A stretch of DNA of 40,803 nucleotides, from assembly GCA_002245135.1 (NCBI GenBank), contig NGBS01000025.1, forward strand, positions 62,001-102,803. The letters run 5' to 3'. Of this stretch, positions 1 to 40,803 are shown piece by piece. The translations under genes and the position numbers were made by a program. Positions within the stretch are counted from its first letter, which is position 1. The number at the start of each line of letters is the position of its first letter. The notes under the pieces are model-generated. The model had not been told where the DNA came from, did not search any database, and saw only the letters and a program-made list of their open reading frames with translations. This DNA comes from Proteromonas lacertae (lineage: Eukaryota).

Positions 1-2
1 CT

Positions 3-488
3 GAACATTATTTATTGTGGGATAATATATATCATTTAAAATACAAATATTTATGGGTATTTGATCAGGATGTAATTTATACAGGAAATATCTATAACTT
101 CTTTAAAAAATATGATAAATATAATGATGATTTAATAACATATCATTACACTCCATATTATTCAAAAGGATGGCATGATTGTGTCACAGAAGAATATAGA
201 AAAAGCAGATCAAATATGACATATTATGTCGCTACTCATTTTCATAGACTATCCAAAAACTTGATAAATGCATTAAAAATGGAATTTAAACTTAAAAGAC
301 ATGCTCAAGTTGAACAAATGATAATAGAAACTGCTTTATATTATAATTTAAGTATTAAAAAAATGGATAAAATAGATTATGATAAAAAAAGAGGTTTTGG
401 AAAATGTATATATACTAAAAAAGAGTATGATAATCTAATAAATGAAAATTCTACAAAAAATATAATATATCATCCTGTGAGATACTAA
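3..488 (+). CDS. Partial (5'-truncated by window) putative glycosyltransferase-like protein, DUF3405-like
   Basis: Frame open from the window start. YKYLWVFDQDVIYTGNIYNFF contains a DxD-type motif and the protein ends in IYHPVR, resembling DUF3405 proteins from memory. Confidence 0.45.
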   Translation, partial: EHYLLWDNIYHLKYKYLWVFDQDVIYTGNIYNFFKKYDKYNDDLITYHYTPYYSKGWHDCVTEEYRKSRSNMTYYVATHFHRLSKNLINALKMEFKLKRHAQVEQMIIETALYYNLSIKKMDKIDYDKKRGFGKCIYTKKEYDNLINENSTKNIIYHPVRY

Positions 489-2169
489 TGCTATTCTCCG
501 ATTTTGTTTTATATTATTATGGTTACTATTTACTATTATGCTGCAATCAGAAAAGAATAATTGATGAGGCAAAAACTAACAATAGTATTAATAATTAATA
601 TATTCTAGATTTAAAAGCTATATGTTTTTCAATTATATATTATAATCAGCTATTAGAAGATGGAATAAAAGAATATATAAAAAGATCTAAAAGAACATTA
701 CACAAATATAAAACCTTAAACTGTTTTAAGATAAATCACATATCACATCCTCAAAGTATTAACATATCTTATTTGGATAATTCATTTATAAAGAATGAAA
801 AAATTGGCGTGGATAACATACAAAAATGTGGATTTGTCCTAGTTGCAGGTGGATTAGGTGAGAGACTGAATTTAGATTCAATTAAAGTACATATTTATAT
901 AATATATTTTTAGTTATCTTTAAATGTAGATCAAATCAGTGGATTATCGTATTTGAACCTATATTTTAATTATATAAAATCATATCAAACAAGTAAAAAA
1001 TTTTCAGCACATGTATGTATAATGACTTCACAGTCTACTGATAAAAGTATTAAACATTATCTTGAAGAAAATAAATACTTTGGTTTAAATAAAAATGACA
1101 TAATTACAATTCAACAAATAAATGTCCCTTCATTTCGTGATGAAGATTGTAACTTACTATATGATAATTACAAAATTGTTACTAAACCTCATGGACATGG
1201 TGATATTCATTATCTATTGTACTCTGTATATAAATATTTATATTGTAGAAAGGAGTGTTAGATATATGGAAAGCAAAAAGTTTAGATTATATAGTCATTT
1301 TTCAAGACACAAATTCACTAGCATTTGAAGCAATTCCTGTTTTAATAGGAAGTACTATAGATAATGGTGTAGATGTTAACTATTTAACTACAGAAAGATT
1401 TAAAGGAGAAAAAGCATCAATTCTATGTTCTTGTAAAGAAGAAGGTAAATATTATAATGTAAGAGCAATAGATTATTCTCTTTTACCAAAACTATTTGGA
1501 GAAGATATAAATAATTGTAATAAATCAGAATCTCAATATCCAGCTGTAACAAATATAATATGCTTTAAATTAAGCTTATATTATGATACATTAAAAAATC
1601 GAAAGATATCACTTCCAGAATACATATTATCTAAAGATTTTAAATCATTCAGACTTGAAACAATTCTGCAAGATTATATATTACTTACTGATAATAATTC
1701 GAAAAATATTAGTCTAAGTCTACCAAGATGGTTATGTTTCAATCCAGTAAAAGAAATGTCTAACTATTCTGATTTTTATACACCAGATAGCGGAGAGAAT
1801 AATATATATATTAAAAATTGTAAGAAATTATCTCAATTAGGATGGAAAATAGGAGAAGAATGTGCTATTATTATAGATCCTTTAATTAGTAATACAACAG
1901 ATAGAATTGTTGAGCATTTTAAAGGAAATATAGTAATTGGAAATAATTCTAAGCTTGTTATAAGCGGAAATGTTTATATAAACAATTTGCGCTTACAAGG
2001 TTGTTTATCAATTAAAGTAAAAAATGGAGGATGTGTTACAATAAACAATATAAATATTCAGAACAACGGATTTGATAGAATAAATGAAAAAAATGGAATA
2101 TTCAGTACTAAAATAATAAATCTTTGTGATTATATTTTAGAATTTGGAAAAGGAAAGTACATTGTTTAA
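488..2169 (+). CDS. USP: UDP-sugar pyrophosphorylase (UDPGP family), 4 exons; introns 585-608, 887-913, 1226-1248
   Basis: Splicing three GT..AG introns (24, 27, 23 nt) joins GFVLVAGGLGERL, IMTS, TKPHGHGDIHYLLYS|KGVLDIW, FQDTN and RLETILQDY into one frame. These are hallmark USP motifs. Confidence 0.9.
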
Positions 2170-2198
2170 ATTCTATTTACATTCAATAGTAGCTACTA

Positions 2199-2885
2199 TT
2201 AATTCTTACTAAATACTTTATCAATAGGTGATGTATATTTTTTATTCATTGAATATCCATTTGATTTTAGAATATCCTCTATTTTAGATTTTTTATTATT
2301 ATTCATGTTAATCCATTCTATCATCCAATATGATACTGAAACATTAAAATCAAATGTTTCTAAAACCTCTAATTCACTTCCTTCAACATCTAAAGAAAAT
2401 AAATCAATATGTTTAATGTTATAATATGAAGTAATATTTTTTAATGTGTTACATTTATAAACGTTTTTATTATTATGTATAATTGTACCTATTTTTTCTT
2501 TTTCATTGAAATTTACATAAGCTGTATTGCATATAGGTGAACATGTAATAATTGAGTTATTTCTGTATTTTGAATTTTTAAGCAAAGCAATGCAATTCTT
2601 TTCACCTCCTTCAATTAATATTCCATGCCAATTAAAGTTCTTTTCAAAGAATATTGTATTACTTGTATCTAATCCATCATATGCTCCTAACTCAACAAAA
2701 AATCCATTCTCTTTGTTTTGAAAGAAGTTTCGATACAACGATATATCTTGGAAATATTGACTATTTTGATATTTGAATATATCTTCATTTCTGCATAAAC
2801 ATTTACTTCTAATTTTTAACAATATAAAGACTGTAAAAATAAGAAATAAAATTTGATATATTAATATTTTTTCTGAAGAAATAAT
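2199..2885 (-). CDS. FkbM-family (Methyltransf_21) SAM methyltransferase with N-terminal hydrophobic anchor; start codon unclear
   Basis: NGFFVELGAYDGLDTSNT, WHGILIEG and HIDLFSLDVEGSELEVL motifs. The frame stays open upstream of the TTG at 2822 through ILIYQILFLIFTVFILL. Confidence 0.85.
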   Translation of the reverse strand: MISSEKILIYQILFLIFTVFILLKIRSKCLCRNEDIFKYQNSQYFQDISLYRNFFQNKENGFFVELGAYDGLDTSNTIFFEKNFNWHGILIEGGEKNCIALLKNSKYRNNSIITCSPICNTAYVNFNEKEKIGTIIHNNKNVYKCNTLKNITSYYNIKHIDLFSLDVEGSELEVLETFDFNVSVSYWMIEWINMNNNKKSKIEDILKSNGYSMNKKYTSPIDKVFSKN

Positions 2886-2981
2886 GTTCTAAGATTTAAA
2901 TCAAAATTTAAATTTCACTCGATAGTCTAATTTCTCTTCAATATAAATCAAATGTAATTGAAATATTCTTTTTGTATAAAT

Positions 2982-3614
2982 TGTTGTGTGTCGTTTGTCA
3001 TATTTGGCCATTTGTCTACCAGACACTTTTAAAACAAACTAAATATATATTCTTACTTGTCTTGATTAAAAATTGTTACTTTTATACTTACTTTGTTATT
3101 TGACCTACCTCTGCAGTATACTATTTTGTTAATATAAATAGTTTGAATATTTGCGCCGTTTGTTTTCTAGAAATTTTGAAGCAATCTAAATGTATATTTA
3201 GCTAATATAAACTAAAATACATTAGCTGAAATGATTAGAATATAATAATTATTAAATCTTTCTATATAAAAAAGGAAATGTAAAAATAGGCTTGAGTGAG
3301 GTTTGATTTTTTATTTTCTTTTTCAATTTAAATGTGTTATGATCAACATTAAGTTGTTCTAATCATTTCAGCTAATGTATTTTAGTCTATATTAGCTAAA
3401 TATGCATTTAGATTGCTTCAAAAATTTCTAGAAAACAAATGGCGCAAATATTCAAACTATTTATATTAACAAAAAAGTATACTGCAGAGGTAGGTCATAT
3501 AACAAAGTAAGTATAAAAGTAACAATTTTTAATCAAGACAAGTAAGAATATATATTTAGTTTGTTTTAAAAGTGTCTGGTAGACAAATGGCCAACTATGA
3601 CAAACGGCACAACA
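2982..3614. mobile_element. Non-autonomous DNA transposon (MITE/foldback) with ~258-bp terminal inverted repeats
   Basis: 2982-3240 is the near-perfect reverse complement of 3357-3614 (TGTTGTG...CACAACA ends), around a ~116-bp non-coding spacer. Confidence 0.9.
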
Positions 3615-3865
3615 TAAATAATTAATTGAATTTTTCTCATAAAACTCCATTAATAGGAGATAGTATAAAGAACACAATTTTCAATTGTGTGATAATATGA
3701 GAATAATTTATAAAAAGGTTGAAAGATGATAAATAATTAGTCTATATTACCATTTAACATCTCGTTTAAAGTTGATTATTAACATTTTGTTGTAGATCCT
3801 TTATTTCATATTAGTATCACCTATTAATCCTCCTATAAAATAATTTCTATTGTAATAATATTAAA

Positions 3866-5592
3866 ATGATTTATAGAAATGATATTAATGGATTTAGAGG
3901 ATTATCATTTCTGTTTATATATTTATATCATCAATATCCAAATATATATTCAAACTGCTTTTTTGCTGTAGATATATTTATTCTGCTTTCTGGATATTTT
4001 TCTATATATTCTCAAAGCTCAAAAGATTTTTCTGAATATATTTCTAACAGAATTAAAAGAATAATACCTATTGGTTATTTGGTGTTGTTTTTATGTTATT
4101 TTAGCGCAAATATATATTTATCAAACTCTAAATTGGAAATCATATATAAAGATTTATTATCTTCATTTTGTGGTTATTCTAATATTCATTTTTATCAAAA
4201 GTCAATAGATTACTTTGGAGATCCATTAAATCAATCATTAAATCTTCATTACTGGTATTATTGCTTACAAGAACAATATTATCTTTTGTTTGCAGTATTT
4301 ATATTACATAGAAATAATAATGTACAATATATTGTAGAATTTACATTATTTTTATATTCGTTTGTGTTTACAATACATAATTACTCTAATGTTAATAAAT
4401 TGTACTATTTAATTAATTCTAGATTATGGGAATATATTTTTGGTATTTTTGTTTATAATATTAATATTAATGTTAGCATAAATAATAGCATATTATCGAA
4501 TTTATCTTTACTAATATATATTTTACTTATACTTTATCCATCAAAAATCAAAAATCATATTATTCCTCCAAATTTTATATATTTAGCAGTTGGTTCTTCT
4601 CTTCTTCTTAATAATTCAAGCACAATAATAATCTCTTATTTATTTCAATTTTTGGGTAAAATATCTTTTTCAGGTTATTTAATTCATTACCCTATATTAT
4701 TTATGTATAAAAGTAATAATGTAGTAAAGAATCTATGCAAATTCTTTATTACTTTAGTATTATCATTCATATCTTACGATTGTATTGAAATAAATGCATA
4801 TATTAAAAATATAAAATCAAATAATGTATTTATTTTATTTATTCTACTTGAAACGTTTATATTATGCTATTTCAATAAAAAAATAAGAAGTTTATCATTT
4901 TCTGTAAGATATTTAACTAGGACAACTGCTCTTAGTGATTGGAAAAATTTAGAGCATTCATTTAAACCATTAAAACAAAAGATTCTTATGTTATGCAGTG
5001 GATTCCTCCTATATTAAAAAATGTCAACATAGCATATTATAATTTAGTTTATTACCATTATTGGATAAATAGAATAATATACAAAAATATCAGTAAATTA
5101 ATTATGTCAATTAAAGCGTTTCAAATTAAATACATTATTTTGTCAAATTATTTAGCAAGCTGCAATAAATGTCTTATGAAATTATATTCAGATTTATATT
5201 CTCCATTCAAAACTTTTATTGAAATACTGCTTCAGAAGGTATGTAATACTTTATATATCATTCAAGACAATCCATATCACAACAAAGATGTATTTATTAA
5301 TCCAAACGATGGTGTTAATTATACTTATTCAATTATTGGAATAAATTCCAGTGTTAATTTATTTCCCATATTTAAATATAATAAACTAAAATATATAAAC
5401 ACATTAAATTGGATTTGTAACAACAATAAATGTCAATTATTTAAAGATAATTATTCTGTTTATGTAGGACCACATCATCTTACTATTAGTTTTACACTTT
5501 CATTAAAAGATAAAATAAACAGAAATATTACTTTTGAAAGATTAAAATACATTATAAATAATACCATCATTTACAATAAAGAATTTCATTAA
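3866..5592 (+). CDS. Acyltransferase-3 plus SGNH-domain O-acyltransferase (OafA/OatA-like), frame break near 4980
   Basis: YRNDINGFRG, AVDIFILLSGY, RIKRIIP, LHYWYYCLQEQYY, SRLWEYIFG and LGKISFSGYLIHYP. The second frame supplies DSYVMQW (GDSH-like block) and a C-terminal GPHHLT. Confidence 0.85.
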
Positions 5593-5801
5593 TGATATAG
5601 ATTGTGTAATTAAAAAGTATAGAAGTTTACTGTACTATTTACAATACAATACTGTCAGTTGATTAATGATTTTTTATTATTTAGTTGAGAAGTGACTATC
5701 TAATTACAAAAATGCCAAACATGTTGGCTGGTAGATGTATTATAAATTTGATTTCATTAGTCTGATAAGCCTAACCCACTTTTCTAATTCTCTTCATTAT
5801 A

Positions 5802-6749
5802 CTATTGTATGAGATGTAAAAAATAAATTTCGTGTGGTTTTAATCTATGAATCATAAAATAGTTGTATATGTTACTAATTGATACATTACCCTCAACTAT
5901 TTTTTTATTATATTGTCTTACATCACAAATTTTATTACTTGACATTTTTGACAATCTCCCTATAAATACATCTTCTTCGCTACCATAGCAATTAGTGTTT
6001 AATTTTGAATGGCTAGCATTGAGCATTCCATTTATTAGTTTATATGGTATAACATATCCCATTCCACTAGGAAAATATCCAACTAAATATCCCCATATTT
6101 TATTTTCTGCATTAATTCTATGTATTAAATGTAGTCTTCTTAATATATTTATATTAAAAAATGTATCTGTATCATGTTTTATTAACCATTTAAAATGAAT
6201 ATGTAGTTTTATGCTCCATAATAATATATTGTATGTTTGAAGTATTAAAGCATAGTAAGAAGATAGAAAATTGAATTGAAGTATATCTTGGTGTATGATA
6301 GATTCTTTTATTATTTTTCTATTTATAATATAATTATTACTCTTACCTGTAACGAATACACATGATAAGTATTTATAATTGCTATATATTTTTCTAAATA
6401 CTTCCCTTTCATAAAACATATCAGGTTCAGAAATTATAGTTATTAAATAATCGCAATCTGTTAATGTAGGATAATCAAGTTGATTATGACTGTACTCTTT
6501 TAATAATAAAACATGTGGATTTGATTTTCTATGCTTGATGTATAATGTATTGGTTTTCCTGCTGCATGTTACTCTTTTTGTTATATTAAAACAATTATTA
6601 ATTCTTTTTAATCTATTGTACAATGTTTTACTATAGTCTAAATAATTTGATTTATATGTTAAATTTATAGAAATTGATAATATCGTAAATATAATTATAA
6701 CTGTTGTAAAATATACAAACAATCTTATAAATTGTAATGTAAAACACAA
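5802..6749 (-). CDS. GT31 beta-1,3-galactosyltransferase-like, type II membrane protein
   Basis: ESIIHQDILQ, WLIKHDTDTFFN, FPSGMGYVI and EEDVFIG motifs; N-terminal transmembrane segment. Confidence 0.85.
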   Translation of the reverse strand: MCFTLQFIRLFVYFTTVIIIFTILSISINLTYKSNYLDYSKTLYNRLKRINNCFNITKRVTCSRKTNTLYIKHRKSNPHVLLLKEYSHNQLDYPTLTDCDYLITIISEPDMFYEREVFRKIYSNYKYLSCVFVTGKSNNYIINRKIIKESIIHQDILQFNFLSSYYALILQTYNILLWSIKLHIHFKWLIKHDTDTFFNINILRRLHLIHRINAENKIWGYLVGYFPSGMGYVIPYKLINGMLNASHSKLNTNCYGSEEDVFIGRLSKMSSNKICDVRQYNKKIVEGNVSISNIYNYFMIHRLKPHEIYFLHLIQ

Positions 6750-6791
6750 AGATTTAAATATATAGGTAAATTAAATAATCTTCTATTGATC

Positions 6792-7535
6792 TTAATATAT
6801 ACTTACATTCCTAAGACCTAATGGAGAAGATATTTGATATGAATTAGGAATATATTGCGCACATTTATATTTTAATCTACCTTTAGGAATTGGTTTGTAA
6901 AAATTAAATCCATATTTTGTCATTAATGATGGTACAGGATTCTCTATAGCATACATATACAATTCAGAAAATTTGCATTTGCATATACTATTTATTCTAT
7001 AAGAAGATTCATCACCAATAATAATCCACAAATCTGCAGTAAATCTATGTAAAAATAAACCTATAACGCCATGAATATCTTGATAATTATGTCTTATATT
7101 CTTTAAATGAGGTTTAGCATAATCATAGAATAATTTTAGATAATCTGTTTTAGTTTTATTGCATACTTTAAAATTGTTAGGAAATTTTAAACAATCATAT
7201 CCATTATTATTTATATCTATATATATTTTCTCTTCACAATGAAAAATATTACTATTCATCCAAACAGGAATTGCTATATCAAAGTCATTATCATTAGGAA
7301 TGAAACCTCCGTTTCTAAATGCGCCTAATAATGAACCATCAATTAGAAAATATATGACGTTAATTTCTTTTAATATATTATATATTAACTTAGCTTTATA
7401 ATTGTCTTTTCGATTAATGTTCAAATATTTCTTATTTCGACTCCATGAGCAAATGTTGTTAATTTTATTATATCTCTCATAAAGTTTCATGCATATTATA
7501 AATAGTAGCATAATATAAAAATAGTATTTGTACAT
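6792..7535 (-). CDS. LicD/fukutin-family phosphotransferase
   Basis: YFLIDGSLLGAFRNGGFIPNDNDFDIAI motif and NPVPSLMTKYG; N-terminal anchor. Confidence 0.88.
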   Translation of the reverse strand: MYKYYFYIMLLFIICMKLYERYNKINNICSWSRNKKYLNINRKDNYKAKLIYNILKEINVIYFLIDGSLLGAFRNGGFIPNDNDFDIAIPVWMNSNIFHCEEKIYIDINNNGYDCLKFPNNFKVCNKTKTDYLKLFYDYAKPHLKNIRHNYQDIHGVIGLFLHRFTADLWIIIGDESSYRINSICKCKFSELYMYAIENPVPSLMTKYGFNFYKPIPKGRLKYKCAQYIPNSYQISSPLGLRNVSIY

Positions 7536-7810
7536 ATGTTAATAATTATTTAATTATATAATTTTATTTATATACTTTCATGATTCTTTTTATTACTTCT
7601 TAATAAACAAGTGATATTTTTCTTTTTTTACTTAAACATTATATAAGAGTAAAACACATTTCATTGAATAAACCTCCTCAAATGTTCATAGCTTAACATA
7701 ACTATACTTAATAAGCATAGTTAGTATTATCTAAAATAGACAAAAAAGCTATTCAATAATTTCAAATAAGTAGAAAGGTAGAATATTATATTGTTAGATA
7801 AAATCTATAT

Positions 7811-8068
7811 TGTTGTGCGTCGTTTGTCATATTTGGCCATTTGTCTACCAGACACTTTTAAAACAAACTAAATATATATTCTTACTTGTCTTGATTAAAA
7901 ATTGTTACTTTTATACTTACTTTGTTATTTGACCTACCTCTGCAGTATACTATTTTGTTAATATAAATAGTTTGAATATTTGTGCCGTTTGTTTTCTAGA
8001 AATTTTTGAAGCCAACTAAATGCATATTTAGCTAATATAGACTAAAATACATTAGCTGAAATGATTAG
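7811..8068. repeat. Third (solo) copy of the MITE terminal inverted repeat
   Basis: Near-identical to 2982-3238 in the same orientation; no matching opposite arm found nearby. Confidence 0.9.
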
Positions 8069-8434
8069 CCAAAGTTTGCACTTTTTTGAAGATTTCTCAT
8101 TCATTAGTTACTCTATAAAGAAACTAAACCGAGATTTCATCTAAACATAATTCATAGAATTTTTTGAAGCTTTTAGTTAATTAATAATTCGAAATCAAAT
8201 TAATTGAATTAGCATATAGCTTACATACGAAGCTGAGACTTTTTTTATAAATAAGAAATACAAAGATGCATAAGAATATTTACTTATAATAAACGAAAAC
8301 CCTCTAGAAATTCTTAAAATGGGTATCATAAACACAAAAAAAATAAAAAGAAATACAAAATATAATCACAAAAAGAATAAAACAAAAAAGAAAAGAAAAG
8401 AAAAAAGGAAAAGGAAAGATGTAAAACTGACAAA

Positions 8435-8635
8435 TCATACATCAATATCTCTTAAAACCATACTGTAGACATCGTGGATTACATGTTGAACATCTTTATA
8501 ACACTCGCTAGTTGATATATTAGAAAAAGCATCGGTTATCCTTTGAAGTGTTTGATCATGGTTAAGAAAAGATGTAGTTTCAGCTCTTGTTTTCTATAGA
8601 TCAAAAATCATTTCTATGGGATTTAGTTCAGTACT
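8435..8635 (-). pseudogene. Tc1/mariner-IS630 transposase C-terminal remnant
   Basis: Hand translation STELNPIEMIFDL*KTRAE...QRITDAFSNIS matches the SPELNPIExxW motif carrying the catalytic E; contains an internal stop. Confidence 0.75.
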
Positions 8636-8944
8636 TTAAAAATTCTTCTCTACAATAGGGATTGTTAAAGTTTACGTAATGTAAAGACTATTAATAATAT
8701 TATTTATATCAATATGTTATACCATGATAGAAAAATATAATCTTATGATAGTTTATAGTGTATTGGAAATAAAAAACACGAATTAAAAAAAAGAAGGCTT
8801 GAAGGCTCGAAATTGTTTTTAGCAAAAAATAAACTGTTTTTTGAGAGCAATCCAGTCCAAGATTAAAGGCTTGAATTTTATATTACAAAGCTCGTAGAAT
8901 ATTCTGCAAAGCACTGTAATGTTAATATATAAAAAAATTATGAT

Positions 8945-9748
8945 ATGTCTATTAAAAGAAACAATATAATATTTACAATATTTTGTACTTTAATTTTATT
9001 ATTATTATTTGAATATAAGAATAAAGCACAATATAATTTGTTAATTTTTGCACTTTCATGTGACAGAGAATTATTTTTGAATATTACGCTTCATAGTTTA
9101 TTTGAGCATTTTAATAAATATGAACATCATATTTGTTTAACTATATACTATTCTGATAGTGGTACAATAAATAGAAATCACTATATAAAGAAATTCAACC
9201 TGCAAAACATATTATATATGAACCCAAGCAACGTAAACTACATATATAGAATAATATATTCATTGTTATACATGAAGTATGTATTATTCATTGAAGATGA
9301 TAGACCTTTTATTAATAATATTGAGCAACATATTATTTATAGTAATTATATTGAAGAAGGAATTGCTATTCTAGAAGCAAGTAATTATATTTATGGAATT
9401 ACTTATAAAAACGATATCGAAACTGATATAAAAACAATTACCATAAGAAGTAATTTAGGTTTTCATATGTTATGCATAGCAACAAAACCAAAAGAAGATT
9501 ATTATTATGTAAATGCACCAACTTTGTATAAAACTGAATATTTGAAATTGATAAAAAATTATGAAAGCGAATTTACATCTGCAAAATTCTTTAAGAGTTT
9601 AAAAAAATACTATGGCTTTACATATAAGAATATTACTTGTAAAAATAATTCATTTTCTGTAAAATGCCAAAGCGTATCAAATCATCTTGATACAAAAAGG
9701 ATATATTCAACAAAAGGAAATAAGAGATGTAGAAATTATATGTATTGA
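8945..9748 (+). CDS. Putative GT-A fold (GT2-like) glycosyltransferase
   Basis: N-terminal TM, LSCDRELFLNITLHSL, YYSDSG and YVLFIEDD motifs. Confidence 0.65.
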   Translation: MSIKRNNIIFTIFCTLILLLLFEYKNKAQYNLLIFALSCDRELFLNITLHSLFEHFNKYEHHICLTIYYSDSGTINRNHYIKKFNLQNILYMNPSNVNYIYRIIYSLLYMKYVLFIEDDRPFINNIEQHIIYSNYIEEGIAILEASNYIYGITYKNDIETDIKTITIRSNLGFHMLCIATKPKEDYYYVNAPTLYKTEYLKLIKNYESEFTSAKFFKSLKKYYGFTYKNITCKNNSFSVKCQSVSNHLDTKRIYSTKGNKRCRNYMY

Positions 9749-10151
9749 CTTATTTTACAAAACAAGATTTATTATTTTATACCTTTTGTTGAATATATCA
9801 ACTAATCATTTAAACCATTATTCTGAATATGAATCACTCAAGGATATATATTGCTATAGAATCTCATAATATATCTATTATATTATAATTTCAATTAGAA
9901 TATTCTATATCAATTTCATCTAAAAAGAATTTTATAGATCTACATGTATATATTACACATTTTCTTATTATGAATGTATCTATAATATTAAGATGTTCAA
10001 TAATTAATAGAAATAAGAAAAAAGCTATTGTTTATAATTTAGTTCACCTTTTTGATTTTTGTTTCATTCATCCTATTCTGTCAAAGTTAGGTTTATTTAA
10101 AGCAGTTTATTTAACAAGCAAATGAAGCGGAAAATACCTATTCATTAGAAT

Positions 10152-11174
10152 TTGAAGATTGATTTTTCATTTCTTTTATTCTTTTTCATTCTTTATTATG
10201 TGCTTGTGAATATATCATTGTATTATTTAAAAGAAAAGTTTACTTATGTTAATTGCAAAATATTCAATAGTTTCGACTATAACAAATATTTTGTTCCTTT
10301 ATGTAACTATGATAAGAAGCATAAATCTATTATTACTTATGGATATTATAAAAATAACAATAGCAACAGATATATCTATCAAAGAAAGGTCATTTATAAA
10401 AATAAAGAAGCAATTATAAAGGCATATTCGTTTTTAAATATCAGTCTGAGCAAAATAATTATAGAAAAGAAGTTATTAAGTTTATGCATTGTTACTGTAT
10501 ATAAAAATCTAAACATAAATAATTTATTAAGAGCATGTTTATTATATTTGAGATTAGGAGTAGATCATATAACTATATACGTAAGCTATTACAATATAAC
10601 ATTCAAAAGGCAATATAGTTGGCTAAAAAAGAGAAAATGGATAGATATTATTTACTATCCTTTTCCAAATATATCTTTCTTTTATTATGGACAAGATTCA
10701 AAACTAAATCATTGTATTAATCATTATAGGTATATAACTGAATATGTAATTATAACTGATGTAGATGAAGTTATTGTTCCACAACATAATAACAACATAT
10801 TAGATGTAATTAATAGTTATGGTAAAGATAATTATGTATTTAGTTTTAATTCAGTAGAATATAGTGTAAATAACGTTTATGATAGTATATTTAAGGCAAA
10901 TAAAATCGGATGTATATATAATAAAAGTTATGAAAAAATGATAATAAGACCTGAAAAAGTGACTAGTATTGGTGCTCATTTCCCAAAATTATGGGAGAAT
11001 AAGAAAATATTAGTTTATGTAGATGTGAAAGATGCTTATGTAAGGCATGTAAGGAGGAAATTAAATAAGAATAAATGCTATGTAATGAAAGAAAATAATA
11101 TATTGCAATCACATATAAAATATATAGAAAGAAATATAATTTCAATCTTATCAAATAAAAATTTAGTCACTTAA
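10152..11174 (+). CDS. GT92/DUF23-family glycosyltransferase
   Basis: LSLCIV, LGVDHITIY, GQDSKLNHCINHYR, YVIITDVDEVIVP and KMIIRPEKV motifs; N-terminal TM. Confidence 0.8.
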   Translation: MKIDFSFLLFFFILYYVLVNISLYYLKEKFTYVNCKIFNSFDYNKYFVPLCNYDKKHKSIITYGYYKNNNSNRYIYQRKVIYKNKEAIIKAYSFLNISLSKIIIEKKLLSLCIVTVYKNLNINNLLRACLLYLRLGVDHITIYVSYYNITFKRQYSWLKKRKWIDIIYYPFPNISFFYYGQDSKLNHCINHYRYITEYVIITDVDEVIVPQHNNNILDVINSYGKDNYVFSFNSVEYSVNNVYDSIFKANKIGCIYNKSYEKMIIRPEKVTSIGAHFPKLWENKKILVYVDVKDAYVRHVRRKLNKNKCYVMKENNILQSHIKYIERNIISILSNKNLVT

Positions 11175-11195
11175 AATAGTGAAAAGTAGATAGAA

Positions 11196-12239
11196 ATGTT
11201 ATTTTATATTTTTTTATTCTTATTTTTACTAATCTATACTTTTATTATTATTATTAATACACATAATGAATATAGTATGTATTTGATAATGAAAAAAAAT
11301 TTGAGAAATATAATATCTAGTAATTTATATAAGAAGTTATTTTTAAATTGTAATATTATTTATAAAGGTAAGACATTATATCGTTTTAGCGCTATACATC
11401 GTTATGCTTATGTAAGTTTTTTAACAAATGGTAAATATATTAAACTAATTAATGGAACACTATATTCAGTTCATTTTTTCTCTATTTATCCCATTATATT
11501 ATATGTATCAGGGAATATAAATGATGAAATGTATAGTATTTTTAAATTGTATGATAGACTAATAGTATATACAATTTCTTCAGAGCTGAAAAGTGTATAT
11601 TTTATGAAATTAAGAGCGTCATTATTAGCTCCTGTTTTAGTTGGACAAATTGTCGAAGGAGATACAATCGTTCTTCCTGGAGCAGATTGTTTATTTAAAA
11701 GAATAGAAAAGGAAATAAATAGTAAGTATTACTACCCTATGATGACAAGGCATCCAGATTTTCGATCTACTAGAAAAAGCAATACTACAATGAATCCATT
11801 AAATTATCCGATGAATAAACGAACAATGAGATATATGCATGCTCATATGTCATGGACTTATTATTCATTACCTTTTATAGCTAATGTATATATGAAATCA
11901 TATTCATATAATTATAGTGATGATGAATATGCTATGAATATAAATCTATGGGAATATAAAGCTTATAAACAGTGGTGTACATATGATCCTTACTATTCAA
12001 TTGTGGATGTAAGTAATAACAGTAGAGTATTTAAAGATATGCCATACAGCATTACTTTTTTTAATTTTATTCATGGATGCAAATTAAAACATCTTCAAGA
12101 TATTTTACTACTAAAGTTACAGATGCTTAAATCCAACAAAATAATATATTCAATGAATAATAATATAATGTTCACAAACTCTTGTAAAATCTCCACAAAT
12201 ATAAAACTATTTACATATACGGAAAAATGTCTAATATAG
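11196..12239 (+). CDS. Type II membrane protein, probable GT-A glycosyltransferase
   Basis: N-terminal TM; SVHFFSIYPIILY, VEGDTIV (ExD), DDEYAMN and late FIHGCK fit a GT-A layout; family not assigned. Confidence 0.5.
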   Translation: MLFYIFLFLFLLIYTFIIIINTHNEYSMYLIMKKNLRNIISSNLYKKLFLNCNIIYKGKTLYRFSAIHRYAYVSFLTNGKYIKLINGTLYSVHFFSIYPIILYVSGNINDEMYSIFKLYDRLIVYTISSELKSVYFMKLRASLLAPVLVGQIVEGDTIVLPGADCLFKRIEKEINSKYYYPMMTRHPDFRSTRKSNTTMNPLNYPMNKRTMRYMHAHMSWTYYSLPFIANVYMKSYSYNYSDDEYAMNINLWEYKAYKQWCTYDPYYSIVDVSNNSRVFKDMPYSITFFNFIHGCKLKHLQDILLLKLQMLKSNKIIYSMNNNIMFTNSCKISTNIKLFTYTEKCLI

Positions 12240-12309
12240 CAAGAATATATAAACTTTTAATAATAGGATTAGTATTATAAATTATTATATATATGTAAAG
12301 TTATGACTA

Positions 12310-13212
12310 ATGACGCTATTATTATTTATGTATATAATCCTATTGTTTGAGTTTATTTTTTATTGTAATAATTCAATTACTTATGTACAAATTTCAGCAG
12401 CATCATTATCATATTTTATATATTTACCAATTGTTGTACGAGCCTGGAATTTATTATCATATAGAACATTAATAATACTTTTATATCATAATTTGAGTAA
12501 AGAAATAATAAATATAAAACTTATTTTAACTAAAATAGGTTCAGAAGTGATATTGACAAAAATAAATGATTCAGTATCTCTTCATTATGCATCAAAACTA
12601 TCAAGAATTTATGGATTTATGGTTAGTATAAATTCAAAATATAATGATTATTTTTATATATCTGATGCTGATATGATTCCAATATCAAAATCATTTTTTG
12701 TAGATACTCATTATAATAAACTTACTATAAAATCATTTGGTCCAAAAGGATATGGTTATGGTAATAATAGAGGAAGATGGGCTATGTGTTATATGGTTGC
12801 AAATAAATTTGTATGGATAGATATACTTCAAAAAGATCTAAAAGAGAGAGAATTTAGTAAGCTTATATCATATAATATAATGAATATAATACAAAAAGGT
12901 GAAAAATATTATGAAAGCTTTTTATATGTTGATGAAGTATATTTAAGAGATAAAATAAAAGGCTGGAGTAGATTCAAATCTAATATACTCTTTCATCCCA
13001 GAAATTATAATAGAACTAGAATAGATAGATCAGAATGGCCAGTAAATATATCAAAAACTAATAAGAATAATATAATTGATATTCATCTTCCTAAACTACC
13101 AACTATAAAATATGAATTAATAAAAATGTGGGAAAGAAACATTATTCCTTTACAATATTATCTATTTAACACTGTACCATATGGAACAGACTACATAGAA
13201 AGTATTTTATAA
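12310..13212 (+). CDS. Putative glycosyltransferase-like protein (DxD)
   Basis: N-terminal TM; YLPIVVRAW, YISDADMIP, RWAMCY, RIDRSEW and DIHL motifs. Confidence 0.55.
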   Translation: MTLLLFMYIILLFEFIFYCNNSITYVQISAASLSYFIYLPIVVRAWNLLSYRTLIILLYHNLSKEIINIKLILTKIGSEVILTKINDSVSLHYASKLSRIYGFMVSINSKYNDYFYISDADMIPISKSFFVDTHYNKLTIKSFGPKGYGYGNNRGRWAMCYMVANKFVWIDILQKDLKEREFSKLISYNIMNIIQKGEKYYESFLYVDEVYLRDKIKGWSRFKSNILFHPRNYNRTRIDRSEWPVNISKTNKNNIIDIHLPKLPTIKYELIKMWERNIIPLQYYLFNTVPYGTDYIESIL

Positions 13213-13259
13213 ATAATAAAAGAAATTAACTATATATATGTATATAATGATATACATAT

Positions 13260-14078
13260 ATGTTAGTATTTTATATAACATTGTATTTTATTATTTTTTT
13301 TTTAATATTTTTGAAGAATATAAAATTAAAACTAAAATCAAAGTATGTAATAGTTACAGGTGCATCTGAAAGCCATGAATTATCGTTAATTCAATTCTTA
13401 TATTATTGTACAAAGCATTTAAAGAATGTAATTATTGTTGTTTGGGATTTAGGCTTTTCTAATAGCTTTATAAAATCAATGAAAGAAATTATAATAAATA
13501 ATGAAAATATAATATGTAAAAAGTTTATTTATTCTCAATATCCATCATACTTTAATATTAATATTCAAAGAGGTGAATATGCTTGGAAGCCTGTTATTAT
13601 TAAAAAAACATACTTTATGTATAAAAAAGACATTATATGGCTTGATTCTGGATGTATTATGACAAATAATTTAGATAAAGTAATTAGTGATATACACAAA
13701 TATCATTGTTGGTCTATTTTTTCAAGTGGAACAATAAAAAAATGGACTCATGTAGGTATGATAATATACTTTAACGTATCAAATAATATAACGATGAGAA
13801 AAGTATGTTCTGGGGGAGTAGTAGGTTTTAAGTGGAAATCAAAATTATCTAAAGTTATATTAGATAAATGGGTAGAATGTGCATATAATAAAAATTGTAT
13901 AGCACCATTAGGTTCAAATATAAGCAATCATAGGCAGGATCAAAGTGCACTATCAATATTACTATATAAATATAATATATTTGATAATTGCCCAATTAAT
14001 TATTATTCAATAACAACACATAGAGATTTAAATAATATAAATACAGCTAATTTATTGCTAAAGAAGTTAATAAGCTAA
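13260..14078 (+). CDS. DUF1647-family putative glycosyltransferase
   Basis: IVTGASESH, WDLG, EYAWKPVII, IIWLDSG and NHRQDQSALSILL motifs. Confidence 0.8.
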   Translation: MLVFYITLYFIIFFLIFLKNIKLKLKSKYVIVTGASESHELSLIQFLYYCTKHLKNVIIVVWDLGFSNSFIKSMKEIIINNENIICKKFIYSQYPSYFNINIQRGEYAWKPVIIKKTYFMYKKDIIWLDSGCIMTNNLDKVISDIHKYHCWSIFSSGTIKKWTHVGMIIYFNVSNNITMRKVCSGGVVGFKWKSKLSKVILDKWVECAYNKNCIAPLGSNISNHRQDQSALSILLYKYNIFDNCPINYYSITTHRDLNNINTANLLLKKLIS

Positions 14079-14112
14079 ATCTTAAAACTTTTGCATTTAT
14101 ACATATATATAA

Positions 14113-15191
14113 TTACTTGAAATAATTGAGATGAAGATAATTATGTCCTATATATTCTATATTATCATATTTGCACTTACTAAAATATGATCCAAAAAGA
14201 GAAAATGTGCTTCCTCTAGTTAGTATTAAGTATTCTGAATTTCTCATTATCATGATATCTTCAAGTGATTTATTTAAACATTCTATTTTTCTACTATGGC
14301 ATGGTAGATTATAATCAGTATATATTGATTTTCCTAATTCTTTTTTGATTTTATGCTTAACAAAATATGAATCAGAAAGCAATACCACTATATTTAGTTT
14401 GTTATTTTTAATTGTCTTAATTAATGATGATATTTCTGTAATGTTTAAATACCTTTTGAATGGTTCTTTATCTGCATCACCAACTCTTAAATGAATGGTA
14501 GAATACTTCAAATTCATTGATATATGAAATCTCTCTCTAAAATGTTGAATTATTATATTTCTATATTTTATTGATGGCTTTAAATATACTTCACATATCT
14601 TTTTATTAACTTCTCTAATTTTAAATGATAAGGTGTTATTATATGTATATAATAATCCCTTTGCTTTGAATAAATAATTAAATTCATAATTCTTTAATAT
14701 TTGTTCTGTAGAATACCAGTGTTTATCTGCTCCTATTATATCATTAGAAGATTTAATAGCTGCAACACCATCTGTAAAGAATGAGACATTAAAGAACTGA
14801 ATATAATAGTAATTTATAGGAAAATCAAAATAATTCCATAATAATTTCCATGAAACTATTATTACTATAAAGACTTCCATTATACTAAATAATGATCTAT
14901 TTGATAACAAAGATACGAGTATTGAACTAACAATTTGAAGTAATGAATTTCCTAATCCCTACAGAATATTAATATCAATACTCCCAAATGTACTTTATCA
15001 TAAAATACTTTTCCTTTACGAGTTATATAATAATCATGTGTTTGATATGCTTGATATTTTATGTTTATCAACAGACTTTCATAATAATTCTTTATGTTTT
15101 TATTACACTTGGTATAATTTATAACAATAATAAATATCGACATAAATAATGTTGTTACTATGTAGAGAAAATTCATTCTATATAATTTCAT
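14113..15191 (-). CDS. Fucosyltransferase-like (GT11/NodZ-type), 2 exons; intron 14959-14981
   Basis: A 23-nt GTATT..GTAG intron joins the TM exon to GLGNSL; HLRVGD, LLSDS and GSTFS motifs follow. Confidence 0.8.
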
Positions 15192-15193
15192 TT

Positions 15194-16590
15194 TTACCAA
15201 TGTTCTATATATTCATAGGTATTATCTGATTGTTTTATATTCCCATTTTCAAAAAATATAGAATTTGCTGACAAACCAACTGTGCTTCTTAATTCATCTA
15301 TCAATCTAATTACATTACTCTTTCTTGTTCCTGAAAAGCTATTACAATATAATGCTGCTTTTATATCAGCTATAAAGTTCAATGTCATTTCATCTCCTCT
15401 ATTTAGATTACCACTTAAACCGTCATTTTTTCTTAAAAATTTTAGATAAACAGTTTTAGCAATCTTTCTTTCATTAAAAAATAATGTAACATTAGGATCG
15501 TCAGTTGATAAATATATTTGTGTGTTACAGCCTGTAGTTAACTTGTGTATGTAATATGATGATATATAATCTTCCGAATTTAATAAAGTCATTTCTTTAT
15601 ATTTATCACCATGCCTTATCCATAAATTAAAACACCCTCTACTCAAATCTTTTCCCAATGATTTTCTTACAATATTGTTTGTTTCAATTTCCGTTCTTTT
15701 ATTCAACCTAAATATATAGGTAGAGCCTTGTATTCTCCAATAATGTATATATTTATTTCTATCTATTGGTGCTTCTTTTATTATTTGTATAATTTTATGT
15801 GGTATAATTTTTTTGTAAGTTTGAACATTTTCCACATATAAATGTTTTTCTGTCTGATTAATACTTACATATTCTTTAGAGTTTACTAAATCATAATATG
15901 ATAAACTACAGTTTGTTAATTGTTCTAAAAAACACAGCCAATTCAATTCTTTTAAGCAATATTTTCCATATGCTTTCAATGATTTAAAATAAGGATCAAT
16001 TATAGCAATCCGATTTGTTGATAGTGCTAATGACAAATAAGATGTGAATACGTGTATTTCTGCGCCATGCCCAGCACGAAATCCTTTTATTATTAAGTAT
16101 TTCTTATCAATACAATTCATAGGATGTTGATAATTATAAATATAAGACTGAACTTTATATGTATGTGTAATAATATTTCTAAAGTTAAATTTATTGTTAG
16201 GTATAAGTCTATAATACGATGAATCAGGAAAAGATCCTTCCACAGATATAATTTTGTTATAATTATTATTAGAGTACAATCTGTGGTAAAAAACAGAATT
16301 ATTTACTTTATATAAATTCATTTTCTTTAAAAAAATACAGAATTTGATATTGGTATTGATTAGCATATCATTCCATAAATCTTTTCCATATTTATAAGCA
16401 TTTATAGAATAATTTATACATTCTGATTTGTTATTGGATAAACATTCTTGATAAAAAGAATAAGAGTTATCACAATAATGTATGTCAATTATATTTAAGA
16501 AAAATATAACATATAATGCAAATATTGTATATATAAAGCCAATAAATAAACAATGAACAGTTATTATTAAAGATTTAAATGATATATAAT
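15194..16590 (-). CDS. alpha-1,6-fucosyltransferase-like (GT23/FUT8-type); frame open upstream of ATG 16366 through a TM segment
   Basis: QHPMNCIDKKYL, AGHGAEIH, WIRHGDKYKE, IYLSTDDP and GTRKSNVIRLIDELR motifs. Confidence 0.8.
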
Positions 16591-17602
16591 ATTATATTTC
16601 TTATACTATTTTCTTGTATTATTGCCTTTTATATTATTAAATATAACTCATATGTTTCTATAGTTACAAATATGAATAATATATTTTTAAATAGCATATA
16701 TTCTGTCAACACCTTTGTTACTGCTGGTTTAGGTAATAGATTAATGTCATTTGCAGGAATAATAGCTATTTCTATATATTTTGATTATAAGCCTAAAAGT
16801 ATTATGGTAGTTATATTAAATAGTTGAAAACTGGAACGAATTCAATATTTTCTATAATGTTCCTAACTATAATATAACAATTAGTAGCAACAAAAATGTT
16901 AAGAGATATATGATATGTCCATTTAATATAAGAATGATAGAAGAATTAAAAAGAGAAAAAGATTTATATTTCTGGTACATCTGGTGTGATACAATATCGA
17001 GTTTAATAACAAATAATAAATATTTAACGAAAATAAGTAGGTATATTCCTAAAACACAATTTGTGTCTAAATCAAATATAGTCTTTAATTTATATTATCA
17101 AATATTTAATTCACTTCTTCATATAAATAACAATATACAATCATCAATAAATCATTTCATTTATATGAATAATATTCATGATTATTTAGGAATTCAAATA
17201 AGGGTTGGCAATGCAGATTTAAAAGAAAAAGAATTTACTACAATTGATGATATATATATCATATTAAATTTGGCATCTAAACATAAAGAATATAGAAATT
17301 GGTTTTTAACAGGAGATTCTTATAAGCTTAAAATAGAATTGAAAAAGAAGTATAGCAATATTATCCTATATTCAATAAATAAAACAAAACATTATAATAT
17401 TTATAAAAATGACTCTACTATTGTAATAGAACATGAACTATTGTCAAAGTCCAAATTTTTTATTATATCAAAAAGCACTTTTGGTTTAACAGCTTTATTA
17501 AAATCTGGTATATTGATAAATAAAGGCATAAGAATAGGTTTTGAAATTAAAAATGGTAATATTTTTGATGTATATACATACTTCAATGATTTTTTAAAAT
17601 GA
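16579..17602 (+). CDS. Fucosyltransferase-like (GT11/GT37/NodZ-type), 2 exons; intron 16799-16823
   Basis: AGLGNRLMS in exon 1. A 25-nt GT..AG intron restores the frame to GIQIRVGN, FLTGDS and STFG. Confidence 0.8.
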
Positions 17603-17777
17603 TGAATAAATACTTCATCATTATTTATTTTTAAGTTGAATTTTCAAAAATCAAACATTTTGATATTTAATTTTATAGCAATTCTTCCAATAGTTAAATT
17701 TAAGGAAAATTATTTATTATTTATCTTAAATATAATTATGAGAATTTCATATAGTATATAAATGTGGCACAAAGTGT

Positions 17778-17825
17778 CAGAGTCCCAACGAGTTTTCTAG
17801 GGGTCTGTCCACTTCTAGATTTAGA
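17778..17825. repeat. Left copy of 48-bp imperfect direct repeat
   Basis: CAGAGTCCCAACGAGTTTTCTAGGGGTCTGTCCACTTCTAGATTTAGA; 39/48 identical, ungapped, to 20813-20860. Confidence 0.85.
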
Positions 17826-18063
17826 CCAATGTATAGCTATACTAGGTCCAATACCGAGAGAATCAGCACTTCCTTTTACTTGAAGGACACTGGTAAGTAC
17901 GACCTATGCATACGAAGCAGTGATTGTGAAGGTTATTCAACTCAAGTGTTCCTTCAACAAACACTTGATAGCAAGGTAATATCTCTTAACGATGTTACGG
18001 TCTTTTAATTACTTGTCTTCTTCTTCTACTATGATCTGTATCTGTATCTGGGGGTTCAGTTAC

Positions 18064-19308
18064 TTATACTATCTCGATGATCCCGTTCTCACTGATCTTT
18101 AACAACCTACCTGTCACGATGAAGAAGTAATGGGTAACATTCTTACTAGTGAGTGCATCGTTGTACATCTCAAAGGAGACCTTGATATCATTATCGAGAG
18201 GACGGCCACGCTGGTTCTTGATGTTGGTTAAGTCCGAGGTGGTAAAGTTAAGGATCTCAAGGAACTTCTCATTGAAGGGTAGGTCAATTGCCTGGTCATT
18301 GTAGCTACCCTTGATGAAGCTCTTCATGTGCTCGTAACTATTGTAAGTCTCCATGTTTTGGAAGTCAGGGTTGTAGTTAAAGTCATTGATCCACCACTTG
18401 AACTTAGAGGTCATCGCAGCAGGCAGAACATTACCTTCCTTATCATAGCATCAGTAAAGGATGAACTTTACGTAAGGTCCGATGGAACTATTGATATTGA
18501 AGGAGTAGTTGAAGCAGCTGGAGCTGTTACTTACTTGAGTTCTAACAACATGGACATCGTTGAAGTCCACAGGATTTGCAAGCAATGTCCTTGTTGTAGT
18601 TGGCCTTGAAGTAGATATCTCAAGACTTACCTTAGTCTCATCCTTTAGTGTAGCATCAACGATGTCCACCATCTTACCTTTGTCTTGCCATCGTATAGAG
18701 ATGTAAACCTTCTCCCCGAAGTAGACATCAATAGGAAGACTGAGGATGGTGTTAAACAACTCCTTGCAAGGGATCTTCATAAGCAAATCGAAGGCATCTC
18801 CATCTATTGTTTGTTAATAGTCATAATCATCATTAGCACCTCCCGTGAACTTCATTCCATTTTCAAGGACCTTACCTTTCTTATCAATCCAGACTCCATC
18901 GTAGTACATCCCATGATGAGCCATCTTACTTGCCTTACGCATAATCTTAGTCATGATACCTCGGAAGATCTCGTAATGCTCTTGAACCTTTAACAAGGAT
19001 ACTCCCGATTGATTGTAGACATGGATACTTCCAAGGACGAAGGTATCAGCTAAAATAACTTCCTTGAGACCAGCTGCTTCTACATATAGTCGATATTGTA
19101 AGTGGGACTTAGAGAAGTTTATAAAGTTATCCCCGGCAATCTCTAAGGTGACTTCATCGCTAAGACAATCCTTAGTAATCTCTATTCGTTGTACTTGACT
19201 TGCAACTAAAGGGATGAGTTGATCGAGAGCTACTTAGGGTTGCACTTCATCGATGAAGTCATGTTCCTGGGAGATGATGGAGGATGGACCAGTATGGATC
19301 TTACTCAT
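18064..19308 (-). pseudogene. Major capsid protein homologue (Polinton-like virus type), 414 codons with three in-frame stops
   Basis: ORFs 18996, 18786 and 18414 share one frame with ATG 19308. Stops lie at 19234-36 (TAA), 18814-16 (TAA) and 18451-53 (TGA). Colinear similarity blocks match 39807-40803. Confidence 0.75.
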
Positions 19309-19329
19309 TGTGATATTCAGGAGGTAATA

Positions 19330-20813
19330 AATCACTTTGGGAAATAATGCAATAGCATACTTACACTTTACGATAAGGCTTCTTGTTGAGTTCATTCTGT
19401 TGTCTCTTACTTAATCGAGCATACCCACAGGATTCCTTAAAGGACTTCTCTTGATTGAGTATGTTGAATAGAAAGTAGACTGATAAGAACCCGATGATAA
19501 TCAGCTTCTTGTAAGTTGCCTGTGACAAGTCCAGGTGATGTGCTATCCTGTTGATCTTAAGTAAGTACGGGACTCTTCCACTTGCACTAAATCTCTTGAG
19601 CTGTTGTAGTTGTTCTGAAAATTAAAGACTCCCAAGTACTGTCCATTGAAGTTCTGATATTCTTGGGAGATCAATAGATTGAGTTCATCTTTCACTTGGC
19701 TTCTTACTTCCTCGGGACACTCTTCTATGAACTCTTCATCATCATCATTGTCATCATTGTCAGTCTCTTTGGAATAGATGATTCCTTTACCTATCCTGAC
19801 TTTACTAGGAGCTGAGTCTGCTGTGTAGCTGTACTCGTATTGTGGTACATGATTACTTTGCCCTGAGTCTATCGGTAGTGTTGTGCTTGCTGGAGATGAT
19901 GAACCTGATGCAAGGTACACTGCTTCAAGAACTTCAGCTGCTCTAAGTACGTGGATCTTTGATTGTCTTGGATTGCATTTCCATGAACTCCATTGCCAGC
20001 TACGAGGTCTAAGTTGTTCTATCCTCCGATCTCTAAGCTTATGCTATCTACCATGGAGTTATTCATCTGGGTTAAGTTCTTGTTGCCTGATGCTTCTATC
20101 ACGTAGTTGACAACCTCTTGATACTTCTCCTTGAGCTCCTGGACTGATAGTTGATTCACCATCTCGTTCCTTAAGTAGCTGCTGGAATAGTTAACTCCTC
20201 CTAAGTTGATACTATCGGTGGTGACTTCTCCGATCATAGCTAATAGACCTCGCTTCATCTCCATCTCATTGTTAGGGATTACCATCACAGGTAAGCTTTG
20301 TTCCACGGGAAGAAAGCGCATCTCGACTCTTAGTTGTTGAACCATTATTCTTGCAATCCTCTTGTAATCATCTTGAGCACTTCCTGTTGCTGATCGGAAT
20401 AGAACTAGTTAATTCTCATATGGTTATCATATAAGTCATCAACTTCATCATACCACTCCTTAGATAAGTCTTCAAGGTGTAAGTCATTCGCTGGTTGTTG
20501 TGGACTGGAGATGTAATCTATTAGCTTATAGATGGTCATGGTAATTTGCTTAAGGAAAAGAATCATTGAGAATTGCTTATGCTCCGAAGGAGCTTAAGTA
20601 TGATATCAACATTGCCTGTTAATTGATGGCTCCACCTCTGGCTATTCCTCCACAGTGTTTTCTAAATCCTATCTTACGAGCAACGACAGCTACTTGTTGT
20701 TGTCCTAAGGCATCAGCAGCATTGTAAATGATCTTCTTGTCTTGTAGGAAGTAGACCCCGTAGGAGTAATCCTGTAGGCGTCTTATATAAATATGACTAT
20801 GGTACATTGTCAC
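19330..20813 (-). pseudogene. Degraded ORF(s) of unknown function upstream of the island capsid gene
   Basis: Consecutive fragments 20813-20619, 20345-20019 and 19920-19543 share the codon style of the capsid gene; includes an acidic DNDDNDDDEEF tract. Confidence 0.5.
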
Positions 20814-20860
20814 AGAGTTCTAACGAGTGTTCTTGAAGTCCGTCCCCTTCTAGATTCAGA
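20813..20860. repeat. Right copy of 48-bp imperfect direct repeat
   Basis: CAGAGTTCTAACGAGTGTTCTTGAAGTCCGTCCCCTTCTAGATTCAGA. Confidence 0.85.
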
Positions 20861-20994
20861 GTTGACCTTTACAAGGCCTTCATCGATGCAATCGATTTCT
20901 GTATAAATAAACAATATAAACATTAAATATAAAATGAAAGAAATGCTTATTAAATATCATTATAATGTGAATTACTATGTGATTGTAAAACTTC

Positions 20995-22059
20995 ATGAAA
21001 ACTAGAACTATATTCTATTTTTTCATATTTTCTTTAACAATTATGATTATTAGCTTAAATTGCAATCATTCATTAGATTTAATGATAATAATAGTTCCAT
21101 CAGATTCTTACTACATTTATATGATTAAGAATTTTTATATCACTAATATAATAAGATATAATCTCACTTATATGTTTAAAGTTGTAGCATTTACCTATAA
21201 TATGTATATATTATGCAAAGAAATGAATATTCCAGTTGATAAAATGGATAAATATATCTTAGAAGATAATAATTCATATAAAATAAATTCACCTAATTTT
21301 ATCAAAAAAACAAGATTAAAACATCCTATTGTGTATAAATATTTAAAAATGTATCAAATTGTACTATTTATTGATGCAGATATATATTTCTTTAAAAGTC
21401 CTTTGTTATTATTAAATTACTTTAACAAAGATTCAGAATTGATGATGCCTTGTGATAATAAAGCATGCACTATACTAAACTATGGATATTTGTTAATTAG
21501 AAATACGAAAAACGCTCTTAGATATATAGCTGAGCTTATATCTCTAGAAAAGAAATGTAAATTATATACGTGGGAATATGGGGAACAAGGAATTGCTAAT
21601 AAGCATTTACATTCAATACATTACTTAAAAATTCAGCGAATGCAGATAAATACATTTATGGATGGACTTAATTTCTTTAATAGTTATTCATTTAATTTTG
21701 ATATAACAAAAACAAAATTATTAGGATTTCATAATGATTTTACTATAGGTATTTATTCAAAATTGTATCGATTAAAAGAATTGAATCTTTATTTCTATGA
21801 TAATTACCAAAACATTAATGATTATAATTATTTATATTATATTGGAAAGACAAATTATAACATCAATATTACTTTAAAAATATTATCTTTCCTTGTGTAT
21901 CTAAGTAAAATGCTTAATAGAACCATTATATTACCAAGGTTTCAGTGTTTTAAGAAGAAATTTTGTACATTTGTTGATTTATTCAATTTAGAATGCTTCA
22001 GATCATGCAATATAAAATATGTAGAAAATATATCATTTTTGCTATATATTTGCTTTTAA
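20995..22059 (+). CDS. Nucleotide-diphospho-sugar transferase (GT77-like)
   Basis: N-terminal TM, VLFIDADIYFFKSP, LNYGYLLIR, EQG, KLYRLKELNL and LNRTIILPRFQC motifs; true 3' end uncertain. Confidence 0.75.
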   Translation: MKTRTIFYFFIFSLTIMIISLNCNHSLDLMIIIVPSDSYYIYMIKNFYITNIIRYNLTYMFKVVAFTYNMYILCKEMNIPVDKMDKYILEDNNSYKINSPNFIKKTRLKHPIVYKYLKMYQIVLFIDADIYFFKSPLLLLNYFNKDSELMMPCDNKACTILNYGYLLIRNTKNALRYIAELISLEKKCKLYTWEYGEQGIANKHLHSIHYLKIQRMQINTFMDGLNFFNSYSFNFDITKTKLLGFHNDFTIGIYSKLYRLKELNLYFYDNYQNINDYNYLYYIGKTNYNINITLKILSFLVYLSKMLNRTIILPRFQCFKKKFCTFVDLFNLECFRSCNIKYVENISFLLYICF

Positions 22060-22361
22060 AGTATCTTAACATTAGATAATCGAGATACAATCATATTTTA
22101 TCAAGCGTTAATCATAGTGTAACTTACATCAATAATTATCTTAATTTATCTAGTAATTATAAATCGCAAGTAATAGTGTTCAAAAAAATTGATATAAACA
22201 GTTGTAACTTTACATACAAATGTATTGTTAAAGATAACAATTGGCAAAAGAGATATACTAAATGTATATAACTATAAATTTATAAAAAGATACACTAAGA
22301 CAATTCTTTAAAAAATCATTATCATTAATATTAATTACAAGTTAGCTTGTATAATGTATAG

Positions 22362-23561
22362 ATGCGATATATAGGAGTTGATATTTTTTTAATAATATCT
22401 GGTTATTTCAATATACAAAGTATCATAAAATATAAATCGCGATGCTTGTATTTAACAAAAAGATTATCAAGATTAATTCCTTCATCATATATTGTGCTAT
22501 TGTGTATTTTATTATATTCAAATATGATTAGCAATTACAATATATTATATATTATGAAGGATTTACAATACTGTTTATATCAAATAATGAATATCATGTT
22601 GTATAAAAAATCTATTAACTACTATTCACAAGATTATAAAACAATTCTATTACATTACTGGTCATTATCATTAGAATGGCAATATATTGTTCTTTCTTGT
22701 TTGATATATAACAATATAACAATATATATACGTATTGCAATCATTCTTATTTCTATATTTTCCACTTTTTATTATAGTACTAGGGATATTAGTTTTACAT
22801 ATTTTAGTATAGTATGTAGAATATGGGAATTTATTATAGGAGAATTATTCTATATAAATCACAAAAATAATCAAAAGATGTTAATACCATCATTTATTAC
22901 TCTTATTCTTATAAGCATTATTAAAGCTTCTAGATTATTTATACTTATACTACTTACTGCATTTATGATTATATTTCTAATTGAAATAAATAACAATTCC
23001 ATCTTTAGCTTATTTATATTTAAATATTTAGGAAATATGTCTTATGTGTTGTATTTAACTCATTATCCCTTACTAAAATTATCAAAAAATAATACTTTTA
23101 TGAAAATATTTATATTTTCTTATTTATTGAATTTCATTGAGCAAAGATTTAGTTTATTTTGTAAAACAAGTGCATATTTTATCATCACATATATATCTAT
23201 AACAATCATATTTTCATATTTATGTTACTTAATAGATAAAAATAATCATAAAACATTAACAAAAGTAGTTGATATGCACAATTTTTCAAATTGTGACTGG
23301 TATAGCTTAAATAAATTGTATGTCAGTAAAGTTTGTATCTTTAATACAAAACATATTATAAAATCTGATATCTTGTTATTGGGTGATTCACATTTGCTTG
23401 CATGGTTAAAAGTCATTAATGATTTACATTTATCAAAATATCCTTTAATTTTGGTAAATAATTATATTGAATCAATATGTAAAAAAGAACTAAAATTTCT
23501 ATATCAACTGCTTATAAAAATATATAATATTATTTTCATTTCTCATTATTTACATAAGTAA
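22362..23561 (+). CDS. Second AT3-SGNH O-acyltransferase paralogue, possibly truncated
   Basis: GVDIFLIISGY, KRLSRLIP, LLHYWSLSLEWQY, RIWEF, LGNMSYVLYLTHYP and LLLGDSH motifs. Confidence 0.85.
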   Translation: MRYIGVDIFLIISGYFNIQSIIKYKSRCLYLTKRLSRLIPSSYIVLLCILLYSNMISNYNILYIMKDLQYCLYQIMNIMLYKKSINYYSQDYKTILLHYWSLSLEWQYIVLSCLIYNNITIYIRIAIILISIFSTFYYSTRDISFTYFSIVCRIWEFIIGELFYINHKNNQKMLIPSFITLILISIIKASRLFILILLTAFMIIFLIEINNNSIFSLFIFKYLGNMSYVLYLTHYPLLKLSKNNTFMKIFIFSYLLNFIEQRFSLFCKTSAYFIITYISITIIFSYLCYLIDKNNHKTLTKVVDMHNFSNCDWYSLNKLYVSKVCIFNTKHIIKSDILLLGDSHLLAWLKVINDLHLSKYPLILVNNYIESICKKELKFLYQLLIKIYNIIFISHYLHK

Positions 23562-23639
23562 AATTATTAGAAAAAGTGTGTTTAAGAAGTTTTTTCTATA
23601 TTAAAGATATGTTTGTCAGAATTATAACAAATTGACTAA

Positions 23640-24319
23640 ACCATTATCATATTTGAAATCATACCTATTCCATTTTTTAGGTATTTGATTAATAGCAAGT
23701 TTATATCTGTTCCTTTCCGAGTTATCCAAAAGCAATATTCTTCCATTTTTTTATAGCTCTTATTATGCAACCAGCTCTAGCTCTCCCATCTATACTAATT
23801 ATATCATATTTTCTATTTTTTATTAACCTGCTATTTACATATGTTTTATAACATAGCTTATTAAAACTAATGAATTGTTATGACATATCTTCTCTAATAT
23901 GATGTAGTTCAATTTTGTTATTTATTGAAAGTTGTTTAGTAACATTCTTGACAGATTCTGACCATTTCTTAGAATGCTAACCATATTGTGCTTGACCCAG
24001 AACTCCATTCTAATCCAATTGAATTAGAAGACAATATATGATCTAATATAAAAATGCATTCTCTAGATTTCCATGGCTCGCAATTATTACCAATGGAAAT
24101 ATACTTCTTCCTATATACACCTAATTTATGGTTATTTTTACATAAATTGGTTGGAATTCTTTTATCTCTCATCATTTGTATATATATACTCTATAAATTA
24201 TGAACTTTATTATCTATATTTTCATAATTAATATGTATATTTGATAAATAAAATGGTGAGAATCCAATACAAACAATTAAAACAATTATGCATATACAAA
24301 CAACAATATTAATGTTCAT
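23640..24319 (-). pseudogene. Class I SAM methyltransferase pseudogene with N-terminal anchor
   Basis: ATG 24319 plus TM, then an in-frame stop, then PW...GLEWSSGSSTIWLA*. YDIISIDGRARAGC and LLLDNSER follow downstream across frame breaks. Confidence 0.7.
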
Positions 24320-24829
24320 TTCAATTCATCATATAATTTTCATCAATATTATTAGTTAATAATATTTAATACACAAATTTAGATTTATGAATAAGAGTTA
24401 GGGTTAAATGTATCATAGACAAATGGGTTATTTTTAAATCTATAAATATTTTTTGGTTTATATGTAAAATATTTTAGTTATTTCTTCGTCATTAATACTT
24501 TATATACCATTAATTACATTATCAATATATATTCTTTTCTATATTAAAACTAATCAATCTTGTAGAAAAAAATAAAAGAAAAAAACATCAAGCTTGATGG
24601 TTTGACTAAGTAAATCTTTATTTTTTAAGATTTAGATCATTTAAATGTATAATTACTCTATTTATAATACTTTATAATATATGAAACTATAGGGATATCA
24701 CATTACCTCCTCTCGCATCGAAAGAAGATGAGGATTTATTCAATTGCTGTATGTTAGAGAAGTAACATTTTAACTACTTCAAAATTATGACATATACTCC
24801 AAGCCAAAGTCAATTCAGATTCTGTCAAC

Positions 24830-24990
24830 AAAAATCTATTTAAATTAATAACCTTCAATGCAGTCAGTACCACAATATTAGACTCACCAGAATTTAGAAG
24901 GTTTGCTTCAAACTAGGATATATTATACCTCTAAGAGAGTTTTATAAGATTATTTATTTTTAGAAACTGAGAAAGTTAGAGACTTATTGA
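24830..24990 (+). pseudogene. Possible hAT transposase remnant
   Basis: FNAVSTTILDSPEFRRF followed by frameshifted LGYIIP resembles the hAT post-BED segment; very short. Confidence 0.3.
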
Positions 24991-25604
24991 AGACAAATCA
25001 TTAATATCCAGAAATAGAGATTTATTATTATTATTACATTAATATTTGTTATTTTGAGATAGTAATCAATATAAATTAATCATCAAAATAACAAGTAGTT
25101 TATAAATATGTTAAATATAACTATTGAGTAGTTTGTAGATGAATTTTAATATATTAGTATAGATATTTATACAATTTCAACCAATCTTAGTCATAACTAT
25201 AGTAATTAAGGTAAAACAAGAAGCAGGAATAATATTCTATATAGTATGGTAGTTTGTATAAAGCAAATGTTACTCAGTATGTAATTAAAATAGATTTAAC
25301 AAAATAATGCTCGAGGTGTGACCGACCAACGGTCAAAGTTAGATTAAAGGTTTTACCTATAACTATAGGTTACCTATTTATACAACCCTGATAATAATGA
25401 TAAAAGTATATAAAAACCAAATGTTGTATCATAAGTTCTATATTACAAGTATTTTATTTATATTATTTTGATGTACAGTATTTTTCAATAACAATTAAAT
25501 CCTTCTCACTCAACTTTTCCAAGCCAAAGTTTTGTAACGAATATTTTCACATAAGAAGTTTTCTTTGTCATTCAATAATGCCGAGCTTCAAGCCTTAATC
25601 ATTA

Positions 25605-26087
25605 TTGATTTTCGCGCCAACTCCTTTTCAGCTACTGAATTACTCGTTACTGAAATATTCAGACATAACTGGTATAAAGCCAGAGAGACTCAGAAAGATG
25701 ATCCGAAAGTTACAAAAAGGAGAAGAAATCGATAAAGTGAATGTAAGCAAAGGCAAAATGAGACCTCTGGGGAAAAGTGATGGAGAGATCTTGTTAGAAG
25801 AGATCAAAAGAAACAATCGAGCAACGTTAAGACAACTTCAAGAAGCTATTAAAGCTAAAACGAATAAAGTAGTGTCTATAAGCACAGTTCAAAGAACATT
25901 AACAATGTATATGAAGAGAGATGTATTGCCAACAATTACATTAAAGAGGTTCATAAGCAGAGGATCAAGAGTTTGCGAGATAAATAATCTAAAGGAAGAG
26001 AGAAAAATAGTAGTTCGAAAATTTTTGGCATATCTAGAATCAGGTTATCGTCCCATCTTTGTGGATGAGTCACATTGGATATCTTAA
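25605..26087 (+). pseudogene. Tc1/mariner-IS630 transposase N-terminal half (HTH plus first catalytic D)
   Basis: NNRATLRQLQEAI...VSISTVQRTL (HTH) and RPIFVDESHW; truncated immediately afterwards. Confidence 0.8.
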
Positions 26088-27688
26088 TCATTTCATATTA
26101 TATTTTACAACCCTGGTTATTGTTATTGCTATTACCTATATTAAATATTTAAACGTATACAAGCACTTTATATTATGATGCAAGATATAATATAATCGGA
26201 ATATTATGAACAAATCTTTAAATTAAAATATGGTAATTATTATAAATATTAGATACAGAAAGAGATATTTAACGTGGTGCTTAACCTCTCTTAGAAACAA
26301 ATATGATGCAATAACTCAATTTAATCAAACAACACATCGTGCAATTAAATTTATAGTTAAATATATTATTATTAATATTCTGATATAGTCAATTGTATTA
26401 TTGGATGGAAAATGATGAAGTTTGTAACATGAAAATACGTGGAAAACTTCTTCAATTAAATAATTTCTTCTATAGAACTATTAATAACTCAGAATATATT
26501 CAAATTATATATCGCTATCAAAATTTATAAAGAAAATAGAATAACACCAAATGACTATAATATACTACCAAAAGTTATGGACTTCAGCATTTATAAAGCA
26601 AAAAATAGTTGTACAATTTCTGTTGTACAAAAAGCATATTCAAAATTTATCATAAAACCTAATGCATATACAAGACATACTAGACATCTATCACATGGGT
26701 TGAGCAAGGCAAATTTTATTTATATTTTATAAACACATAATTATTCTAATACTGATATGTCCTTTTTGTTTTATGTCCTTTTTTCGTGTCTATTCTGAAC
26801 TTATGAATAATCATAATTTAAAAGGGTTAGGGTTTCTAAGAGAGGTTATTGTAATTTTTGTATATCATTATAATAAAACTATTTGAATTTAGGTTTTCTA
26901 GAAGTAGATATTTTTTTTAATGTCGGGATAATAATAGTATCATGGTTTGCTTCAATAGTTTTATTATATATTGTTTCACATTTGATATAATATAACAAAA
27001 AATTGTATTTAGCTATTATTAATAATACGTTATTGTTTCAGTGTGTGAATGGAAGCTATTCACGAATGATTCATATTTTTCATTTTTCTCAAGAATTTAG
27101 TAATTTATTATTATTAATGGTAATATCATTTTTTTCGTTAAACGACTGGAAAGATTTATTCCTCCACTTTCTATTCTTACATTATCACACATAAGAAATG
27201 TATCATACAACTTCTATTTATTTCATTACATAATAATATTTATTATTAATGAGTTTAACATTAAATCAAAAAACATTTTTGTATGTTTTTTATTCGTTTA
27301 TGTTATAGCATATGTATTTACAGAATATTATGGAAAACCAATTTGAAAAAAAGTAACCAATGCATTTATACAAGCTACTTTCATTCTATTTCTCAATTTA
27401 ACTTTAATAATATTAATTAAACGTTTAATTAATATATGTATAACTGTAAGAATATCACTGTAGGTGCGTACCAGACTATTCTTAGGTGCCTTCTACAGGT
27501 AAGAATAAGCGATTTGAGTGTAAATTAGTTTTTGGTACGGGTTATACTGGAGCAAGTGGTGAATTTAAAATTGTGTATATATTTTTGTGTATGAGTAATT
27601 TTATGGGTTAAAATATTTTCTTTTGTTTTTTGTATATAATTTCATTTAACTTTTTCTTATTGTTTTTTATCAATCATAATTTCAAAAA

Positions 27689-28042
27689 ATGTCAAGAATT
27701 TGGATCGAGAATGTTAATATAGAAGATAGAAATAAGCGAGAAGATGAAGAATTTGAAAGAATCTATGCAATTATTGAAAGTGAAGTTGCTAGAATAGTAG
27801 CTCAACCATCACCACCATCACCTCCAGTAGTAATGTGGTATACATCTGATACAGCTGATGAGGATGATAGAAAGTATGAAGAATGGCGTGCAATTCATAA
27901 ACCAACTAGAGTAGCACAAGCAACCATACGCCCTAGAAAATGGGTTGATCCTGAAGAGGAGCGCAGAAAAACAAAGATGTTAAAGCGTTATGGCATTGAT
28001 GAAAAAAACATCATTGAAGAAAGACTAAGATTTCATAACTAA
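27689..28042 (+). CDS. Hypothetical viral protein (117 aa)
   Basis: Intact ATG ORF with charged composition and an A-rich leader shared with ORF 29297. Confidence 0.65.
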   Translation: MSRIWIENVNIEDRNKREDEEFERIYAIIESEVARIVAQPSPPSPPVVMWYTSDTADEDDRKYEEWRAIHKPTRVAQATIRPRKWVDPEEERRKTKMLKRYGIDEKNIIEERLRFHN

Positions 28043-28170
28043 TTCTTATATCATTGGTTTTAATTGAATTTTTGTTATTTGATTGGCTGAATAGAAATAA
28101 ACATAATATTACATAATTCTTTTCATTCGTAAATTTCTTGTGATTTTTGAAATAATCTGCATAAATTAAA

Positions 28171-28727
28171 ATGAGTGATATACAAAATGAACTCGATGTT
28201 AGTATTGAAAAACAAGATGAAATGCCTGATGTAAAATCATTAATTATTAAAGTATTTAAGGATATGTTGGATGGTATGTATTCTGTGATTGAAGAGTATG
28301 AAGATGATCCAAAATGGAGTAAACAACCAGGTGATGATATTGATATAACAATGGAAGAAGAAGAAGTGAAGGAAGAACAAAGTGAATCTAAATCTAAAAA
28401 AGAAAGGATATAACAAAGTCAGATCCAGATTCACAGATATGTAGTACTTGCGGTAAGAAGAAAGCTAATGATGAATTTGGTTATAAGAGTGAAGGTGTAT
28501 TCTATAAATCTTGTGCAGAGTGTAGAAATAAGAAGAAGAGAAGATATGAAGAAGGAAAGAAAGGAAGTGATAATAGTGGAGAAGATAAGAAGCGTAAAGT
28601 AGAGAATAGTTCCACTGCCGAGGGTCGACCAAAGGTAGAGGTTGCTAAAGTAGAAACACCTACAAGTTCTATCCCGGGGGTAGCTACAGTAGATCTATCT
28701 ACATCACCTACTTGTATAATTAATTAA
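28171..28727 (+). CDS. Acidic protein with CxxC...CxxC zinc finger (frame break near 28410)
   Basis: Downstream frame reads CSTCGKKKANDEFGYKSEGVFYKSCAECRNKKKRR up to TAA 28725-27. Confidence 0.6.
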
Positions 28728-28791
28728 CTTTTGGTTTAAAATTCATTTTTATATTTCTATACGTTTTTATATATAAATAATTTCACATAAA

Positions 28792-29119
28792 ATGTCATTT
28801 AATAATACACAATATTCAACTATGCTTAATGATATGAATGATACATTAACAAGTCTAAAGCAAGAAGGTCTTATATCATAGATATTGTCCAGCAGAAATC
28901 ACTGAGATATTAAATGAGCCAGAACCTGTAATAAATAGAGCTTTAGGTAAAACTACTATTGTTTCTGCTATTCCATTTACTTTAACACCTGAAAATAGTA
29001 GAATAAATTCCAGAAATGCTAGTGATAATGAAGATGAAGAACCATTAGAAACAGAAATAGAAATTATTCCTATTAATAAACCTGAGATTGAAATTCAAAA
29101 ACCATTCATAAATATTTAA
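28792..29119 (+). pseudogene. Small acidic hypothetical protein, broken near 28880
   Basis: ATG after CACATAAA; two fragments with protein-like composition. Confidence 0.45.
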
Positions 29120-29296
29120 TTTTATATAGTCTTTTTTCGTATTTGATTTTGAAAGTTATTTTTTGTACCCCCTTAAAAAATTACATAAAGAAAAACCGTT
29201 TTTTTCATTCACACTTTTCTTACTCATTTTCAGTATTATATTTTTTTCATTTTTTTACTTTAATAGAAAATTAATTATTCAATCATACAATCAAAA

Positions 29297-30468
29297 ATGC
29301 CAGCAGACAGAGTCAAACAACCAACCAATTCAGAATTATGCTCTCAGCTCCCATTAAAGGGACAGGCTTATGAGTTCTATCAGAAAGTGAGTCGTAACAT
29401 CCAGCATTTAAAGACATTTTGCGACGAAATGTATATTCAAAGTTTGGCTTATGATGACAGCAAAAAATCAAAGAAGAAGCAAAGTCCACCACAATTCAAC
29501 TATATCGAATTAGAGAAGTCAGCTACAGCAGTTAATTATTGCTTTTCATGTAAGTTTGATAATCAGAAGTTAATTCCCATTAAACATCTAGAAACATTAG
29601 ATCAAAATGAGTATATGAATTTATACTTTAGTGACGATGAGATGAAGAGTATAGTAAAACCAAATGTAAAACAGATTAAACCTTTTATTCAACCTCAGTT
29701 AAAACAACAACAACCACAACAAGAACCACCACCACCAACTGTACCTCAAAAACCTAAAAGAGTTTATAAAAGAAGAACTGATACTGTAAAGAAACCTAAA
29801 ACAAAAGCAGTTATTGATAGTGATGATGAATTAGTTCATTTAAAGAAAAGAAAGATTGTTAAGGATTCTGATTTTGTTGATGAAGAACCAATGGGTATAA
29901 TTGTGAAAGATAATGAATCAAGAACATCTGCTGATGATTTATTAAGTAGCCAAAGTCCTACCTTTACACCTCCAATGTCACCAAGGTCTGATACTACACT
30001 TCTTGATGTTACTGATATTGATATTCTGGATGGTGAATTGAAATATTTTAATGCTGAATTAACTAAAAAAGATGAAGAAAAACAAAAAGAGATAGAAGAG
30101 AAAATTAAACATCAAGATGCAGAGAGAAAGAAACAAGAAGATGAAGAAAAAAAGAAAAAACAACAAGAATAAGAAAGAGTTAGAAAAGTACAAGAAGAAG
30201 CAGAGAGAAAAAGAAAACAAGAAGAAGCAGAAAAGAAAAGAAAAGAAGAATTAGTGGTTATTAGAATGCTTCAAGAAGAAGAGAATATGAGACAACAAGA
30301 AGAGTTAAGAAAGAAATGGGTATTAGAACAAAAGAGACAAATGGAAGAAAAGATGAAAAAAGAAAACGATGAATTAGAAAAGAAAATGGAAGAAGAGTTT
30401 AAGAAGAGAATTGAAGAAGAGAATTGAAGAAAGCTGAAGAGTTTGAGAAGATGATGAAGAACTTATAA
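29297..30468 (+). CDS. Pro/Gln-rich and Glu/Lys coiled-coil viral protein; internal TAA at 30170-72
   Basis: 291-aa ORF; the same frame continues as E/K/R-rich coiled coil after the stop. Confidence 0.65.
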
Positions 30469-30604
30469 GTATTAATATATACTTTAAATTTGTCTGGTTT
30501 ATGCTTTAATCCATATACTTGAAAAAGCACTTTGAATTCATTACTTTGATGAAAATTGGTGTTTGTTTAATATGTTAAAAATAACATAAATAAAAACATA
30601 AAAA

Positions 30605-31765
30605 TTATACGAAATCATTAAATAGCGAATTTTTCTTATATACTCTACCATATCTACTTTTTCTACCTTCTGGTGCTGGTTGAATATCTGCTTCTATAGG
30701 TTGTGCTTCATTATTTATACTATGAATTTGTCTTAATCTAAACTTACCATTTGTGGTAATACTATTAACTGGTACTCTTTTAATTTCATGTGATTTGAAC
30801 CTATATGAACCTATATCTCTAGGATTGAACTCTTTAGGTATTGTTCCATCCAAGTTCTTAACAGAATATGAAAATGGTCCAACTTTGTGTATTTGGTATA
30901 CTTTATCAGTATAATAAGTAGTTTTTTGAAGTTTGTTATCTCTACGTTCTTTTATTCTTACAAAATCATCAGCTTTAAAATGAGTATCACTTTTACGCTT
31001 CTTTAAGTTTCTAGCATGGGATTCTTTACACAATCTATCTTGGACTTCAAAATCATTGAATACTTCATTTGGAGTTAGATTATTGAGTGCAGAATGTGGT
31101 TTTGCATTGTAATCATCTACAACAGTATATGCTATATTACACAATGATTCAATATTGTTAATTTTATCAAATTCTTCATCAGAAAATGTATTAATTTTTC
31201 TATAAAACATATCTTTAATAGTTCTCACACATCGATCCAATATTTTCATTATATTATGTTCATTACGTTCTTTAAATATAAATCGTATATGATTTTTATT
31301 AAACAAATCTAAAAATTTCTTACCATAGATAATACCAGACTCTTCATCTGACAATATACTTCCTACAAAACGAGCGTTTTCATCCTTAGATTGCATACCC
31401 TGATAAAACCATTTTTCAAACACTGGATACACATCATTTTCTGATTTAGATTTAACATAATATATCCAACACTTACGACTAACAACTTCTATAATTAACA
31501 AAAATGGAACTTTTGTATTGTTGAAAAACACTAAATCTATCTGATATGACCCAGGTAACTTTTCAATTTCATATTTAATTCTATTCCTTTTAGTTGCAGT
31601 GATTTGATAATCTGGTTTAGACTCTACAAGTTCACTACTAGCTTTTTTAATGTCAGATTTTTTAAAGTTATTCTCAAGTTCATTTACAGAGAAATTAATA
31701 AAGTCTCGTTTGTTTAAATAACCATATGTTTTGTATAACTCATTTATTTTATCTTGTAGTGACAT
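30605..31765 (-). CDS. Retroviral-like (rve) integrase, Polinton type, intact
   Basis: GSYQIDL, IEVVSRKCW, ILSDEESG, LDRCVRTIK, YNAKPHSALNNLTPNE and the FKADDFVRI SH3-like tail. Confidence 0.9.
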   Translation of the reverse strand: MSLQDKINELYKTYGYLNKRDFINFSVNELENNFKKSDIKKASSELVESKPDYQITATKRNRIKYEIEKLPGSYQIDLVFFNNTKVPFLLIIEVVSRKCWIYYVKSKSENDVYPVFEKWFYQGMQSKDENARFVGSILSDEESGIIYGKKFLDLFNKNHIRFIFKERNEHNIMKILDRCVRTIKDMFYRKINTFSDEEFDKINNIESLCNIAYTVVDDYNAKPHSALNNLTPNEVFNDFEVQDRLCKESHARNLKKRKSDTHFKADDFVRIKERRDNKLQKTTYYTDKVYQIHKVGPFSYSVKNLDGTIPKEFNPRDIGSYRFKSHEIKRVPVNSITTNGKFRLRQIHSINNEAQPIEADIQPAPEGRKSRYGRVYKKNSLFNDFV

Positions 31766-31833
31766 TCAAAACAATATATATAAAATATGAATGATATATA
31801 TTTAAAGAATTAATGAATTAAAATATAATTAAA

Positions 31834-32610
31834 TCATTCTTCTACCTCTCCCAAATCCTTATCACTTAAAGTGTTACCACCATTACCAAAGTTAATAGAC
31901 TTAGCAGCACTAATAAAACCATTACTAATTACTTTCTTAGCAGGGAATGGTCTACGAGTACTAATTAAATCACTATCTTCTATCTTAGTTCTCTTAATTC
32001 TTGGAGGTGAAACAAATTTGCTTTGATTAGCTTGTTCTTTCTTAATTTTCTTCTCATTACTTCTTCTAATAGTTGTAGCTAAATCAGGATTTTCATCATA
32101 ACCAACAATATCACTACAAACTCTATGATTAACAAAGTTTTGAGTACCATTACTCTTAATAGAGATTTGATTATCAACAACACTTACAGCAATTTTACTA
32201 CCAACATCAACATTAGATGGAACTCTATAGTTACTATTATCCCATATCATAATAGAATTGAAATTGTGGAAGTATTTAATACCATGTTGAGGTTCTCTAC
32301 ATCCTACACTAATCAAATATCCACGAATGATTTTTTCTATAAAGTCATTCTCGTTTCTATCATAAATTTGTTTCAATACATATTTCACTTCATCAGCTGA
32401 ATATGTTTCAAAATCTCTTCCATTATTAATTACAACTTTATGATCCAAATCATGAACAAAAGTAATCAATACATATTGACTAGTTTTAGTAGGCTTAACT
32501 GTAATACTCTCAACAGTTCCTTTAATAATCCACTTGTTACATAACTTTGAATTTTTGTAATAATCACTGAATTCTACATCTGTAGCTTCATAGGGTGTTT
32601 CGTTACTCAT
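31834..32610 (-). CDS. Hypothetical protein, possible OB-fold ssDNA-binding protein
   Basis: WIIKGTVESITVKPTKTSQYVLITF and SIMIWD...VGSKIAV resemble OB strands; acidic C-terminus; divergent from PolB. Confidence 0.45.
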   Translation of the reverse strand: MSNETPYEATDVEFSDYYKNSKLCNKWIIKGTVESITVKPTKTSQYVLITFVHDLDHKVVINNGRDFETYSADEVKYVLKQIYDRNENDFIEKIIRGYLISVGCREPQHGIKYFHNFNSIMIWDNSNYRVPSNVDVGSKIAVSVVDNQISIKSNGTQNFVNHRVCSDIVGYDENPDLATTIRRSNEKKIKKEQANQSKFVSPPRIKRTKIEDSDLISTRRPFPAKKVISNGFISAAKSINFGNGGNTLSDKDLGEVEE

Positions 32611-32694
32611 TTTATATAAGGGAGAGATGAAAATAAAAATGATTAAAAAATGTCAAGAAAAATGAAAATGAAAGTTTCTTTTTATTTTTAAAGT

Positions 32695-32724
32695 CGACCA
32701 ATCAAATCATCCGACCAATCAAAT
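32695..32724. promoter_or_regulatory. Tandem CGACCAATCAAAT (CCAAT-box-like) in divergent intergenic region
   Basis: Exact 13-mers at 32695-32707 and 32712-32724; core ATTTGATTGG also at 28077-28086. Confidence 0.45.
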
Positions 32725-32769
32725 TTCATATTTCCATTTTTGATTTATTTCGCAAATTCTGTCTATATA

Positions 32770-35700
32770 ATGAGCAAACATAAAAAGCTTTTAAAAGCAT
32801 TTTTTAAGCTTCTAGAACAAACTTTTAATAAAAATAAACATCATAAACATAAGCATCACCATCATCATAAACATAAACATACAAATGAACCACCACCACC
32901 ACCTCCACCTACACCACCAGAAGAAGCTCCAAAACGAAGATTAGCACCATTATTTAGTACAGATGCTATTCAAAATAAAAAAAGATACAATAATGATATA
33001 CCAATAATCAGTGATACATTCTTTGGTGGATTAATGCCTTCTTCCCTACCAAAACCTAACCAAAATCAAAGATTTAATGATAGAATACGTGATGCTAGAG
33101 AAGTTGATAAATCATCTCAAGGTGTTACCAGGAAATGGGTTTTCAATTATAACAATAGAAATTACAGTACACCACAACAATGTTATCATGATTTTGTTAA
33201 TAATAGTGATATCAAAGATATATTACATGAACTAGCTGATACTATGAATATGATTAAATTTTTCTTTATTGTACGTTCAATTTATATACCTGATGAGTCT
33301 ACTGACAGTGATGATGAAGTTTCCATATTTAGTCGTAGTAGACTATGTGAAATAACAAAAATGTCTACTGTAGGTGAAATACAAACTATACTGGAGAATA
33401 TATTTACACAAATATCAGAAGATGATTCAAATCATCCTCAAAGTGGTCTTACTTTTGCTAGAGTCAATACTATTGAATTATATGTAACAAAATTTAAAGT
33501 GATACGTGGAAGCAGTTTTATTGTTTTACCTGCTAAACTTCAAGGTCTTAGATGTTTTATAAATGTAATAAATGAAGATAATGAATGTTTTAAGTGGAAT
33601 GTACAATGTTCATTATATTCTAATAATCTACAATGTAATAAAGATAAACCTGAAAAATACAAAATGTATGAAAAGAAACATGATTGGAGTATGTTAACAT
33701 TCCCTGTTGATGCTACAGACAATGAATCTATTGATAAGTTTGAAACAAAGAATCATCTAAATGTGAATATATTTTATATTGATATTGCTAAAGATAAAGA
33801 AGAAATATTCTTACCCATTCATTTATCTAAACAAAAGAAATCTAAAAAATATAGTGTTGTAAATCTATTGCTAATAAAAAATGAAGATGGAAATTCACAC
33901 TATGTAACAATAAATACCTTACCTGCTCTATTTAGAAAAATGATAGATAAAAAGAATAATACTAATAATATATTTGTGTGTCCATACTGTCTCTTCTATA
34001 CTTACGATGATGGATCCTTTAATAGTCACCAAATATATGACTGTCAAGATAAAGAGAATGTATTAAGATTATTCCCTGATAAAGATGATAAAGAAAAATC
34101 ATACTTAAAATTTAGACATTGGACTCACCTCCAAACATTGCCAGTTGTTATGTATTATGATACTGAAACTTATTTTGTACCATATGATAATGAATTGAAT
34201 TTAAGTAGATATAAATCTATGGAAGAAATAGATAATAATGATACTAGAATAGAATTATCAAAAACTGAGCAATCTATTATGGCTAGGCATAAGCTTTATT
34301 CCTACTGTATCTATGTAGATAGTAAAATACCAGATATAAACAGTTTTACTGTGATTAAATATAAACAAAATGAGGATCATAATATTGAAAATGATTTTGT
34401 ATTGGATATATTAAATATATATGATCAAATATGTACAGTTTACAATTATAGACTAGCTAATCCTAAACCTTTTGATGGAGATGAAATAGCTAAGGATATA
34501 CATAATAAAAAGAGAAAATGTGATTTTTGTGGTAAACCATTTAATTCTATTGATCATGTAAAGGTACTTCACCATGATCATTTCACTGGTCATTATATTG
34601 CTTCAATTGGTAGTAATGAGAATCTAAATATTGATATAAAAAAATTAAAAGTACCAATAATAGGTCATAATGCTATGAAATATGACCAGCATTTCATAGT
34701 AAAGGAATTAGCCAAATTTGCTGCAATAACTAATAGTCCACTCAATATTATACCTAATACAGATGAAAACTATAAGTGTATACAATACAAAAATTTGGTG
34801 TTTATTGATAGTTATTTATTCTTAGCAGGTTCTCTAGCAAATTTAACTAGTGATCTAAAAATTACAGCAGAATTAAATAATACTAAGAAAGAAAAATTCA
34901 AAACAATTTATGAGAATTTTAAAGAATATAATGGACATTACCTAGATGATGAAAATATTGAAAAATACTTACTTCAAAAGAATTATTTTCCATATGAGCA
35001 TATGACATCTCTTGAAGCTTTTGAAGAAAATTTCAAAGATCTTACTATAGATGATTTTAAGTCTAAATTGAATGATAATGAAACTATTAAACCTGAGGAA
35101 TTTGATTTTGCTATGGAAGTAAATCAAATATTTGGATTTGATAATATACGTGAATACAATTTATTTTACTTGAAAATCGATGTTTATATCCTTCAGTCTA
35201 TATTTAATGATTTTAGAGATAATATATTTGATACTTTTCACATAGATCCTTGTTGGTATATTTCATTACCCAGCTTATCACTTGATTTATTCTTACAAGT
35301 ATCTGATGTGGAACTTAAATTATTTTGTGAACCTGAATACTATGATTTTATATTGAATGGTTTATACGGTGGATTATCATATATTGGTAAGCGTAAGGAA
35401 GATGCAAATAACAAATTTATGAAAAATTATGATGAAACTTTACCTAGTAAATTCTTATTATATCAAGACTATAATTCTTTATACCCTTCAGTTATGGCTT
35501 CTTGTAAAATGCCTTTAGATGAACTTTGAATTTATTGATCCAAATTCTATTACATTAGAAAGTATACTTGATTTGCCATATTATGAAGAAATGGATCAAG
35601 ATAGATTAGAGAATAATGATTTTGGTTATATATTAGAAGTTGATATCGAGTTACCTATAGAAGCTACAAGACAAGTTTAAAGAATACCCATTGTTACCTG

Positions 35701-36854
35701 AAAGGAAGAAAATACCTAAAGAATGGTTATCTGATATACAAACTGAAAGAGCTGAAAATCTTGGTATTATACATAAAGAAAGAGGTACTTACCATGCTAC
35801 TGAGAAATTAATAACTGATTTGTATCCTAAAGAAAAATATATAATACACTACCAAAATTTGAAGTTTGCAGTTGAACATGGCTATAAAGTGGGTAAAGTG
35901 TACAGAATAATGAGATTTACTGAAGGTCTATATATGGGTAAATATATTAATACTATGGTACAAAAAAGAGTCCAAGCTAAAGAAAACAATCAAAATACTA
36001 CTGCAGACTATATAAAGAAATTAATGAATAGCTTTATACGGTAAATTTATGGAACGTGTTGAAAAGAGAAGTAACATATCTTTAATTACTAATGAAGATC
36101 AAATGATTAATGCTGCATAGTGATCCATGGTTTAAAGACTTTATCATTAATTGAAGGTGATTTAAGAATTGCACATTTTCATAAGAAGCTATATGAAATT
36201 AATAAACCTATACAAATTGGAATGGTTATCTTAGCACTGTCTAAACTCAAAATGCAAAAATATTGGTATGATGTATTAGATAAAAAAATATGGATCTGAT
36301 AAGCTAACACTATGTATGACTGATACTGATAGTTTACTTTTCTCAGTTGAAACTAATGATATTTTTGAAGACTTAGAGGATCCTATCTTTAATAATTGGA
36401 TTGATGGAAGTAACTTGAAAAATCCCTATTTAGAAAATTATAAGTTAGATATACATAGAGCTGTTCATTCAGGTACATTGAATCGATTAAAATTTGAAGA
36501 AGCAGGATAAGAATAATAAAAACCTGTATGTTATAAACAAAGTTTATAGGATTAAAATCAAAGTGCTATATATACGAAAAGGAGAAAGTGAATGATGATT
36601 CTGATAATAATACTAATACTGACAATCGTTGTAAAGGTATTAATGTGAAAGTTTCTAGAAAAATAACTTATGATATATACAATGATTTTGTTGAAGGTGC
36701 TAGTAAAAGTCAAAAATATGAAGTATGTCAAATCAAATCAATACATCATAATGTTTATACAACAGTACAAAACAAAACTGGCTTAACCTATTATGATGAT
36801 AAAAGATATTTTTTTGATAAATACAATACATTGCCATATGGATATAAAAAATAA
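32770..36854 (+). CDS. polB: Protein-primed family B DNA polymerase (Polinton/adintovirus type), frameshifted after 35527
   Basis: GSSFIVLP..INVINEDNECFKW, ExoI YYDTET, EndoVII-like CDFC...HHDHFTG, ExoII HNAMKYD, ExoIII YLKIDV, motif A DYNSLYP, motif B KKLMNS(L)YGKF, motif C TDTDS and terminal DDKR...TLPYG. Confidence 0.93.
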
Positions 36855-36889
36855 TAATTAATACTTATATTATATAATTGTTTTTTTCT

Positions 36890-38706
36890 TTAAAATAGCT
36901 GCCACCTCTTCATATTGAGGTACAAATTGAGGTACATTTGCAGCTTACTAATAAATTTTGAGCCATATTGTGGTGTTTGTTGACTATATTTTCTTGCTTT
37001 TTGTGGTATAACATGAAAAGTGTTATCGTATGGATTAATATATTCATCACTAAACTTTTCAGTTTTTATAGAATCTGCCATTTTATTTAATCTTGTTTTC
37101 ACTGAATTTATAATATTTTCTCTCACATTTTCTCTTCTTCTCATTCTATTAGTAGTTCTATTCATATCTAAATCTTTATTTACTGTACTACGTTCTATAT
37201 TTTTTATTATTGCCTTACGTCTCTCTATAAACTTCCTCACTTGATGGATTATTATCATTATCTTCACTATCACTATTTGCAGGTGATGCATTATAAAATG
37301 CATTAACATTTCTATCAATCAAATCTGCAGTAATTGATGGATGAGCAGGAGGATAATTATCTGGTGCAACATATCTCCAATTTCTATGATCTGCAACATT
37401 CATTCCACATAAGCTGGAACTGATCTTCTATGTTTAATTTGACGGTTAAGTTGCGTATCTAGAGCTCTATTCATTCTAAAAGTTATAGGATTAGCAAATA
37501 TATTCGTATTGATTTGTCCTTGTGGTACATGAGCTTCTGTTAATATTTTTTGTATAGTTGCTAAATAGTTATATCTATATCCAGTTCTATTATCACCATC
37601 TGGTAATCCATAAAATTTCTTCTATCAGGATGATATGGTAAAGTATATTCATTATCATTTTGATAATTACCACTTAACTTATCTTTTAATATTGGTATAT
37701 AATATAAAGCTAATATATACAAATCAGTTACACAGTTGTATATGATTAACGCAATTGAATAAGCTGTTTCTTCTTTTTGATTTGTTAAATACCAAAATTT
37801 AGTTCTCATTAAACGACCTATATAGAACTTTAACTTATCTTTCAGAGAATCACAAAAGCTAATTATATCATAATTTGCCATTGTTGTTATTATTTTCATT
37901 ATTATCATTGTTATTATTTCCATTGTTGTTATTATTGTTATTATCATTACTTCCATTGTCTGCATTTACTAATACTCCTCTTACCATATTATCATGTCTA
38001 TTTTGTATAATATTTTCTGCTCTTATTTCAGCTGCACTATTATAATGTTCATTATTCATTATGTTAAAATCATTTTCTGGTTCTGGATGTCTTTCATCAA
38101 TTTCATAATGTGTTTTTTTAATTCTTCTATTTTCAAGCTGTGTAACACCTATTCTCTCTTTTGGGTGTAAAACAACAAATGGATTTCTTTGTAATATAAA
38201 ATCAGATGCCATACACAATTTATCAATACCATCTGCTATACGAGTTTTAAATATTCCACATTCTCTTGCATTAGCAGAATTTTCATTTCCTGCTAATTTT
38301 GGATTATAGCTTCTAATGGTTTGCCATGTGCAAAAGGACCTGTTACAAATAAATTCTTACACCAATTAAACATTTTCATATGTTCATCATATAAATTATA
38401 TATTCTATTAAACTCATGATTAGGCCAACCTATTGGAATAAGTCTATATTGCATAATCAATGCTTTGTTAAATCTTTTCACTTCTTGATTCACATAATTA
38501 TTTAAATCATCTTCACTTATATCTTGAAATGGTATGACTTGATTCCTTCTATGTCTTCTTCTATGTCTTATTCTGCTCATATCAATAGGTACATTGTCTT
38601 CATTTTCTTCATCTTCATATTCATCATCTGTTGGTTCATCTTCTTCATCATCATTTGAATTGTTAGCTTGTGGTTGTGGTGGTGGTGGTTGTTGTTGCGG
38701 TTGCAT
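36890..38706 (-). pseudogene. Fragmented hypothetical viral gene(s) with Q/P, D/E and N-rich tracts
   Basis: Five consecutive or overlapping minus-strand ORFs that change frame, consistent with one or two frameshifted genes. Confidence 0.55.
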
Positions 38707-38779
38707 ATATTAAAAATATATTAAAGAATAATTCAAATAAAATTATATTTTAATATTTCTCAACAAATTATAAAACATA

Positions 38780-39798
38780 ATGCAACCAAAAGATAGTAAC
38801 AACATATTAGCTAATAGAAGAACATTGTTCTTAACAACATCAGACTATAATGAAAAATTATCTAATAAATGGGTTAGATGTATTAATACTCCAACTATTA
38901 CTGAAAAATATCAATATATGAGTTTAATTACTGCAGTTATTCCAAATAACTTCTATACAGTACAAGATGAAGTAAATGATCATATTCTCTTTAATTTCAC
39001 TTACTACGAATGCATAAATCCAGATAAAACAAATCCAGCAGAATGGGAAAAACCTGAAAATCAGCTTGGACCTTATAATAGAACTATTGATATTAAAATA
39101 CCTCAAAGAAATTATACAGGGAAAAGAATTATTAGAATTTTTTTAGTAATAAGTTACTATCGTTAAGTTTTGTAGAAATATCAGGTGCAGTAGGACCATT
39201 ACCAGATGAAGATCTTTCACAAAACTATCCGTTTCGTAAAATAGATGATCAAACAGATATACTTCAATTTAGTGGAAAGTTCAGAAAATAGATTACACTT
39301 AAAATTCAAATACTTAACTCATTTTGGTAGAATATATTTCACAGATTTTAGCATTGAATTCCCTAACTTAGTTTATAAGTTATATGGTGTAGATGAGATG
39401 AACAAAAAGTTAGATATTTATCATACAGCAGCTCCAATTGAAGCATTTTTTAATAATATTGATATAGTATATGACAAAATATTACCTAATCAACCGTCTT
39501 TAATTTGAGGTGTCATTCATACAAATTAGATGTGATTGGGTTAATAGCGGTGGAGAATTCAATGGTTTTAGCTAACATACCTATAAAAGATCTTAATACT
39601 AACTACACCACATTCACCAATCCTCAAATTGAATGGACAGCTAAGAAGATGCAATATCACGAATATCAACGAATGACTATATCAGTCACACAACAAGATG
39701 GTTATGCAATTTATTTAAAAAACTTACCCATTTATTTTGAGATTATTTGTATTAATAAATTTCTTGCTATTTTTAAGTATTTTAATCTTTTAAAATAA
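38780..39798 (+). CDS. Minor capsid (penton-like) protein, frameshifted
   Basis: TLFLTTSD, MSLITAVIPNNFYTV..NDHI, IKIPQRNYT, VLANIPI and MTISVTQQDGYAIYLKNLPIYFEI match the PLV/virophage penton pattern; lies immediately upstream of the major capsid. Confidence 0.75.
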
Positions 39799-39806
39799 CA
39801 TAAAAT

Positions 39807-40803
39807 ATGTCAATCACTGCTATACCTAATTCACAAAAGCATGAAAGCATTGTGCCAGCTTACATACCAATTTACAACCATATTTTAGTTACTCCAAACC
39901 AAAGCAGGAATGAGACTGTTTTATCTTTAAATTCAAACAGTGATGCTATTACATTTGAAATATCTGGTGATAATGTGTTAACTTATCAAAAAGCTATTTT
40001 GAATGCATATTAGATTATACTACAGGTCAAACTAGAGCTCATGCTGCTGCAGATTCAGGTAATTGGGATATGCCTTTTGTACCTAAAAGAGATACTAGCG
40101 GCAAATAATTTAGATAAACTAACATTGAAGAATACTATGAATTTTGGTACATTAAAAGTATACAACAAAACAGGAACTTTGCTATGTGATTTGGATACTA
40201 GTTATAATGAATATAGAGATTTAGCTCATGAAAATTGCAAATCAATTTCCTTATGATTTAAAAGAACCAGATTATTACAAGAAATATTTGATGGTTTAGG
40301 ATTTAATACTGCAAATCAAAAAATAGGTGAAAATTTATTATGTCATTCAGCTAATACATTAAATCCAAGTGGAGGTGTTCAAAATTATTATGTAATGCAA
40401 AATGGTATGACAGATACATTACATGGTCAAATACTGTGTAGATTTCATTTTGCAGACATATACAATACTATTTTAGCTTTGAAGAATGATATTTATTTTG
40501 GTGAAGTCATTTATATTCAATTCACATTTGCACCTATAATGAATTGGGTTCATCATAATGATGGAGATAAATATATAAACCAATGGCAAGCATTTTTAGG
40601 AATGAAAATAGTTAATCCTCATCTTTATGTTTGTTATAACAAAGATCCAACTTGCAATGCCAATACCATCAATTATTCAACTCATCATCCTATGACTTTA
40701 CTGATTTTAACATAGTTCAAATAACTAAAGATCCTATTCCAGGTAATAGTACTTTTAACTATAACTTCAGTATTAATAGCAGCATTGGAAGTTATGTTAA
40801 GTT
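39807..40803 (+). CDS. Major capsid protein (putative double jelly-roll), frameshifted and 3'-truncated by window
   Basis: Follows the penton gene. ITFEISGDN, LKVYNKTGTLLCD and NTILALKNDIYFGEVIYIQFTF recall PLV capsids; homologous to 18064-19308. Confidence 0.72.

Follow-up and report, generated by a model that had tools for sequence, protein, structure and literature searches.

Linked glycan genes in eukaryotes

The genes for eukaryotic glycosylation are normally scattered. Linked surface-glycan genes are nevertheless described in the galactosaminogalactan cluster of Aspergillus, in which five genes make one defined polymer, and in Leishmania, in which the SCG/SCA side-chain transferases form arrays of one family. 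To our knowledge, prasinophyte algae provide the large exception to this scattering, in the form of their outlier chromosome. A small outlier chromosome (SOC) of the Mamiellales type is a separate small chromosome of lower GC than the remaining genome; it is hypervariable between strains, and its expression or size is linked to virus resistance. The SOC of Mamiellales combines glycosyl- and methyltransferases, sugar genes, transposons and virus resistance (PMC5082852, PMC5498103), that of O. tauri (chromosome 19) holds 14 glycosyltransferases (GT) and 8 methyltransferases among 101 ORFs (PMC5082852), and the outlier chromosome of one Pseudoscourfieldia strain is nearly silent (PMC13213038).

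In this work, we examine a stretch of 40,803 nucleotides from Proteromonas lacertae (assembly GCA_002245135.1, contig NGBS01000025.1), hereafter the window, in which glycan genes of many families are packed side by side. We will detail its content, compare it to the known systems, and then weigh what may have brought these genes together.

Content and packing of the block

The glycan-gene cluster is genuine. Positions 1-24319 hold 17 host genes (11 on the + strand, 6 on the - strand; Table 1), and 9 of these pass the curated Pfam cut-off for a glycan-related family, namely UDPGP/USP, FkbM, Acyl_transf_3 (twice), Galactosyl_T (GT31), LicD, GT92, Nucleotid_trans (GT77-type) and DUF1647. Four further genes (11196, 12310, FUTa and FUTc) have weaker glycosyltransferase-like support from profile or language-model evidence, and the last four (1-488, 8945, FUTb at 15194 and 23625-24319) are presumably glycan-related, by their motifs. 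No convincing match to a non-glycan family was found among the 17. Hydrophobic N-terminal anchors, defined by KD19 >1.7, are present in 11 genes, while LicD and USP stay below this threshold. Seven GT..AG introns of 23-30 nt, deduced from reading frames and not from RNA, restore the frames of USP (24, 27 and 23 nt), FkbM (30), FUTa (23 and 30) and FUTc (25). Thus the observations of the first-pass annotation, which had described about 17 glycan genes in a eukaryote, most with type II N-terminal anchors and some with introns, and had asked for a Pfam check, are borne out with tool support for at least 13 genes. Its extent of 1..24319 needs a correction: glycan genes run on to a third AT3 relic (~26800-27346), and the block is truncated at the left edge of the window.

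Gene spans cover ~73% of 1-24319; transposon relics, spacers and a 41%-GC insert of 3.1 kb fill the rest. The spacers between neighbours are mostly 3-71 nt, and the ORF1 stop and the USP start even overlap in TAATG. The composition of the genes is uniform and host-like (GC 20-25%, GC3 11-19%, in host DNA of ~22% GC). Among the 16 complete genes, 8 look intact, 3 have a doubtful start and 5 are broken. The window lacks genes for a nucleotide-sugar transporter, an epimerase or the GDP-fucose pathway, and no Blastocystis-type downstream motif was seen after the 17 stops inspected.

Chance clustering is excluded at ordinary glycan-gene densities. At an assumed background of 10%, finding 13 glycan genes among 18 consecutive ones has a p of 5e-10, or 1.6e-5 over 30,000 windows; with the 9 Pfam genes alone, the value is 0.002 at an assumed background of 5% and 0.63 at 10%. 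In Blastocystis ST1, the 125 GT locus tags reach at most 3 per 18 consecutive tags, as at random, so clustering is no default of such genomes. An origin by tandem duplication was rejected, the AT3 pair being the only match inside the block and similarity among the FUT-like genes not exceeding 26%. Since the neighbours are not tandem copies, something else must account for the linkage of unrelated families.

Table 1. Genes and elements of the window, with their supporting evidence.
Feature	Coordinates	Strand	Evidence and remarks
ORF1, cut by window edge	1..488	+	DUF3405 E 7e-4, below cut-off
UDP-sugar pyrophosphorylase (USP), divergent, 535 aa, intact	488..2169	+	PF01704; introns 585-608, 887-913, 1226-1248
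FkbM-type methyltransferase, anchored	2199..3640	-	PF05050 E 3e-9; intron 2889-2918; MITE interrupts first exon
MITE, ~200-nt inverted arms, 6-nt target duplication ATAAAT	2982..3613	.	repeat analysis
AT3-SGNH O-acyltransferase a (AT3a)	3866..5592	+	PF01757 E 3e-17; SGNH E 0.008
GT31 beta-1,3-glycosyltransferase, anchored	5802..6770	-	PF01762 E 9e-13
LicD phosphotransferase, intact	6792..7535	-	PF04991 E 2e-9
8945, anchored ORF, intact	8945..9748	+	open frame
GT92, start doubtful	10149..11174	+	PF01697 E 1e-22
11196, anchored orphan-family GT-A-like protein, intact	11196..12239	+	Atlas 0.94 to GT8-type clusters
12310, anchored GT-A-like protein, intact, DAD motif	12310..13212	+	Atlas language-model features
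DUF1647, anchored, intact, predicted GT-A (GT8-like) fold	13260..14078	+	Pfam match and structure model
FUTa, GT11/fucosyltransferase-superfamily-like, intact	14113..15191	-	introns 14959-14981, 14856-14885
FUTb, anchored	15194..16591	-	no ATG ahead of anchor; head-to-head overlap with FUTc
FUTc, GT11-like, intact	16579..17602	+	intron 16799-16823
41%-GC foreign insert, frames stop-broken, flanked by 7-nt direct repeat TATAAAT	17764..20901	.	similar to ORF 40257, E 8e-5 within window
GT77-type nucleotide-diphospho-sugar transferase, anchored	20995..22268	+	PF03407 E 6e-11; C-terminal tail broken or spliced
AT3-SGNH O-acyltransferase b (AT3b), N-terminal deletion and broken C-terminus	22354..23753	+	PF01757 E 2e-14
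Anchored gene in five pieces	23625..24319	-	frame pieces
Tc1/mariner transposase relic	25599..26087	+	PF01498 E 1e-4
Third AT3 O-acyltransferase, relic	26800..27346	+	PF01757 E 0.09; AT3b match E 2e-5 within region
Polinton-like element, left edge approximate	27455..40803	.	PF03175 E 2e-14; rve E 0.008

The enzyme families

USP matches solved PDB structures of eukaryote-type USPs (E 1e-16). In AT3a, the AT3 domain is open and the frame is broken just ahead of the SGNH domain. For GT31, neither an ATG nor a one-intron start model was found, and the GT92 start meets an in-frame TAG directly ahead of the anchor or, alternatively, involves a 44-nt intron. An altered genetic code was rejected, gene 11196 ending at TAG where its relatives end.

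The DUF1647 protein is predicted to adopt a GT-A fold and is a candidate glycosyltransferase: its model reaches a pLDDT of 95, and the top Foldseek matches are glycogenin, LARGE1 and UGGT (E ~1e-6, TM ~0.5). The window copy keeps all 9 residues that are invariant across 115 DUF1647 homologues. It falls within a 16-row AT-rich clade of 47-77% pairwise identity that, in a quick tree, is not nested inside any supported bacterial or viral group, and anchors are carried by 14 of the 19 homologues of the host-like clade versus 7 of the 101 others. The 11196 family counts 4 relatives at 59-62% identity, and the predicted structure of 11196 reaches a pLDDT of 40 only. The Atlas features of 11196 and 12310 score 0.93-0.94 against GT8/nucleotide-diphospho-sugar transferase clusters; these look-alikes are mostly viral clusters, which the tool warns is no sign of transfer. 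Neither protein has a detectable relationship to DUF1647. The clouds of AT-rich relatives of DUF1647 and 11196 would fit a fast turnover of both families; instead of being alleles of one locus, these divergent relatives may come from many species or represent dispersed paralogues.

Pfam-named GT neighbours occur at 6 of 9 hand-picked DUF1647 loci of bacteria and giant viruses. In 2 of 112 loci that were chosen around DUF1647, a 12310 homologue immediately precedes DUF1647, in the order of the window; both are Actinomarina glycan loci and count as one independent case. For USP, 11190, 12310, the insert, PolB and the integrase, no related loci were found in the viral and metagenome contigs searched.

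FUTa and FUTc both carry the GLGN, HxRxGD, SD[DS] and STFS motifs in order, and together they align to GT11 (HHalign 92.8%, E 4e-7), while a plain HMM built from the same 11 GT11 rows detected neither. Motif order and profile similarity thus point to the GT11/fucosyltransferase superfamily for both. We take FUTb to be GT23/FUT8-like by its motifs, with a pattern that was written after inspection of the sequence; likewise, ORF1 is possibly GT-like (DQD motif), 8945 presumably GT2/GT-A-like (EDD motif) and 23625..24319 presumably a class I methyltransferase-like gene. These four had no assignment in Pfam, NCBIfam, PHROGs, PDB, phages, plasmids, 351 Bacteroidota-side genomes or home-made profiles, one of these searches covering 3 of 7 queries and part of a fourth.

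Mobile and viral elements accompany the enzymes. Besides the MITE at 2982..3613, a solo MITE arm lies at 7806-8068. The 41%-GC insert is likely a viral relic, and a capsid label for it and for ORF 40257 found no database support. The Polinton-like element contains an rve-type integrase (30605-31765) and pieces of a protein-primed PolB (32770-36854).

Comparison with known systems

The closest known kind of locus is the Mamiellales SOC, the window block being denser and its host unrelated. Both associate unrelated GTs, methyltransferases and sugar-metabolism genes amid transposons, with fast divergence and an inferred surface-glycan role; the families named include GT92 and FkbM for O. tauri and GT23 for P. 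marina. The differences are that the 17 host genes of 1-24319 are all glycan-like (4 by their motifs), and that the window has LicD, AT3-SGNH and USP where the algal SOC has epimerases and sugar transporters. Enrichment in glycosyl-/methyltransferases and sugar genes, as judged against Table 1 of PMC5082852, and richness in transposons and repeats are found in the block as in an SOC. The hosts also contrast, a protist of ~22% GC against prasinophyte green algae of 48-64% GC (PMC5082852). This eukaryotic precedent in Mamiellales and Pseudoscourfieldia was overlooked by the first-pass annotation (PMC5082852, PMC5498103, PMC13213038).

That annotation had instead read the block as a surface-coat island mirroring bacterial capsule/O-antigen loci, with intact and broken paralogues. 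Such bacterial loci are co-oriented, intronless operons whose swappable alleles define serotypes. Sugar activation, several GTs, LicD and O-acyl-/O-methyltransferases do adjoin with tiny spacers in both; the block differs by its two strands, its spliceosomal-type introns and its type II anchors, and no flippase/polymerase (Wzx/Wzy) or ABC export gene is present among the 43 ORFs scanned of this left-truncated block. Membership in the bacterial capsule loci is hence rejected, while the secretory-pathway form, the gene decay and the mobile-element setting stand. The description as paralogues holds for the AT3 trio alone, whose members are about 30% identical; the majority of neighbouring genes are unrelated.

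Giant-virus glycosylation clusters, of which we consider one example (locus L080), resemble the block by packing GT11, GT31, GT2-type and DUF1647 genes on both strands. The window genes are, in contrast, anchored, partly spliced and of host composition. The block also lacks the features of an endogenised cluster of this kind, in which viral core genes are interspersed with genes that have no introns and are mostly unanchored; no viral core gene lies between the window genes. The Aspergillus and Leishmania clusters share the linkage of eukaryotic surface-glycan genes, whereas about ten unrelated families meet in the block. No description of such a cluster in Blastocystis or Proteromonas was found in the literature searched, and a prior description is possible.

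What holds the block together

We lean, by a modest degree, towards reading the block, whose 17 tightly packed genes include at least 13 for enzymes of unrelated families that build or decorate glycans, as a fast-changing locus that sets the cell-surface glycan. USP is a cytosolic source of UDP-sugars; sugars are added by the GT31, GT92, GT77 and GT-A enzymes, with GT11-like ones usually adding fucose; LicD transfers phospho-groups from CDP-donors, and AT3-SGNH and FkbM enzymes respectively O-acylate and O-methylate glycans. The type II anchored enzymes would act in the Golgi, all of them on a single coat glycan or glycolipid, and their linkage would keep a compatible set together in inheritance. 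Single decorations would be switched off by deletions or by transposon or virus insertions, and the coat chemistry would then vary from strain to strain; the algal small outlier chromosome, for which viruses are the suspected driver, offers a parallel. We count in favour of a surface-glycan locus the gene content and density, the linkage, the lack of tandem copies, the tight spacing, the dispersed GT genes of Blastocystis ST1, the conserved DUF1647 residues, the AT-rich relatives of DUF1647 and 11196, the anchors of the host-like clade, the GT neighbours of DUF1647 and its pairing with 12310 elsewhere, and the algal precedent. Against it count the lack of transporter, epimerase and GDP-fucose pathway genes, in contrast to the algal outlier chromosomes, the four unassigned genes and the low pLDDT of 11196.

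The 8 intact genes out of 16 are also compatible with a decaying dump, in which copies of fast-evolving glycan genes pile up and decay under low constraint, on a subtelomere or a repeat-rich arm, with no single pathway and many silent genes. The damage to half of the genes and the MITE, Tc1 relics, foreign insert and Polinton-like element in or beside the block speak for it, as does the near-silence of the outlier chromosome in one Pseudoscourfieldia strain (PMC13213038). A dump should, however, gather non-glycan genes too, and none of the 17 is annotated so; moreover, the intact genes keep their catalytic motifs, and the window has no telomere repeat array. We hold this reading to be unlikely, if worth serious attention. 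Even less probable, in our opinion, is that all or part of the block was acquired as a single unit, from a bacterial glycan locus or a giant virus, and then domesticated by the addition of anchors and introns. Most genes lack introns, the GT11, GT31, FkbM, AT3, LicD and DUF1647 menu recurs around DUF1647 in bacteria and giant viruses, the 12310-DUF1647 order is common to Actinomarina, and the Atlas look-alikes are mostly viral, with the tool's caveat. On the other hand, the host-like composition is uniform and unlike that of the 41% insert, the DUF1647 clade falls outside the supported bacterial and viral groups of the quick tree, USP is of eukaryote type, no viral hallmark gene occurs in 1-17.6 kb, and 10 of the 17 query proteins have no match in the 112 DUF1647 loci. 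Finally, the host-like clade counts 16 divergent DUF1647 relatives, which could indicate an expanded family within a glycan repertoire so huge and widespread that the window is nothing special. We give this very little credence: to expect 13 of 18 once in a genome with any plausibility, the background would have to approach 20% of all genes (0.08 expected), and the tabulated stramenopiles have 68-157 GTs each, ~2% of genes in Blastocystis ST1 (PMC5608401).

Significance

The surface-glycan locus also admits a bolder and more doubtful form, which we put forward tentatively, namely a eukaryotic counterpart of the capsule locus, with linked, co-expressed Golgi enzymes making one defined coat glycan, in versions exchangeable across gut-protist strains and reshuffled under virus or host-immune pressure, and with several new glycosyltransferase families. 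Such a counterpart would, just as tentatively, be convergent with the algal viral-immunity chromosome, at the density of a single locus. The island supplies candidate enzymes of uncharacterised families, in DUF1647 (predicted GT-A), 11196 and 12310. If the surface-glycan reading is true, this denser block in an unrelated and probably gut-dwelling protist would mean more than one origin of glycan islands, and it would give a direct genetic handle on coat variation against viruses or host immunity.

Gene content of the block

The claim that this stretch holds a cluster of glycan genes was borne out: 17 host genes lie within 1-24319, and nine of them pass the curated Pfam cut-offs (USP, a UDP-sugar pyrophosphorylase gene; the methyltransferase gene FkbM; the O-acyltransferases AT3a and AT3b; GT31; LicD; GT92; a GT77-type gene; and DUF1647). 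The USP assignment is backed by solved USP structures (E 1e-16), and none of 2922 word-sharing candidate proteins matched it; a second USP copy with altered sugar-1-phosphate specificity is one possibility. The USP protein is very divergent, with a start rich in Tyr, Leu and Cys whose hydrophobicity lies under the anchor threshold. For DUF1647, the fold predicted by a model built on 115 aligned homologues (pLDDT 95) matches glycogenin, LARGE1 and UGGT, all three GT-A enzymes. Genes 11196 and 12310 (named by their start positions) reach 0.93-0.94 against GT8/nucleotide-diphospho-sugar transferase clusters of Atlas, a language-model cluster look-up; their best matches there are unnamed clusters (0.97-0.98), which the tool grades as leads. 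Taken together, the fucosyltransferase-like genes FUTa and FUTc align with eleven GT11-cluster proteins from the loci that we fetched (HHalign 92.8%, E 4e-7). Four motifs present in both are also found in seven of the eleven; an HMM of the same eleven rows detects neither gene. ORF1, gene 8945, the fucosyltransferase-like FUTb and the gene at 23.6-24.3 kb, for which every tool search was blank or under cut-off, carry only motifs that we take to be GT-A, GT23-like and class I methyltransferase.

An N-terminal hydrophobic stretch is present in 11 genes of the block. Among DUF1647 homologues, it is found in 14 of the 19 closest AT-rich relatives versus 7 of the 101 others, which supports the secretory-pathway form proposed in the first-pass annotation. 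A 24-nt GTAAGT..TAG overlaps the LicD stop and is a possible intron that would alter the final LicD residues.

Base composition, introns and mobile DNA

The GC content is about 22% across the left 27 kb of the window, apart from an insert at 17.8-20.9 kb, and 26-30% in the right 13 kb. Read in the standard genetic code, the sequence yields long open frames with TAA, TAG or TGA stops. The reading frames of USP, FkbM, FUTa and FUTc are restored by seven frame-inferred GT..AG introns of 23-30 nt, which points to a compact AT-rich eukaryote as the host. PMC10690189 gives a GC content of 21.5-23.1% for tortoise-type Blastocystis and 27.0% for Proteromonas lacertae, which makes both candidate hosts by composition, although sequence comparisons gave no link to either; the longer introns and the 645-719-nt spacers that it reports for the tortoise Blastocystis clade do not match the block.

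The insert (41% GC) lies between FUTc and GT77; its edges are sharp, and a direct repeat of 7 nt flanks it on both sides. One of its frames, interrupted by single stops, has no database match and shows a weak resemblance to an ORF of the Polinton-like element (E 8e-5 in a comparison within the window). That element encodes a protein-primed PolB in several pieces (E 2e-14) and, by a weak match, an rve-type integrase; single-protein scans of viral contigs found no relative. Other mobile or relic DNA comprises a solo arm of the MITE, the relic of a third AT3 gene and three transposase relics: two that are presumably Tc1/IS630-like and hAT-like, by their motifs, and a Tc1-like one with weak Pfam support.

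Coordinates of features in the window and in fetched DUF1647 loci
Feature	Position	Strand	Remark
USP	488-2169	+	
FkbM	2199-3640	-	
AT3a	3866-5592	+	
GT31	5802-6770		
GTAAGT..TAG	6783-6806	-	
Transposase relic	8300-8700	-	
GT92	10149-11174		
12310-DUF1647 pair, window	12310-14078	+	
12310-DUF1647 pair, L067	9244-10768		order and strand as in window
12310-DUF1647 pair, L052	9235-10750		order and strand as in window
FUTa	14113-15191	-	
FUTb	15194-16591	-	
FUTc	16579-17602	+	
Insert	17764-20901		
Insert frame	18064-19233	-	
AT3b	22354-23753	+	
Transposase relic	24750-25000	+	
Transposase relic	25599-26087	+	weak Pfam support
Polinton-like element	27455-40803		
ORF resembling insert frame	40257-40715		
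Viral GT cluster, L080	6697-13959		

Relatives of the block genes

DUF1647 has 124 matches, and in a quick tree the window protein falls within a 16-row clade (SH-aLRT 98) of AT-rich, Logan-only proteins with pairwise identities of 47-77%. Such a spread would be expected for a fast-diversifying family, and sequences alone do not distinguish alleles, paralogues or species. For the 11196 protein, 1841 candidates yielded four clusters of relatives (59-62%) and no others. We fetched 112 DUF1647 loci from bacteria and giant viruses; among the 64 neighbours scanned in nine hand-picked loci, a Pfam-named GT occurred in six loci and a glycan-related gene in eight. A single-sequence search placed FkbM relatives in 7 of the 112, and LicD, AT3 and 12310 relatives in one each. 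The Actinomarina homologue of 12310 is full length (205 columns, 29%), scores above 2000 shuffles and stands, in two loci, immediately 5' of DUF1647 with both genes on one strand, matching the window order. This pair, one independent case, hints at functional coupling or co-transfer. In a viral contig (L080), GT11, two GT2, GT32, GT31 and GT25 are packed round DUF1647.

Clustering, decay and alternative readings

The clustering of glycan genes in the block exceeds chance. With a 10% background, 13 glycan-related genes among 18 would be expected 1.6e-5 times over 30,000 windows. Counting strictly, with the nine Pfam genes alone, gives significance at a 5% background, not at 10%. That the block merely reflects a host rich in glycan genes is the least probable of the alternatives. 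Blastocystis ST1 has 132 GTs, 125 of them with locus tags (PMC5608401, supplements 19 and 28), and holds at most three per 18 consecutive tags, the same as random draws, assuming that tags follow gene order. The packing is tight (a TAATG overlap, most spacers of 3 to 71 nt, one head-to-head overlap). A tandem array was ruled out as the origin: the AT3 pair alone yields a mutual match (about 30% identity), and likeness among the FUT-like genes does not exceed 26%. Transfer of the block from a virus or bacterium, where DUF1647 also sits among glycan genes, is improbable too.

A decaying dump of glycan genes is a stronger contender, though still unlikely. Five of the 16 complete genes are broken (FkbM, AT3a, AT3b, the tail of GT77 and a methyltransferase-like gene), the starts of three are doubtful (GT31, GT92, FUTb) and eight look intact (USP, LicD, 8945, 11196, 12310, DUF1647, FUTa, FUTc). 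Assembly errors or introns that went unrecognised could account for some of the breaks, but not for the MITE that sits in exon 1 of FkbM and has a 6-nt target duplication. The three genes with doubtful starts are long and otherwise open, without an ATG upstream of the anchor, for which decay, a non-AUG start or a hidden first exon are possible explanations.

Comparison with known systems and proposed function

The likeness to a bacterial capsule locus suggested in the first-pass annotation holds for the content but not for membership, since the block uses two strands, has introns and anchors, and comes with no export genes in the window. It differs from algal small outlier chromosomes in density, enzyme menu and host. 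Our literature search, which had gaps, found no account of such a cluster in Blastocystis or Proteromonas. The glycan gene block is a real feature.

We lean, with modest confidence, towards a linked set of surface-glycan enzymes whose decorations may be removed by insertion or deletion. From what is known of these families, USP would provide UDP-sugars, the Golgi would be where the anchored transferases work, and LicD, AT3-SGNH and FkbM enzymes would attach phospho-, acyl and methyl groups, respectively. The product would be a surface glycan or glycolipid; a carbohydrate coat on Blastocystis, described in PMC5608401, is relevant if the host is related. Linkage would hold a compatible enzyme set together, and single decorations may be lost through insertions and deletions.

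Follow-up and report, generated by a model that had tools for sequence, protein, structure and literature searches.

The locus considered here raises the question of how 3.1 kb of comparatively GC-rich, capsid-encoding DNA came to lie between two host genes of Proteromonas lacertae, and whether it represents a satellite or minimal virus. It is found in a stretch of 40,803 nucleotides from contig NGBS01000025.1 (assembly GCA_002245135.1, positions 62,001 to 102,803), which is referred to below as the window. The insert comprises 3,138 bp and is bordered by flanks with GC contents of 0.225 and 0.217 (Table 1). It occupies the spacer between two host ORFs, and the empty site obtained by removing the insert and one TATAAAT word is an ordinary spacer. 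Because both neighboring host ORFs are open, the insertion is cleanly intergenic. The insert is a real, bounded, dead viral insertion with a divergent capsid, and its junction structure fits a small circle.

The flanks, at 22% GC, are densely packed with ORFs of the glycosyltransferase, LicD, and acyltransferase type, and positions 3866-23561 feature a surface-glycan gene cluster with two acyltransferase-3 genes, LicD, galactosyltransferase, DUF1647, and nucleotide-sugar transferase, as well as several ORFs without any call in Pfam. Two short GT-AG introns of ~23-27 nt can be made out by eye in a gene close to the start of the window. These traits are those of a microbial eukaryote very rich in AT; a similar GC content of 21-23% is reported for tortoise-clade Blastocystis, in which the introns are described as longer and more variable (PMC12129017). 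An inverted repeat at 2976-3622 has arms of ~270 bp (91-96% complementary) and a 98-bp spacer, and a third near-identical arm copy at 7806-8068 lies 4.8 kb from this pair; by its sequence this family looks like a MITE. A Tc1/mariner-type transposase fragment of 35% GC is located at 25605-26087 on the plus strand (HTH_Tnp_Tc3_2, E 1e-4, below cut-off). Additionally, a decayed Polinton-type element of 28% GC extends from ~27600 to 40803, where it runs off the end of the window. The penton-like label of one of its genes follows in part a motif that is presumed here to mark pentons.

Table 1. Features of the insert, its junctions, the neighboring host ORFs and the resident Polinton (positions in the window).
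Feature	Position	Strand	Remarks
Left host ORF	16910..17602	+	Open to its stop; nothing above cut-off in Pfam
Left TATAAAT	17757..17763	+	Junction 7-mer and head of the left repeat; 9 nt in common with 20784-20792
Foreign insert	17764..20901	.	GC 0.409; removal with one 7-mer leaves a 247-bp spacer
Left repeat copy	17764..17825	+	Core 17778-17825; starts at the junction; 47/62 ungapped
Possible small degraded ORF after the capsid gene	17850..18038	-	3 stops in ~63 codons; weak signal, skipped by the frame-path model
Major capsid gene, broken	18064..19308	-	414 codons, full length; stops at codons 25, 165, and 286
Coding-like sequence	19300..20807	-	~1.5 kb in at least 5 pieces with at least 4 frame changes; no family or relative found
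Right (inner) repeat copy	20786..20860	+	Headed by TATAAAT 20786-92; core 20813-20860
Tail	20861..20901	+	41 bp with no significant left-end partner; two small hairpins, not significant
Right TATAAAT	20902..20908	+	On the GC transition; inner TATAAAT 116 bp to its left, next host ATG 87 bp to its right
Right host ORF	20995..22059	+	Nucleotide-diphospho-sugar transferase family, PF03407, E 6e-11
Integrase-like ORF of the Polinton	30605-31765	-	rve E 0.008, below cut-off
pPolB of the Polinton	from 32770	+	E 2e-14; broken after codon 919
Penton-like gene of the Polinton	38780-39790		Putative, by position and motif
Capsid gene of the Polinton	from 39807		Same family as the insert capsid

The presence of a capsid gene, proposed in an earlier sequence-only reading, is confirmed by homology and by the predicted fold of its family. 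A profile built from 35 listed relatives matches the gene end to end with an E of 1e-81, at pairwise identities of 26-36%. A search of 5.8 billion clusters with the capsid gave 1 match among 3,182 candidates, and 7 more clusters, out of 3,748 candidates, were reached from this first matching cluster, all of them unnamed and from Logan. The 35 listed sequences (P0002-P0015 and P0017-P0037) fall into these 8 clusters and derive from Logan assemblies only. No Pfam model was found for the three members tested, and no PHROG or NCBIfam model for the one member tested against each; the double jelly-roll capsid family is without a name. An AlphaFold model of the intact relative P0011, calculated from 14 sequences (pLDDT 59.8, pTM 0.57), matches the P3 proteins of PRD1 and PR772 (best E 8e-10), and also the mavirus and PBCV-1 capsids. 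The best match of P0011 among viral models is a MELD virus protein (E 4e-11, TM 0.49, 12% identity). The model of this relative, carried over through the family, predicts a double jelly-roll fold for the insert capsid. MELD viruses with unrecognizable virion proteins have been described in Blastocystis data sets (PMC8502044), and they are a possible context for this capsid family.

The three stops in 414 codons correspond to a decay of about 5% per site, with a 95% range of 1-17%, so that the insert copy is dead but not ancient. An alternative genetic code was rejected as the source of the stops, given that the terminal stop of the capsid gene is TAA where the relatives end and that one internal stop is TGA. 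A conserved family motif is absent from the main capsid frame and present in another frame at ~18619-18584, a candidate short out-of-frame stretch that a frame-path model chose at one of two penalties and that the profile placed weakly (E 0.1) in the gap. The motif in the other frame, the frame-path result, and the profile placement make a frameshift pair in the capsid gene likely.

The capsid gene has a GC3 of 0.51 and uses 28 AAG vs 2 AAA codons, and the GC3 of three Polinton genes and four host ORFs of the window is 0.15-0.19. In a tree, the insert capsid falls outside the nine other rows on a branch that is very long and whose exact place is unsure, and the Polinton capsid groups with P0002, P0012, and P0013 (100/99). 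Judged by the capsid sequences, the insert and the Polinton of the window are no more than distant relatives. The insert is not derived from this resident Polinton, an origin that was rejected on the basis of the distant capsid, the different codon use, and the lack of inverted repeats. The insert was likely adapted to a GC-richer host.

The broken frames could also have arisen in the assembly or consensus, through either a chimeric join or erroneous stops and frameshifts in an intact element. The Polinton in the window is broken as well, and most frame changes in the insert go in one direction, as one-base losses would. False breaks have been documented in multi-copy viral inserts, and lone capsid genes in protist assemblies are often pieces of larger insertions with stops that are assembly errors, but that report concerned short contigs and not host-flanked inserts (PMC10120064). 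Against such an artefact, many AT-rich ORFs of the host stay open over 250-400 codons and the flanks rejoin into a plausible spacer. A 7-bp match is, moreover, too short to misjoin an assembly graph, and an artefact is very improbable as the origin of the locus.

The insert had been described as capsid-only, which does not hold, as ~1.5 kb of broken coding-like sequence lies upstream of the capsid gene and about half of the insert is coding-like sequence other than the capsid. The minus strand carries all of the coding signal, which spans ~20800 to the capsid stop, and the last upstream piece ends in a stop that overlaps the capsid start. One upstream piece of 159 codons features the codon bias of the capsid gene (6 AAG, 0 AAA), and an acidic upstream piece is open and is without this bias. 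Introns were rejected by eye as the cause of the frame changes, since the candidates fit poorly and are not AT-rich like those of the host. The upstream pieces gave nothing above cut-off in Pfam, PHROGs, and NCBIfam, two stop-free pieces gave no informative match in the Atlas, and a longer-protein search with a 155-residue piece returned 0 of 483 candidates. The sole match in a library of 1.84 billion proteins, P0016 (E 3e-4; query one frame, 20807-19941), was rejected as a repeat protein matching an out-of-frame stretch.

Profile, motif, and frame searches recognized no polymerase, integrase, ATPase, or penton in the insert, in agreement with the original description. For pPolB and helicase-primase there was no Pfam, PHROG, or NCBIfam match above cut-off and no motif in the non-capsid frames, and 1.5 kb is too short for a pPolB like that of the resident Polinton. 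No RVE integrase or tyrosine recombinase was found above cut-off, in searches whose sensitivity is lowered by the broken frames, and no similarity to the integrase-like ORF of the window was detected. The six frames of the non-capsid parts have no Walker A motif of a packaging ATPase, no reverse transcriptase was matched in the insert, and no recombinase or Rep was found there. Comparison with the putative penton frames of the window gave no significant match among 684 pairs, although pentons diverge fast, and the lone predicted fold in this check had a pLDDT of 40.5. The absence of a replication or integration gene holds only to the sensitivity that the broken frames allow. Rfam gave a single match, below the gathering score.

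The direct repeats reported at the insert ends (17778-17825 and 20813-20860, 39/48 identical, ungapped, 3035 bp apart) were reproduced. This 48-bp repeat is beyond chance because the best 48-bp self-match in 60 first-order Markov simulations of the insert is 32/48. The supported repeat length is 62-70 bp, with 47/62 identical positions in the ungapped alignment of 17764-17825 with 20799-20860 and 76% identity over 70 bp by blastn (E 1e-7). A longer repeat of 115 bp from a gapped alignment was withdrawn, as its distal part is at chance, with a score reached by 59% of 3,000 random 55-mers. The repeats had been placed just inside both GC transitions; the left copy begins at the junction itself, and the right copy ends 41 bp before the right junction. 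No other copy of the repeat is present anywhere in the window, the Polinton sequence inside it included. A degenerate form of the repeat motif had no match among viral contigs, and an exact match to it in metagenome contigs (L001), with no coding similarity to the insert, was attributed to chance.

The TATAAAT words at both outer ends are present as described. The inner repeat copy is headed by a further TATAAAT, the single occurrence within the insert where 0.52 are expected in 3,138 bp, so that the left TATAAAT is part of the repeat and not simply a host duplication. The spacing from TATAAAT to the core is 20 nt in the right copy vs 14 nt in the left copy, and by simple arithmetic the chance of finding the inner word within 10 bp of the matching place is about 0.4%. 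In flank-type DNA (34 in 24,348 bp), the chance that a TATAAAT lies as close as 3 bp to the right junction is ~1%, the word being common in the host at about 1 per 716 bp. Within the inner repeat, a frame with a methionine start opens at 20807, and the inner-repeat region may not be wholly non-coding.

These ends bear on whether the insert is a terminally redundant or LTR-like unit, with end repeats that were identical at insertion and later drifted, and with TATAAAT as a true target-site duplication. The core divergence of 9/48, or ~9% per copy, is inside the decay range given by the capsid stops. The right repeat is not terminal, as the tail has no partner; a host-derived duplication leaves the inner TATAAAT unexplained; and neither a reverse transcriptase nor an integrase was matched. 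When identical 41-mers were decayed in simulation, scores as low as that seen were obtained in 2/3000 runs at 19% divergence, 13/3000 at 25%, and 95/3000 at 32%. The LTR-like reading fails because identical 116-bp terminal repeats that decayed as fast as the core would almost never leave the distal 41 bp so unlike each other, and the terminal redundancy offered in the sequence-only reading is improbable. A better reading of the insert ends is that a circle with two old repeats in tandem was opened at TATAAAT. Other end structures were searched for as well. The best score for terminal inverted repeats was 27, vs a null mean of 24.6 and a null maximum of 66. T-shaped or origin hairpins at the insert ends were rejected, with z of -0.06 to -1.94 over 8 folds and none significant, and no canonical rolling-circle nonanucleotide occurs in the insert. 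There is no poly(A) tract at the coding-strand 3' end, and a retro-copy of a viral mRNA was rejected on this ground.

The leading account, held at a little short of an even chance, is that the insert derives from a DNA circle of 3,145 bp that integrated through one crossover at a TATAAAT in common with the host. The suggestion of a small circular unit suits the anatomy, but not by way of terminal redundancy. Joining the outer TATAAAT words gives a circle of this length in which the genes run in one direction and the repeats are in tandem, 116 bp apart. The repeat copies would separate the end of the capsid block from the beginning of the upstream block, and they may be an old, already diverged control region, either an origin or a promoter. 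One crossover at the 7-mer would give the duplicated 7-mer, the left-edge repeat, and the unpaired 41-bp tail with no further event, and the insert would then have decayed in place. Because no recognizable replication, packaging, or integration gene is present, the circle would have depended on a helper virus or the host to supply enzymes. Either a tyrosine recombinase acting in trans or host microhomology repair could have carried out the crossover. Cryptons are reported to have short terminal direct repeats, a proposed circular intermediate, and recombinase cores of 6-8 bp (PMC3212892), and PLVs are reported to often carry tyrosine recombinases (10.64898/2026.06.19.733378; PMC11296320). The inverted arms round the 7-mer that a tyrosine recombinase needs were not seen by eye. 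The circle is favored by the coincidence of the left junction with the repeat start, the inner TATAAAT near its matching place, the right TATAAAT on the junction, and the ordinary empty site. Counting against it, TATAAAT is common, a linear fragment joined by repair at a staggered break could have the same junctions, and the decay range also permits 48-bp cores that were identical at insertion.

A possible, if tentative, alternative is the capture, at a double-strand break of the host, of a linear fragment from a larger and GC-richer Polinton-like virus. On this account, the repeats would be intergenic promoter-like motifs of the virus that flank one gene block, and the 7-mer duplication would result from microhomology annealing on the left and fill-in on the right. 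Such virus fragments are described as common in protist genomes (PMC10120064), and only two modest coincidences are needed. The capsid family is also linked to Polintons, with a member beside the pPolB and integrase-like genes of the window. On the coding strand, the inner repeat ends in a word that presumably corresponds to a TATA box. Against this account, each of the two breakpoints would have to lie, by coincidence, no more than 41 bp from a repeat copy, with the right breakpoint also hitting a TATAAAT (~1%), and no parent with a close capsid was found among the 3,182 candidates. An acidic tract followed by a similar short helix-like motif is observed in both the insert (19570-19830, minus strand) and the Polinton (38300-38706, minus strand). 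The likeness of the acidic piece to the Polinton ORF at 38706-38300 would suit a Polinton-like parent weakly, its score being reached by 94/5000 shuffles, but control frames from other parts of the window score at least as well (best 54 vs 49, among 720 frames).

If the insert did enter as a circle, two origins are considered for the circle itself. It may be a natural 3.1-kb helper-dependent virus or genome segment with a double jelly-roll capsid, a few small proteins, and no polymerase, ATPase, or integrase, which is unlikely but keeps the satellite or minimal-virus claim live as a minority reading. The other origin, in which a deletion within a larger Polinton-like virus would have looped out the circle, is regarded as distinctly unlikely. 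No relative with genomic context was found, and the insert is known as one broken copy. If natural copies have the same ends, eukaryotic double jelly-roll viruses would include capsid-bearing satellites or segmented genomes, and a eukaryotic double jelly-roll unit would be about five times smaller than Polintons and PLVs. The nearest approach to such a state is reported for prokaryotic groups of 7-11 kb without an ATPase (PMC5894146). A literature search at the level of titles and abstract openings gave no 3-kb eukaryotic double jelly-roll element of this sort, although supplements may list small capsid-bearing inserts, and the accessible part of 10.1101/2024.03.23.586382 has nothing on such an element. 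On the ordinary reading, the insert records a second, GC-richer virus lineage of the unnamed capsid family in a very AT-rich protist that already has a Polinton of that family.

Among known systems, Cryptons are like the insert in having a short direct repeat at both ends, no terminal inverted repeats, and a proposed circular intermediate (PMC3212892). The insert differs from them in that it has a capsid gene, no recognized recombinase, and no inverted arms that could be seen, and its end repeat is 7 bp vs 4-6 bp in Cryptons. It differs from LTR-like elements in the lack of full-length terminal direct repeats at both ends. CRESS DNA viruses are circles of about 3 kb, and the size and possible circularity of the insert are similar. 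The insert has no Rep or SF3 helicase match, Walker A motif, canonical nonanucleotide, or significant stem-loop, however, and its predicted capsid fold is a double jelly-roll whereas that of CRESS DNA viruses is single.

Prokaryotic viruses of the Odin group and FLiP-like viruses are, like the insert, reported to be small, with a double jelly-roll capsid and no packaging ATPase, but they are prokaryotic and the Odin-group contigs are 7-11 kb (PMC5894146). The insert, in contrast, has no PHROG or NCBIfam match, and its capsid family is Polinton-linked. The comparison with Polintons and PLVs, which like the MELD viruses are placed in the Preplasmiviricota, shows that the insert, at 3.1 kb, is smaller than Polintons, reported at 15-20 kb (PMC4028283; PMC11071308), and PLVs, reported at 14-40 kb (PMC12220804). 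Additionally, it has no recognized pPolB, integrase, ATPase, protease, or penton, and its repeats are direct and not inverted. The likeness is in the capsid. The double jelly-roll capsid used as the criterion for Polintons and PLVs is predicted for the insert gene from the profile match and the P0011 fold, and the same family occurs in the pPolB- and integrase-bearing element of the window. The insert falls outside the Polintons and PLVs and resembles the capsid module of a PLV.

What the first reader, a model, noticed from the sequence alone, without database searches (positions are those of the whole stretch)
18064..19308. Hidden second viral major capsid gene inside the glycan cluster, homologous to the Polinton-like virus capsid 21 kb away
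Seen: three small ORFs are one 414-codon frame. It aligns colinearly with 39807-40803: SQEH/SQKH, SDEVTLEIAGDN/SDAITFEISGDN (8/12), LGSIHVYNQSGVSL/FGTLKVYNKTGTLL, FNTILSLPIDVYFGEKVYI/YNTILALKNDIYFGEVIYI (12/19) and FNYSFNINSSIGPYVK/FNYNFSINSSIGSYVK (13/16). The two genes differ strongly in GC (about 40% vs 25%) and codon use (AAG/TTC/AAC vs AAA/TTT/AAT). Inference: two distinct lineages of one probably undescribed capsid family have integrated in this host; this is not a recent duplication.
Basis: partly seen in the sequence, partly recalled or inferred. Interest (0 to 1): 0.9.

Follow-up and report, generated by a model that had tools for sequence, protein, structure and literature searches.

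The report
Stranded viral capsid cassette in protist
A 3.1-kb GC-rich patch of foreign DNA between two host sugar-modifying genes carries a broken gene predicted to encode a Polinton-like virus capsid; it is likely the leftover of a second, different virus, and its capsid type is already listed from a related gut protist.

Summary
Observation confirmed, interpretation mostly right, novelty overstated. Window 19308-18064 (minus) is a 414-codon frame with 3 stops. It is homologous to 39807-40803 (E 1e-8; best of 200 shuffles 27.7 vs 47.8 bits). An intact homologue folds as a double jelly-roll capsid (pLDDT 77; PBCV-1, faustovirus and Sputnik capsids top). The two window genes fall in different clades (AU p 3e-49), with GC3 52% vs 18%: two virus lineages, not a duplication.

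Corrections. The single frame hides a compensating frameshift pair and a deletion near 18575-18620. The family is not undescribed: by eye its closest relative is a Proteromonas lacertae capsid in Bellas et al. 2023 (113 of 195 block positions, against 86 for the best database hit; 285 hits in that genome).

New here: the gene sits on a 41%-GC island (about 17760-20895) that starts and ends at a 70-nt direct repeat (53 of 70 identical). No polymerase, integrase or packaging ATPase is recognisable in it. Best reading: a dead capsid-module remnant of a second Polinton-like virus. Not excluded: a small helper-dependent capsid cassette. The host is inferred, not shown, to be a low-GC Blastocystis-like stramenopile.

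The parts
17756..20895 (.). Foreign GC-rich island (40.9% GC against 22-23% in both flanks), lying between two host genes on the + strand (16910-17602 and 20995-22059)
   Evidence: GC change points 17764 (range 17754-17774) and 20895 (20879-20908); composition; flanking ORFs; right flank gene has Pfam Nucleotid_trans
17756..17825 (+). Left direct repeat R1 (70-nt ungapped core; weaker gapped similarity to about 17864); coincides with the left island edge
   Evidence: 53 of 70 identical to R2; best of 30 shuffled islands 40 of 70
20791..20860 (+). Right direct repeat R2 (core; weaker similarity to about 20893); coincides with the right island edge; contains the ATG of the first island ORF on the minus strand
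   Evidence: the 17 mismatches fall 6/6/5 over codon positions, so no sign of protein-level selection
18064..19308 (-). Pseudogene of a double jelly-roll major capsid protein (Proteromonas-type Polinton-like virus family): 3 stops, an out-of-frame stretch near 18577-18620 and about 10 missing codons
   Evidence: fold from intact homologue P0012 (32% identical over 391 of 414 residues, E 1e-72)
19361..20807 (-). Four to five broken ORF pieces upstream of the capsid gene, same strand and similar codon bias (20619-20807, 20405-20593, 20019-20408 continuing to 19869, 19543-19920, 19361-19621); no family assigned
   Evidence: no Pfam hit above cut-off for 4 pieces, no PHROG for 6 of 6, no homologue for the 129-aa piece among longer proteins, low-confidence model without match
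39807..40803 (+). Second major capsid gene of the same family, other clade, cut by the window end; five frameshifts and no in-frame stop in the frameshift-aware alignment
   Evidence: 215 of 322 aligned residues identical to P0010 (67%), shifts near 39973, 40082, 40233, 40292, 40693; tree
32740..36983 (+). Protein-primed family B DNA polymerase of the low-GC Polinton-like element; 3' part in pieces
   Evidence: Pfam DNA_pol_B_2 E 2e-14 and 2.5e-6, both above cut-off
30605..31765 (-). Likely retroviral-type (rve) integrase of the low-GC element
   Evidence: Pfam rve E 0.008, below cut-off; PHROG transposase E 7e-4
38780..39508 (+). Broken gene upstream of the second capsid gene; possibly the minor capsid protein (position and recalled look of the sequence only)
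   Evidence: no significant Pfam or PHROG hit; untested inference

Best explanation
The broken gene at 18064-19308 is homologous to the capsid gene at 39807, is predicted to encode a double jelly-roll major capsid protein, and is likely the dead remnant of the capsid module of a second, GC-richer Polinton-like virus that entered this protist genome independently of the AT-rich one 21 kb away. Steps. (1) Shown: a 41%-GC block sits in a short gap between two host glycan genes. (2) Predicted through an intact homologue: capsid fold. (3) Shown by tree and codon use: the two capsid genes are different lineages. (4) Inferred: the source was a full-size virus of the kind abundant in Proteromonas, of which only the stretch between two copies of a viral non-coding repeat (probably a promoter-like element) was captured or kept; the repeats were probably already unlike when it arrived. 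(5) Inferred: it then decayed neutrally, mainly by C-to-T changes and small indels, makes no capsid, and cannot move by itself.
For: Homology and shuffles; family of unnamed proteins, 17 clusters at 50% identity with E up to 0.001, 11 up to 1e-30. Model of P0012 pLDDT 77, pTM 0.81; top PDB matches Sputnik, PBCV-1, iridovirus and mavirus capsids, E 3e-13 to 1e-9; the 16 best VIA rows are all double jelly-roll proteins, Z 24.1 (rmsd 3.5, 338 aligned) to 7.9, the next row 6.8. Tree: island gene with the P0012/P0016 clade (96/93), 39807 gene with P0010/P0002/P0009 (100/99); one-clade tree rejected, p-AU 2.7e-49. Closest relative by eye is a Proteromonas capsid; motifs INDFNYNP, QNMETY and SIRW are shared with it and with 0 of 41 stored homologues. 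Bellas et al. report that capsid genes usually mark 15-30 kb insertions and that lone ones are mostly fragments (passages). Decay: TGA at codon 286 aligns with Arg in most homologues; multi-codon deletion in a conserved stretch. Codon bias is still strong (AAG:AAA 28:2), which fits modest decay and argues that the 24% repeat divergence is older than the insertion.
Against: Both island edges fall at the repeats to within about 10-20 nt; random trimming of a long virus would not be expected to do that twice. No inverted repeat, polymerase, integrase or ATPase remnant links the island to a full virus. No neighbourhood of any homologue could be read (all empty), so it is not shown that this clade sits in full-size viruses. 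The island gene has a long branch (2.15), so its place in the tree is unsure. The fold was predicted for a homologue, not for the island protein. The Proteromonas comparison is by eye on seven blocks chosen by me, from a table cell cut at about 400 of 450 residues.
Confidence: 0.6

Rival explanations
1. The island is a complete small element: a roughly 3.1-kb, direct-repeat-bounded, capsid-carrying cassette (satellite or defective genome) that is copied, packaged and integrated with enzymes borrowed from a helper Polinton-like virus; the repeats would be its ends, or the redundancy left when a 3,035-nt circle integrates.
For: Island starts and ends at the repeats; host DNA directly outside; all recognisable ORFs on one strand; no replication genes. 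Longest contigs for several proteins of the sister clade lie at 4.0-4.8 kb (4451, 4457, 4083, 4316; 4028, 4759), as a small unit or repeat-bounded contigs would give. Repeat-bracketed replication modules are described in Polisuviricotina (10.64898/2026.10.13.758929, section 13).
Against: Repeats are only 76% alike with 8 transversions among 17 differences, more than the decay seen in the capsid gene; no clear target-site duplication (the only candidate, TATAAAT, is also part of both repeats and AT-rich); no second copy in the window or in IMG/VR. One sister-clade protein lies on a 7,818-nt contig, others on 1.5-3.3 kb contigs, and such contigs are short in general. A capsid without ATPase or minor capsid gene is a poor satellite design (own knowledge).
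Confidence: 0.25
2. The island is what is left of two related viruses integrated head to tail, or of a recombination between two diverged genomes: R1 and R2 are the equivalent ends or motifs of two different viruses, and deletions removed the rest.
For: Explains 76% identity; tandem integration with internal deletion is described.
Against: Needs several deletions; no inverted copy of the repeat and no junction inside the island in GC or codon use.
Confidence: 0.08
3. Assembly artefact: DNA of a free virus or another organism joined into the host contig, with stops and shifts as sequencing errors.
For: Bellas et al. warn that many stops in such elements are assembly errors. The five one-base shifts without nonsense codons in the 39807 gene look like such errors. 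No reads could be checked.
Against: The island gene has substitution-type stops and a multi-codon deletion; CpG is depleted as in the host (0.48 vs 0.43 and 0.35); the edges fall cleanly between two host genes.
Confidence: 0.05
4. The gene is intact under a different genetic code (stops read as amino acids) or is a host-domesticated capsid.
For: Only three stops in 414 codons; strong codon bias kept.
Against: TGA aligns with Arg, not Trp; host and viral ORFs are open and end normally under the standard code; table 6 leaves the TGA break; a frameshifted stretch and deletion hit a conserved motif.
Confidence: 0.02

Closest known systems
Proteromonas lacertae endogenous capsid cluster of Bellas et al. 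2023 (PMC10120064, Tables S1, S3, S4; one of the clusters labelled 'new', number 24 by my count of columns; representative gene_49653, 450 aa)
   Same: By eye 113 of 195 identical positions over seven blocks of the island protein, shared exact motifs, same PBCV-1-like Foldseek call; endogenous in an AT-rich protist
   Different: Here a pseudogene on a 3.1-kb direct-repeat island with 41% GC; that study lists no hits in 10 Blastocystis assemblies; gene context of the Proteromonas copies was not seen
Polinton-like viruses and Polintons (Polisuviricotina) with pPolB and rve integrase
   Same: The AT-rich element at about 27.6-40.8 kb has pPolB, a likely rve integrase and a double jelly-roll capsid; the island shares the capsid
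   Different: The island has no polymerase, integrase, ATPase, recognisable minor capsid gene or inverted repeats, and is a fifth to a tenth of the usual 15-30 kb
Repeat-bracketed modules and tandem insertions in small eukaryotic DNA viruses (10.64898/2026.10.13.758929, section 13)
   Same: A viral module set apart by repeats
   Different: There the bracketed module is the replicase; here it is the capsid side, and it stands alone in host DNA

Membership tests
Double jelly-roll major capsid proteins | Two tandem jelly-roll domains matching solved capsids over the whole length | tested here: met
   On intact homologue P0012: (Z 24.1, rmsd 3.5, 338 aligned, model range 11-469); island gene linked by E 1e-72. 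The island protein itself was not folded.
Proteromonas capsid cluster (Bellas 2023) | At least 25% identity over 30% of length to a cluster member | tested here: met
   By eye 113 of 195 over seven blocks; not a computed alignment
Polinton-like virus (island) | Major capsid gene | tested here: met
   as above; broken
Polinton-like virus (island) | Packaging ATPase | tested here: not met
   No [AG]xxxxGK[ST] motif in any of six frames of the window; a decayed motif could be missed
Polinton-like virus (island) | Replicase and integrase | tested here: not met
   No Pfam or PHROG match; only about 1.5 kb of broken ORFs beside the capsid gene; no similarity to the window's own polymerase or integrase
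Polinton-like virus (island) | Minor capsid gene | tested here: inconclusive
   None recognised; the one model was low confidence (pLDDT 51)
Polinton-like virus (island) | Terminal inverted repeats and 15-30 kb size | tested here: not met
   Direct repeats, 3.1 kb. Filed as a remnant of such a virus, not as a complete member.
Polinton/PLV (element at 27.6-40.8 kb) | pPolB, rve integrase, major capsid gene | tested here: met
   integrase below Pfam cut-off
Polinton/PLV (element at 27.6-40.8 kb) | ATPase, terminal inverted repeats | tested here: inconclusive
   Element runs off the window; none seen inside; no genome held
LTR or tyrosine-recombinase retroelement carrying a capsid | Near-identical terminal repeats, target-site duplication, reverse transcriptase | tested here: not met
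   Repeats 76% alike, no clear duplication, no RT hit
Circular Rep-encoding ssDNA virus | HUH Rep with helicase Walker A | tested here: not met
   No Walker A, no Pfam hit

The most novel reading that the evidence does not exclude
The island is an integrated copy of a new kind of minimal element: a 3-kb, direct-repeat-bounded cassette that encodes a double jelly-roll capsid but no replication, packaging or integration enzyme and rides on Polinton-like viruses of gut stramenopiles, that is, a satellite of a Polinton-like virus. It would also place Polinton-like viruses in a Blastocystis-like host, where a 2023 survey listed none.
Probability: 0.2. Interest if true: 0.75.

Novelty: new member of a known kind. 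Interest (0 to 1): 0.4.

Why it matters
Endogenous Polinton-like viruses are common in protists, so a decayed capsid gene alone is ordinary. What is useful: two lineages of a poorly characterised capsid family, invisible to Pfam and PDB sequence searches, occur in one AT-rich protist genome, one matching host composition and one not; this ties about 40 unnamed metagenomic proteins to the Proteromonas cluster and suggests a gut-stramenopile virus group. If the host is Blastocystis, it is a host without listed capsid hits in the 2023 survey. If the repeat-bounded cassette recurs, it would be a new helper-dependent element type.

Tried and rejected
No whole genome is held, so copy number and empty sites could not be tested. 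No loci for the family in IMG/VR, JGI metagenomes or GTDB genomes; none for the polymerase in IMG/VR; repeat pattern absent from IMG/VR. These scans need exact short patterns and are weak evidence. No sequencing run was listed; that is no evidence either way. Pfam (0 of 22 members above cut-off), PHROGs and PDB sequence searches do not recognise the family. Rfam: 1 chance-level hit. The repeats fold no better than shuffles (z -0.4 to -1.3, 4 of 4). Alternative genetic code rejected. Coding origin of the repeats not supported. The TGTTTGTT element of human Blastocystis is not enriched (6 vs 3.5 expected, 15 of 100 shuffles as high), which neither supports nor excludes a Blastocystis host, since the tortoise clade lacks it. 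Exact look-up of 10 window proteins found 0 of 10, so the host stays inferred. Earlier scan notes: nothing on this genome or sequence; 8 listed notes on other genomes did not bear on it. Literature searches showed no paper describing Polinton-like viruses in Blastocystis or a capsid-only direct-repeat element; most subscription journals and bioRxiv supplements are not covered.

Full report
Setting. The window is about 22% GC over its first 25 kb except for a block of about 41% between 17.7 and 20.9 kb, and 26-30% from 27 kb on. The left part holds eukaryote-type glycan genes: GT92, galactosyltransferase, LicD, two acyltransferase-3 genes, FkbM, DUF1647, a nucleotide-diphospho-sugar transferase and a UDPGP piece. 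The right part holds a protein-primed DNA polymerase (Pfam E 2e-14) and a weak rve integrase (E 0.008). No whole genome is held.

The observation. 19308-18067 on the minus strand is 414 codons with stops at codons 25, 165 and 286. It matches 39939-40529 at E 1e-8 and 40700-40801 at E 2e-4; 0 of 200 shuffles exceeded 27.7 bits against 47.8 observed. GC is 41.6% against 28.7% and GC3 52% against 18%; host genes and the polymerase have GC3 15-19%.

The family. A word search found 1 homologue, P0002 (E 2e-32). A full HMMER scan with P0002 found 17 clusters at E up to 0.001; cluster look-ups and a profile search brought the set to 41 proteins, all from Logan and all unnamed. Pfam and PDB sequence searches do not recognise it. 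The island protein is closest to P0012 among these (32%, E 1e-72); the 39807 gene is 67% identical to P0010.

Fold. AlphaFold2 on P0012 with 22 sequences gave pLDDT 77, pTM 0.81. Foldseek returned Sputnik, PBCV-1, iridovirus, EhV and mavirus capsids at 8-11% identity and capsids of ascovirus, adintovirus, MELD virus and virophages among predicted structures. VIA-align ranked 16 double jelly-roll proteins first, Z 24.1 to 7.9. The capsid call holds for the family; the island protein itself was not folded.

Already listed. In the supplement of Bellas et al. 2023 (PMC10120064; seen: passages of the main text, rows of Tables S1, S3, S4, parts 27 and 28 of file 2) a Proteromonas lacertae protein is confirmed as a capsid by Foldseek, and that genome has 285 hits in one cluster labelled 'new'; 10 Blastocystis assemblies have no count. 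By eye this protein matches the island protein at 113 of 195 positions over seven blocks that I chose; the best stored homologue matches 86 of 195 over the same blocks. Three short motifs shared with it occur in 0 of 41 stored homologues. A 2026 preprint also shows Proteromonas capsids in a similarity network (10.64898/2026.07.28.741278, passages). So the family is catalogued but unnamed. Supplements of bioRxiv preprints were not seen and may describe it further.

Two lineages. In a tree of 20 rows (the two window genes with out-of-frame parts masked, and 18 of 41 homologues; near-identical members and most short fragments left out), the island gene joins the P0012/P0016 clade (96/93) on a long branch (2.15) and the 39807 gene joins P0010 (100/98) within a 100/99 clade. 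Holding the two together costs 83 log-likelihood units, p-AU 2.7e-49. The Proteromonas protein could not be included.

State of the two genes. The TGA in the island gene aligns with Arg in most homologues, which fits a C-to-T change and not a recoded stop. The conserved YNKD..C motif lies in another frame; 2 of 4 frameshift-aware alignments place shifts near 18620 and 18577 with about 10 codons missing. The gene is therefore a pseudogene, but only modestly decayed: AAG:AAA is still 28:2, and 3 stops stand against 22 remaining CAA, CAG, CGA and TGG codons. The 39807 gene has five one-base shifts and no in-frame stop; these may be read errors, as Bellas et al. warn.

The island. GC change points lie at 17764 and 20895. 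A 70-nt direct repeat sits at 17756-17825 and 20791-20860, 53 of 70 identical, against at most 40 in 30 shuffles, with weaker similarity running on to the right edge. Mismatches show no codon-position bias (6/6/5). The repeat occurs nowhere else in the window. Upstream of the capsid gene lie four to five broken ORF pieces on the same strand with no assignable family and no similarity to the rest of the window. There is no Walker A motif anywhere in the window, no inverted terminal repeat and no clear target-site duplication.

Mechanism. Most likely (0.6) a full-size, GC-richer Polinton-like virus of the Proteromonas type left only its capsid-side stretch between two copies of a non-coding viral repeat, and this has decayed since. 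The repeats differ more than the capsid gene's decay would explain, so they were probably unlike on arrival. The fact this reading explains worst is that both edges fall on the repeats. That is the main support for the rival (0.25): a discrete 3-kb capsid cassette moved by a helper virus. Contig lengths of 4.0-4.8 kb for six sister-clade proteins fit this weakly; one at 7.8 kb and several shorter ones do not. Repeat-bracketed replicase modules and tandem insertions are described (10.64898/2026.10.13.758929, abstract and section 13); nested direct-repeat retroelements in such viruses carry reverse transcriptase (PMC12220804, passages), which the island lacks.

Host. Inferred only. The closeness to a Proteromonas virus, the glycan gene cluster and 22% GC fit a low-GC Blastocystis-like stramenopile; tortoise-clade Blastocystis have 21-23% GC and normal stop codons (PMC12129017, passages). 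I put this at about 0.6. A paper on gut egoviruses (10.1101/2024.03.23.586382, passages) discusses parabasalid polintons and did not bear on the family.

Verdict. Real, correctly called a capsid homologue of a second lineage; a new member of a known kind, with one unexplained feature, the repeat-bounded 3.1-kb unit. Interest 0.4.

Noticed in passing
window 2976-3249, 3348-3622, 7806-8068: Three copies of a roughly 260-nt repeat, 91-99% alike, two of them in inverted orientation 98 nt apart; looks like a small non-autonomous host transposon.
   Followed up: no
window 25578-26306 (+): Broken Tc1/mariner-like transposase piece (Pfam HTH_Tnp_Tc3_2 E 4e-4, below cut-off) just left of the AT-rich viral element.
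   Followed up: no
window 27689-40803: AT-rich Polinton-like element whose GC3 (15-18%) equals the host's; polymerase open for 929 codons, then in pieces; left end not located, no ATPase inside the window.
   Followed up: partly
window 31834-32610 (-): Intact 258-aa ORF between integrase and polymerase with no Pfam or PHROG match; its N-terminal half looks beta-rich, possibly an OB-fold (recalled resemblance only).
   Followed up: no
window 28420-28570 (+): Broken ORF with two C-x2-C pairs, a possible zinc finger, near the left end of the viral element (read).
   Followed up: no
window 17829-18008 (+): A 59-codon open frame starts inside the left repeat region, opposite to the capsid gene, about 70 nt after a TATA-like stretch; no family match.
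   Followed up: partly
window 1-24000: Dense cluster of glycan-modifying genes (GT92, galactosyltransferase, LicD, two acyltransferase-3, FkbM, DUF1647, nucleotide-diphospho-sugar transferase); several neighbours have no Pfam match.
   Followed up: no

What the first reader, a model, noticed from the sequence alone, without database searches (positions are those of the whole stretch)
27410..40803. Endogenous Polinton-like virus in a short-intron protist genome
Integrase, pPolB, penton and MCP are the established core of Polintons/PLVs. The pPolB has the EndoVII-like insert known from Polinton/adintovirus-type enzymes, while the capsid pair looks PLV-like, suggesting a mosaic lineage. Packaging ATPase and protease are not visible in the window. 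The integrase and 920 codons of PolB are intact, suggesting relatively recent activity.
Basis: partly seen in the sequence, partly recalled or inferred. Interest (0 to 1): 0.72.

Follow-up and report, generated by a model that had tools for sequence, protein, structure and literature searches.

The report
Integrated Polinton-type virus in gut-type protist
About 13 kb of a small DNA virus (integrase, protein-primed DNA polymerase, a predicted capsid gene) lies next to host genes of an AT-rich single-celled eukaryote, likely a Blastocystis-like gut protist; it is a new lineage of a known kind of virus, and many breaks in its genes are likely sequencing errors rather than decay.

Summary
The element is real. 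From about 27.4 kb to the window end lie an intact rve integrase, a Polinton-type pPolB (with a degenerate EndoVII insert), an unconfirmed penton, and a double-jelly-roll major capsid gene cut off by the window end. No ATPase or protease is in the window. PolB, integrase and capsid each have close relatives only among unnamed Logan proteins, and PolB forms its own long-stemmed clade. The 'mosaic' make-up is not new: it was described for a Blastocystis MELD virus (PMC8502044), and such mixing is common in these viruses. Two additions: (1) the 13 breaks mapped in PolB and capsid are all single-base frameshifts, with no stop codons and no excess amino-acid decay, so they look like assembly errors and the copy may be younger than it reads; reads were not available to test this. 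(2) A second, GC-rich, decayed capsid-bearing insert sits at 17.8-20.9 kb. A 26-bp palindrome lies at the left boundary. Host identity is inferred, not shown. New member of a known kind; moderate interest.

The parts
27410..27435 (.). 26-bp perfect palindrome at or near the left boundary; possible terminal palindrome
   Evidence: Longest in window (next 16 bp); 3 of 300 Markov copies reach 26 bp or more; composition change point 27455. It also overlaps the weakly aligned tail of a host acyltransferase remnant.
27689..28042 (+). Unbroken ORF, 117 aa, unknown function
28171..28727 (+). ORF with CxxC...CxxC ribbon, one frame switch near 28405
   Evidence: (DZR E 0.036); no homologue to verify
28792..29119 (+). 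Short ORF, one predicted frame switch
29297..30468 (+). Proline-rich and coiled-coil ORF with one in-frame TAA at 30170 and frame switch(es) near 30425
30605..31765 (-). rve-type integrase, 386 aa, intact; acidic triad D77, D140, D177 by alignment (third residue D, not E); Polinton-like C-terminal part, no chromodomain found
31834..32610 (-). Intact ORF, 258 aa, unknown function
   Evidence: single-sequence model unusable (pLDDT 30)
32770..36854 (+). Protein-primed DNA polymerase B, about 1358 codons when read through with X: likely terminal-protein domain, likely vOTU (C273, H377), exonuclease with degenerate EndoVII insert (580-620), polymerase motifs; 919 unbroken codons, then 8 single-base frameshifts between about 35520 and 36540
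36890..38706 (-). Two or three unknown ORFs with at least 5 predicted frame switches
38780..39798 (+). Candidate penton / minor capsid gene, at least 3 predicted frame switches; identity rests on position, size and recalled motifs only
   Evidence: negative or inconclusive
39807..40803 (+). Major capsid protein gene (predicted double jelly roll), first about 330 codons, cut by the window end; 5 single-base frameshifts, no stop substitutions
17756..20905 (-). Separate GC-rich (41%) insert with a homologous MCP (18064 to about 19275; 3 in-frame stops, no frameshift in 403 codons) and 70-bp imperfect direct repeats at 17756-17825 and 20791-20860
26746..27450 (+). Host flank: broken acyltransferase-3-like remnant (weak)
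   Evidence: weak alignments to two host paralogues; Pfam Acyl_transf_3 E 0.09

Best explanation
The stretch from about 27.4 kb to the window end holds an integrase, a protein-primed DNA polymerase and a predicted double-jelly-roll capsid gene beside eukaryotic host genes, and is likely the left part of a young integrated Polinton-type (MELD) virus of an undescribed lineage in an AT-rich, likely Blastocystis-like protist. Shown: gene content, homology, break positions, composition. Inferred from the families involved: the rve integrase joined the linear genome's ends to host DNA; after release the polymerase would prime on its own N-terminal protein domain, cut free by the built-in vOTU protease, and copy the genome end to end; capsid and penton would form an icosahedral particle filled by an A32-like ATPase that should lie beyond the window end. 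The EndoVII insert is likely a dead passenger. The dense single-base frameshifts in the last 5.3 kb are likely mostly uncorrected sequencing errors near a contig end or in a repeat (about 60-65% for this step alone).
For: PolB: 5 relatives at 41-73% over most of the query plus fragment P0067, all Logan-only; next hits about 30%; six-row clade SH-aLRT 100, stem 1.0 (quick tree); all 7 motifs looked for are present, one of them carrying an X; C273 and H377 sit in conserved columns, matching the TP-vOTU-Exo-Palm plan (PMC11161782 passages). Integrase aligns with a canonical Polinton integrase (prob 58%, E 1e-4). Capsid: Atlas 0.95-0.96 to DJR capsid clusters for P0121; Foldseek of the homologous island MCP ranks DJR capsids in the first 11 PDB rows and most named top BFVD rows. 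Breaks: 8 of 8 in PolB are +1 (sign test 0.008), 5 in MCP, 0 stop substitutions; window-only changes at invariant columns 2 of 123 in the broken part against 2 of 139 in the intact part; all 8 fall in the last third (post hoc p 1e-4); the island capsid decays the other way, 3 stops and 0 frameshifts (Fisher 0.002). No intron-like signal at any of the 8 PolB breaks. Element GC3 of 0.15-0.17 matches host GC3 of 0.13-0.19.
Against: No reads, no genome and no right end, so integration (TIR, TSD, empty site), copy number and error status are untested. The left 28.1-30.5 kb also shows at least 4 predicted frame switches and one true in-frame TAA, which suggests some real decay. AT-rich protists can have high indel-to-substitution ratios (own knowledge); at 3 substitutions per indel the missense test is not significant (p 0.12). 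MCP breaks go both ways (2 and 3). The capsid model has pLDDT 41 and TM-scores near 0.2, was made for the island copy, and the Atlas recognition value (1748) is below its reliability mark. Penton unconfirmed. Host naming rests on GC and gene types; tortoise Blastocystis match the GC (21-23%) but their introns are described as longer than 30 nt (PMC12129017), whereas the two seen here are 23 and 27 nt.
Confidence: 0.8

Rival explanations
1. Same element, but a truly decayed fossil: the frameshifts are real mutations from an indel-rich mutation process, and the clean 30.6-35.5 kb core is chance or a patch converted from a younger copy.
For: Frame switches and one in-frame stop also left of the core; neighbouring acyltransferase remnant, Tc1 fragment and second viral insert are broken, so this is a decay-prone region; missense test weak if indels are frequent.
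Against: 0 stop substitutions for 13 mapped frameshifts, no excess missense change, 8 of 8 same-direction in PolB, strong clustering, and opposite pattern in the island capsid.
Confidence: 0.3
2. The viral part is a free or co-sampled virus genome joined to a host contig by misassembly near 27.4 kb.
For: Error-like breaks rise toward the window end; a palindrome sits at the junction and such hairpins can mislead assemblers (own knowledge); no TSD or second copy is visible.
Against: It encodes an intact integrase; codon third-position GC equals the host's; a related capsid insert is embedded between host genes on both sides in the same window, so this virus group does integrate here.
Confidence: 0.1
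3. It is a member of the described Blastocystis MELD virus 3996 group rather than a new lineage.
For: Same described make-up: Alpha-type PolB, integrase and virion genes unrecognisable by sequence, long PolB branch (PMC8502044 section 3.4); an unnamed MELD virus protein ranks third in the BFVD search (12% identity).
Confidence: 0.3

Closest known systems
Blastocystis hominis MELD virus (Starrett et al. 2021, PMC8502044; named 'Blastocystis MELD virus 3996' in 10.1101/2022.05.25.493380)
   Same: Alpha-adintovirus/Polinton-type PolB plus integrase plus virion genes not recognisable by sequence; PolB on a long branch; host possibly of the same group.
   Different: Sequence not available here, so relatedness untested; no named match among hits. 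This copy is seen beside host genes, while a 2026 review calls the source of the earlier genomes unclear (PMC12835684).
Group 2 Polintons / Alpha adintoviruses (Polintoviricetes)
   Same: pPolB homologous at about 27-31% with EndoVII-type insert; integrase homologous.
   Different: PolB is a separate long-stem clade; insert degenerate; integrase has no chromodomain and a D at the third acidic position; MCP does not match the one Maverick MCP tested (prob 0.3%; that ORF was labelled MCP by gene order).
Rumen hybrid virophages (RVP, PMC4409740)
   Same: Gut-associated, Polinton-2 pPolB joined to a non-Polinton capsid module.
   Different: RVP lack an integrase and have a typical virophage MCP; here an integrase is present and the MCP (about 480 aa by overlap of P0121 and P0122) has no Pfam virophage match.
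Endogenous PLVs and virophages of Halocafeteria seosinensis (10.64898/2026.07.28.741278)
   Same: rve-bearing inserts clustered with other elements; terminal palindromes next to the insertion site.
   Different: Their palindromes (52 nt in subtype 5) go mostly with non-pPolB replication genes; here a 26-bp palindrome would go with a pPolB, and its terminal position is unproven.

Membership tests
Polinton/Maverick (Polintoviricetes) | Protein-primed PolB | tested here: met
Polinton/Maverick (Polintoviricetes) | rve integrase | tested here: met
   below Pfam cut-off, third acidic residue D
Polinton/Maverick (Polintoviricetes) | Maverick-type MCP | tested here: inconclusive
   No match to one canonical-looking Maverick MCP; shallow profile, single target
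Polinton/Maverick (Polintoviricetes) | Packaging ATPase and cysteine protease | tested here: inconclusive
   Absent from the window, but the element is cut at 40803
Polinton/Maverick (Polintoviricetes) | Long TIRs and target-site duplication | not testable with these tools
   Right end missing; no genome held; left end has no second copy in the window
Polisuviricotina in the broad sense (Polintons, PLVs, virophages) | Double-jelly-roll MCP | tested here: met
   Three weak lines agree:
Polisuviricotina in the broad sense (Polintons, PLVs, virophages) | Single-jelly-roll penton | tested here: inconclusive
   negative or uninformative on fragments
PLV (Aquintoviricetes) | MCP in a PLV cluster (Bellas profiles) | not testable with these tools
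   Profiles not held; fold and feature hits spread over MELD, virophage, NCLDV and prokaryotic DJR capsids
Virophages (Virophaviricetes) | Virophage-type MCP | tested here: inconclusive
   No Pfam or PDB sequence hit; mavirus and Sputnik appear among fold and feature hits but not above other DJR capsids
Blastocystis MELD virus group | Sequence clustering with Blastocystis MELD virus 3996 | not testable with these tools
   Sequence not retrievable; supplement cut when stored, 0 hits for 'Blastocystis'
pPolB with active EndoVII/HNH insert | Two zinc-binding pairs and catalytic D-H motif (residue roles recalled) | tested here: not met
   Insert homologous but second zinc pair and the Asp are replaced (alignment)

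The most novel reading that the evidence does not exclude
A near-intact, multi-copy integrated virus of an unnamed capsid lineage confined to gut Opalinata (Blastocystis-like protists), which has entered this genome at least twice (27% and 41% GC forms), carries a palindromic tip despite protein-primed replication, and could be the source of the virus-like particles long reported in Blastocystis.
Probability: 0.2. Interest if true: 0.62.

Novelty: new member of a known kind. Interest (0 to 1): 0.4.

Why it matters
Endogenous Polinton-like viruses are common in protists, so one more is modest news. Its value is in host linkage and lineage: PolB, integrase and capsid each match only unnamed assembled proteins, so this window ties an orphan virus clade to a eukaryotic chromosome. 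If the host is Blastocystis-like, it bears on the open question whether the viral sequences and particles reported from Blastocystis belong to the protist (PMC12835684). It is also a caution: frameshift counts in raw assemblies can make a young virus look fossil.

Tried and rejected
No whole genome is held. Sequencing-run search for 30604-40600: none was listed, so no reads were laid; this is no evidence either way. Related-locus scans: 0 loci in 5 scans of viral contigs, 0 in 2 of genome contigs, 0 in the first metagenome scan and 4 distant loci (23-28% to P0004) in the second; none of the 4 matched the MCP, integrase or penton queries. Phage collection tblastn with PolB: no match. PDB sequence searches for integrase, MCP profile and penton pieces: nothing meaningful. 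The profile search of 1.84 billion representatives never ran, so capsid family depth is untested. Model of the 258-aa ORF unusable; my idea of an OB-fold single-strand-binding protein is unsupported. Introns as the cause of PolB breaks rejected: alignment is colinear and 0 of 8 sites show a short GTA..TAG (36, 125). A ciliate-type code was not tested by a call; long standard-code ORFs and frameshift-type breaks make it unnecessary. Island ORFs other than MCP show no similarity to the element. Exact look-ups of 6 host and 2 viral ORFs: 0 of 8 in the collection. Earlier-findings look-ups by place, sequence and words: nothing in 4 of 5; one search gave one lead. A literature search for host gene types in Blastocystis gave no support.

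Full report
Setting. The window is 22% GC host DNA packed with glycosyltransferase, LicD, FkbM and acyltransferase-3 genes. Two candidate introns of 27 and 23 nt are visible by eye in a UDP-sugar pyrophosphorylase gene. Two stretches differ: 17.76-20.9 kb at 41% GC, and 27.4 kb to the end at 27.6%. The host is probably Blastocystis-like: tortoise isolates are 21-23% GC, though their introns are described as longer and variable (PMC12129017, passages). This naming is an inference, about even odds.

Genes. The integrase (30605-31765, minus, 386 aa) is unbroken. It has a weak rve hit, one relative among 1495 candidates (P0132, 59%; cluster of 7 Logan proteins) and aligns over 225 columns with the integrase of L003, a canonical-looking Polinton from a metagenome. 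The acidic triad is D77, D140, D177. The polymerase starts at 32770. Of 150 hits among 7835 candidates (120 listed), five are 41-73% identical over most of the query and one fragment is 82%; all six are Logan-only; the next are near 30% and include animal proteins. In a quick tree of 36 rows (35 of the 120 hits, after a coverage filter to 110 and thinning at 62% identity) the window and P0001-P0005 form a clade with SH-aLRT 100 on a stem of 1.0 (the careful search did not finish). Conserved C273 and H377 fit the vOTU domain of the TP-vOTU-Exo-Palm plan (PMC11161782, passages); this domain call is inferred. The EndoVII-type insert is homologous to that of relatives but has lost the second zinc pair and the Asp of the D-H motif (residue roles recalled). 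HNH inserts in Polinton polymerases are known (10.1101/2023.08.22.554363, passages).

Capsid. A 152-aa piece found 2 relatives among 80 candidates (P0121, P0122); the window's gene matches P0121 at 215 of 322 residues and is cut by the window end. No Pfam, PHROG or PDB sequence hit exists. The Atlas places P0121 at 0.95-0.96 with DJR capsid clusters, with a low recognition value. A poor model (pLDDT 41) of the homologous island protein retrieves DJR capsids in the first 11 PDB rows and mostly capsids among named BFVD rows, at TM near 0.2. Together these support a DJR capsid but no subgroup. It does not match the presumed MCP of L003. The ORF upstream is a plausible penton by position, size and recalled motifs, but no tool confirmed it. 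ATPase and protease are not in the window.

The breaks. Against P0067 the last third of PolB is 435 of 503 identical and carries 8 single-base frameshifts, all +1, and no stop substitution; the MCP carries 5 frameshifts and no stop substitution. At columns invariant in four relatives the window alone differs at 2 of 123 in the broken part and 2 of 139 in the intact part. All catalytic motifs persist. The island capsid shows 3 stops and no frameshift (Fisher 0.002; only 2 of the 3 stops lie in the well-aligned part). A codon-model tracker, which recovered 7 of 8 and 5 of 5 known breaks, adds at least 3 switches in the penton candidate and 5 in the minus-strand ORFs, but also at least 4 switches and one in-frame TAA left of the clean core, and several in the island's other ORFs (unverified by homologues). 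So the right-hand breaks look like assembly errors, while some real decay cannot be excluded; with 3 substitutions per indel the missense test gives only p 0.12.

Left end. A perfect 26-bp palindrome at 27410-27435 is the longest in the window; 3 of 300 simulated windows reach that length, and the host-to-virus change point falls at 27455. Terminal palindromes are described for endogenous virophages and PLVs of Halocafeteria, mostly those without pPolB (10.64898/2026.07.28.741278, passages; lead). The palindrome also overlaps the weakly aligned tail of a broken host acyltransferase, so it may be host sequence. No TIR or TSD can be tested.

How it works. Most likely an integrating linear dsDNA virus: the rve integrase inserts the genome; the polymerase primes on its own terminal-protein domain, released by vOTU; capsid, penton and an unseen ATPase package it. 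Gene content is shown; every step of the cycle is inferred. Whether it depends on a giant virus is unknown.

What is known. Starrett et al. describe the same combination in Blastocystis hominis datasets (PMC8502044, section 3.4 read whole; supplement cut). Rumen virophages join Polinton-2 PolB to a virophage capsid without integrase (PMC4409740, passages). Module swapping is frequent (10.64898/2026.10.13.758929, passages). PLV is a catch-all and divergent capsids often escape profiles (10.64898/2026.06.19.733378, outline and first part of results). The large protist survey PMC10120064 has no mention of Blastocystis in its main text; PMC12129017 has none of such elements in the passages found for 'viral' and 'virus'. 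In searches 16, 69 and 110 the only listed papers tying Blastocystis to such viruses were Starrett et al., a preprint citing that virus (one passage) and a review (PMC12835684, passages); the library omits most subscription journals.

Verdict. Real, and a new member of a known kind. The additions are a host-linked orphan clade, the likely artefactual breaks, a second related capsid insert and a possible palindromic tip. Interest 0.4.

Noticed in passing
window 17756-20905: Second viral insert, 41% GC (MCP GC3 0.51 against about 0.16 for host and main element), between host genes; MCP 32% identical to P0122 (E 8e-40) with 3 in-frame stops; 70-bp imperfect direct repeats (76%) near both ends; other ORFs unrecognised. 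Looks like a separate entry of a related virus, reduced to about 3 kb.
   Followed up: partly
window 25400-26087: Tc1/mariner-like transposase fragment (Pfam HTH_Tnp_Tc3_2 E 1.4e-4), 32% GC, truncated after the first catalytic Asp region.
   Followed up: no
window 2977-3238, 3359-3614 (inverted), 7806-8068: Three 96-97% identical copies of a 260-bp repeat, two of them facing each other; MITE-like.
   Followed up: no
window 3866-5592: Host acyltransferase-3 ORF and a downstream SGNH-like ORF (label recalled) overlap across an apparent frameshift near 4990 with no visible intron; error or pseudogene.
   Followed up: no
window 1-24000: Dense cluster of mostly intron-poor glycan-modifying genes (GT92, galactosyltransferase, LicD, FkbM, DUF1647, nucleotide-sugar transferase, acyltransferase-3); CpG observed/expected about 0.4 in host and 0.05-0.5 in the element.
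   Followed up: no
L002 1-8367: 22% GC metagenome contig with a 1550-aa pPolB and an Ulp1-like protease ORF (label by motif), distant from this clade.
   Followed up: no
L003 1-13429: Near-complete canonical-looking Polinton (pPolB with EndoVII, integrase with chromodomain, presumed penton, MCP, protease, ATPase); used as a control.
   Followed up: partly
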